Shown: piece after piece, positions 1 to 43,213 of the stretch
Layout of the letters: every line of letters begins with the position of its first letter
Position numbering within the stretch: the first letter of the stretch is position 1
Source: Sphingomonadaceae bacterium
GTDB lineage: Bacteria; Pseudomonadota; Alphaproteobacteria; Sphingomonadales; Sphingomonadaceae
DNA length: 43,213 nucleotides
Reading direction: 5' to 3'
NCBI GenBank assembly: GCA_016462305.1
Contig: JAEMTM010000002.1
Coordinates: 1 to 43,213 of the forward strand
Program-made: the position numbers and the translations under genes
Notes under the pieces: generated by a model
Database searches by the model: none
The model's input: only the letters and a program-made list of their open reading frames with translations
Told to the model about the DNA's origin: nothing

Positions 1-84
1 CCGGTTCGCGCTTTTCGACCTCCGCGCCAGTTGCCTCAACGAAGGCCCGTCAAAATCATCTCGCAAACTAATCGATGCTCCCAT
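1..84 (-). CDS. IS630-family transposase, N-terminal 28 codons (runs off the window)
   Basis: Own translation from ATG at 84: MGASISLRDDFDGPSLRQLARRSKSANR, resembling the 'LRxDFDxxxLRxLARRS' start of IS630 HTH transposases. GGAGGA upstream. Confidence 0.72.
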   Translation of the reverse strand, partial: MGASISLRDDFDGPSLRQLARRSKSANR

Positions 85-174
85 GTCGCGTCCTCCAAGC
101 AAAGAACAACATAGAATTAGACTTTTTACCGCTTGGGAATCCCAAATCTGAGTCAGCCTCAGCGCAGCTTGGTA
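1..174 (-). mobile_element. Left end of an IS630-family insertion sequence, truncated by the window edge
   Basis: Minus strand begins TACCAAGCTGCGCTGAGGCTGACTCAGATTTGGGATTCCCAA, which resembles alphaproteobacterial IS630 ends, with internal palindrome TTGGGA-A-TCCCAA at 133-145. It is followed by a GGAGGA RBS and a transposase-like start. Confidence 0.7.
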
Positions 175-343
175 ATCGTTCGACTGAACAATCCCAATTG
201 GTTACAAGCGCGCACCGTCACTTTGCTCTATAATGGCATCCGTGCGAACACTGTCTAATGGGATAGCGTAAAGGTAAACGAAACCATCGCACCCGAGATA
301 TTCAAGGCACCGACCGGCTTTATGAAAGCGAAATAATGCATGG

Positions 344-1516
344 CTATTCGACCGCACCGCTTCGCACTAACGCTGTGATACTGGGTTCGTCATAGCCGAG
401 CGACGCCAGAATTGAAGAAGTGTGTTGGCCGGCATCGGGAATGATACGCGATACCCCGAGGCGACGACCGTTCATTTCAATGGGAATGAGCGGAAGCCGT
501 GTTTCGCCGCCGCCATTTAGCGCGACGGGTTCGAGCCCACCACTTGCTTCGAGATGCGGGTCGTCAAACATATCCTCCGGCCGAGCGATAGGCGCGAAGG
601 GCAGGCCGGAACCTTCAAGTTTCGTAATAATTTCGTCCCGGGTAAACGCCTGCATCACGTCACGAATAATAGGCATGATCCGGTCGCGCGCCAGCACGCG
701 GACATTGTTGGCGCGAAGCGTTTCGTCCGCCCATAAGTCGTCGAGGCCGAACAGGGCACAGAATTTCTCCCAGAGGCTGTCGGTGACAACGCCGATAAAG
801 ACCGGATCGTCCTTGGTCTCGAATACATCATAGACTGCCCACGCAGAGATGCGCGCGGGCATTGGGGCGGCGGCCTGGCCAGTGACGGCCATTTGCGCCA
901 TATGCTGCGCGATTAGGTAGACCGTGGTTTCGAAGAGTGCCGTCTGTACTTTCTGACCCCTACCAGTGCGGTGGCGTTCCTCGAGTGCGGCTTGTACTGC
1001 GATAACGCCAAACATTCCGCCTGTAATATCAACCACGCTAGACCCAGCTCGTAAAGGGCGCCCGGGCGGTCCGGTCATATAGGCAAGTCCACCCATCATT
1101 TGCGCAACCTCGTCCAACGCGGTTCGTTGCTCGTAGGGGCCTTTCAGAAAGCCTTTAGCCGAACAGTAAATGAGTCGGGGATTAGTTGCGGATAGGCTTT
1201 CATAGCTTAGGCCTAATCTGTCCATCGCACCGGGGCGGTAATTCTCGACCAGCACGTCGGCGCTGTCTATCAACTTTCTTGCGACTGCAATGCCATCCGT
1301 CGATTTCAGGTCGAGGCAGATACTTTGCTTGCCCCTGTTGAAGGTTGGGAAATAACCCGCACCCGACCCGAGTAGGGTCCTTGTTCGGTCTCCGCCGATC
1401 GGCTCTACATGAATTACCTCTGCCCCTAATGCCGCGAAGATTGCGCCGACCGATGGCCCCATAATCATATGGGCGAACTCGACCACACGAATACCAGAAA
1501 GAGGCGTGTCGCTCAT
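344..1516 (-). CDS. Family III (CaiB/BaiF) CoA-transferase
   Basis: PLSGIRVVEF start, NRGKQSICLDLK, ADVLVENYRPG, catalytic Asp in SVVDITGG. ATGA-coupled to the upstream lyase. Confidence 0.93.
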   Translation of the reverse strand: MSDTPLSGIRVVEFAHMIMGPSVGAIFAALGAEVIHVEPIGGDRTRTLLGSGAGYFPTFNRGKQSICLDLKSTDGIAVARKLIDSADVLVENYRPGAMDRLGLSYESLSATNPRLIYCSAKGFLKGPYEQRTALDEVAQMMGGLAYMTGPPGRPLRAGSSVVDITGGMFGVIAVQAALEERHRTGRGQKVQTALFETTVYLIAQHMAQMAVTGQAAAPMPARISAWAVYDVFETKDDPVFIGVVTDSLWEKFCALFGLDDLWADETLRANNVRVLARDRIMPIIRDVMQAFTRDEIITKLEGSGLPFAPIARPEDMFDDPHLEASGGLEPVALNGGGETRLPLIPIEMNGRRLGVSRIIPDAGQHTSSILASLGYDEPSITALVRSGAVE

Positions 1517-2433
1517 ACCGATTTCCTTTGCGCGAAATCGAGCGGAAGACCGGCATCCGGCGTAAAACCGTACAGTTCTTCACCGGGCAACGCTGCTGCG
1601 ACAATTTCCCGGACCTTGAGCAATTTTTCAAGATCTATACCCGTCTCGAGTCCCATCGCCTGAAGCATGAACACCAAATCCTCGGTGACGATATTGCCCG
1701 AAGCCCCCGGCGCAAACGGACAACCGCCAATCCCGCCGAGCGAGGCATCGAAAGTGGTGATGCCCTCCTCCAGCCCCGCGAGGACGTTCGCTAGACCCAA
1801 CCCGCGCGTATTGTGGAGGTGGAGCGTGGTCATATATTGCTTGCCGACCGCAGCCTGTACCTTGCGTGTAAGGCGCTTGACTTGAGCGGGGTCGGCATAA
1901 CCTGTCGTATCGGAAAGGCTCAGTTCCTTTGCACCTGCCTCAACTGCTGCTTCGGCGAGGCGAACAACCTGGTCCTCGGGCACATGACCTTCAATGGTGC
2001 AGCCGAACGCAGTCGAAAGCCCGACCGCAAAATGGATTCCTGCGGCTTCGGCCATTTCAGCTATTGTGCAGATTTCTGCGATCATCGTGCGGTGGTCTTT
2101 CCGTACATTTTTGATCGAATGCGTCTCCGACATCGAAAAGGGGATGGACATGCCGTGCACCCCCGCCTCGACGGCCCGCGCCGCACCCATGGCGTTCGGA
2201 ACAAGCGTTACGACATTGAGGCCCGGAATGGTCTTGGCAAAGGCGACAACTTGAGCGGTGTCGGCAAGTTGCGGAAGCAATGTGGGCGGCACAAAGCTAC
2301 CCACCTCGATCTCGCGCACGCCCGCTTCCGCCTCGGCCTGGATCCAGGCCTTTTTGGCCTCGAATGGCATGATGCTTTGAATGCTTTGTAACCCGTCGCG
2401 CGTGCCGACTTCGCTGACAAGAATTGCGGTCAT
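1513..2433 (-). CDS. HMG-CoA lyase family (DRE-TIM) acyl-CoA C-C lyase, citramalyl-CoA-lyase-like
   Basis: EVGTRDGLQ, DTTG, HLHNTRG, GGIGGCPFAPGASGN motifs. Start re-called to ATG 2433, which overlaps the leuD-like stop (ATGA). Confidence 0.92.
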   Translation of the reverse strand: MTAILVSEVGTRDGLQSIQSIMPFEAKKAWIQAEAEAGVREIEVGSFVPPTLLPQLADTAQVVAFAKTIPGLNVVTLVPNAMGAARAVEAGVHGMSIPFSMSETHSIKNVRKDHRTMIAEICTIAEMAEAAGIHFAVGLSTAFGCTIEGHVPEDQVVRLAEAAVEAGAKELSLSDTTGYADPAQVKRLTRKVQAAVGKQYMTTLHLHNTRGLGLANVLAGLEEGITTFDASLGGIGGCPFAPGASGNIVTEDLVFMLQAMGLETGIDLEKLLKVREIVAAALPGEELYGFTPDAGLPLDFAQRKSV

Positions 2434-3023
2434 ACCGTTGCCCCAAAATAAATCCACGGACGTTTCGCTCGGTCAGCGGCTTGCCACGTGGTGATTGCAT
2501 GCGCGTGTTTCAGCGTCAGGTCTATCGCGTCAAGTCCTTCGAGCAGCATAGTTTTTTCGTCTTGTCCAATATCGAACTGGCGTCCGTTGACCGCCTGTGC
2601 AGTCAAGTCGACAATGGCATTGCCACCTGCAAGTATACCGATAAATGTTCGTGGTAAGGAAATGGGCACGATCCCATTGCGGATGCAGTTATTATAGAAA
2701 ATAGGCGCAAAGCTCTCTGCAATTACACATCTTATTCCATATTCTGCGAGTGCCCATACGGCGTGCTCGCGGCTGGAGCCGCAGCCGAAATTTGCGCCGC
2801 TCGCCAATATCTTCGCATCGCGATACTCGGGCTGGTTGAGAACGAAGTCTGGGTTTTCGGAACGTGTTTTCGCGTCATAATAACGCCAAGGCGCAAACAA
2901 GCCATCGGCGAGGCCGGTTTTGCCCGTCGATCTCATCTCGCGGGAGGGAATGATCGTATCTGTATCGACATTGTCGCGGATCAGAGGCGCAACCACAGAT
3001 GTTAGAGAGGTGAAAGGCGTCAT
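2430..3023 (-). CDS. leuD: LeuD-like aconitase-family small subunit (isopropylmalate/alkylmalate dehydratase)
   Basis: DNVDTDTIIP, GANFGCGSSREHAVWAL, SFAPIFYNN motifs. Context suggests a catabolic paralogue rather than the leucine-biosynthetic gene. Confidence 0.9.
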   Translation of the reverse strand: MTPFTSLTSVVAPLIRDNVDTDTIIPSREMRSTGKTGLADGLFAPWRYYDAKTRSENPDFVLNQPEYRDAKILASGANFGCGSSREHAVWALAEYGIRCVIAESFAPIFYNNCIRNGIVPISLPRTFIGILAGGNAIVDLTAQAVNGRQFDIGQDEKTMLLEGLDAIDLTLKHAHAITTWQAADRAKRPWIYFGATV

Positions 3024-4369
3024 GGTGCGGTGATCCTGCCTGCGATCGCACTGGCGGCCACCACATCGGGGCTGGCGATATGCGTGCGAATTCCCGGTCC
3101 CTGCCGTCCTTCAAAGTTACGGTTGGTAGAAGAAATTACGCGACTGCCCGCCGGAAAGCTCTCGCCCCCCGAATAGAAGCAGAGCGAGCAACCGCTTTCT
3201 CGCCATTCGAAACCTGCCTTAACAAAGATTCGGTCAAGACCCTCCGCTTCCGCAGCGCGCTTGACCGCGGACGATCCCGGCACCACCAAAGCAAGGATGC
3301 CTTGGGCCTTAGTCTTGCCTTTGACGATGGCAGCGGCGCGGCGCAGGTCGGATAGGCGGGCGTTGGTGCAACTGCCGATAAAGGCGACATCGATTGCAAG
3401 GCCTGCAAGGGACTGTCCTGGTTCGAGGCCCATATAGTGCAGAGCGTTTATGTCGGCGTTAACAGGAACTGTTGCCGATAAGGCTACGCTTTGCGCAGGG
3501 GATGTACCCCAACTTATCATCGGTTCGATGCTCGCAGCATCAATGAAGATTTCAACATCAAAGTTAGCGCCATTGTCGGTGACAAGGTCGGACCAATCGG
3601 GCAGCGGATCGGGTGCGTAGCGGCGGCCTTGAAGATATGCGAAAGTGGCCTCATCTGGAGCGATGATCCCGGATAACGCCGCAAATTCGGTCGCCATATT
3701 GCATAAGGTCATACGCGCTTCCATGTCTAGCGCGCGAACCGTGTCGCCAGAGAATTCAACCACATGCCTGGCACCACCGCTCGCACCATGGTCGGCGATG
3801 AGACGAAGGATCATGTCCTTCGCGGTCACGCCGGGCGAGAGCTTACCTTCAAAAGTCACACGCATATTCTTGGGCTTGGCCACACGCAAAGTGCCGGTGG
3901 CCATCGCATGTTCGGCCTCGCTGCTACCAATGCCCCACGCGAAAGCACCGAACGCGCCTTGCGTGCAGGTGTGGCTGTCTGGCGCAATCAACGTACAGCC
4001 GGGAACAACGATGCCGAGTTCCGGAGAAATCACGTGTGTGATGCCCTGATCAGGATCATTGACATCGAACAGGGTAATCCCTGCTGCGTGACAGGCCGCA
4101 CGCGTTTCGGTGATGAAGGCATCGCCGCCAGGCATCAGCGTGCCGTCGCCGCGACCGGGACGGGTGTCGACTATATGGTCCATCACCGCAAAGACGCGCG
4201 CGGGATCAATTACAGCGCGGCCCGCCTCTGCCATCGACCTGAGCGCCGCGGCCCCCGTCCGCTCGTGCAGGAAAATACGGTCGATCGCGATCAACGCGTT
4301 TTCTCCGCCCAAATCGGTTACGACATGGGCATCCCAGATTTTCTCAAACAGGGTTTGCGGCTTAACCAG
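3020..4369 (-). CDS. leuC: LeuC-like [4Fe-4S] aconitase-family large subunit; probable CTG start at 4369
   Basis: DSHT, IGSCTNAR, GCSLC, STNRNFEGRQG motifs. Conserved N-terminus KPQTLFEKIWDAHVV lies in frame upstream of the ORF-track TTG (4312). Confidence 0.9.
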   Translation of the reverse strand: MVKPQTLFEKIWDAHVVTDLGGENALIAIDRIFLHERTGAAALRSMAEAGRAVIDPARVFAVMDHIVDTRPGRGDGTLMPGGDAFITETRAACHAAGITLFDVNDPDQGITHVISPELGIVVPGCTLIAPDSHTCTQGAFGAFAWGIGSSEAEHAMATGTLRVAKPKNMRVTFEGKLSPGVTAKDMILRLIADHGASGGARHVVEFSGDTVRALDMEARMTLCNMATEFAALSGIIAPDEATFAYLQGRRYAPDPLPDWSDLVTDNGANFDVEIFIDAASIEPMISWGTSPAQSVALSATVPVNADINALHYMGLEPGQSLAGLAIDVAFIGSCTNARLSDLRRAAAIVKGKTKAQGILALVVPGSSAVKRAAEAEGLDRIFVKAGFEWRESGCSLCFYSGGESFPAGSRVISSTNRNFEGRQGPGIRTHIASPDVVAASAIAGRITAP

Positions 4370-4850
4370 TCTGTCCCTCCAGCGAGCGCCAGTCCTTGGT
4401 CACCAATTTTTCCTGAATTGCGGTGCGGGTTTCGAGCTTGCCATCGCGGATCCAGTGCCAAGTGCGACAGCGGCTTTGTCCGTCATCAGAAATCTGGATC
4501 ATCTCGTACAGGTAAAGCAACGGGTCACCCTGCCGCTGCCAGTACAGCATCACCGTGCGGCTATATTCATCAAGGCCGACTTCGGCTGCCCAGCCCTTGA
4601 TGAGTTCGTTGTCCCACCATACCCGCTTGTCACGATACGCGGCGGGGAATTCCCGAATATCAGTTCGTCCGTCGTCCCAAGTATAGTGGTTTGTCTGGTG
4701 ATAAGGATGGGGTCCGCTTTCTGGAAAGCGACAGAAGAGGCGCGACTTATGCTGGTCAATTTGCGCATCCTTATCATTGAAATAAGTGTAAGTGCCATCC
4801 CACACGCCCTCGTGACGCGCCAGCAAAGGCATATCTTCGCGAATTCCCAT
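4362..4850 (-). CDS. DUF3598-like small beta-barrel (calycin-type) protein, copy 1
   Basis: RHEGVWDGTY (GxWxG), beta-rich and aromatic-rich. Clear paralogue of 10734..11183. Tightly packed in the operon. Confidence 0.75.
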   Translation of the reverse strand: MGIREDMPLLARHEGVWDGTYTYFNDKDAQIDQHKSRLFCRFPESGPHPYHQTNHYTWDDGRTDIREFPAAYRDKRVWWDNELIKGWAAEVGLDEYSRTVMLYWQRQGDPLLYLYEMIQISDDGQSRCRTWHWIRDGKLETRTAIQEKLVTKDWRSLEGQTG

Positions 4851-4852
4851 AG

Positions 4853-6211
4853 TCAGCTTCCTTCTCTTTGTAACAGCGCAAGATGATATGCACGCGCGGC
4901 GGTTGCCCGCATTAGCGCGCGGTGGTCTTTAGCCAAAGCCTCTGGTTCGAGGCATGAGGGATCGAAGCTGATCACATTGGCTGAAGAAGCTTGATACCAT
5001 GGCGTGAAGAATCGGCGCGCGCGCGTTATGGACCATGCCGCAGTCAGATAACTGCCAAAGCGGTCGGGCGCTAGGTCCGGAAACAATTGGACAGGATCGC
5101 CGCGTTCCGGATTTGGAATATCGACCGCAGTGCATCCAAGCGCGGTGCAGGCGGCTTCAATTACGGCTCGCCATTTATTCCATTCTGTTGGTATCTCATT
5201 GGGCCATCCGTCGGACAGGCCATGACCGGGCAGGTCGATGGCAGTTTCTCCCCCCGACATTTCGGTTCCCGGCGCATGGACAGTGAGCGTTGCACCACCT
5301 TTACGGCCTCTCCAGTGAATGAGGCCGTCGAAATCGGCGGTGTTCACATGGATAAATCCCGCTTTTTGATCGTCGGGCAGCGCCGGGCAATCCCGCAAAG
5401 GAAGCGTTCGAAGAAATAAAAGGCTAGCCTCATGCAAGTCGGTTGGCGTCGAAACCTTCCGCGCTTCCCAGCTTGCGGGCATAACGCCCAAGCGGTCGAT
5501 ATGCGCCTGTAGGGGGTCGCCGTCATAGGCGGTGATCAGCACGGGTGGCGTAATTGCATCAGGCGGCGGAATGTCACGTGGGGCGCGCAGCACAGCGCCA
5601 TATCCCAGGCGGTAAGAGTCGCCAGCATCGAGCATTTCCATCACGACAGCGTGGATGCGGGCCGGATCGTCGTGGGCGACCGAAAGTCGCGCTTCCGGTC
5701 GCACGTCGAACCAAGGAAAAAACCAGCTTTGTTCAAGAATGCGATTCCACAGCCAAGTTAGATGTTCGCCATAGCGCGACGGCAGGAATGGCGGCAGATA
5801 GGCGTCGCCGAACACAGCCATTTCTTCCGACGTCCAGATCGCATAACCGCCTACGGCCAGTCCGGTGAACATTTCCGGATGGCGTTTCAACGCATTTACC
5901 AGAATGATTCCACCCGAATGAAAACCGAAGGCCGCTGTCCGCTCTATTCCGAGTGCGCCGACGAATTCGACAATGGCTTCGGCATAGTCGCTGATGTCAG
6001 GGTCTGCCTTCGCCAGCGGAGCGGATTGACCAAAACCCGGCGTGTCAGGCGCGATACAGGTGAAATGTTCCCCCCATTCGCGCATCAGCGATTCATATTC
6101 GGCCGACGAGCGCGGACTTTGATGCACCATGAGCAGTGACGGGCCGCTGCCGCACCGACGATAATGGACGGTTCGACCATTGATTGTCAGATAGTGGCGG
6201 CTCAATCTCAT
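4853..6211 (-). CDS. Alpha/beta-hydrolase-fold protein with a partial second domain and an atypical G-F-H-S-G elbow
   Basis: GSGPSLLMVHQSP, APDTPGFGQS, and a second IDLPGHGLSD motif. Start re-called to ATG 6211 (MRLSRHYL). Confidence 0.85.
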   Translation of the reverse strand: MRLSRHYLTINGRTVHYRRCGSGPSLLMVHQSPRSSAEYESLMREWGEHFTCIAPDTPGFGQSAPLAKADPDISDYAEAIVEFVGALGIERTAAFGFHSGGIILVNALKRHPEMFTGLAVGGYAIWTSEEMAVFGDAYLPPFLPSRYGEHLTWLWNRILEQSWFFPWFDVRPEARLSVAHDDPARIHAVVMEMLDAGDSYRLGYGAVLRAPRDIPPPDAITPPVLITAYDGDPLQAHIDRLGVMPASWEARKVSTPTDLHEASLLFLRTLPLRDCPALPDDQKAGFIHVNTADFDGLIHWRGRKGGATLTVHAPGTEMSGGETAIDLPGHGLSDGWPNEIPTEWNKWRAVIEAACTALGCTAVDIPNPERGDPVQLFPDLAPDRFGSYLTAAWSITRARRFFTPWYQASSANVISFDPSCLEPEALAKDHRALMRATAARAYHLALLQREGS

Positions 6212-6218
6212 GCGCAAA

Positions 6219-6236
6219 AATTTGTCCGGACAAATT
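6219..6236. promoter_or_regulatory. Operator box 1: perfect 18-bp palindrome AATTTGTCCGGACAAATT between divergent operons
   Basis: Read directly. Core TTGTCCGGACAA at 6222-6233 recurs at four other intergenic sites and resembles GntR/HutC-type TTGT-N4-ACAA boxes. Confidence 0.85.
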
Positions 6237-6295
6237 GCTCTCGACAAGCCCTTATCGCTTGGGCAAAAGGCTGGCAAGGGCAGGAGATGAATTTG

Positions 6296-6976
6296 ATGAG
6301 CCTGATCGGCACAAAAATGGTCAGTGACGGGAAGACGGCACGGCAGCTGTTTGAAGAAGTCATGGCCAATCCCGCACGAAAAAAGTTCGGATTCGGGGAA
6401 AAACTGGCCATCGTCAACGTCGATTTTCAGCAGGCCTATACGCGTACCGATATGTTTGCGACTGCCTATGAGACCGACCCGCGCCAGATTGAATATGTGA
6501 ACGTCATTTCGCGGCTGGCGCGGAACGAAGGAATGCCGGTTATCTGGTCACGCGTGGGCTACATAGAAAACGCTGGCGATGCTGGGGTGTGGGGCACCCG
6601 GACAGATACGCCCGATTCGCTGCAGAATATCAAATATGGTTCGCAGCGTCATGCTTTCGACCCGCGGTGCCAGATCGAACCTAATGACCTGCAATATACC
6701 AAGCGAATGCCAAGCGCTTTTTTCGAAACACCGCTCGCCAGTTACCTGACCTGGCACAAAGTCGACACAGTGGTGGTTACCGGCGGCAGCACCTCGGGAT
6801 GCGTTCGAGCGACAGCGGTGGATGCTCTCAGCCACGGCTATCGCGCCATCGTTCCCATCGAAACCTGCGCCGACAAGCATGAAAGCTATCACTTTGCCAA
6901 TTTGACGGACCTGCAGCTGAAATATGCCGATGTCGAGTCGGTGCAGAGTGTCATTGACTGGCTTGAGGCGCGCTAA
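6296..6976 (+). CDS. Isochorismatase-family cysteine hydrolase, maleamate amidohydrolase (NicF)/N-carbamoylsarcosine amidase-like
   Basis: Asp (VNVDFQ), Lys (TKRMPSAFF), Cys (STSGCVRAT) triad. AGGAG RBS at 6282-6286 favours ATG 6296. Confidence 0.88.
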   Translation: MSLIGTKMVSDGKTARQLFEEVMANPARKKFGFGEKLAIVNVDFQQAYTRTDMFATAYETDPRQIEYVNVISRLARNEGMPVIWSRVGYIENAGDAGVWGTRTDTPDSLQNIKYGSQRHAFDPRCQIEPNDLQYTKRMPSAFFETPLASYLTWHKVDTVVVTGGSTSGCVRATAVDALSHGYRAIVPIETCADKHESYHFANLTDLQLKYADVESVQSVIDWLEAR

Positions 6977-7845
6977 TGCACGAAGGTGCCCCTGACCCCG
7001 GACTGTATGATTTTTCACCCTATCGGGATCGCAAAAGCATTGTCTGGCCCGGCGGTAAAAGCTGCGCTGTCTGGGTTGCACCCAATCTCGAATATTATGA
7101 GGTCGATCCGCCCGCGCACCCCAAACGCAAGGCATGGGCCCGGCCCCATCCCGATGTAGTCGGCTATTCCCACCGCGATCACTCGAATCGCGTATCGCAT
7201 TGGCGCATGGCTGATGTAATGAGCAAGCATGGTTTCCCGGGTTCGGTCAGCCTCTCAGTTGCTTTATGCCAGCACCACCCTGAGGTCGTGGCTGATGCAA
7301 AGGCGCGCGGTTGGGAGTTTTTCAGTCACGGCATTTACAACACGCGCTACGCATACGACATGTCGGAAGAGCAGGAGCGCGCTATCATCGAGGATTCGAT
7401 TGCGACCGTGCGTGAGGCAACAGGCCAGACAATCCGCGGCTGGCTTGCGCCGGCGTTGACGCACACGCCGCATACACTCGATCTGATCGCTGCATATGGT
7501 CTAGAGTATACCTGCGACCTTTATCACGACGATCAGGTGCAGCCGGTAAAGACTGCGACCGGCAAGCTCGTTTCGATCCCCTACAGCCTTGAGGTCAACG
7601 ACCATTATGGCTTTTTCATCTACAATATGAGCCCGCGTGAATATGCGGACACGCTGGTGCGGCAATATGAACGGCTTGCGGATGAGGGCGGTACCGTAAT
7701 GTGCATCCCATTGCATGCTTATTTGATCGGTCAGCCGCATCGGATCGGGCCGTTCGAAGAAGCGTTGCGCTATATCGCGGCCGACGGACGGGCTTGGCTG
7801 ACGAAGGCAGGCGATATTGTTGACGCATGGAGAGCGCAGCAGTGA
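6976..7845 (+). CDS. NodB/polysaccharide-deacetylase-fold amidohydrolase (PuuE-like), copy 1
   Basis: WPGGKSCAVWVAPNLE, FFSHG, GWLAP, IPYSLEVND, PLHAYLIGQPHR. No signal peptide. Confidence 0.87.
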   Translation: MHEGAPDPGLYDFSPYRDRKSIVWPGGKSCAVWVAPNLEYYEVDPPAHPKRKAWARPHPDVVGYSHRDHSNRVSHWRMADVMSKHGFPGSVSLSVALCQHHPEVVADAKARGWEFFSHGIYNTRYAYDMSEEQERAIIEDSIATVREATGQTIRGWLAPALTHTPHTLDLIAAYGLEYTCDLYHDDQVQPVKTATGKLVSIPYSLEVNDHYGFFIYNMSPREYADTLVRQYERLADEGGTVMCIPLHAYLIGQPHRIGPFEEALRYIAADGRAWLTKAGDIVDAWRAQQ

Positions 7846-8747
7846 CGCTCGATCCAACCTATCTCGAATACCCCAAGCGCCGCCATGGCTACGATCATGA
7901 TCTGTACGAATGGTCAGCGATCCACGCCCGCAAACCAGTCTTCTGGCGCAATAACAAATCGGTTGCGGTCTGGGTTTGCGTCAGCCTCGAATGGTTCCCG
8001 ATTACGCCGACCGACACGCCGTTCCGTGCACCGGGACATATGCAGACCGCCTATCCGGATTATCGCCACTATACTGCGCGCGATTATGGCAATCGTGTGG
8101 GCGTGTACCGACTGCTCGACGCCTTTGCCAAGGCGGGAATGAAAGCCAGCTTCGCCACCAACAGCGTAATTGCCGAACGTTATCCGACGCTTGTTGCCGA
8201 CATCGTTTCGGCGGGCCATGAGATTATCGCGCATTCCACCGACATGAACGGCACGATTGCGACTGGCCTTCCGGTCGATGCGGAGCGCGCCCTGATAGCC
8301 AAGTCGCTCGACATGTTGGAACGTGCGACGGGAACCCGCCCGAAAGGGTGGCTGTCGATAGCCCGCTCGCAAAGCTGGGACACGCCCGACCTGCTGAAAA
8401 AGGCTGGCGTTCGTTATTGCTGCGACTGGGTGAATGACGAACTGCCATACCGGTTCAAAAACGGCCTCATCAACCTGCCGCTTAACCACGAACTGAGCGA
8501 CCGTCAGATCATCACCGTGCAGCAGCAGTCAGCCGACAGCTATGCGCAGCAGATGCGCGATGCGTTCGAGTGGCTGGCCAGCGAGGCCACAGGGCGCATC
8601 CTGCCGCTCCACGTGACCCCCTACATCATGGCGTTGCCTTACCGGATCGGTGCACTGGAGGAACTCCTAATTGAACTCGCCGCGCAATCGCAGGCGTGGA
8701 TGGCAACCGGCGGAGAGATAATCGACGCTTGGGAGGCGCAGCAGTGA
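7842..8747 (+). CDS. NodB/polysaccharide-deacetylase-fold protein (PuuE-like), copy 2
   Basis: DYGNRVGVYRLL, GHEIIAH, PKGWLS, DWVNDELPY. GTG start overlapping the previous TGA. Confidence 0.85.
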   Translation: MTLDPTYLEYPKRRHGYDHDLYEWSAIHARKPVFWRNNKSVAVWVCVSLEWFPITPTDTPFRAPGHMQTAYPDYRHYTARDYGNRVGVYRLLDAFAKAGMKASFATNSVIAERYPTLVADIVSAGHEIIAHSTDMNGTIATGLPVDAERALIAKSLDMLERATGTRPKGWLSIARSQSWDTPDLLKKAGVRYCCDWVNDELPYRFKNGLINLPLNHELSDRQIITVQQQSADSYAQQMRDAFEWLASEATGRILPLHVTPYIMALPYRIGALEELLIELAAQSQAWMATGGEIIDAWEAQQ

Positions 8748-10159
8748 AAGTCCGCAACCCGCGTACCGGCCAGGCCGATTACGAGATTACGCCGCTCGGC
8801 GAGCCGGATATCGCGGCGCTCGCCAACAGGTTGCGCGGCAAGCAGGCAGGATGGTCTGCGCTGGACGTCGAGGAACGGGCTGCATTGTTGCTGCAGTGGA
8901 GCAAGGCGATAGCCTTAAACGCCAGTGCCTTGGCACAGGCGCTAACAATCGATACCGGACGACAAAAAATCTCGGGTATCGAAGTTGATGGTACGTTGCG
9001 GCTCATTGAGCGCTGGGCCCGATTGGCGGGCGGCATCATGGCCGCCGCGCAGATCGAAAATCGTGCTACCTCGATCCCCGGCATTTCGACATCGACGCGG
9101 CTGGCGCCCTATCCGCTGGTCGGCGTAATCAGCCCGTGGAACTTCCCGCTGACACTGGCGCTGATCGATGCAATTCCGGCGTTGATGGCGGGCTGTTCGG
9201 TAATCGTAAAGCCATCCGAAGTGACACCGCGCTTCATCAAGCCACTTATGGCAACGCTTGCGGAAATACCGGAAATCCCGCTGACAATTATCGAAGGCGA
9301 TGGCATGACCGGCGCGGCACTGCTTCGTCATGTGGACTATGTCGCGTTCACCGGATCTGTGGCGACCGGACGAAAGGTTGGCGCAGCAGCGGCAAACGCA
9401 TTCATTCCCGCAAGCCTAGAACTCGGCGGCAAGGACCCGATGCTTGTCCTCGCCAGCGCCGATCCAGCACACGCCGCCGAAATCGCATTACGCGCATCAG
9501 TCGTGAATAGCGGCCAAGCGTGCCAGTCGATCGAGCGTGTTTATGTCGCGCGCGAAATCGCGGAGCCTTTTCTTACTGCGCTTGCCCAAAAAGCGAATGC
9601 CGTGCGGTTAAACTATCCGGATATAGCGCATGGCGACATCGGGCCATTCATCTTCGAACAGCAGGCCAGCATCGTGCAGGCTCAAATCGACGATGCTATT
9701 GCCAAAGGGGCACGATTGCTTGCCGGTGGTAAAGTCGAAAATCTTGGCGGCGGGCTATATCTGCGGCCTACGGTGCTGACAGATATAACGCCAGATATGG
9801 TGGTGATGACCGAGGAAACTTTCGGACCAGTCATCCCTGTCACGATTTTCGATCATGTTGACGAGGCGATAGCCCTCGCGAACGAGGGTGTTTATGGTCT
9901 GTCAGGCGCCGTAATCGCGGGTTCCGTCGAGGAAGCCGAAGCTGTGGGCACGCGCCTGAAAGTTGGCGCGGTCTCGATCAACGATGGCTCGCTCACCTCG
10001 ATGATTTGGGAGGTGGAGAAGACGAGCTTCGGCCTTTCCGGCCTTGGTCCGTCGCGAATGGGCGATAGCGGCATGTTGCGTTTTTTCAGGAAACAGGCGC
10101 TGATCCGGCAAAAGGGTCAGGCATTACCACTTGCGGCCTATTCGGAGGATAAGCGATGA
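8744..10159 (+). CDS. NAD(P)-dependent aldehyde dehydrogenase
   Basis: ISPWNFP, FTGSVATG, LELGGKD, NSGQACQS, EETFGP. GTG start at 8744 after GGGAGG. Confidence 0.94.
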   Translation: MKVRNPRTGQADYEITPLGEPDIAALANRLRGKQAGWSALDVEERAALLLQWSKAIALNASALAQALTIDTGRQKISGIEVDGTLRLIERWARLAGGIMAAAQIENRATSIPGISTSTRLAPYPLVGVISPWNFPLTLALIDAIPALMAGCSVIVKPSEVTPRFIKPLMATLAEIPEIPLTIIEGDGMTGAALLRHVDYVAFTGSVATGRKVGAAAANAFIPASLELGGKDPMLVLASADPAHAAEIALRASVVNSGQACQSIERVYVAREIAEPFLTALAQKANAVRLNYPDIAHGDIGPFIFEQQASIVQAQIDDAIAKGARLLAGGKVENLGGGLYLRPTVLTDITPDMVVMTEETFGPVIPVTIFDHVDEAIALANEGVYGLSGAVIAGSVEEAEAVGTRLKVGAVSINDGSLTSMIWEVEKTSFGLSGLGPSRMGDSGMLRFFRKQALIRQKGQALPLAAYSEDKR

Positions 10160-10737
10160 AATATTTGATTTTGCTGGTCAGTCTGGCAGTTGCTGCTTGT
10201 TCGTCTCCATATGAGCGCCCGCAAATCGCAAGTGCATCGCCCGGCGTTGAAAAACCGACAGAAGCGCTGCCAACTGACATCCGTCGCGTTACCATGATCG
10301 TGCGCGATATGGAGAACAGCCTTAAACTCTACCGCGACGTTATGGGGCTAAAGGTCAACTACGATGCAGTGCTGCCGATGTCTGGTGTCGCGCTGCCTGC
10401 TGGTCAGCCCGGCGCGAAGGCGCGGTTGGTACTTTTGAACGGCAATGATCCCTTCATCGGCTGGATCGGCCTGATGGAGTGGCTCGACCCGAAACTTCCG
10501 GACCCCGGACCTTATCCTGCGCGCATGGGAATTGGCGGCCACGTGATCGTCACCAATACCCAAGACATCGATCGTCGCTGTGCCGAGGCTGCCAAAATTC
10601 CGGGAGTCACCGTTACCGCCCCGCCACGCGCGCAGCAATATCCGGGCCGCAACGGCGCTCCGCCGATCAACGTGCGCGGATGTAATTTCTTCGACCCTGA
10701 CGGGACATTGATCGAACTCAACCAGCTTCTCAAATGA
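10156..10737 (+). CDS. VOC/glyoxalase-family lipoprotein
   Basis: Lipobox-type signal MKYLILLVSLAVAAC, VRDMENSLKLYRDVMG, C-terminal FFDPDGTLIEL. Confidence 0.85.
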   Translation: MKYLILLVSLAVAACSSPYERPQIASASPGVEKPTEALPTDIRRVTMIVRDMENSLKLYRDVMGLKVNYDAVLPMSGVALPAGQPGAKARLVLLNGNDPFIGWIGLMEWLDPKLPDPGPYPARMGIGGHVIVTNTQDIDRRCAEAAKIPGVTVTAPPRAQQYPGRNGAPPINVRGCNFFDPDGTLIELNQLLK

Positions 10738-11183
10738 AGCCCGATTTCGCTGCCGCAATGCCGAATATGATCCGCCATCAAGGCGAATGGGAAGGCACCT
10801 ATCGTCATCTCGATCGCGACGGCGCCTTGCTTGACGAACACCGGATGTGGACATGGTGCGAATTTCCTGATGCAGGGCCGTTCGCCTATGTCCAGCATAA
10901 TCGCTTGAGCTGGGACGACGGGCGCACCGCGACTTATGAATTTGGCGGGGTTTATCGCGACGAGCGGCTCTACTGGGACACTGACCGCTTTTCAGGTTAT
11001 GGCTGGGAAACTGACGAAGGCACTTTGATGCTTAAGCTCGACCGGCTCGATGTGCCGGGCGCTTATTACATCGAGATGATAAATATTGCGCCTGACAATC
11101 AAACCCGCGCTCGCACGTGGCAATGGTTCAAGGATGGTCAGCCGTGGAAACGTACCTTGTGTGACGAATGGAGAGTGAAATGA
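10734..11183 (+). CDS. DUF3598-like small beta-barrel protein, copy 2
   Basis: RHQGEWEGTY, CxFP, WDDGRT, YxxEMI, RTWxW shared with 4362..4850. ATGA overlaps at both ends. Confidence 0.75.
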   Translation: MKPDFAAAMPNMIRHQGEWEGTYRHLDRDGALLDEHRMWTWCEFPDAGPFAYVQHNRLSWDDGRTATYEFGGVYRDERLYWDTDRFSGYGWETDEGTLMLKLDRLDVPGAYYIEMINIAPDNQTRARTWQWFKDGQPWKRTLCDEWRVK

Positions 11184-11638
11184 GCCTTTTGCTTTTGGCT
11201 GCGGTGACGGTAGCGACCCCTTCTGTGGATAGCTGCGACAATAAGCCGGTCTATATGGTCGTCGCTGGCCCGACGCACGACCGCGCGCGCATGCAAGCGT
11301 ATGCGAAGGCAATCGCCGATAGCCAACTCTACCAGAAACTTGGCGGCTATTATGTCAACGCGCCTGTGCCCCTTGCGACCTTCGAGGGCGCGCCGGCCAA
11401 GGGCCATGCAACGCTGATTGTACGTTTCCCCTGTTTGGCCAATGCCAAGGCATTCTGGTATTCGAAAGTATATCAGGAGAAGATCAAGCCGCTGCGGCTG
11501 AACCCGTCGGCTGGGGATTATCTCGTGACCGTCTATCCCGAAATTCCGCTGCGCAGCGATCTGGCCGGTAAGGTTGGCGATAACAGTTATCAAGTTACCT
11601 TTAACGCCGACGGCATCGAACGGGTTTCAGCGCCGTAG
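11180..11638 (+). CDS. DUF1330-like (dimeric alpha/beta barrel) protein with a putative signal peptide
   Basis: YMVV..GG.Y..FEG..LIVRFP..AKAFWYSKVYQ pattern. Hydrophobic N-terminus from ATG 11180. Confidence 0.78.
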   Translation: MSLLLLAAVTVATPSVDSCDNKPVYMVVAGPTHDRARMQAYAKAIADSQLYQKLGGYYVNAPVPLATFEGAPAKGHATLIVRFPCLANAKAFWYSKVYQEKIKPLRLNPSAGDYLVTVYPEIPLRSDLAGKVGDNSYQVTFNADGIERVSAP

Positions 11639-11760
11639 CTCAACCAGTTCGTACCAGGTCATCATGTAACCACCGACTCCACCCTTCAAGAAAATGGAGT
11701 CTTCGTCGTCGGTGATCCACAAGTCATAGGGTGGATGTTCGCCTGCCATATCGCTGTCGC
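11627..11760 (-). pseudogene. Probable 3' remnant of an unknown gene
   Basis: Own translation: ...DMAGEHPPYDLWITDDEDSIFLKGGVGGYMMTWYELVELRR*. Protein-like; its stop overlaps the convergent gene end. No RBS or promoter space upstream. Confidence 0.5.
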
Positions 11761-11762
11761 CG

Positions 11763-11999
11763 GGGACTTTCTGGTATCCTGCCAAGGTGATACTTTACGC
11801 CTTCGCGCTCTGCATTGGCCTGTTCCTGCGCTATGTAATGCGACAGTGGACTGTCTATTTCCGAGCGCTGGCAGCAGGTCCTGATGCAGCGATACAGGCA
11901 AAGCTCGACAAGGAAATCGCGCAGGCGCGCATTGCGGCTTATATTTACTGGATTACGATTTCTGGAATCTGCTTTTTGGGGGCGACAAAGCCCTTTTAA
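11763..11999 (+). pseudogene. 5'-truncated remnant of a membrane protein paralogous to 21189..21869
   Basis: FWYPAKVILYAF...LAAGPD...FLGATKPF* aligns by eye with DWLAWKALLFGL...LLAEGST...WLGVVKPS*. Similarity begins upstream of the ORF-track GTG. In-frame TAG at 11727-11729. Confidence 0.68.
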
Positions 12000-12000
12000 C

Positions 12001-12357
12001 TCAGCCCGCTTCCATTTCCTTGATGACATCCTCGATCGGCGGTTCGAGTTCGGCGAGCGATTGCATGTCTTGTTGTACGCCCCGCATGATGCGGGCGAGA
12101 TATTCCTTGATGAGCAGATTTCGTTCGCGGCCGGCTTCCATGTCGGGCGCATAGGTTTCAATATCGGAGCGGCTGATTGTCCCTTGGGCGTCAAGCAGGC
12201 GTTCGATCGTGTCCAAACGCTCCCGCATCACCGAGACTTCCCCGACCAGCGCCAACAGAATGGACAATATCCGATCATTTTCAGGATCGAGAAATTGCGG
12301 ACGCTTGCCTTTGGCTTTCAGCCCGGACCGCGAAATCCAGTCGAGATCTTCGGTCAT
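12001..12357 (-). CDS. Small helical hypothetical protein coupled to the methyltransferase
   Basis: ATGA overlap with the methyltransferase stop. AKGKRPQF..DRILSILLALVGEVSVMRERLDTIERLL, coiled-coil-like. Confidence 0.75.
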   Translation of the reverse strand: MTEDLDWISRSGLKAKGKRPQFLDPENDRILSILLALVGEVSVMRERLDTIERLLDAQGTISRSDIETYAPDMEAGRERNLLIKEYLARIMRGVQQDMQSLAELEPPIEDVIKEMEAG

Positions 12358-13562
12358 ATTGCCGCCTCGGGTTTCCACGCACCATAGGCATTCCAGATGG
12401 CGGCACGTCCGTAATCCTCGGTTGCGCCTTCGGGTGATGGAGGGAAGATGCTTTCATCCACGACTGCCTTGACGCCGACGACGAACTGCCCGCTTTTGGG
12501 TAGCCCCTTGTCTTCCATGATCTGTTTCAAATCGAGCGCATGCATCGCCGACCAGAATGGCTCGTTGTTATTGAAAGCGTCCCAGTCGCGCATAAACTGC
12601 TCGAACAGCGGCATCTCTGCAGAATATTGCGGTTGTTCGATATGAAACATCAGCCCGCCGGGCTTCAGCACCCGCGCGCCCTCGCCGATGATTTTCGGCA
12701 ACGCCTTGTTCGACAGCTCGTGCAGGAACATCGTCGTCTGCACCCAGTCAAAACTTTCATCGGAAAATTCCGCCATTTCCTCGGCATTCATCTGTTTGAA
12801 GATGATATTCTTCACGCCAAGCGCCTGCGCACGAGCGTGGCCGTAACGCAGCGACGGAGCTGCGGTATCGATGGCTATGACTTCCGCATCGGGAAATGCC
12901 AAAGCAATCGGCACGGCATTGTGTCCCACCGTTGCGCCGATATCGAGGATGCGTTTGGGCCGCCAGTCAGGGCGTTCCTTCTTGATCCACGCCGCGACCG
13001 CTTGACCGCCGCCATCGTTCAGCGCGCCCAATGCACCGCCGGTTGTGGCGAAGATCCCGCAATCATAATTGGCGCCGGCCGAAACGTCGCCGGGACGTTC
13101 TTCACCGTGATAGCTTCCGGGCATGCAATGGATGTCTACCGCCGCCTGATAGCGCGGGACTTCGACGCTGACGTCGAGCTTTAGGGTTTCGCGCCCTTCA
13201 TTATACTGCCGCGCCATCGCGTCGAGTTTGTCGAGCTGGCGCAGCACCATCGCACGCCCGTTTTGTTGGCGCATCTCCATAGAATTGCGTTTCAATGCCG
13301 ACCAGAATCGGTGCCACGAATCCTTGTTCATTGCATGACGCACCTCATGCCGGTTGATGGGTTCACGTCCATGTTCGCTTTTGAACGCTGGCAGCACGCG
13401 GCGTTCATAAGCGAGCCTGTTTCCTGCGCCTATTTCGCCGGACAGATAACGGTTGAACCCTGCAAGGAAATTGAACCGCGCCGCCTCGTCATGGTTGGGC
13501 TTGGGGAACATCGCATGCTGTGTGACGGCAGTATAAGGCGGGGGTACGTCCATCTTGCTCAT
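12354..13562 (-). CDS. Class I SAM-dependent methyltransferase with a long N-terminal extension
   Basis: RILDIGATVG (motif I variant), VIAID, FSDESFDWV, FLHE, RVLKPGG. Confidence 0.87.
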   Translation of the reverse strand: MSKMDVPPPYTAVTQHAMFPKPNHDEAARFNFLAGFNRYLSGEIGAGNRLAYERRVLPAFKSEHGREPINRHEVRHAMNKDSWHRFWSALKRNSMEMRQQNGRAMVLRQLDKLDAMARQYNEGRETLKLDVSVEVPRYQAAVDIHCMPGSYHGEERPGDVSAGANYDCGIFATTGGALGALNDGGGQAVAAWIKKERPDWRPKRILDIGATVGHNAVPIALAFPDAEVIAIDTAAPSLRYGHARAQALGVKNIIFKQMNAEEMAEFSDESFDWVQTTMFLHELSNKALPKIIGEGARVLKPGGLMFHIEQPQYSAEMPLFEQFMRDWDAFNNNEPFWSAMHALDLKQIMEDKGLPKSGQFVVGVKAVVDESIFPPSPEGATEDYGRAAIWNAYGAWKPEAAI

Positions 13563-13572
13563 GACATTTCTC

Positions 13573-14703
13573 TCATATCAGACCATCTTTGGCGAGGCGT
13601 TCGATCGTCTGTTCACTCACGCGTTTGAAATGGTCGCGATCGGGTGTTTTGACGACACCGCCTTCAATCAGGCTGTTGGCATGCTGATGCGTATCGGCGG
13701 CGTACGCGGCCGCAAATAGCGCGTTGCGCTGGCGCGACAGCATGTTGGTCATGCCCGGTTTGCGCCGCGCCCCCCGCAACGCCGCCAGATCGATGTCTGC
13801 GAACGCCGTAAAGGTCTCCCCACTGTTCGATTCCGCAATCACATTACCCTTCCAGTCGACAATCATCGAATTGCCGTCGGCTGACGCGACCGGCAGGGCT
13901 GTGTTTAATATGCCTGCCGTGTTCGCCGATATAACATAGGCCAAATTCTCGAAAGCTCTGGCGCGTTTTGCGATCATTTTTGGTGTGGCATTTGGCGACC
14001 CGATTTCGGACGATGAATGCACAAATATCTCTGCACCGCGCAGCGCATGTGCGCGGGCGATTTCAGGGTAGAGAATTTCCTCCGAAGCTATGGCCGCAAG
14101 ATTGCCGATCTCAGTTCTTGCGACCGGGAAAACGCCTTCGAGACCGTAGATATCAAGATATTTCGACCAGACATCATGGGGGGTCGGTGCAAACATCGAA
14201 TTCAGGCGGCGATAGCGCAGGACCACATTGCCATTTGGCGCAACGATAAAGCTGGCCTGAAAATAGAGGTTGGGAAAGTTCGGGTCCGTTTCATAGGCAT
14301 TGCCAGCGATGAACATCCCCAGCTTTTGCGCCAATTCCCCCAGTGCCTGATACTCGGCACCATCGGGCGCGAACGCAGCGAGCTTGGCGAAATCGGGAAT
14401 CGAAATCCGGCCTGGGTAGCTGGTAAACAGATATTCGGGCAGCACGGCCAGCTTCACTGGTGCGCCGCCATATTGAGTGATGAAGATGCTTGCCGACCGT
14501 ATCTGCGCTTCAAGATCGCCGATATGCGCGATAATTTGCAGGCGCGCTTCTTCGGGCGATTTGGCGCGTTCCACCGAGCGCGCAGCGAGTTGCATGGCGA
14601 CGGCAGCATAGTTTGTCACATCAGCCACTTTTTTTGCCTCCAGCCCGAACGGTAGTGCCGTCGCTATTGCCGCCGCAAGGGCCTGTCTTCGGTCGAGCAG
14701 CAT
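13573..14703 (-). CDS. Nitrilase-superfamily C-N hydrolase-fold protein, Tat-exported, atypical active site
   Basis: DRRQAL twin-arginine leader; VLPEY, YRR, FPVARTEIGNL, ASEEILYPE, ARAFEN motifs. Confidence 0.87.
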   Translation of the reverse strand: MLLDRRQALAAAIATALPFGLEAKKVADVTNYAAVAMQLAARSVERAKSPEEARLQIIAHIGDLEAQIRSASIFITQYGGAPVKLAVLPEYLFTSYPGRISIPDFAKLAAFAPDGAEYQALGELAQKLGMFIAGNAYETDPNFPNLYFQASFIVAPNGNVVLRYRRLNSMFAPTPHDVWSKYLDIYGLEGVFPVARTEIGNLAAIASEEILYPEIARAHALRGAEIFVHSSSEIGSPNATPKMIAKRARAFENLAYVISANTAGILNTALPVASADGNSMIVDWKGNVIAESNSGETFTAFADIDLAALRGARRKPGMTNMLSRQRNALFAAAYAADTHQHANSLIEGGVVKTPDRDHFKRVSEQTIERLAKDGLI

Positions 14704-14714
14704 CGGTCATACTC

Positions 14715-16274
14715 CTATAGTCCCAACGCGCCGGGATTCATCAAGCCTTTTGGATCGACTTCGGCTTTCACTGCTTCCATTATCCGCCATGCAAGCGGAT
14801 CGCTGCGGGATGCGAGCGGGTAGGTGCGGCCAATCTGGAAATGGATGCCATCCATCCGGCCAAACACATCAATGACTTCGTTGCGGAGTTTTTCAACCAG
14901 CGCACGCGCCTCAGGATTGGCGGGAAATCCTTTCAGCTTGGCGAAATGTGCCGGTTCAATGAAGTGTTCGTGAATTTCCCATTGCTCATCGGGCCAATAG
15001 AAACACGGCTCGATGAGAAAGCCGGTCGCACCAACCAGCAGAAACATATAGCCGCAGCCGACGCCAAGCCGTTCCATTTCCGCGTTATTCGCCTCGAACA
15101 ATGTGGTTAGGGCGTCAATCGTTTCAAGCGCTTTGGAGTGTCGCACGATCCCATGGATCGGCGCCCATCGCTCGCCATCCGGACCCGCCATAGAGTTTGG
15201 CGGCGGGAAGGGGTTGGCGCGCAGGATTTTGGGGATGCTATTCTCGACGATGCGCCCACCATTTGCGGTAACGATTGCTTCAACCTCTGCCATGTCGGCA
15301 TCGACCGCAGACTGATGACGCCCCTCGCAAATCAGATGGATGGAAAAATTGACATCATTAAGGAATGAGCGGCCAGCGGCTGCGACCTTAGCACCTTCCT
15401 TCAGTCCTTTCCAGAATCCGCCCTGTGACTTCGCCATATTGATTAGGGATTTGGCGTCGCTGGCCAGGCTGTCCCGCTTCATCCGCTGGGCCTGCAAAAA
15501 TGGATCGAAGCCAAAGGCTTCGCTGGCCAGCCGACGGCGTCCGATTTCGCTCATCGCCGCGCAATATTGCGCAGGTTCGTCAAAGGCGAAGGAGCCAAAA
15601 GCGAAAGCCGGGCCATCGTGGATGAGCGGCAGGGTGATGGTTGCCTTGATTCCGAACGCCCCTGCGTCCGCGCCAAACAGGCCGGTAAGATCAGGACCGA
15701 AGGGCCGGATGAAGTTGCTGCCGGTCCGAATCATGCTGCCGTCGGCGAGGACGATTTCTGCGCAGATAATATTTGACGCTATAGTGCCGTCGCGAGCGCC
15801 CCAGAACAGCCCGTTCTGACTCATTCCGCCGCCGACACTGGCGTAAAGCCCGGAAAGCGTTCCCCAAAGCGGCGTGCGCAATCCCATAGGATGCAGCGCT
15901 TCGTACAACGCATACCATGTGCAGCCAGCCTCGACGGTTACCGTCATATCGGTTTGGTTGATTTCTATTATGCGCTGCATTCGTCCCATATCGACGATCA
16001 GCGCTCCAGCCTCCGGCGCGATATAGCCGCTGGTGTAGCTCATCCCGCCGCCTCTGGGGATGATGGCGATACCCTGCGCTGTTGCTGCGGCCACGCCAGC
16101 GGCCAGTTCAGCGGAGCTTCCGGGGCGGAATACCGCAATCGGCGCTGGCCCCTTGGTAAACACGTCTTGCGCGTAAAGAGCGCATTCCCTTGGGTCGATA
16201 ATAATCGCTTCGGCAGATACCGCCGCAGCAATTGCCAACATCGGATCATTGGGAAGATGCGGCTGGCTCGCCAT
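14715..16274 (-). CDS. FAD-binding oxidoreductase (VAO/PCMH, D-lactate dehydrogenase-like)
   Basis: PRGGGMSYTSG, VTVEAG, GPDLTGLFGADAGAFG, C-terminal DPKGLMNPG. Start re-called to ATG 16274. Confidence 0.9.
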   Translation of the reverse strand: MASQPHLPNDPMLAIAAAVSAEAIIIDPRECALYAQDVFTKGPAPIAVFRPGSSAELAAGVAAATAQGIAIIPRGGGMSYTSGYIAPEAGALIVDMGRMQRIIEINQTDMTVTVEAGCTWYALYEALHPMGLRTPLWGTLSGLYASVGGGMSQNGLFWGARDGTIASNIICAEIVLADGSMIRTGSNFIRPFGPDLTGLFGADAGAFGIKATITLPLIHDGPAFAFGSFAFDEPAQYCAAMSEIGRRRLASEAFGFDPFLQAQRMKRDSLASDAKSLINMAKSQGGFWKGLKEGAKVAAAGRSFLNDVNFSIHLICEGRHQSAVDADMAEVEAIVTANGGRIVENSIPKILRANPFPPPNSMAGPDGERWAPIHGIVRHSKALETIDALTTLFEANNAEMERLGVGCGYMFLLVGATGFLIEPCFYWPDEQWEIHEHFIEPAHFAKLKGFPANPEARALVEKLRNEVIDVFGRMDGIHFQIGRTYPLASRSDPLAWRIMEAVKAEVDPKGLMNPGALGL

Positions 16275-16275
16275 T

Positions 16276-17541
16276 TTACTCGGCCTTTTGCTGATCGGGA
16301 TAACGCCCGAGTAGCAACAATAACGCACCGCCAATCACGAACATCGCAGCTGCCGCCATCAACATTCCATCATAGCTTCCGGTCTTCACCCGAACCGTGC
16401 CATAGATGACAGGGGAGATCGCGGACATCAGACCAAACGGCATATACAACATGCCGTAAATCCGGCCGAAATGCGCCATCCCGAAATAGCGTGCAGCGAG
16501 AAAGGCGATGAGGTCGCTCTCCGCACCTGCAGCAAAGCCCAGGAAAAAGGCCGCGAACGAAATCATCATCATCTCGCTGCTTGTGCCAAGCAGCAAGTAG
16601 CAGGCGATGGCGGGCAGACACAGCACGGGGAACGCAACAGCCGGACCCCAAATCCGGTCAAGCATGAAGCCGACGCCGATACGACCGCAAAGAAGGCCGA
16701 TGCCGACGATCCCCATGATACCCGCTGCGGCAGACCGGTCGATACCGTGATCGCCGACGATTGCCGGCATGTGAATGTGCGCGCCGCCATATGCAGTTGC
16801 GATGAGAAAAATGGAAAACCATAATATCCAGAACTGGCGGGTTCGGACAGCCTGTTTGAAGGTCATCCCAGCCAGCTCGCCCGTTGCGGTGGACAGCGCA
16901 GCGGGTCGTTCTTCAGCACGGGGTTCGCGAAAAAATGCCACTGTTGCAGGCAGTGCGATCAGCAAGGGCAAGAGCGCGACAATGGGGAAAATCGCCCGCC
17001 ACCCGAAATTGTCGCTGCTCCACACCGCAAGCTGCGGCACGATGAAGGCGGCCGCGCTCGTACCAACGAGCATGATACCCAAGGCCAGACCGCGCTGTTT
17101 GACAAACCACAGGCTCAGTCCCCGGCTCCAGGTCACGGGCGTCGAGCCGATGCCAATCATTCCCACCAGCAACCACAGAAAATAGAATCCCGCCAGCGTC
17201 GGCGGCGTGAAATATAGCGACGAAAACGTGATGACGAAGCCGACCAACGACCAGATTGCGACCCTGCGCACACCATGACGATCCGCCAGCCAACCGAATA
17301 GGGGCGCAAGCAGCGAAGCGGTAATGCCGAATATCGTGATCCCGATGCTGACCTGCTGCACATTCCAGCCAAATTCCGCCTCGAGCGGTTTGAACAAGAA
17401 GCCGAGCACATTGAACGGTAAAGGCGATGCACCACACATCGTGCCAAGAAACCCGGCCAGAAGCACCTTCCAGCCGAGGGTGAATTCGCCAGACCGGGCA
17501 GGCGTGGCGGAGACAGCCTGCGTGCTTGCAACTTCAGTCAT
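16276..17541 (-). CDS. MFS transporter
   Basis: About 12 hydrophobic segments; motif A GWLADRHGVRR and GFMLDRIWG. Confidence 0.93.
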   Translation of the reverse strand: MTEVASTQAVSATPARSGEFTLGWKVLLAGFLGTMCGASPLPFNVLGFLFKPLEAEFGWNVQQVSIGITIFGITASLLAPLFGWLADRHGVRRVAIWSLVGFVITFSSLYFTPPTLAGFYFLWLLVGMIGIGSTPVTWSRGLSLWFVKQRGLALGIMLVGTSAAAFIVPQLAVWSSDNFGWRAIFPIVALLPLLIALPATVAFFREPRAEERPAALSTATGELAGMTFKQAVRTRQFWILWFSIFLIATAYGGAHIHMPAIVGDHGIDRSAAAGIMGIVGIGLLCGRIGVGFMLDRIWGPAVAFPVLCLPAIACYLLLGTSSEMMMISFAAFFLGFAAGAESDLIAFLAARYFGMAHFGRIYGMLYMPFGLMSAISPVIYGTVRVKTGSYDGMLMAAAAMFVIGGALLLLLGRYPDQQKAE

Positions 17542-17581
17542 AATAATAGTCTGCCTTTGTCAGCCGGAACACGCAAGCACA

Positions 17582-18493
17582 CTATTTCTTCGGCTCTGCG
17601 GCGCGCTGACTGTCGACATGCTTTTTGAATTCAGTCCAGGTGGTTGCATTAGGACGCATATCATCGCCCGGCGGTGCCGAAGTGTAAGCGGGATAGTTAA
17701 GCGCGATTTCGTCTTTCAGCACCTTTGGCAGTTCGTCATAGCCTTTCAGCTTATTACCCATGGCGTTGAAAACCATCTGCCCCTGGCGTCCACGCATCTT
17801 CATCCACGGCATCCAATCGGAAATGCGGACCCATGACACAATGGGGTAAGCCGTCGCGTTCTTGGTGTTGAGCATTTCATCGGCTTCATAAGCGAAGTCA
17901 AAAATCTCCATCGCGTGATATTTGCCGCCGACATAATCCTGATAGTCGCCTTGCAACACGTTCTGGTAAAACAACGGCGCTTCGAACGGCTGGAAAATCC
18001 AGCGCCCTTCGCGCCGGAAGCTTGCTTTATAAGGTGTGCCGTCGGTGCCGATCGGGAACTGGGGACGCTGGTTCACCGGGTCGTTGGCAATGTGAAATAC
18101 CTCGACCACTTCCTTCGTCCATGGATTTTCCCACTGGCGGACGACTGCGTTCGTCTTGGGATCGAGGTAGAGCATGATTTCACGGCTGACCAAGCGCCAG
18201 CCCTTACCGCGCTTCGGGTCGTCGACACTGACGCACTGGCGAATATTCATGCCTTCGCCGTTGAACAAATGCCGGTCAGGTTCGCCCTGAACGCGCGAAT
18301 AGACTTTTCCCGCCCAATGATAGACCGCAGGTTTCCCGTCAGCTTCCCCGCATTGGACGCGCTTGGCGATTTCAAGCGCGTCTTCAGGTTTGTCAGGATT
18401 GAGCATTCTGTCGCCCTTTGATTGGGCGGACGCCGCACTTGCTGCCATTGCCAATATGGCGGTAAAAAGCATGGTCTTCTTCATGACAGTCAT
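17582..18493 (-). CDS. Secreted DUF1838-like protein
   Basis: Sec signal MKKTMLFTAILAMAASAASA; W.GKVY..GE..LF..EG.N, SRE..LYLDP, WENPWT, ANDPVN, WMPWMKM pattern recognised as DUF1838. GGAGGG RBS. Confidence 0.75.
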   Translation of the reverse strand: MTVMKKTMLFTAILAMAASAASAQSKGDRMLNPDKPEDALEIAKRVQCGEADGKPAVYHWAGKVYSRVQGEPDRHLFNGEGMNIRQCVSVDDPKRGKGWRLVSREIMLYLDPKTNAVVRQWENPWTKEVVEVFHIANDPVNQRPQFPIGTDGTPYKASFRREGRWIFQPFEAPLFYQNVLQGDYQDYVGGKYHAMEIFDFAYEADEMLNTKNATAYPIVSWVRISDWMPWMKMRGRQGQMVFNAMGNKLKGYDELPKVLKDEIALNYPAYTSAPPGDDMRPNATTWTEFKKHVDSQRAAEPKK

Positions 18494-18511
18494 TGCCCTC
18501 CTTAAACGCGC

Positions 18512-21046
18512 TTAGAAACGATATTTCGCACGAACCGTCCATTCCATAGGGCGGTTCAGATAGGAATAATTCGACAGGGCCGATTGCACATAGCTCTCGT
18601 TGAGACAATTTGTGCAATCAACCGACAATGTCCATGCCTTGTCCGGCGCATTCAGCGCTAGCCCGGCATTGAACAACCAGACTGGCTCACTTTGTGATCC
18701 AGCGACGAAAGCGCCTTTGCCGACAGGGTTGGCGGGGAACGGGCCAGTGACAGGCTGGTTTACTCCGGAAACCGGTGCATTGTAGATGCTGAGATTGGCA
18801 ATCGCGACTTCCTGCCGCGAATGAAACGCGCCATTTACCGATGGAACAAGCGTATACCCGCCACCCAGAGGGGCTTCATAGCTCGCACCCATTGAGATCG
18901 ACCATTTGGGGGTCCGCACAGGCGTTGCGATTGTTCCTTCCGCCGTCACAATGCCTGCGGCGCAGGCGGTGATGGAGGGTTGCGTTGCAGGCGTGTTCCG
19001 ACCGCCGGGAACCTTGCCCGCGGCTAACGCACCGCGGCACGAGGCCAGCTGGGCAGCGACTGACTGGATGCCGTAAACATCCGTCGCCGGAGCATTGCCT
19101 GGCACCAGATATTTGTCGTTCTGATAGCCGAAATTGGTGTAAATATTAAGCCCGTCGACGGGTACGAACTGAAGCTCGGCCTCGACCCCGCGATTGCGGT
19201 AATCGGCAAAATTGCGGCTAAGGAAAGTCAGCGCGCCAGTTGTGGGGTTGAGCAGCCCGGCGAGTATTTGAAGATCCGATACGTCGAGCTGGAACACGGT
19301 GAGGTTGGCGCGCACACGGCGGTCAAACAAGTCGGACTTGATACCTGCTTCATAACTCCACACTTTTTCGGGACCGAACGGTAATGCTTGCGAAGGGGCC
19401 GTTGCGCGGGCGTTCCAGCCACCCGATTTGAAGCCACGCGTTGCGCTGGCGAAGAACAGTAGGTCGTCATTGGGCTTGAAGTTCGCGGCAAAGCGCGGTG
19501 TCCATACTTTCACGCGCTGCTGCGTCGGAATCGGCTGTGCCGTCAAAACTGTTGTGCCGTTGGCGGGGACAAGAAGGTTGGCATTGTCCATACATGTCAG
19601 CTCAAGGGTGCCATCATTACATGACGCACGATTGTCGTTAAAGCGCAGCACCTTCTTTTCATCGGTATAGCGGATCCCGGCGGTCAGCTTGAACTGCTCC
19701 GACAGATTGAGATCGGCCTGCAAATATCCTGCATAAGCGCTAGTGGTGTTGCGTAAAATGCGGTCACCGAGCAGCAATGTTGTGGTGGGTGACAGCGTAA
19801 AGAGGTCAGCCAAATCGGTCTTGTTGCGCTCGTCGATATAATAGAGTCCCCCGACATAATCGATGAGACCATTGCCAAGCGTGCCGTTCAACTTGATTTC
19901 CTGAGTGAATTGGCTGTGTTTTCCATCGTTGGCGATGGTGAAGCCGCCACGTGCATAGCCGCGCACCGCAGGAAAAGGCGCGGATATGCTTGGACCGCCC
20001 CGGCCGTCAAAAAAGTCATAAGCGAACTGCTGAGTCAGGCTGACATAGCCGGTAATCAGGCTAAGCGTCGTATTCTCGCCGATATCGAACTGCAGATTGG
20101 AGGTGATGATGTCGCTGACGGCTTCCTGCCCCAGTCCGTAATTCGCTTTCCTGCCGGTTACGACGACAGGCGCATAAGGCGAGGGGGGACCGCCATTTTT
20201 ACTAAGACCGGTACTGATGAATCGGCCTTTGCAGTCCGCAGGATTGGCCGGGTTGCATTCGAAATTCAGGATATTGTCGCCTTTGGAGACAATGTGCATA
20301 TATCCTGCATTCCAGCGTGCCCAAGGCGCAAGCTCGCTTCGCACACCCAAGCGGACACCCCAACCGTCGTCGTCATTTAGTCGCTCGCCAGTGGTGACGT
20401 TTTTCGCATAGCCGCGATCATTCTGCCAATAACCGCTAAGTTTGATTGCAAAGCTGTCAGCGAGCGGCAGGTCGATCGACCCGCGCGCGATGGTTTTGTG
20501 GAAGCGGCCATAGCCGATCTCGCCAAAGCCGCTGATTATATTGCCGGGCTTGGCCATAATCACGTTGATTGCACCACCGGTGGTGTTGCGCCCAAATAGC
20601 GTGCCCTGCGGTCCTCTAAGAACCTCGACTCTCTCCACATCGAAAAGCGAAAGATTATTCGCATTTTGCCGCGAAAGGTAAATGTCGTCGACATAGGTGC
20701 CGACAGGCGGGTCGAAGGTCGCAATGGTTTCAGTCGAGCCCAGCCCGCGCAGGAAATACGCATTTGCAGAACCGATACCGGTATTATTTTGCGCCACTAG
20801 GTTGGGAACGTACTGCCCGATTTGCAAAGTGTTCGTTATACCCTGCGCTTCCATTTGTTCGGCCGAGAACGCCGATATCGCAATGGGAACGTCCTGTACA
20901 TTTTCATCCCGCCGCTGCGCGGTGACGACGATTTCCGCAATGCCGCCTTGCTCGGCAGTCGCCTCATTATCCTGCGCCGCGGCCACAGGCATGATGACAA
21001 AACTCGACATAACGCTGGTCGCCAAAAGCAATTTCCGAATCATCAC
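18512..21046 (-). CDS. TonB-dependent receptor 1
   Basis: Signal peptide, EIVVTAQRR, VEVLRGPQGTLFGRNTTGGAIN plug motif, C-terminal Phe (AKYRF). Confidence 0.95.
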   Translation of the reverse strand: MMIRKLLLATSVMSSFVIMPVAAAQDNEATAEQGGIAEIVVTAQRRDENVQDVPIAISAFSAEQMEAQGITNTLQIGQYVPNLVAQNNTGIGSANAYFLRGLGSTETIATFDPPVGTYVDDIYLSRQNANNLSLFDVERVEVLRGPQGTLFGRNTTGGAINVIMAKPGNIISGFGEIGYGRFHKTIARGSIDLPLADSFAIKLSGYWQNDRGYAKNVTTGERLNDDDGWGVRLGVRSELAPWARWNAGYMHIVSKGDNILNFECNPANPADCKGRFISTGLSKNGGPPSPYAPVVVTGRKANYGLGQEAVSDIITSNLQFDIGENTTLSLITGYVSLTQQFAYDFFDGRGGPSISAPFPAVRGYARGGFTIANDGKHSQFTQEIKLNGTLGNGLIDYVGGLYYIDERNKTDLADLFTLSPTTTLLLGDRILRNTTSAYAGYLQADLNLSEQFKLTAGIRYTDEKKVLRFNDNRASCNDGTLELTCMDNANLLVPANGTTVLTAQPIPTQQRVKVWTPRFAANFKPNDDLLFFASATRGFKSGGWNARATAPSQALPFGPEKVWSYEAGIKSDLFDRRVRANLTVFQLDVSDLQILAGLLNPTTGALTFLSRNFADYRNRGVEAELQFVPVDGLNIYTNFGYQNDKYLVPGNAPATDVYGIQSVAAQLASCRGALAAGKVPGGRNTPATQPSITACAAGIVTAEGTIATPVRTPKWSISMGASYEAPLGGGYTLVPSVNGAFHSRQEVAIANLSIYNAPVSGVNQPVTGPFPANPVGKGAFVAGSQSEPVWLFNAGLALNAPDKAWTLSVDCTNCLNESYVQSALSNYSYLNRPMEWTVRAKYRF

Positions 21047-21124
21047 AATTCTCCCAAAATTGTCATCGCTGCGGCTCGTTTTGCGCTTCAGCGATAGTTC
21101 TTGCTCTCATTCCACTTTTATGAT

Positions 21125-21163
21125 TTGTCCGGACAACTTTCATTTTTATTGCAGCGCTGTCAA
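21125..21163 (-). promoter_or_regulatory. Operator box 2 (TTGTCCGGACAA, 21125-21136) with a consensus -35 TTGACA (21158-21163, minus strand) facing TBDR1
   Basis: Exact palindrome in the divergent intergenic region. The -10 element is weak (AAAGTT-like) and abuts the box. Confidence 0.78.
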
Positions 21164-21188
21164 GCGGCTTTGATGGAGACATAATGCA

Positions 21189-21869
21189 ATGCAGCTTGCA
21201 GACCTGATTTATCCCACTCTCGTCTATCTGCATCTGCTGCTGTTCGTGCTGTGGCTTGGCGCGGATGTCGGTGTATTCCTTTTGGGCCAGCACTTTCGTA
21301 AGCGCAGCCTCTACACCCTCGACCAACGGATAGCGCTGTTGAAGCTGCTGGTGATCGTCGACCTGACCCCACGCGCGGCCTGGGCCCTCATGGTGCCTTT
21401 GTCGCTGACGGTATCCTATATCGGCGCTTGGTGGGATTTGTCGTTGGCAATTGTCATCGCTGGTTGGGCGATTGCGGCATTCTGGCTTTGGCTGGTGTTC
21501 GATGCCCATGTCCACGACATGACGCCGCGCGCAGCGCAGCGGCGCAGGTGGGAGGGATATTTGCGGTACGCGCTGGCGGCAGCTTATTTGTGGCTCGGGC
21601 TGGAGTCGGTGCTGACTGGCCATCCAATCGCGGTGGACTGGCTTGCTTGGAAAGCGCTGTTGTTCGGTCTGATCTTCGTTGCAGCGATTATGATCGACGT
21701 CAGTTTCAAGCCGGTAGGCGGCTTGCTCGGGAAACTCCTTGCCGAAGGTTCAACCGACGAAACTGAATTGCCATTACTACGGGTCATGAACCGTACGCGT
21801 ATTTGGGTGTGGTGCGTGTATCTGTTGCTTCTGGTGACAGCGTGGCTGGGTGTGGTGAAGCCCAGCTAA
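21189..21869 (+). CDS. Multi-pass membrane protein of unknown function
   Basis: About 6 hydrophobic helices; LHLLLFVLWLGADVGVF and C-terminal LGVVKP. Confidence 0.8.
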   Translation: MQLADLIYPTLVYLHLLLFVLWLGADVGVFLLGQHFRKRSLYTLDQRIALLKLLVIVDLTPRAAWALMVPLSLTVSYIGAWWDLSLAIVIAGWAIAAFWLWLVFDAHVHDMTPRAAQRRRWEGYLRYALAAAYLWLGLESVLTGHPIAVDWLAWKALLFGLIFVAAIMIDVSFKPVGGLLGKLLAEGSTDETELPLLRVMNRTRIWVWCVYLLLLVTAWLGVVKPS

Positions 21870-21879
21870 CATTTTTTGC

Positions 21880-21903
21880 TTGACTAAAAAGTTGTCCGGA
21901 CAA
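21880..21903 (+). promoter_or_regulatory. -35 (TTGACT, 21880-21885) with operator box 3 (TTGTCCGGACAA, 21892-21903) in the promoter spacer
   Basis: Read directly. Typical repressor placement upstream of the long plus-strand CoA operon. Confidence 0.8.
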
Positions 21904-21944
21904 ATTGTGTGGCCAAACATTCTGCGGGAGCATATCAGGCGGCC

Positions 21945-22763
21945 ATGCACGCTTTTACTAATTTCCTTTTCGTGCCCGGCAACCGGCCGGAACGCTTCGC
22001 CAAGGCATTGGCAAGCCGCGCCGATCTGGTGTGCATCGACCTTGAAGATTCAGTGCCGGACGATGAAAAGCAGCAGGCGCGTGATACCGCCCTGCAGGCC
22101 ATCGCCGCGCATAAAGAGGGTCGCATAGCATTGCGGATCAACGGTATGCGGACCGCAGCGGGGCTTTCGGACGCGCTTGCCGTTGCACGTTCGGCAAAGC
22201 CCGCATGCCTATTCATCCCGATGGTTGAATGTGCGACTGAAATAGAAATCATCCGCAGCATCGTGGGCGATGAAATGGGAATCATACCATTGATAGAGTC
22301 CGTTCGCGGGCTTCAGGCTTCAGACAAGATTGCGCAATCGCCCGGGGTTGTCGCCTTGATGTTTGGCGGCGGCGACTTTGCCGGCGAGCTTGGTGTCGAA
22401 TTGGCATGGGAGCCGTTGCTCCATGCACGCAGCGAAATTGTCATGGCGTCAGCGTCTGCCAAAATCCGCGCCATTGATGTACCTTATATCGACATCGAAA
22501 ATGACGCAGGGCTCGCGGAAGAATGCGCGAGAGCCAAAATGTTGGGCTTCCACGCCAAAGCGGCAATTCATCCGCGCCAGATAGAAACTATATTTTCCTC
22601 GATGCGTCCAAGCGCTGCCGAGTTGGCCGAGGCGCGCGATGCCATCGCCGCATTTGACGCGGGCGGAGGGGCTGCTATCCGGTTTCGGGGCAAAATGCTC
22701 GAAGCACCGCTCATTCGCCGCTACCGACAATTACTGTCTTTGGGAGAAACACATAATGCGTGA
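21945..22763 (+). CDS. CitE/HpcH-family acyl-CoA lyase (citryl/malyl-CoA lyase-like)
   Basis: FLFVPGNRPERF, DLEDSV, ALRING, PLIES, FGGGDF, KAAIHPRQ. Confidence 0.92.
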   Translation: MHAFTNFLFVPGNRPERFAKALASRADLVCIDLEDSVPDDEKQQARDTALQAIAAHKEGRIALRINGMRTAAGLSDALAVARSAKPACLFIPMVECATEIEIIRSIVGDEMGIIPLIESVRGLQASDKIAQSPGVVALMFGGGDFAGELGVELAWEPLLHARSEIVMASASAKIRAIDVPYIDIENDAGLAEECARAKMLGFHAKAAIHPRQIETIFSSMRPSAAELAEARDAIAAFDAGGGAAIRFRGKMLEAPLIRRYRQLLSLGETHNA

Positions 22764-23265
22764 CAGCGTCATCGAAATCGCCCCCGGGCGGTTCCGCGAG
22801 GTGCAGGGGCGCTACTTCGAGGACTTCGAGGTGGGCCATATCTACGAGCACCGGCCCGGGCGGACGATTACCGACGCGGACAATGTGTGGTTCACCCTGC
22901 TCACGATGAACACTCACCCAGCGCATTTTGATTATGAATTTTCCAAGAAAACCGAATTCGGGAAGCCATTGGTGGTCAGTCCGCTGACGATCGCATTGAT
23001 GACGGGGATGAGCGTTTCCGACACGAGCGGCAAGGCGATCGCCAATCTTGGCTGGGACGAAGTGCGGATGACTCACCCGCTGTTCGTTGGTGACACGCTC
23101 TATGCCGAGAGCGAAGTGCTGGAAAAACGCGAGAGTAAAAGCCGACCCGACCAGGGCATCGTAACGTTCAAGACGGTAGGCAAGAATCAGGACGGCGTGG
23201 TGGTAAGTCATTACAAGCGCACGGTGCTTGTCTGGAAGCGCGGCTGCGGCCCGGCAGACGATTGA
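22756..23265 (+). CDS. MaoC-family (hot-dog) acyl-CoA hydratase, mesaconyl-CoA-hydratase-like
   Basis: GRYFEDFEVG, GRTITDADN..FT..TMN.HP.H.D, ANLGW, GDTLYAESEV. GGGAGA RBS. Confidence 0.9.
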   Translation: MRDSVIEIAPGRFREVQGRYFEDFEVGHIYEHRPGRTITDADNVWFTLLTMNTHPAHFDYEFSKKTEFGKPLVVSPLTIALMTGMSVSDTSGKAIANLGWDEVRMTHPLFVGDTLYAESEVLEKRESKSRPDQGIVTFKTVGKNQDGVVVSHYKRTVLVWKRGCGPADD

Positions 23266-23276
23266 GGAGAATGTAA

Positions 23277-24455
23277 ATGGCCACAGCACCCAGCACTTTT
23301 CGTCCCCAGATGGACGCTGATGAGGAAGCAGCTCTGCTCGACGCCATCCAGAAATGGATCGACAAGGAAGTGCGCCCTGTCGTTCAAAAATATGACCATG
23401 ACGACGTTTGGCCCGAAGAAATCGTCAACCAGATGGTTGAGATGGGCTTGTTTGGTGCGACCATAGGTCAGGAATATGGCGGATTGGGTTTATCGGCGGT
23501 AACCTATGCCAAGATCGTCGCGTTGATCTCGTCTTACTGGATGGCGATTACCGGTATTTTCAACTCGCACCTGATCATGGCGTGCGCGGTGGAACGCTTC
23601 GGTACGCCAGCTCAAAAGGCGAAATGGTTGCCGAAATTTGCCAGCGGCGAAATCCGCGGTGGGCTGGCTTTGACTGAACCCAATGCAGGAACCGACCTGC
23701 AGGCGATCCGCATGGTAGCCGAACGCGAAGGCGATGATTATGTGATCAATGGCACGAAAACTTGGATTTCCAACGGCATCAAGGGCGGCTGTTTTGCGCT
23801 GCTGGTAAAAACCGACCCCAAAGCCGACCCGCGTTACAAGGGAATGAGCCTATTTATCGCACCGAAGCAAGAGGGTTTCACCACCGGCAAGAAGTTCAAA
23901 AAACTTGGCTATAATTGTATCGACAGCGCTGAACTGATCTTCGAGAACTACCGGATATCTGCCGACAACCTAATCGGTGGGGTCGAGGGGCAAGGCTTTT
24001 TTCAGGCCACAGGCGGGCTCGAGCTTGGCCGCATTAACGTGGCCGCACGCGGTGTAGGTCTGGCCGAAGGTGCGCTTCGCCTCGCAGGCGAATATGCGCA
24101 ATTGCGCGAAACGATGGGCAAGCCAATCTCGGAGCATCAGGCGATCCAGCTGAAAATCGGCGAAATGGTTACGCGCGCCCGCGCAGCGCGGCTGCTCACC
24201 TTCGATGCAGCCGAAGCCTATGATCGTGGCGATCGCTGCGACATGGAGGCAGGGATAGCGAAATTTTATGCTTCCGAGGCAGCCGTGGCCAACAGCCAGG
24301 ACGCCATGCGCGTTTTCGGCGGATACAGTTACTCCAAAGAATATGACATCGAACGCCTGTACCGCGATTCCATGCTGATGTGCATTGGCGAGGGCACCAA
24401 CGAGATGCAGCGCATCATCATTTCCAAGCAATGGATTAAGGCCAACCCTGCGTGA
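23277..24455 (+). CDS. Acyl-CoA dehydrogenase
   Basis: ALTEPNAGTD, INGTKTWISN, FGGYSY, IGEGTNEMQR. Confidence 0.95.
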   Translation: MATAPSTFRPQMDADEEAALLDAIQKWIDKEVRPVVQKYDHDDVWPEEIVNQMVEMGLFGATIGQEYGGLGLSAVTYAKIVALISSYWMAITGIFNSHLIMACAVERFGTPAQKAKWLPKFASGEIRGGLALTEPNAGTDLQAIRMVAEREGDDYVINGTKTWISNGIKGGCFALLVKTDPKADPRYKGMSLFIAPKQEGFTTGKKFKKLGYNCIDSAELIFENYRISADNLIGGVEGQGFFQATGGLELGRINVAARGVGLAEGALRLAGEYAQLRETMGKPISEHQAIQLKIGEMVTRARAARLLTFDAAEAYDRGDRCDMEAGIAKFYASEAAVANSQDAMRVFGGYSYSKEYDIERLYRDSMLMCIGEGTNEMQRIIISKQWIKANPA

Positions 24456-25645
24456 GCCAGCGCCTTCCACTCAAAGGCTTTCGCGTAATCAGCGCGGAGC
24501 AATATGGTGCAGGACCGTATGGCACCATGTTCCTGGCTCAGCTGGGCGCTGACGTTATCAAAATCGAGCCGCCAAAAGGTGGCGACTCCGCGCGCCATGT
24601 CGGCCCGCACTGGCTGCGCGAAGGTGAGAGTCTGTATTTCCAGAGCTTCAATCTTAACAAGCGTTCCCTGACGCTCGATCTCGGAACCGATGAGGGGCAG
24701 GAGGTTTTGCACCGGCTGGTTGCAGATGCGCATGTCGTTGCCAACAATCTGCGCGGCGATGTTCCCGCTAAAGTAGGACTTACATATGACGCTCTTAAGG
24801 CTGTAAACCCCGCGATCATCTGTGCGCATATTTCGGCATATGGTCGCGATAACATTCGTTCAAAGTGGCCTGGATATGATTATCTGATGCAGGCCGAAGC
24901 CGGGTTTTGCTGGCTTACCGGTGAACCGGACGGCCCGCCCGCCCGTTTCGGCCTGTCGATGGTGGATTTCATGACTGGCACGCAAATGGCCGTTGGTCTC
25001 CTCGCTGCTTTGCTTGACGCACAACGTACCGGCGAAGGCTGCGATGTCGATGTCGACCTGCTATCGGCTGCGCTGCATCAACTCAGCTATCCAGCAATCT
25101 GGTACATGAACAATGGTGATGTAACCACGCGCGCTCCCCATAGCGCACATCCTTCGGCAACGCCGAGCCAGATGTTTCGTGCCGCTGATGGCTGGATGTT
25201 CATAATGGCGCAACTGCCGAAATTCTGGTCGATCCTTGTCGACCGGATTGGCCATCTTGAACTTGGCGAGGATGTTCGCTATACCACGCCGCAATCCAGA
25301 CTGGAAAACCGCGCTGCGTTATCTGACGAATTGAACGCGATATTTTCGGAGCATCCCGTTCGCCATTGGCAGGCGTTGCTTGAGGGACATATGCCGATTG
25401 CGCCAGTCTATGCGATGGATCAGGCCCTCGATAATCCTTGGCTTGAAACAATTGCCATGCGCGATATCGTGGCGCACCCAGACATGCCCGAAATGCACGT
25501 GCTGTCCAGCCCCATCAAGCTAAATGGCCAAAGGTTGCCGAACAAGGCAGGACCGTTGCTCGGCCAGGATAGCGACGCGATTTTGGGCGAAGTTGGATAT
25601 GATGCCGTTGCCATCGCCAAGATGCGGGCCAATGGCGTAATTTGA
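24452..25645 (+). CDS. Family III CoA-transferase
   Basis: PLKGFRVI, GADVIKIE, NLNKRSLTLDL, SMVDFMTG. Confidence 0.93.
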   Translation: MSQRLPLKGFRVISAEQYGAGPYGTMFLAQLGADVIKIEPPKGGDSARHVGPHWLREGESLYFQSFNLNKRSLTLDLGTDEGQEVLHRLVADAHVVANNLRGDVPAKVGLTYDALKAVNPAIICAHISAYGRDNIRSKWPGYDYLMQAEAGFCWLTGEPDGPPARFGLSMVDFMTGTQMAVGLLAALLDAQRTGEGCDVDVDLLSAALHQLSYPAIWYMNNGDVTTRAPHSAHPSATPSQMFRAADGWMFIMAQLPKFWSILVDRIGHLELGEDVRYTTPQSRLENRAALSDELNAIFSEHPVRHWQALLEGHMPIAPVYAMDQALDNPWLETIAMRDIVAHPDMPEMHVLSSPIKLNGQRLPNKAGPLLGQDSDAILGEVGYDAVAIAKMRANGVI

Positions 25646-25648
25646 ACC

Positions 25649-26731
25649 GTGGGCAAGCTTTCCGACATTAAGGTAATTGACCTCTCAGTGTTCCTTCCCG
25701 GCCCGATGCTGACGATGATGATGGCGGATCAGGGAGCGGAGGTTATCAAGATTGAGACCGCGACCGGCGATCCTGCGCGGGAGCAGGCCCCGTTTGAAGC
25801 TGGCCAATCGGTGTGGTTCCGCAACCTCAATCGCGGTAAAAAGAGCGTAGTGCTGGATCTGAAAAGCGATGACGGCAAAGCTCGGCTTTGGGAATTAATC
25901 GAGCAGGCCGATGTGTTCGTTGAAGGTTTTCGGCCGGGCGTTATGCGCCGTCTCGGTTTTGACTATGCCGCAGTTTCGGCGCGCAATCCGCGTATGGTGT
26001 ATTGTTCGATTTCCGCCTTCGGCCAGACCGGCAATCTTGCACATCATCCGGCGCATGACATGGCGGTGCAGGCGATGGCAGGGTTCCTTTCGGTCAATGA
26101 TGGCGCCGATGGCATGCCAGTTGTGCCCGGCACGCCGTCTGCTGATATGGCAGCTGGCCTTACCGGATTATCCGCTGTGTTGATGGCGCTGATCGGGCGG
26201 GAGCGGACTGGCAAAGGCGACTATGTGGATTGCGCGATGTTCGACAGCTTACTCCCATGGTGCGCGCATGTCGCTGGCGCGGCCATATCAGGTGGCGGAG
26301 CGCCACGCTCAAGCGAACAGCGCTCGCTCGGCGGCGCGGCTTTTTATCAGGTTTATCGAACCGCCGACGGTAAGTATATCGTGCTTGGCGGGCGCGAACT
26401 GAAATTCGTCGCTAATCTGATGACGGCGCTAGAACGGCCTGACCTGATCGCGATTGCCGAACTGCCCGCCGGTAAGCAGGGCGAACTCATCCGATTTCTC
26501 AGCGCGACATTCCTAACCAAAACACGCGATGACTGGGTGAATTGGTTTGCTGACAAAGATGTCGCTTTTTCGCCGGTTCTCGATTTCCGCGAAGCGTTTG
26601 ACCAACCGCACATCGCCGAGCGTGAATTGTTCATCGAGCATGATGGCGGACACCAGATCGCGCCTGCTATCCGCTTTGCGGGCGAGAACTGGACGCCTAC
26701 CCAAGCGCCGGAACTCAATGCGGATGGCTGA
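25649..26731 (+). CDS. Family III CoA-transferase/racemase-like
   Basis: KVIDLS..LPGP, NRGKKSVVLDLK, EGFRPGVM, AHD, SADMAAG. Confidence 0.93.
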   Translation: MGKLSDIKVIDLSVFLPGPMLTMMMADQGAEVIKIETATGDPAREQAPFEAGQSVWFRNLNRGKKSVVLDLKSDDGKARLWELIEQADVFVEGFRPGVMRRLGFDYAAVSARNPRMVYCSISAFGQTGNLAHHPAHDMAVQAMAGFLSVNDGADGMPVVPGTPSADMAAGLTGLSAVLMALIGRERTGKGDYVDCAMFDSLLPWCAHVAGAAISGGGAPRSSEQRSLGGAAFYQVYRTADGKYIVLGGRELKFVANLMTALERPDLIAIAELPAGKQGELIRFLSATFLTKTRDDWVNWFADKDVAFSPVLDFREAFDQPHIAERELFIEHDGGHQIAPAIRFAGENWTPTQAPELNADG

Positions 26732-26735
26732 CCGT

Positions 26736-27461
26736 CTAGCCCTCGATATCGATGTGCATCGAATAGGCAAACCGGTCGCCGGGATGGTGGCTTGCCGAGA
26801 TTTCGAGTATGCGGTCGGCGGCATCATGATAGCAACGCAGGATGCGCAGCGTCGGCGCGCGTTTGGGGATGCCAAGCGCCTTGGCAACGTCCGCGCTGGC
26901 TGCGATCGCCTGAATATCCTGCGTGACCTTGATGAAATTGATCTTCGCAAGCCGTTCGATCTGCTTGAAAATAGTATCTTCGCCGGGGCTGATTTTTGTC
27001 GCAATATCGCGCAGGCTTTCGTGAACATAAGCAACAGTGTGCGCAAGCGGTTCGGTCGAGTCAGCGCGCGTGCGCAGGCCCTGAAACCGGTTCCATCTTC
27101 CGCCCGCGACAAGGCCAAGCTGCTCGGCAATATTGCGCGGCAACGGGCCTTCTCCCAAGGGATCGAAAACTGCGCGGGTATTGCGGGCATATTGAAGAAT
27201 TTCGGCGACATTGGACAATGGCTGATGCAGTGCGCCGCCGCGCGCGGCGGCTGGCTGAATGCTCGTTCCCGAACCGCGTTTGCGCGAAATCAGGCCTTCG
27301 GTTTGCAACGAACGCAGCGCCTCGCGCACTGTAAATCGCGACACGGCATAGCGTTTGCACAGGTCGCTTTCGGTCGGAAAGGCATCGGCCTTGTATGTTC
27401 CGCTGAGGATTTCCTCGCGCAGTTCGTCGGCCAATTCCTTGTAACGCGGCTTTGCGGCCAA
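26736..27461 (-). CDS. GntR-family (HutC/UTRA) transcriptional regulator
   Basis: wHTH FPTESDLCKRYAVSRFTVREAL...RGSGT plus a UTRA-like C-terminus. TTG start at 27461 after GGGGAGA. Confidence 0.92.
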   Translation of the reverse strand: MAAKPRYKELADELREEILSGTYKADAFPTESDLCKRYAVSRFTVREALRSLQTEGLISRKRGSGTSIQPAAARGGALHQPLSNVAEILQYARNTRAVFDPLGEGPLPRNIAEQLGLVAGGRWNRFQGLRTRADSTEPLAHTVAYVHESLRDIATKISPGEDTIFKQIERLAKINFIKVTQDIQAIAASADVAKALGIPKRAPTLRILRCYHDAADRILEISASHHPGDRFAYSMHIDIEG

Positions 27462-27493
27462 ATATCTTCTCCCCGTCGTGCGGCGATTACCGC

Positions 27494-28738
27494 ATGAGCA
27501 AGCCTTTAAGCCTAACCGAACAACTCGCCAAGCATTTGATGCGCAAGATCGACGGCGCGACACGCGATCGGGCGCGGCTGCATTTACTGGATTGGCTGGG
27601 ATGTGTGGCAGGCGCGCGGGATAGCAAGATTGCCGCGATGCTCAATCCAATGCAGAGTTCTCGCCTGATCCAGGCCATGTTTCTGGGCAATGTGCTCGAG
27701 ATGGATGATGTACATCGTTCCGCGGTGCTGCATCCCGGCCCCGTGATTTGGCCAAGCGCGTTAGGCGAAAACATTGGAGATATGGACGCGGTGCTCAACG
27801 CTGCGGTCGCAGGGTATGAGGCGATGATCGCCGTTGGCGCAACGCTGGATGCACATCATTACGCGCATTACCATCCAACCGCCACAGCGGGCGTCTTTGG
27901 CGCGGCCGCGACTTTCGCGCGGGGATTCGGCCAATCGCAGAAGCAGACAGTCGCATCGCTTGGTCTCGCAGGATCGGTCGCTGGCGGATTGTGGCAGATG
28001 CGGCATGAAGATGTGACCACAAAGCAATGGCATGTCGCGCACGCTTGGGGAACCGCGCGTTCTGCGGTTGAATATGCCGAATATGGCGTTACCGGACCGC
28101 GCTTTATTCTCGAAGGTTCACAGGGACTTTACGCAGCCACTTGCAAAAGCCCAAAGCCGATGGAATTCCCGAACCGCTGGCGCATCTGGGATGTCAGTTT
28201 CAAACCATGGGCTGCGTGTCGTCATGCGCATCCAGCCATTGACGCAGCGCTTGAATTGCAGGCCCTGCTGGGCAAACTCGACGGCGAGATAGTCATTGAG
28301 ACTTACGCCGATGCGATTGCTTTTTGCGACAACCCCGACCCCAAGACACCGCAGCAGGCAAAGTTTTCACTGCAACATGCGGTAGCGATTGTTGCGACCA
28401 GCGGTGTGCCAACGCTTGCTGATTTCGAGCCTGCTGCGATCCGTAAGCTGGCGAAAGCAAGAGCGCGGGTGACTGTGCGCGCATGCAAGGACATCACCGT
28501 GCGTTACCCTTTACACTATGGCGCGCGCGTCACTTGCAACAGACAGGCGGTCGAAATGATCGACACGCTTGGCGACCCGGAACGCCCGATGAGCGAGATG
28601 CAGATCATCGACAAAGCGCGGGCGCTGATGGCGTGGGGTGGGCTGTCAGGGAAGAATGCGGACAAGGCGGTCAAGCTGGCGCTGGAAGGCGATGATCCTC
28701 TGGCGATCCACAAAATGCTCGGGAAATGGCTCGTATGA
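27494..28738 (+). CDS. MmgE/PrpD-family protein 1
   Basis: LLDWLGC, LEMDDVH...HPG, FKPWAACRHAH, AKFS, GDPERP. ATG 27494. Confidence 0.9.
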   Translation: MSKPLSLTEQLAKHLMRKIDGATRDRARLHLLDWLGCVAGARDSKIAAMLNPMQSSRLIQAMFLGNVLEMDDVHRSAVLHPGPVIWPSALGENIGDMDAVLNAAVAGYEAMIAVGATLDAHHYAHYHPTATAGVFGAAATFARGFGQSQKQTVASLGLAGSVAGGLWQMRHEDVTTKQWHVAHAWGTARSAVEYAEYGVTGPRFILEGSQGLYAATCKSPKPMEFPNRWRIWDVSFKPWAACRHAHPAIDAALELQALLGKLDGEIVIETYADAIAFCDNPDPKTPQQAKFSLQHAVAIVATSGVPTLADFEPAAIRKLAKARARVTVRACKDITVRYPLHYGARVTCNRQAVEMIDTLGDPERPMSEMQIIDKARALMAWGGLSGKNADKAVKLALEGDDPLAIHKMLGKWLV

Positions 28739-30015
28739 GCCACATCGCCGCCATCCTTGATTTCGCTGCCGCGCCGCACGTTTTACTACCGCAGGTGCGG
28801 GCAGATGCCGAGCGCTTGCTGGCGGATACGTTGGCGGGCGGAGCCGCCGGTGCGGCGTCGCCGGAGGCGCTGAATCTTTTGCCAGCGGTGCGTGGATGGG
28901 GCGCAGGCGATGAGGCACGGACGTTGTCGGCGAATAAGCTGCCTGCGCCGTCTGCTGCATTTTTCAACGGTTTTGCGATCCATTGTCTCGAATGGGATGC
29001 AGTGCATGAGCCTGCCGTTGTTCACGCCCTATCGGCGGTGACGGCGGCGTTGTTGGCGGCATCGGACCGGGCGACCGGAAGCGAAAGCGATGATTTCCTG
29101 ATTGCCCTTGCGGTCGGGGTCGATATCGCCAGCGGGCTTGGCTTGTCGGCCACTGGCCCGATGCAATTTTTCCGTCCCGCAACCGCAGGCGTAATTGGCG
29201 CAGCATTGGCCGTAGCGCGGCTGGAAGGCCTGTCGCACGACCAGATGGCGGACGTGCTGGGCCTTGCCTACAGCTTTGCAGGCGGGACAATGCAGGCGCA
29301 TTTCGAGGCGTCGATTGCGCTGCCACTGCAAATCGGTCGCGCGGCGCAGGCGGCGGTTCAGGCTGTGGATCTGGTGAAGGCTGGATTGAGTGGTCCGCAT
29401 GATGTTCTCGAGGGACCGTTCGGCTATTCCAATTTGGTCGAGCCGCTCGACTTGTCCAGCTATGCCGCCAGCCTTGGCACCGTCTGGCGGATTAGCGAGG
29501 TCAGTATCAAACCCTACCCATCGGGCAGGGCGAGTCACGGAGCCTTGGGCGCGCTTGCCGAGTTGCAAAATGCGGGCGCGGTCTCGCTTGAAACAGTCCT
29601 GAGCGTTGAATTGTTCGCACCGCCGCTGATCCACCGCCTTGTCGGTCGCCAATACCAGCATGACGCGCCGATGAGTTACAATCGGCTATGTCTTGCTTTT
29701 CTTGCGCCGCTCATGCTGCGCGACGGGTATATCGACCCGCGTTTGAATGACGCCATCCCCTCATTGGCTGAAAAGGTAACGGTCACGTTGGATGAAAATC
29801 CGGATGGAAATGCCATGTCGCCGCAGCGGTTGGTAGTGAGGTTCAAGGACGGCGCGACCATTGAACGTCAGATCGATGCCAATCTCGGCAGCCCCGATGC
29901 GCCGATGTCACCCGCGCAATATGCGGCCAAATATGACCTGTGCCGTGCACTTGCCCCCAACTGCGATCCACGCATTTTCGATGATCCCTTATCTTACGCA
30001 ACGGACCCCAGATGA
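28735..30015 (+). CDS. MmgE/PrpD-family protein 2
   Basis: AAFFNG..IHCLEWDAVH, LEGPFGY, IKPYPSGRASH, GSPDAPMS. ATGA-coupled. Confidence 0.9.
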   Translation: MSHIAAILDFAAAPHVLLPQVRADAERLLADTLAGGAAGAASPEALNLLPAVRGWGAGDEARTLSANKLPAPSAAFFNGFAIHCLEWDAVHEPAVVHALSAVTAALLAASDRATGSESDDFLIALAVGVDIASGLGLSATGPMQFFRPATAGVIGAALAVARLEGLSHDQMADVLGLAYSFAGGTMQAHFEASIALPLQIGRAAQAAVQAVDLVKAGLSGPHDVLEGPFGYSNLVEPLDLSSYAASLGTVWRISEVSIKPYPSGRASHGALGALAELQNAGAVSLETVLSVELFAPPLIHRLVGRQYQHDAPMSYNRLCLAFLAPLMLRDGYIDPRLNDAIPSLAEKVTVTLDENPDGNAMSPQRLVVRFKDGATIERQIDANLGSPDAPMSPAQYAAKYDLCRALAPNCDPRIFDDPLSYATDPR

Positions 30016-31370
30016 GTTTCCCAACCTATTTCGAAGCCTTTGATACCAAGCAGATGCTGGCCGACTATCCGGTCGGTGACGCGTTCACCGCGCGCTATGC
30101 CGCGATGTCGCGCGACGAACTGCATGCGCTGCAAAACGAGCGATTTTTGACGCTGATGAAGCGCGGGTGGGAAATACCCTTTTACCAACGTCTCTGGGGC
30201 GAAAAGGGAATACATCCAGGCGATATAAGCAGCCTCGCTGATATTGACAAACTGCCCGTATATGACAAATCTGACCTGATGGCCTCGGTGAACGCACATC
30301 CGCCTTATGGGGACTTCGATGGTCGGGAAAATTCGCCTGTGGTGTTCCACACCACGAGCGGCACGACGGGACGGCCGCAACCTTTGATGTTCGGACCCAA
30401 GGGGCGCGAAATCACCAATCTGCTCGTTGGCCGAATGTACCGCTGGATGGGGCTGCAGTCATCGGACGTGGTTCATTCGGTTTACGGTCATGGCATGATT
30501 AACGGCGGTCATTATATCCGCGAAGCCGTGACGCACTTTACAAATTCGCTGTTTCTGTCCGCCGGTACAGGCATCGAAACGCGCAGCGCAGCGCAAGTTC
30601 AGTTGCTGGCCGATTTCGGGGTGACAGTGATGGTCGGCTTTGTCGATTATATCCGCAAGCTTGCCGATGTTGCGCGCGAGGCTGGATTGCTTGAGCAGAT
30701 AAATCTTAAAATGATCATCGGCCATCTTGGCACCGAAGACCGCGCCTCAACCGAGGCGGCATGGGGCGGGGCAAAGGCCTATGACTGGTATGGCGTCGGC
30801 GATACGGGAAGCATCGCAGGCGAAGGCCCCGACCGCGACGGGCTGTATGTCTGGGAAGATGCGCAATATCTCGAACTTCTTGGCGTCGATGATGGGCTGC
30901 CTGTTGCGCATGGAAAGACTGGCGACATGGTGGTGACCTGCCTGTTCAAGGATGACATCGCACCGTGCATCCGCTTCAATACACATGACATCACGCATGA
31001 ACTGGACGGACGAGGTGAATTGGCGTTCAAGCGTATCGCTGGCTTTAAGGGCCGAAGCGACAATATGGTCAAGCTGCGCGGTGTTAACCTGTTCCCGCAC
31101 GCGATCGGTGCATTGATCGAAAACCGTGCAGATTTGACCGGTGAATATATCTGTACCGTAAAACGCGACCCGATGACACAGCGCGATGATATGGTTGTGC
31201 TAATTGAAAGTCGGGGCGGGACCGACATAAGCCAAGTTTCCGCGCTGCTCCGGCAGGGTTTAAATGTCGACGTATGCGTTGAACTGTGCGCGCCCGGAGG
31301 GACCGCCAGCCTGACGCAGATTGATGTGCGGCAAAAACCGATCCGGCTCATAGATGAGCGCGGCCTATGA
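30012..31370 (+). CDS. Phenylacetate-CoA-ligase-like acyl-CoA synthetase
   Basis: P-loop TTSGTTGRP, WYG..D, RFNTHD, GRSDNMVKLRGVNLFP. Confidence 0.9.
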   Translation: MSFPTYFEAFDTKQMLADYPVGDAFTARYAAMSRDELHALQNERFLTLMKRGWEIPFYQRLWGEKGIHPGDISSLADIDKLPVYDKSDLMASVNAHPPYGDFDGRENSPVVFHTTSGTTGRPQPLMFGPKGREITNLLVGRMYRWMGLQSSDVVHSVYGHGMINGGHYIREAVTHFTNSLFLSAGTGIETRSAAQVQLLADFGVTVMVGFVDYIRKLADVAREAGLLEQINLKMIIGHLGTEDRASTEAAWGGAKAYDWYGVGDTGSIAGEGPDRDGLYVWEDAQYLELLGVDDGLPVAHGKTGDMVVTCLFKDDIAPCIRFNTHDITHELDGRGELAFKRIAGFKGRSDNMVKLRGVNLFPHAIGALIENRADLTGEYICTVKRDPMTQRDDMVVLIESRGGTDISQVSALLRQGLNVDVCVELCAPGGTASLTQIDVRQKPIRLIDERGL

Positions 31371-32551
31371 TTGACTGGGACGCCCTCGAAGTCGCCAACG
31401 CGCCGCTGAATGCCTTCACCGATTTTGATAGGTCGGCGACTGATGCGGAAGGCGCACTCGCCGGGCTGACCATCGGGGTTAAAGCCAACGTCATGGTCAA
31501 CGGCCTACCGTGGACGGGCGGGTGCGAAGTGTTTCGGAACCGCATCGCCGAGCGTGATGCGGAGGTGGTGGCAAAGCTGCGCGCGGCGGGCGCAGTCATT
31601 ATTGGCACGACAAATATGGAAGAAGCCGCGCTGGGCGCAAAGACGGACAACCCGTTTTTCGGTGCGACGCAAAATCCGCATAGACTGGGGTACACGCCCG
31701 GTGGTTCTTCGGGCGGCAGCGGCGCAGCCGTTGCGGCAGGGTTATGCGATGCTGCCTTGGGAACCGACACAATGGGTTCGATCCGCATTCCGGCGGCCTA
31801 TTGCGGGGTATACGGTTTCAAGCCTGCGCACAGCGCAGTGTCTCAGGACGGGCTGGAGATGACCGAACCCTCGCTGGATACCATCGGTCCACTCGCGCGA
31901 GATCTCGACGTACTGGAACGGGTGTCTCGGGTGATCTCGAATTTTGGTGGAGGTGTTGCTGACGGTCCGGTTACAATCGTTAAAGCGTTAGGCGGCATCG
32001 AATGTGATCTTCCCGTACTGAACGCCTTCGAAGCTGCGCAATTGGCCCTCGGCGCGAATGTTGAAATTGAACTGCCTTATCCGCCCAGTCGCATCCGCTT
32101 TGCCGGCTTCATTCGGGCTTCGCGCTTTTTGGCAGCGCATCTGGCGGATGCTGAACCAGTCAAAATTTCGCCCGCACTCGCCAAATTGTTGACCTATGGC
32201 CCCAAACGCAGCGCAGCCGACCTGGCTGAGGATGCACAAGTAATCGCCGAAACAAAGGCCGCATTGAAGGCGGCGCTCGAAACCTACGGCGCAATCCTGA
32301 TGCCGACTGCCCCGCAAGCCGCTTTCCCACACAGCAAGGCTGCCCCCGCTAATCAAGCCGACTTTACGTGCCTTGCCAATATTGCAGGTCTGCCCGCCAT
32401 CGCCATCCCCGCAGGCTGGAGCAATGACGGTCTACCCGTCGGCGTCCAGCTCGTCGGCAAGGCCGGGGACGAAGCTGGTCTGTTCGCGCTGGCCCGTAAA
32501 CTCGACGCCGCTCTTGCCGCCTATCGCCCGCCTGCTTATTTCGGATATTGA
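31367..32551 (+). CDS. Amidase-signature family amidase
   Basis: GVKAN (Lys), PGGSSGGS, GTDTMGSIRIPA. Confidence 0.93.
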   Translation: MIDWDALEVANAPLNAFTDFDRSATDAEGALAGLTIGVKANVMVNGLPWTGGCEVFRNRIAERDAEVVAKLRAAGAVIIGTTNMEEAALGAKTDNPFFGATQNPHRLGYTPGGSSGGSGAAVAAGLCDAALGTDTMGSIRIPAAYCGVYGFKPAHSAVSQDGLEMTEPSLDTIGPLARDLDVLERVSRVISNFGGGVADGPVTIVKALGGIECDLPVLNAFEAAQLALGANVEIELPYPPSRIRFAGFIRASRFLAAHLADAEPVKISPALAKLLTYGPKRSAADLAEDAQVIAETKAALKAALETYGAILMPTAPQAAFPHSKAAPANQADFTCLANIAGLPAIAIPAGWSNDGLPVGVQLVGKAGDEAGLFALARKLDAALAAYRPPAYFGY

Positions 32552-32561
32552 GGAGGAAAAC

Positions 32562-32867
32562 ATGCGTATCATCTGTTTGTTCAACCTGAAGGAAGGCGCC
32601 AGCGCCGAAGCCTACGAGGCGTGGGCGCGAGGGACCGATATTCCCGGCGTCAATGCACTCGGTTCGGTCAAGCGTTTTTCGGTCCACCGCGCTACTGGCC
32701 TGTTCGGCTCGGACGCCAAGCCGCCTTATGACTATATTGAGGTGATTGACATTCACGGCATGGACGCCTTTGTCGGCGATGTCACTGACCCCGAATTCCA
32801 GAAAGTGGCGGCGGGATTTGGCGAGTTCACCGATAACCCGACATTCATTCTTACCGAAGACCTCTGA
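32562..32867 (+). CDS. HapK/RedY-like small alpha/beta barrel protein
   Basis: MRIICLFNLK...YEAWAR..D.P.V..L.SV..F.V...PYDYIEVI pattern; strong GAGGAGG RBS; 101 aa. Confidence 0.75.
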   Translation: MRIICLFNLKEGASAEAYEAWARGTDIPGVNALGSVKRFSVHRATGLFGSDAKPPYDYIEVIDIHGMDAFVGDVTDPEFQKVAAGFGEFTDNPTFILTEDL

Positions 32868-33661
32868 TGCGTTTCGCTGGCAAGACGATCGTTGTTACCG
32901 GCTCTGGCAAGCAGAAGGGGCTGGGTCAGGGGATATTGCAGCGCTTCGCCGATGAAGGTGCGCAGTGTGTTGTGTCCGATCTTGCGATCGATGCGGAGGC
33001 CGAGGCGGTTGCGAAGGAATTGCGCGAGCGTGGGGCGAAAGTTGCGACCATTGCTTGCGACGTGTCCGATGCAGCGCAGTGTAATGCGCTGGTTGAACAG
33101 TCGGTTGCGGCGTTTGGCAGGGTCGATATTTTCGTCAATAATGCAGGCATCGGCTTTATGATGAAGCCAATGCTGGAGGTCGATCCAAGGGATTGGGCGA
33201 CTGTGATCGCCGTCAATCTGTCGGGGGCATTTTATTGCACGCAGGCCGCAGCCAAAGCGATGATTACTGCCGGCAGGGGCGGACGAATCATCAATATCGC
33301 CTCGCAGGCCGCCAAAACCGGCTTTCCCCATTTGCCCGCTTATGTGTCATCGAAGCATGGAATGATCGGCCTGACGCGGGCGACCGCGGTTGAGTTGGGC
33401 GCGCACAAAATTACCGTCAACGCGGTATGCCCCAATCATGTGACCACCGGATTGGGTGCGCAACAAAATGAATATTTCTCCAAACTGCTGGGGTTTGAGA
33501 ATGTTGAGGCCTATCTGAAAAACATGGCCGCAAAAAACCCGATGGGCCGGTCTGGCCTGCCCTCGGACACTGCTGCGGCTTGTGCGTGGCTCGCCAGCGA
33601 TGATGCATGTTATGTGACTGGAGAGGCGCTCAATATTTCGGGCGGGGAGGAAATGCATTGA
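32867..33661 (+). CDS. Short-chain dehydrogenase/reductase
   Basis: TGSG..KGLG, NNAG, Ser (IASQA), YVSSK, VNAVCP. Confidence 0.94.
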   Translation: MRFAGKTIVVTGSGKQKGLGQGILQRFADEGAQCVVSDLAIDAEAEAVAKELRERGAKVATIACDVSDAAQCNALVEQSVAAFGRVDIFVNNAGIGFMMKPMLEVDPRDWATVIAVNLSGAFYCTQAAAKAMITAGRGGRIINIASQAAKTGFPHLPAYVSSKHGMIGLTRATAVELGAHKITVNAVCPNHVTTGLGAQQNEYFSKLLGFENVEAYLKNMAAKNPMGRSGLPSDTAAACAWLASDDACYVTGEALNISGGEEMH

Positions 33662-34527
33662 TGCAGGAAGAACGGATCGACTGGCCGGATGGCGCCAAGT
33701 TGGCGCTCAGCATCGTTATCAATGTCGAGGAAGGCAGCGAGATGACCGTTGCCCGCGGCGACCGTGGGATGGAGCCAGTCGACGAACTGGGCGTCCATGT
33801 CAAATCGCCCATCCGTAACTATTCGAACGAGAGCAACTATCTTTACGGTATAAAAGCAGGTGCGCCGCGTGTCGTCAAACTGCTCAAAGAATATGATATT
33901 CTCGCCAGCTGGACCGTCGCGGCGCTTTCCCTCGAAAATCATCCGGAAATCGCGCAGGCCATAGTCGAGCTTGGTCATGAACCGGTAAGCCATGGCTGGC
34001 GCTGGGTGCACCAGTTCAAGATGAACGAGGCGGAAGAGCGTGATTTCATACGCAAGGCCATCACCAGCATCGAAAAGACCACCGGCACCCGGCCCTATGG
34101 TTGGCTCTCGCGCTATCTGCTCACCGACAACACCCGCCGCCTGCTGATTGAAGAGGGTTTTACGTATCATATGGACGATTATTCAGGTGACGTGCCTTTC
34201 TGGGACCGCGATTGCGTCCCGGGCAAGCCGATTGTCATCGTCCCCTATCAACTAGACAGCAATGATATGAAAATGTGGACCGATCCGGCGATGACGCCCG
34301 ATCAATGGCTACATTATGCCAAACGCAATTTTGACCAGATTTATTCAGAAGGCATACAAGGCAATCCGAAGATGATGTCGCTGGGGCTCCACTTGCGAAT
34401 CATCGGGAGGCCCGGACGGATATGGGCGTTACAGGAATTCTTAGAGCACGTTCGGAAACATCCGGACATCTGGGTCACCACCCGCAATCAAATCGCGCAA
34501 CATTTTGCGCAAGGAAATCCGGCATGA
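33661..34527 (+). CDS. PuuE (allantoinase-type) NodB-fold cyclic amide hydrolase, copy 3
   Basis: WPDGAKLALS.VINVEEGSE, SHGWRW, VPYQLDSNDM, MMSLGLHLRIIGRPGR: full PuuE-type motif set. Confidence 0.88.
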   Translation: MQEERIDWPDGAKLALSIVINVEEGSEMTVARGDRGMEPVDELGVHVKSPIRNYSNESNYLYGIKAGAPRVVKLLKEYDILASWTVAALSLENHPEIAQAIVELGHEPVSHGWRWVHQFKMNEAEERDFIRKAITSIEKTTGTRPYGWLSRYLLTDNTRRLLIEEGFTYHMDDYSGDVPFWDRDCVPGKPIVIVPYQLDSNDMKMWTDPAMTPDQWLHYAKRNFDQIYSEGIQGNPKMMSLGLHLRIIGRPGRIWALQEFLEHVRKHPDIWVTTRNQIAQHFAQGNPA

Positions 34528-35276
34528 GCCTTCGTCTCGAACGCGACGGCCCTATAGGCCGGATCATGATCGACAGGCCTGAGAAGCGCAACGCCTTCAA
34601 TCAGGAAATGTGGGAGCAGTTTCCAGTATTGTTGGGTGCGGCGCTGATCGACCCCGCGATCCGCGTTGTGGTGGTGCAATCCGCTGCCCAAGGTGTTTTC
34701 TGCGCAGGCGCAGACATCAACGAATTGATGTCGCATAAGGACAATTCCGCATGGCGCGAAGCCAATCAGGCAGCGATCAACAGGACGCAGCACGAACTCG
34801 CTCGATTTGCCAAGCCGACGATAGCTTTTATTGATGGCGATTGCGTCGGCGGCGGATGCGGCATCGCGCTCGCCTGCGATATCCGCGTCGCTACCGCCGG
34901 ATCGCGGATCGGGATCACGCCAGCCAAATTGGGACTGGTCTACCCGCTTCATGATACCAAATTGCTCGTCGATCTGGTGGGGCCTGGGCAGGCCAAAAAG
35001 ATGCTTTACACAGGCGCGCTTCTCTCGGCGCAAGAAGCGCTGCGGATCGGTTTGGTCGAACTGATCGAGGATAGCGCCACCGCGCTGGCGGATCAGATTG
35101 CGGGCAACAGCGCACACAGCACGCACCAGATAAAGGGCTTTGTCCGCCGTATTCTCGATGGGCAGGCAGATGATGACCTGGAAACGAAACGCATCTTTGC
35201 CGATGCATTTACCACGCCCGACTTTATCGAAGGCACAAGCGCATTTGCCCGCAAACAAAAGGCCGAATTCAAATGA
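34524..35276 (+). CDS. Enoyl-CoA hydratase/isomerase (crotonase) family protein
   Basis: RPEKRNA, FCAGADI, KPTIA.IDG.C.GGG, ACDIR. Confidence 0.92.
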   Translation: MSLRLERDGPIGRIMIDRPEKRNAFNQEMWEQFPVLLGAALIDPAIRVVVVQSAAQGVFCAGADINELMSHKDNSAWREANQAAINRTQHELARFAKPTIAFIDGDCVGGGCGIALACDIRVATAGSRIGITPAKLGLVYPLHDTKLLVDLVGPGQAKKMLYTGALLSAQEALRIGLVELIEDSATALADQIAGNSAHSTHQIKGFVRRILDGQADDDLETKRIFADAFTTPDFIEGTSAFARKQKAEFK

Positions 35277-36175
35277 ACAATTTCCTCACACATGGCTGCA
35301 TCATGGGTGGCGTCGTGACAACGCCCAATTTGGATGCGGCGCTGGAGGATTATCATGGGCGGCTAGGGCTGAACATCGTTGAGCGCGGTGAACTGGCTGC
35401 TGATTTGGCTGCGAGTTGGAAGTGCCCGGCGAACGGGGGCGCACGCACCGCGACGCTGCAACCGCAAAGCGGCGCGCATTGCTTTATCCGACTGGTCGAA
35501 CAACCTGTGCCCGATGAGTTTATGCCGGTGCGGACATACGGATGGGCGGCCTTTGAGCTGACCGTGCAAGATGTCTATGGCTGGCCCGGGCGTCTGGAAG
35601 GCAGCGGTTTCGATATTGTCGGGCCACCCAAACCAATCGAAGGCCTACCCTATTTCATACCGATGCAGGTGACTGGGCGCGGGCGCGAGATGATCTATCT
35701 CAATGAAGTAGCAGAAAATACGCCGTCGTCCGACTTGCCCAAGGCCGCCTCACTGACCGACCATATATTCATCGTTATACTCGCGACGCATGACCGCGAA
35801 GCGAACCTGGCATGGCTGCAGGAAAAAATAGGCCTGGATGTTGGCGGCACTTACACGCTTGAATATACTATGATCAACAAAGCGTTTGGACTGCCTGACG
35901 GCACGCAATCCTCGATAACGATGGTTCAGAAGGACCGGCTGCCGATTATCGAAGTCGATGGCTATCCCAAACCCGCGACCGCTCGCCCACATACGCCCGG
36001 ATGCCTGCCACCCGGGAATGCGCTGGTGACTTTGGCAGTGGACAGTCTGGACGCGATCAACGCTGCGTTTATCGAGCCGCCGGCCGTGCACAGCGGAGCA
36101 ATTTATGCAGGGCGGCGGTCCGCGACGGTGGTCGGCATGGCGGGTGAGTTGTTGGAGCTGGTGGAAATCAGCTAA
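35273..36175 (+). CDS. Two-domain VOC-fold protein
   Basis: TPNLDAALEDY..LGL, YGW.A.EL.V.D, DHIFIVIL, C-terminal GELLELVE. Confidence 0.7.
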   Translation: MNNFLTHGCIMGGVVTTPNLDAALEDYHGRLGLNIVERGELAADLAASWKCPANGGARTATLQPQSGAHCFIRLVEQPVPDEFMPVRTYGWAAFELTVQDVYGWPGRLEGSGFDIVGPPKPIEGLPYFIPMQVTGRGREMIYLNEVAENTPSSDLPKAASLTDHIFIVILATHDREANLAWLQEKIGLDVGGTYTLEYTMINKAFGLPDGTQSSITMVQKDRLPIIEVDGYPKPATARPHTPGCLPPGNALVTLAVDSLDAINAAFIEPPAVHSGAIYAGRRSATVVGMAGELLELVEIS

Positions 36176-37146
36176 ACCACCAGCACCGTCGACCCGGTCG
36201 TCCTGCGACCTTCCAAATCGCTATGCGCCCTCGCCGCCTCCTCTAGCCCGTAACGCTGGCCGATATTGACCTTGATAATTCCCTGCCGGAACATGTTGAA
36301 TACATATTCGCTGCCTGCCGCGCGTTCCGCGGCGTGGTGGTAGTAGTCGAAAAGTGTCGGACGCGTGTTATAGAGCGAACCTTTCTGGGCGAGGATGCCG
36401 AGATTGACGCCGCCAACGGGCGCATCTGCATTGCCGTAATTTACAATCAGCCCGCGCCGCCTTGCACTATCGAGCGACGCTTCCCAGGTAGCCATTCCGA
36501 TACCGTCGAAGACTATCTCGACGCCGCGTCCGTCGGTCAGCAAGCGTACCTGCTTGGCAACATCCTCCTTGCCGTAAAGGATGACATGGTCGGCCCCGAA
36601 TTCACGCGCCAAGGCAGCTTTTTCTTCGGTGCTGACCGTTCCGATGACGTTAGCGCCGATATGCTTGAGCCATTGCACCAGCATTAGGCCGACACCGCCG
36701 GCTGCAGCGTGGACCAGCACGTTCGATTTAGGTTGCACCTTGGCGCAGCGTTCGACCAGAAACTCAGTGGTGCAGCCCTTCAATATGCCTGCCGCAGCAA
36801 TCTCGTCGCTGATATCGTCGGGTATCAAGAACAAGCATGCAGCCTCAATATTGCGCGCAGTCGCATATGCGCCAAGCGTCGGACCGAAACAGCAGACCCG
36901 GTCGCCGACCTCCCAGTCTGTCACGCCCTCGCCCAGCGATTCGATAACGCCCGCTGCCTCCAGCCCGAGTCCGCTAGGGAGCGCTACCGGATAAATACCG
37001 CGTCGGTGATAAGTGTCGATGAAGTTAAGGCCAACCGCAGTATTGCGCATCCGCACTTCGCCCGGACCCGGCGGCGACAGTTCGACGTCTACCCAGTTTA
37101 TGACTGCTGGCCCGCCAACTTCAACAATCTGTGCTGCCCGTTCCAT
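36172..37146 (-). CDS. NADPH:quinone oxidoreductase (zeta-crystallin/MDR family)
   Basis: GLNFIDTYHR.G.Y, GLEAAG, HAAAGGVG, TTGSTVL. ATG 37146. Confidence 0.92.
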   Translation of the reverse strand: MERAAQIVEVGGPAVINWVDVELSPPGPGEVRMRNTAVGLNFIDTYHRRGIYPVALPSGLGLEAAGVIESLGEGVTDWEVGDRVCCFGPTLGAYATARNIEAACLFLIPDDISDEIAAAGILKGCTTEFLVERCAKVQPKSNVLVHAAAGGVGLMLVQWLKHIGANVIGTVSTEEKAALAREFGADHVILYGKEDVAKQVRLLTDGRGVEIVFDGIGMATWEASLDSARRRGLIVNYGNADAPVGGVNLGILAQKGSLYNTRPTLFDYYHHAAERAAGSEYVFNMFRQGIIKVNIGQRYGLEEAARAHSDLEGRRTTGSTVLVV

Positions 37147-37151
37147 TTTGA

Positions 37152-37457
37152 TTATACCCCTGACAATTCGCCTTCGATCAATAGCACCTGACATTCGGCG
37201 AGGCCATCACGCAGCTTTTTAACTTCGGCATATTCGGGTGAGTTCCAAAAGCGCAAAGCCGCGTGCTTGTCAGGCCATTGAGAAATGACAACTGATGCGC
37301 CGCTTCCAAAGCCGCCTTCCAGCAATTCGGCACCGGGCGCACGAAGCACATATTTGCCGCCGAACCGGGCTACCAATTCAGCGGCTGCCTTACCATATCC
37401 GCCGACAAACGCGTCGCGGTCGGCTATTTTGGCGGCGATAATCATATAGGCAGGCAT
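37152..37457 (-). CDS. DUF1330-like protein (cytoplasmic)
   Basis: MPAYMI, FGGKY, LEG, FWNSPEYAEVKKLR. GGAG RBS before ATG 37457. Confidence 0.85.
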   Translation of the reverse strand: MPAYMIIAAKIADRDAFVGGYGKAAAELVARFGGKYVLRAPGAELLEGGFGSGASVVISQWPDKHAALRFWNSPEYAEVKKLRDGLAECQVLLIEGELSGV

Positions 37458-37522
37458 ATCAATTCTCCGGCTAAATTCGGATTGTTGCAAAATAGATACA
37501 GTGCGTATTCATCGCCAAACTA

Positions 37523-37543
37523 TGTTAAAATTTGTCTGGACAA
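37523..37543 (+). promoter_or_regulatory. Extended -10 (TGtTAAAAT, 37523-37531) directly followed by operator box 4 (TTGTCTGGACAA, 37532-37543)
   Basis: One-mismatch copy of the palindrome in the divergent region ahead of TBDR2. Confidence 0.75.
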
Positions 37544-37602
37544 CTTTTGCGTAAAATGGAAGCATGCTTTTCGAAGATCACGAATTTTCAGGGAGGTTGA
37601 TC

Positions 37603-40182
37603 GTGAAAAGCTTTTCCAAACCGTTTTTGTTGACCGCATGTTCGCTTATGCCTTTTGCGCTTGTCGTGCCATCCGCCGCCCATGCGCAGGACGCCGCTTC
37701 CGTAGCGGAAGAAGAACAGGGCGGAATCCCCGAAATCCTCGTCACCGCCCGCAAGGTCGAGGAATCGCTATCAGAAGCTCCCGTCGCGGTATCAGTGATT
37801 ACCGCAGATTCCATCGCGCAACAGGGGCTCAACTCGCTTGACGATTTCGCCAAGCAGGCCGTCGGCATCAGCTTCAGCCAGGCCTTTGGTCGTACTACGG
37901 ATCGTCCGGTAATCCGCGGCGCGTCCAACGTGTTGGCAGGTGTGCAGGCGGGCGTCGAAACTGGCGCTGCCTTCTTCATCGACGGAGTGTATTATCAAGG
38001 CGATATCCAAGGTTTCGACCCCTCATCCATCGAGCGGGTAGAAATAGTCAAAGGGCCGCAGTCTGCTCTTTACGGTCGCAACACTTATGCTGGGGCCATT
38101 AATTACATCACCAAGGACCCGTCGGAGGATATTAGCGTCAGCGGGCGGCTGCGTGCCGCCGAGCATAATGAATATGAAATCTCCGGTTCGGTCTCGGGGT
38201 CCCTGCTTGATAACATGCTCGGTGTCCGTGTCGGCGGGCGCTTTTTCAAATATGGCGGTGAATATCGCAACCAGTTGACCGGCAAGCGCGTCGGACAGGA
38301 AGAAACCAAGTCGGCTTATGCCACTTTGACTTTCAAGCCGTTCGAAGATTTCAAAATGCGATCACGGTTTAGCTGGCAGAAGGACGATGACGGCCCGCTG
38401 GCCCTTTTTTTGCAAGGTGCGGCGGACAATAACTGCAGTCCCGGTTTCCGGTCGGCGCGCTATCGTACAGGCTCACCGTTTGTGCCTTTATCGCCTGCGA
38501 CCTTGGTATCCACCAACACGAATCAGTTTTATTGCGGCGTTATCAAGCCGCAGCCGAATAATGTTCGGTTGAACACCGATCCGATGATGATCAACGCTAC
38601 ACTTGGCACGCGCGATGGTACTGCTTATGATGGCATCACCAATGAGCAGTTTTCGATGACCAATATCATCGACTGGGATCTCGGCGGTTCGGGCTGGATC
38701 TTGTCGAGCCTGACCGGCTGGCGTGATAACAAGAATTTCTTCGGTACCGATTCCGATCATAGCGATGCGTTTGTATATTTTGCAGGTTCCGCGGCAAGCA
38801 CGCTTGGCACCGAACCTGCATTTGCCAATACCAATCGCGATGACCAGCAGGACATCAGCCAGGAAATCCGCATTTCCAGCCCTACGGACAATCCGTTCCG
38901 CATTCTTGTCGGCGGCTATTATTTCCGGCAGGAGTTTCGTTCGCAGGACATTACCTTTGCCAGCGGCACTGCCGGGCTTGGCGTCGGGCTCGATAGTTCT
39001 GAACATAACACGATCGTCAACAATGCCGTTTTCGGCCTTGCCGAATATGACTTCAGCGATGCTTTATCTGTAACTGCAGAGCTGCGCTATGCCGAAGAAA
39101 CGAAAACGCAGATTTCGCGCGGCGTGGGCGGGGCATCCGTATTCTGTGCGGGTGAGGCCAGCCGCCTCTCGGCATTCGGTGCGACAGGTGCGGGCAATGT
39201 TTGTCGCCCCGCATCGAAATTCACCGGTCTCGATCCACGGATTGCGATTAATTATACCACTCCAGGCGGCATGCTGATCTATGGCGTGTATGCGACAGGA
39301 CGCAAACCAGGGGGCTTTAACGGTTCGGCTGGCGTTACCGCCACCTTGCAAACGGGTCAGAATTTTGTCGAATATTTGCCTGAAAAATCGAAGGGGGGCG
39401 AACTGGGCATCAAATTCGATGCACTAGACCGCACCTTGCGCGGTACGGTTGCCGGGTTCTACAACGAGCTGACCAATGTCCAGTTGACGCAGGCCATTCC
39501 CAATCCATCGGGCACTGGAGCGTTGACCTCCATTGTCGCCAATTCGGGCAATGCCACAACCAAAGGCCTTGAAATCGAATTGCAAGCTGCCCCCACCGAT
39601 GGCCTTTTGTTTACAATGGGTCTTGCCTATGTTTCAGCGAAGTTCACGAAGGGTTGCGATGCGGATTATTTTATCCTGAATTCGGGCGGTCTGCGGACCA
39701 ACTTTGATACGCGCAATCCCACCGCCGCGGGGCTGGCTTTATGCGATATTTCTGGCAAGACGCTGCCGCTGGGATCTCCCTATATCGTCAATGGCTCGGT
39801 AAATTATGAAACCGGACTTGGGTCGGGCGACGGCAAATTGTTCGGTATTGCCAACTTTTCATACGAGGATTCGAAGTATATCCAGACCGACAATCTGGCC
39901 AAAACCGGCGACACGTTTCTGCTTAACGCGCGGCTTGGCTTTAAGACTAAGAACTTCACCATTGCGCTGTTTGGACGTAACCTGACCGATGAGGACTCGA
40001 TTCCACTGGCGACCCGCTGGTTCGACTTGCGTTACGGTGCGGGGACTACGGGACTGCCACCTCCCGCTGGCGTGACCTTCGATGGCCGTCCGGCGCAGGT
40101 CGAAACGGGAAGCCCGCGTGCGTTCTTCGGCGCGTTGCGTAAGGGCCGGACCTTCGGTTTGGAAGGCACGTTCAATTTTTAA
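37603..40182 (+). CDS. TonB-dependent receptor 2
   Basis: GTG start after GGGAGG; signal ending AHA-Q; EILVTARK; VEIVKGPQSALYGRN; C-terminal Phe. Confidence 0.95.
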   Translation: MKSFSKPFLLTACSLMPFALVVPSAAHAQDAASVAEEEQGGIPEILVTARKVEESLSEAPVAVSVITADSIAQQGLNSLDDFAKQAVGISFSQAFGRTTDRPVIRGASNVLAGVQAGVETGAAFFIDGVYYQGDIQGFDPSSIERVEIVKGPQSALYGRNTYAGAINYITKDPSEDISVSGRLRAAEHNEYEISGSVSGSLLDNMLGVRVGGRFFKYGGEYRNQLTGKRVGQEETKSAYATLTFKPFEDFKMRSRFSWQKDDDGPLALFLQGAADNNCSPGFRSARYRTGSPFVPLSPATLVSTNTNQFYCGVIKPQPNNVRLNTDPMMINATLGTRDGTAYDGITNEQFSMTNIIDWDLGGSGWILSSLTGWRDNKNFFGTDSDHSDAFVYFAGSAASTLGTEPAFANTNRDDQQDISQEIRISSPTDNPFRILVGGYYFRQEFRSQDITFASGTAGLGVGLDSSEHNTIVNNAVFGLAEYDFSDALSVTAELRYAEETKTQISRGVGGASVFCAGEASRLSAFGATGAGNVCRPASKFTGLDPRIAINYTTPGGMLIYGVYATGRKPGGFNGSAGVTATLQTGQNFVEYLPEKSKGGELGIKFDALDRTLRGTVAGFYNELTNVQLTQAIPNPSGTGALTSIVANSGNATTKGLEIELQAAPTDGLLFTMGLAYVSAKFTKGCDADYFILNSGGLRTNFDTRNPTAAGLALCDISGKTLPLGSPYIVNGSVNYETGLGSGDGKLFGIANFSYEDSKYIQTDNLAKTGDTFLLNARLGFKTKNFTIALFGRNLTDEDSIPLATRWFDLRYGAGTTGLPPPAGVTFDGRPAQVETGSPRAFFGALRKGRTFGLEGTFNF

Positions 40183-40210
40183 GGCATAACAACGAGCAGG
40201 ATGGGCCATG

Positions 40211-40248
40211 TAAACAAGGGGCGTCGGCAAACCGGAGTCCTTTGTTTA
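40211..40248. terminator. Probable bidirectional intrinsic terminator between convergent genes
   Basis: TAAACAAGGGGC-GTCGG-CAAA-CCGGA-GTCCTTTGTTTA imperfect hairpin with A-rich and T-rich flanks. Confidence 0.65.
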
Positions 40249-41658
40249 TATGCGCTCGGCGACCAACCGCGCCACCCGGTCACCGGATTCGAGCGCGGCC
40301 TCCATGCCCGACGCAGACTGCGCCATATGCTCTCCGGCGAAATGCAGCCGCTGGCCCTCGGCACGGGTGGCGCGGGCCAGCAGGGCCGCCTGCCCGATGC
40401 CAATATGGTGATAGATGCCCCGTGCCATCGGGCTTTGCTGCCAGCTGAATAGCCGCTCCATCTTCAACTTTCCCTTGGCAGAGGGCCGCGCATTCTCGAT
40501 GCGGGCAATGATCTCGGTTGCGGCCAGCGCTGGATTGGTGCGGACCAGAAGGTCGGCACCTGCGCCGACGGCCCAGACTTTTAGCATTGCCGGATTGTCG
40601 CCCAGAACGAACACCCGTCCGATCAGCGGATCGTCGGTCCACAATGTTTCGGGAAGACCGTCCGATTTCCAGAAAGCCTCGCTCGCGGACAGATAGGCAA
40701 AGCTCGCGCGGGTGTAGGGTAATGATGCAATGAGCGTTGCGATTGCAGCATCGAGATAGCCATCAATCGGAATGTGGCGCAATGCGGAGAAAGGGATGGT
40801 GCAGATAGCGTGGCGCCCCCGGACGCTGTTCTTTGTTGTCCTGACGGTAACGCCATTTGCATCCTCGCTGATTCCTGTCACGAGTTGCCCCAGCCGGATC
40901 GGTGATTTGATCCGCGCCGCCATTGCTTCGGGCAGGCGCTGTGACCCGCCGTCTATTGTCGCGGTTGGCCCGGCCCCCGCGCGAAAAATTGCGGCAGTAC
41001 GCAGCGCGTGAAGTTGCGACATACTGGCCAGCGTATTGCCGTTCATATTTGCCTGAATCAGCCGCAGCGCCTCGTCGCTTGCACCTGCCTGACGGAGCGC
41101 GGTGGCATAGGAAATGTCTAGCGTAGGGTCAGCGTCCAGCCATGCCTCAGGATTGGCAAGGCGACGCAATTTGGTGCCATAAGAGAAGCCCAGCGCCGAC
41201 GGCAAAGTCGAACGCTCGTTGGCGGAAAGTCTGTTCGCCGCCGCCGTCGGCCAGTCTGCAGGCGTAACCGTTTGCCCGTTGATGTTGAACAAGGCAGAGC
41301 TAGACTCGGCAATTCCGGCCCCGGCTCCGCCTCTTTCGCTCAATCCTACTTTCAAATCATTCGCGATAGCACGCAGCAACCTGTAGCCCGTTCCGACTTG
41401 AATACCGCCAGCCTCGGGTTCACCCGGCAGGTCATAAAGCGTATGCAGCCGTCCGCCGACGCGCTTTTCGCCTTCGACGATGACGGTCTTTAGTCCAGCC
41501 GCTTCAAGTTTGTGCGCCGTTAACAATCCGGCCAACCCCGCGCCAATGATAACGACATCGACCTCGGTGCGCCCCCATGCGGCGCGCGGGGCGAAACCGG
41601 CGACCAAAGCCGCGCTCGTTCCCTGAAGAAAATGGCGGCGGTTGGTGGCAACGGTCAT
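40246..41658 (-). CDS. Tat-exported flavin-containing amine oxidoreductase (MAO/LAAO family)
   Basis: NRRHFL twin-arginine leader, IIGAGLAGL, RVGGR, EAGG, HFAGEH, GMEAALESG. Confidence 0.92.
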   Translation of the reverse strand: MTVATNRRHFLQGTSAALVAGFAPRAAWGRTEVDVVIIGAGLAGLLTAHKLEAAGLKTVIVEGEKRVGGRLHTLYDLPGEPEAGGIQVGTGYRLLRAIANDLKVGLSERGGAGAGIAESSSALFNINGQTVTPADWPTAAANRLSANERSTLPSALGFSYGTKLRRLANPEAWLDADPTLDISYATALRQAGASDEALRLIQANMNGNTLASMSQLHALRTAAIFRAGAGPTATIDGGSQRLPEAMAARIKSPIRLGQLVTGISEDANGVTVRTTKNSVRGRHAICTIPFSALRHIPIDGYLDAAIATLIASLPYTRASFAYLSASEAFWKSDGLPETLWTDDPLIGRVFVLGDNPAMLKVWAVGAGADLLVRTNPALAATEIIARIENARPSAKGKLKMERLFSWQQSPMARGIYHHIGIGQAALLARATRAEGQRLHFAGEHMAQSASGMEAALESGDRVARLVAERI

Positions 41659-41701
41659 CTGTAAAGGTTGCCATCAACTGCCGCGTTGATGCAAGCATAA
41701 T

Positions 41702-41713
41702 TTGTCCGGACAA
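41702..41713. promoter_or_regulatory. Operator box 5 (TTGTCCGGACAA) upstream of the amine oxidase
   Basis: Exact palindrome starting 44 bp upstream of the start codon. Confidence 0.82.
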
Positions 41714-41799
41714 AAATGGCGAACTTGATGCTTCACTGGGCCTTAGTGCATTATTAGGACACAGATATACGGTAGCTGCTGAACGACCATCATCTTTGG

Positions 41800-43152
41800 C
41801 TATTTTCTAAGGTGTTCGACGCCAAGCTCGGCCCAAATCCATGAAAAGTCATAGGTTGCCATCGGATCGGCGTCATTTGGTTGCTGACCGGACTGGTTTT
41901 CGATGTATTTGAGCCATTCGACCAGTTTCTTGCGACTCTTCGCGCTTTCGGCGGCTTCTCGCGGTGTCAGATTGTCGAGCATGCCTAAGGGTTGATTGAG
42001 TGTTTCGAAATAGTGCTCGTCCATCATATTGTGGATCAGTTCGGTTGCCTCTTGGGGGGATATGCCGGAATCGGGCGGCGGCCCTTGACGGTTGTGCGCG
42101 GCCTGTTCGATGGTTTCAATTTCCGTAAGTGGCTTGCCAACCGCTGTGCCCAGCAATTTGGTCAACGCGGCTGTGCCAGTCTTGGCGCGATTGGCGGAAT
42201 TGACCGAAAGGACAAGCGCGTTGCCCTTGATCTCGATATTACCGAAAACAGTACGGCCATCATCGGTGCTTGTGCTGAAGGCAAGTTTGCCAGGGCCGCT
42301 CGCCAAGGGAATTGTCTTTCCCGAAGGCTTCAGCCAGTTCCAAAAATATTCGTTCTCACGAGACATTTCGGGTTCGGTATCCAACAGGGCGGCAATGTCA
42401 TTGGCTGTCGTGCCTCGCTTGAGCGGAAACCGGACATTGTGGAACATCAGATCGTCGCCATCGCTATTCTGAATCACCGGCTTTTGCAGCCCCAGCGCTT
42501 TGGCAAGAATATCGAAAAGCCAAGCCGTTGTGAACAGAGGGGCAATGCTAGCCAATGTTTCATTATCGATGTTGATTGTGCCTGATTTCCGGCGCTTGCC
42601 TTCGGCGCTGCGTAGGCCATCTAGCAAGATATCGGCTGCCTCGGCTGTGAAGGGCAGAATGACACCCGACAGGATATGAGCTTTGCGTTCAGGCACGACC
42701 CGCGCAGCGATCCTGTCCCATTGTTTAAGAGTGCGTGATCCCGACTTTTCAGTCACCCGAACGGGCTCGCCGCCGCGCACCAAATCGCGAACGAGAAATC
42801 CTTCGCCAATGACAACATCGCTGACTTCATAAAGGCTCATCGCTGAATCGCGAAGCGCGCGAAGATAGACTTTGGTCAGCGCGGCTTCGTTCCAACCGCG
42901 ACGCTTGAGATAATCGTCTACCAGGTTCTCCCCGTCAGGCTCAAACCGGCGCGTCATCAGGTCTTCAAGGGCGCAGCCAAACAGGACCCCGGCATAATGC
43001 TCGCTGACAATCGCGCTAATTTCTTCAAATTCGAGGTCAAATTCCTCCATGGCCCCGCCGACATGATCGTCAAGAGCATCCTGCAAAGAATCACTCCAGT
43101 CATCGCGTGTTGCAAATTTGACGATGCGCGAGAGATCATGGCGGACTTTCAT
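41800..43152 (-). CDS. Hypothetical protein, probably outside the island; C-terminus weakly resembles Xre/MbcA/ParS-C (DUF2384)-type domains
   Basis: 450-aa ORF with GGAG RBS; 'PLGMLDNLTPREAA' segment. No operator box seen upstream. Confidence 0.7.
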   Translation of the reverse strand: MKVRHDLSRIVKFATRDDWSDSLQDALDDHVGGAMEEFDLEFEEISAIVSEHYAGVLFGCALEDLMTRRFEPDGENLVDDYLKRRGWNEAALTKVYLRALRDSAMSLYEVSDVVIGEGFLVRDLVRGGEPVRVTEKSGSRTLKQWDRIAARVVPERKAHILSGVILPFTAEAADILLDGLRSAEGKRRKSGTINIDNETLASIAPLFTTAWLFDILAKALGLQKPVIQNSDGDDLMFHNVRFPLKRGTTANDIAALLDTEPEMSRENEYFWNWLKPSGKTIPLASGPGKLAFSTSTDDGRTVFGNIEIKGNALVLSVNSANRAKTGTAALTKLLGTAVGKPLTEIETIEQAAHNRQGPPPDSGISPQEATELIHNMMDEHYFETLNQPLGMLDNLTPREAAESAKSRKKLVEWLKYIENQSGQQPNDADPMATYDFSWIWAELGVEHLRK

Positions 43153-43213
43153 AGCGTTTTCTCCGGATATGCCTTCTGTTCGGCGACAATACGCGATACG
43201 GTGGGTTGGCTGG

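Follow-up and report, generated by a model that had tools for sequence, protein, structure and literature searches.

A TonB-receptor gene island of a Sphingomonadaceae bacterium as a candidate lower pathway for the breakdown of linear tetrapyrroles

Introduction

Two described routes are among the systems closest to the present locus: the maleamate route of nicotinate and nicotine, which employs NicF/Ami, and the dimethylmaleate route of Eubacterium barkeri, which employs DmdAB and Dml, the ICL/PEP-mutase family being the family of 2,3-dimethylmalate lyase. Other systems relevant to the present locus are (i) the plant PAO/phyllobilin pathway (PAO and RCCR; PDB 3aga, 2zxk), (ii) the phycobiliprotein lyases CpcS/CpeS and CpcT/CpeT (PDB 3bdr, 4tq2, 4o4o), (iii) the itaconate/methylsuccinate cluster (Ict, Ich, Ccl, Mcd and an MmgE/PrpD isomerase; PMC12290011) and (iv) the regulons of HutC-subfamily GntR regulators. 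A prokaryotic counterpart of the PAO/phyllobilin pathway has been proposed, which ends at pFCC (bioRxiv 10.64898/2026.03.19.712979); in the parts considered here, this preprint treats the upper enzymes only, and the strings 'operon', 'neighbo' and 'Sphingo' do not occur in it. Our literature searches retrieved no description of such a breakdown route leading to ammonia and central metabolites.

Results

The analysed stretch of DNA (43,213 nt, hereafter the window) constitutes an entire contig. Positions 344–41658 contain 40 genes, which agrees with the island of about 40 genes with uptake functions described in an earlier note on this DNA; two TonB-dependent receptors (18512–21046, − strand; 37564–40182, + strand) and one MFS transporter (16276–17541, −; PF07690) were identified. 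The note had also listed at least six C-N hydrolase-fold proteins. Six proteins of amide-hydrolase families are indeed present (one isochorismatase, three PuuE/polysaccharide-deacetylase proteins, one nitrilase and one amidase-signature enzyme), although the term is a loose one, since they span four different folds. The branched-dicarboxylate CoA chemistry proposed there was borne out by two CoA routes for branched diacids, comprising a LeuCD paralogue, an HMG-CoA-lyase-like enzyme, three family III CoA-transferases, a CitE-like lyase, a MaoC hydratase, an acyl-CoA dehydrogenase, two MmgE/PrpD proteins, a CoA ligase and an enoyl-CoA hydratase.

The island recurs, in shuffled gene order, in aquatic Sphingomonadales, and its marker gene, encoding a DUF1838 protein, was detected in 52 of 301 genomes of the order. 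The complete genome of a relative (G011) holds 34 of the 40 window genes, while genomes G526 and G581 hold 25 and 31, respectively; both share the operator and have CpcT-like genes within the island. Certain variants contain additional hydantoinase/oxoprolinase and racemase genes, and certain variants carry, near LeuCD and an isochorismatase, a lyase of the ICL/PEP-mutase family, as in the DmdAB/Dml route.

A search for the operator described in the note confirmed five copies of one site, TTGTCYRGACAA, at positions 6222–6233 (between the divergent hydrolase-LeuCD and isochorismatase operons), 21125–21136, 21892–21903, 37532–37543 (TTGTCTGGACAA) and 41702–41713 (mean in shuffled sequence 0.00, n=100). 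These are the only five matches in the genome, all on this contig, and the same site occurs 163 times across 69 of 80 DUF1838 loci of other genomes. The fifth copy lies just beyond the last gene of the island, which ends at 41658. The palindrome TTGT-N4-ACAA has what we take to be the consensus shape of HutC-subfamily sites, and a GntR/UTRA regulator of this subfamily (26736–27461, −; PF00392 and PF07702; start read from the sequence) is encoded in the window and in 32 of the 80 loci; unlike HutC-subfamily regulons, the window lacks histidine-utilisation genes. This protein is probably the repressor that binds the operator. As to the claim of a single regulon, the five shared sites suggest that the whole island is co-regulated, although neither the 27494–36175 block nor the repressor gene has its own site.

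The left-hand genes start with (i) CoAT1, a family III CoA-transferase (344–1516, −; PF02515, E 1e-109) with orthologues in 10 of the 12 island sets compared, (ii) an HMG-CoA-lyase-like enzyme (1513–2457, −; PF00682), which exceeded the NF004283 cut-off (272 versus 246 bits), and (iii) LeuD and LeuC paralogues (2430–4312, −), scoring 598 bits with PRK12466 (above cut-off) and 474 with TIGR00170 leuC (cut-off 560). A separate LeuCD, on contig C101, matches the window pair at 46%/39%. Judged by family, the LeuCD paralogue is likely to be a dialkylmaleate hydratase, CoAT1 probably activates the (R)-alkylmalate formed by it, and the HMG-CoA-lyase-like enzyme is a likely (R)-citramalyl-CoA-type lyase. 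Further genes of this operon encode calycin 1 (4362–4850, −) and an alpha/beta-hydrolase (4853–6211, −; PF00561; start inferred from the operator position) with an extra C-terminal domain and a non-canonical G-F-H-S-G elbow, which is kept in 5/5 orthologues.

The divergent operon encodes an isochorismatase-family Cys hydrolase (6287–6976, +) with intact Asp/Lys/Cys, whose top PDB match (4l07, E 3e-30) we take to be the maleamate amidase Ami; it is likely to be a maleamate-type amidase. It is followed by the PuuE-like/CE4 hydrolases PDA1 and PDA2 (6976–8747, +; PF01522; TIGR03212 below cut-off), probable ring-opening imidases or lactamases, by an aldehyde dehydrogenase (8696–10159, +; PF00171) and by a VOC lipoprotein, calycin 2 and a DUF1330 protein (10156–11638, +). 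The 3' relics of two divergent genes (11630–11996) were left by a deletion of approximately 1.1 kb at about 11764; in a relative (L085) the deleted stretch includes an operator, and a contig of run X2 covers 9802–14369, with the deletion site inside, without a gap.

The central genes, all on the − strand up to the first receptor, encode a small partner protein and a class I SAM-methyltransferase-fold protein (12001–13562), which have no obvious place in a tetrapyrrole pathway, a nitrilase-fold protein (13573–14703), a VAO/PCMH-family FAD oxidoreductase (14715–16334; PF01565), which solved structures match in the FAD-binding half only, and DUF1838, a predicted exported beta-barrel (17582–18493; PF08894, E 1e-69). 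In the nitrilase-fold protein Glu88/Arg/Ser replace Glu/Lys/Cys, and the motifs LPEY, YRR and ASEE are each present in 48/48 orthologues. The DUF1838 model (pLDDT 96) gave borderline scores, i.e. VIA Z 7.8–8.2 to BFA1, nitrobindin and CpeS, as well as 8.1 to OmpT. A membrane protein assigned to no Pfam family (21189–21869, +) has homologues in 39 of the 80 DUF1838 loci. At the far end lies a flavin amine-oxidase-family protein (40246–41658, −; PF01593) with a twin-arginine-like leader. As to the export of enzymes claimed earlier, signal peptides were judged by eye, and the twin-arginine-like motif was found in 13/17 amine-oxidase homologues and, under a strict pattern, in only 19/38 nitrilase orthologues.

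The right-hand branch, a second branch for saturated diacids that the earlier reading had not set apart, comprises a CitE/Ccl-like lyase, a MaoC/Ich-like hydratase, an acyl-CoA dehydrogenase and two family III CoA-transferases (21909–26731, +), followed by two MmgE/PrpD proteins, a PaaK-like CoA ligase, an amidase, HapK (PF11639), an SDR, a PuuE-like hydrolase, an enoyl-CoA hydratase and a two-domain VOC protein (27494–36175, +); a quinone-reductase-like MDR and a second DUF1330 protein (36172–37490, −) lie beyond it. Every characterised MmgE/PrpD enzyme acts on a C4 dicarboxylate with substitution at C2/C3 (PMC12290011). The operon shares the five families of the itaconate/methylsuccinate cluster, plus VOC, and differs from it in that (i) the RipC/Ccl and RipB/Ich scores fall below the cut-offs (233 versus 375 and 243 versus 340 bits), (ii) it additionally encodes two PrpD and two CoA-transferase paralogues, together with a CoA ligase, an amidase, a PuuE-like hydrolase and HapK, and (iii) it is embedded in a TonB island.

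Several lines of evidence connect the island with bilin-lyase domains. Homologues of three window proteins occur fused to a CpcT/CpeT domain: CpeT-DUF1330 in loci L102 and L103 (49–51% identical to the window protein at 11168–11638), CpeT-DUF3598 in L123 and CpeT-DUF1838 in P0230. Among proteobacterial genomes with a CpcT/CpeT domain, 24/25 also carry DUF1838; in the exception (G651), the CpeT gene lies beside housekeeping genes. CpeT was detected in 17/52 DUF1838-positive and 0/249 DUF1838-negative Sphingomonadales genomes (within families, 2/25 versus 0/172, 5/8 versus 0/30 and 5/11 versus 0/22), and since the genomes compared here and below are related, the p-values of co-occurrence overstate. 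DUF1838 was likewise present in 3/4 CpeT genomes of a phylum-wide draw (401 genomes) and in 4/4 of the gammaproteobacterial family f81. The flavin amine-oxidase gene directly adjoins the CpcT-like gene in 9 of 25 CpcT loci; G526 and G581 provide the sole connection of the right-hand branch (CitE to VOC) with CpcT.

Calycin 1, a single DUF3598-like barrel, has in its predicted structure (pLDDT 93; Foldseek and Atlas features) the CpcS/CpeS bilin-lyase fold, with Foldseek values of 3.5e-6 to BFA1, 9e-6 to Ycf58 and 1.6e-4 to CpeS. Calycin 2 (41% identical) shares this S-type fold, and neither reaches the Pfam cut-off for DUF3598. Proteins with the calycin fold also bind lipids and haem, and BFA1 is a chaperone. 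The one CpcT-like protein of related islands aligned with 4o4o keeps Tyr65, Arg66, Arg68, Cys116, Cys137, Asp163 and Trp175, and has no Arg97 equivalent. Unlike phycobiliprotein lyases, these proteins occur in heterotrophic hosts and in a catabolic context, and mostly begin with signal-like leaders.

An association with RCCR, which the earlier note had mentioned for some cyanobacteria, was revealed here in heterotrophic Proteobacteria by both co-occurrence and physical linkage. In f81 (111 genomes), where RCCR-positive genomes are larger than RCCR-negative ones, a PDA1 orthologue was present in 21/23 RCCR-positive versus 8/88 RCCR-negative genomes and DUF1838 in 14/23 versus 12/88; of the 21 genomes with both PDA1 and RCCR, 6 have the two genes no more than 21 kb apart. 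Genomes G083 and G750 each combine 13 window orthologues with RCCR-like, FDBR-like, Rieske and CpcT-like genes in one island, and G083 has a chlorophyllase Pfam match as well. Neither the right-hand branch nor the operator occurs in the RCCR-linked islands compared, and therefore only this 13-gene core is tied to RCCR. Of the 54 DUF1838-positive genomes tested outside f81, only 1 yielded an RCCR match. Among 46 metagenomic RCCR loci, many on short contigs, only 5 contain a window orthologue, and a Rieske gene adjoins the RCCR-like gene in 19. The heterotrophic RCCR-like protein, of putative function, has Ala in place of a Glu of Arabidopsis RCCR that is presumably catalytic. RCCR, CpcT/CpeT and haem oxygenase were found neither in the window genome (86% complete) nor in the complete G011.

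Discussion

Because its genes are fused to, or located beside, relatives of bile-pigment and chlorophyll-breakdown genes elsewhere, the island likely digests opened chlorophyll- or haem-type pigments, and its substrates are likely to be linear tetrapyrroles (bilins, phycobilins, opened chlorophyll catabolites) or their pyrrole/imide fragments. The tetrapyrrole reading put forward earlier thus gains partial support, by association, from the CpcT fusions and the RCCR linkage, against which stands that RCCR, CpcT and haem oxygenase were not found in the genome itself and that the window has no recognisable oxygenase. The enzyme families fit the proposed logic of imide, maleamate, dialkylmaleate, dialkylmalyl-CoA, and pyruvate plus acyl-CoA.

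The gene content, the operator, their conservation and the fusions and linkage to bilin-type genes were observed; the following pathway is inferred. The pigment or its fragments would be imported by the two TonB receptors (step 1), and the exported proteins (DUF1838, the amine oxidase, VOC and DUF1330) would act next, binding it and cleaving or oxidising the bridges (step 2). The MFS transporter would bring fragments inside, and there each ring would be converted to a lactam or imide by the calycins, the FAD oxidase and the aldehyde dehydrogenase (step 3); steps 2 and 3 are the weakest of the scheme. The remaining three steps follow enzyme-family precedent. Ring opening would fall to the three PuuE-like hydrolases, and removal of the nitrogen to the isochorismatase and the amidase (step 4). 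Unsaturated rings (maleimides) would then be processed by LeuCD, CoAT1 and the HMG-CoA-lyase-like enzyme (step 5). Reduced rings, i.e. succinimides that have two stereocentres, such as those derived from chlorin ring D or phycocyanobilin ring A, would require the two PrpD-type epimerases and activation with CoA, followed by the dehydrogenase, the MaoC hydratase and the CitE-like lyase (step 6).

An improbable, though the strongest, alternative is that the core is a general scavenger of substituted cyclic imides, lactams and C4 diacids, with RCCR, CpcT and Rieske genes as lineage add-ons, and that the window's version consumes non-pigment compounds (alkylsuccinimides, citraconate, methylsuccinate). 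The lack of detectable RCCR, CpeT and haem oxygenase genes in the window genome and most Sphingomonadaceae islands, the itaconate/methylsuccinate-like make-up of the right operon and the variants with hydantoinase/oxoprolinase and racemase genes would all suit it, whereas the sub-threshold Ccl and Ich scores, the CpcT-fused homologues and the CpcS fold of calycin 1 argue otherwise; two TonB receptors, several barrels and exported oxidases would also not obviously be needed for such small molecules.

Somewhat less probable still is that an unrelated large N-heterocycle or alkaloid (a substituted pyridine, a purine-like compound, an algal or cyanobacterial metabolite) is degraded via a maleamate-type route, the barrels being generic ligand binders. 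The nearest matches of the isochorismatase are 4l07 and 3ot4/3uao, which we take to be maleamate amidases from nicotine and nicotinate degradation, a PuuE-like protein of the window matches allantoinase (E 1e-68), and flavin amine oxidases act on alkaloids. As in the NicF/Ami and DmdAB/Dml routes, an isochorismatase and a LeuCD-type hydratase are present; unlike in them, cleavage would be assigned to a CoA-dependent HMG-CoA-lyase-like enzyme, three cyclic-amide hydrolases precede, and a pyridine-ring hydroxylase or dioxygenase is lacking. No Pfam or NCBIfam match to a molybdenum hydroxylase, flavin monooxygenase or 2,5-dihydroxypyridine dioxygenase was found among the window proteins, and the RCCR and CpcT linkage would be left unexplained. 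A non-tetrapyrrole oligopyrrole of secondary metabolism (prodiginine, tambjamine) is very unlikely: the HapK gene and the methyltransferase-fold protein would fit it, as prodiginines carry a methoxy group, but the HapK barrel is small and generic, the linked genes belong to the bilin and chlorophyll types, and the frequency of DUF1838 in the order suggests an abundant substrate.

Digestion of opened tetrapyrroles remains our preferred reading. Relatives of the window core share an island with RCCR-like, Rieske and chlorophyllase-like genes, a feature in common with the PAO/phyllobilin pathway, whereas the window itself has neither PAO nor RCCR and instead has ring-opening, deamidating and CoA enzymes. 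It lacks an upper module for opening closed macrocycles; some marine bacteria have such a module in addition, made up of a Rieske oxygenase and RCCR-like and chlorophyllase-like proteins. Green algae excrete RCC (PMC9306834), which is a possible freshwater source. On balance, we think it reasonably probable that the island is the missing lower pathway, which would convert linear tetrapyrroles or their imide fragments to ammonia, pyruvate and acyl-CoAs.

Conservation and regulation of the island

The window comprises a single contig in full. Comparative analysis revealed that the island (40 genes, 344–41658) recurs in other genomes: 34/40 of its genes were recovered in G011 (a complete relative), 31/40 in G062, 34/40 each in G063 and G065, and 25/40 and 31/40 in G526 and G581, which belong to another order. 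The operator was the same in all of them. These whole-island counts refer to the fetched regions, with a threshold of 37% identity over 45% of the length. The 80 loci carrying the marker gene DUF1838 (17582..18493 in the window) in Sphingomonadales-type genomes contain the same genes in shuffled order, i.e. those for the MFS transporter (46 loci), FAD oxidase (42), nitrilase (37), CitE (37), the PrpD pair (34) and the GntR regulator (32); the operator is present in 69. This recurrence across genomes with a shared operator indicates that the island is a real accessory unit. DUF1838 was detected in 52 of 301 Sphingomonadales genomes, in 7 of 401 genomes of the phylum draw and in 26 of 111 genomes of f81, a gammaproteobacterial family. 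Its nearest relatives to the window's copy (96–97% identity) are mostly from Sphingorhabdus MAGs, and by sequence the genome under study (G000) is Sphingorhabdus-like.

Two further occurrences were recorded. In an actinobacterial locus (L127:13141–15972, Nonomuraea record) an aldehyde dehydrogenase-calycin-nitrilase trio forms a single operon (45–50% identity), and the DUF1838 gene of a Calothrix plasmid is surrounded by transposases. A nitrilase scan of viral contigs gave no match.

The palindrome TTGTCYRGACAA occurs five times in the window (6222, 21125, 21892, 37532 and 41702), was not found in 100 shuffles, and has no copy in the remainder of the 2.06-Mb G000 assembly. The sites are placed between divergent operons or ahead of operons, and a GntR/UTRA gene is situated within the island; a GntR-UTRA protein together with repeated TTGT-N4-ACAA sites upstream of operons is the arrangement of a HutC-subfamily GntR regulon. 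Co-conservation of gene and sites, combined with family precedent, makes this protein the candidate binder of the palindromes. The single regulon proposed in the earlier note is deduced from the repeated operator, except for the PrpD block (27494–36175), which has no operator of its own, even with two mismatches allowed, and no promoter found ahead of it. Lacking its own site, this block may be transcribed by readthrough from operator 3 (21892) across the antisense repressor gene. The latter (26736–27461) is embedded in the right-hand operon, a gap of 33 bp separating it from the start of PrpD, and has no operator; this arrangement recurs in many of the 80 DUF1838 loci. In RNA-labelled runs, contig depth was flat over genes and intergenic DNA alike, and therefore provides no evidence of expression.

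The segment 11630–11996 contains relics of two divergent conserved genes, with a deletion of ~1.1 kb at ~11764, which is not an assembly error, since a contig of run X2 has the same arrangement. In a relative (L085) the deleted part carries an operator. The ORF at 41800–43152 (450 aa, contig end) was excluded from the island, because it has no Pfam/NCBIfam match and none of the 80 DUF1838 loci contains a homologue.

Predicted lower pathway and comparison with known routes

The left operons encode an isochorismatase, two PuuE-like hydrolases (PDA1 and PDA2, 6976–8747), an aldehyde dehydrogenase, a LeuCD paralogue, a family III CoA-transferase (CoAT1, 344..1516) and an HMG-CoA-lyase-like enzyme. 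The Asp/Lys/Cys residues of the isochorismatase are intact and its motifs are kept in 15–16 of 16 orthologues; the best solved relative is 4l07, which we take to be the maleamate amidase Ami. Maleate and dimethylmaleate hydratases, as well as the (R)-citramalyl-CoA lyase of Chloroflexus, are precedents for the steps that follow, and by analogy with them the products of the left operons would yield a 2-oxoacid plus an acyl-CoA from a substituted maleamate.

The right-hand branch (21909–36175) brings together the Ich, Ccl, CoA-transferase, acyl-CoA dehydrogenase and MmgE/PrpD families, i.e. all five families of the itaconate/methylsuccinate cluster described in the available text of PMC12290011. 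It differs from that cluster in its duplicated PrpD and CoA-transferase genes and in its Ich and Ccl scores, both of which fall under the curated equivalog cut-offs (243 bits against 340 for Ich, 233 against 375 for Ccl); plain itaconate use was accordingly rejected. According to the same text, every known MmgE/PrpD substrate is a C4 dicarboxylate substituted at C2/C3. Considering the maleamate precedent of the left operons, the families of the right operons and this substrate range, the island seems equipped for substituted C4 diacids of two kinds, unsaturated and saturated, derived from nitrogen rings. Tetrapyrroles give both types: their pyrrole rings yield maleimides and their reduced rings succinimides. 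We infer that these match the two diacid branches. The same families could also serve a general scavenging of imides and diacids, a reading that we regard as unlikely beside the links to bilin-lyase relatives described below.

Another N-heterocycle as the substrate appears slightly less likely still. The window shares with the nicotinate maleamate pathway a maleamate-amidase-type Cys hydrolase with the Asp/Lys/Cys triad, but no pyridine hydroxylase or 2,5-dihydroxypyridine dioxygenase family match was found among its proteins. A prodiginine-type substrate is highly improbable.

Two other assignments were rejected. Leucine biosynthesis by the window LeuCD was ruled out, as its TIGR00170 score (474 of 560 bits) is under the cut-off, a leu-operon context is lacking and a distinct LeuCD is encoded on another G000 contig (C101). 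Plain allantoin use was ruled out because all three PuuE-like hydrolases, which have the same fold by sequence, score below the TIGR03212 (PuuE allantoinase) cut-off of 425 bits (256, 98 and 89). Individual parts of the island work in the manner of the leucine, allantoin, itaconate, nicotinate and PAO/phyllobilin pathways, but the island is a member of none of these.

The nitrilase-fold protein carries Glu-Arg-Ser instead of the canonical Glu-Lys-Cys triad in 48/48 orthologues. An alpha/beta-hydrolase (4853–6211) has His where the nucleophile is usual (G-F-H-S-G; kept in 5/5 orthologues) and may be a lyase or a cofactor-free oxygenase. In G062, a satellite operon (L086:12606–17635) encodes a cytochrome c, a second LeuCD, an isochorismatase and an ICL/PEP-mutase-family lyase, and resembles the dimethylmaleate route.

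Relatives of bilin lyases

Foldseek analysis of the calycin 1 model (4362..4850) revealed a fold like those of BFA1, DUF3598, Ycf58/CpcS and CpeS. The protein is thus predicted to share a CpcS-type calycin barrel with the S-type bilin lyases (CpcS/CpeS), from which it differs in having no Pfam CpeS match. The DUF1838 model is a confident barrel; its similarity to an FABP/nitrobindin-like barrel (VIA Z 8.2, rmsd 3.5 over 137 residues) is borderline, with outer-membrane barrels scoring alike, and a Foldseek search gave no match at E<=1e-3.

CpeT/CpcT domains are fused to homologues of window proteins, namely DUF1330 (L102, L103), DUF3598-like (L123) and DUF1838 (P0230). The last of these came from a scan of 17 long DUF1838 proteins, four others of which (P0179, P0192, P0232, P0266) combine DUF1838 with a cytochrome b5-like haem/steroid-binding domain in one chain. 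Within Sphingomonadales, CpeT was present in 17/52 genomes with DUF1838 versus 0/249 without it, a pattern also visible inside three families; DUF1838 accompanied CpeT in 3/4 CpeT genomes of the phylum draw and 4/4 of f81. A homologue of a window gene was fused or located within ~1.5 kb in 15/25 CpeT loci, one of the 15 being a generic SDR only. In an alignment with 4o4o, one CpcT-like protein retains seven presumably important positions and lacks Arg97. G651, a gammaproteobacterium that has no DUF1838, carries a strong CpeT/CpcT gene (L151:11241–11840) adjoining housekeeping genes.

Linkage with RCCR and Rieske oxygenase genes

RCCR (PF06405), CpeT and haem oxygenase were not found in G000 (86% complete) or the complete G011; none of the 14 control genomes used in the search for RCCR was positive, though it later gave matches in other genomes. 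Window proteins gave no Rieske Pfam match, and an island-type Rieske query retrieved from G000 only a 74-residue match of 24%. The window and G000 differ in this from the PAO/phyllobilin pathway, since neither a pheophorbide a oxygenase (Rieske) gene nor an RCCR gene was found.

Related islands (G083, G750, G812, G765) do contain RCCR. G083 is the only one of 49 DUF1838-positive Sphingomonadales genomes with RCCR-like genes; its island of ~95 kb carries (i) two RCCR-like genes, (ii) one weak FDBR-like gene, (iii) two Rieske oxygenase genes, (iv) a CpcT-like gene, (v) an ICL/PEP-mutase lyase gene and (vi) 13 window orthologues (40–71%), along with a chlorophyllase Pfam match. Chlorophyllase matches were short and weak (PDB E 7e-7), and are leads only. 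In G750, one stretch of ~60 kb encodes RCCR-like, FDBR-like, Rieske, CpcT-like, DUF1838, nitrilase, isochorismatase, PDA1/2, LeuCD, CoAT1 and lyase proteins.

In f81, where 23/111 genomes carry RCCR, a PDA1 orthologue was present in 21/23 RCCR-positive versus 8/88 RCCR-negative genomes, although these counts, like those for CpeT, come from related, non-independent genomes, and the RCCR-positive genomes of f81 are larger. Seven of the eight exceptions have DUF1838, and in six f81 genomes PDA1 lies at most 21 kb from RCCR. Physical linkage and fusions lessen, but do not abolish, the concern about kinship and genome size. Among 46 metagenomic RCCR loci, a Rieske gene was present in 19 and a window orthologue in 5 (3 of the 19 loci of at least 5 kb). 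Given the G083 and G750 islands, the f81 counts and the metagenomic loci, a link between island genes and RCCR, which the earlier note had suggested for some cyanobacteria, exists in heterotrophs. The fetched stretches linked to RCCR contain neither the right-hand branch nor the operator.

In heterotrophs, RCCR-like, Rieske, FDBR-like and double-length nitrilase genes form a conserved module, observed in G083 (L139:16–8525, L140:3412–4221) and in loci L156–L201; it includes a 197-aa protein of no assigned function (22/46 loci). Judged by its gene content, this module is a candidate bacterial PAO/RCCR upper pathway. Its RCCR-like proteins have Ala (Val/Ile in a second type) in place of an Arabidopsis Glu that we take to be catalytic, and keep the second acidic residue.

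Discussion

The island substrate is probably tetrapyrrole-derived. A bacterial route for the mineralisation of linear tetrapyrroles is a more evenly balanced proposition. Aquatic heterotrophs would import bilins or opened chlorophyll, exported phycobilin-lyase relatives would handle or detach the chromophore, and each pyrrole ring would be degraded to ammonia, pyruvate and acyl-CoAs in two separate branches, one for maleates and one for succinates, while a plug-in Rieske/RCCR module would widen the route to closed chlorins. The methyltransferase pair of the island has no place in this scheme.

The island is real and conserved, and no description of it was found in the openly accessible papers and preprint main texts searched, which yielded no pathway with its gene set and none taking pyrrole rings to central metabolism. 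DUF1838 is mentioned in connection with Streptomyces clusters. According to a 2026 preprint (bioRxiv 10.64898/2026.03.19.712979), yearly chlorophyll production amounts to ~1.15 billion tonnes and prokaryotic chlorophyll breakdown is "largely unexplored"; prokaryotic homologues of the upper breakdown enzymes are reported there, in a scheme that stops at pFCC. Some green algae excrete RCC, as stated in the available text of PMC9306834.

The island supplies genes that can be tested, a single repressor whose candidate operator is available for inducer screening, and cultured hosts, among them Sphingorhabdus contaminans KCTC32445 and Parasphingorhabdus marina DSM 22363. If the proposed route is true, it would provide functions for DUF1838, single-domain DUF3598-like barrels, heterotrophic CpcT/RCCR homologues and the Glu-Arg-Ser nitrilase.
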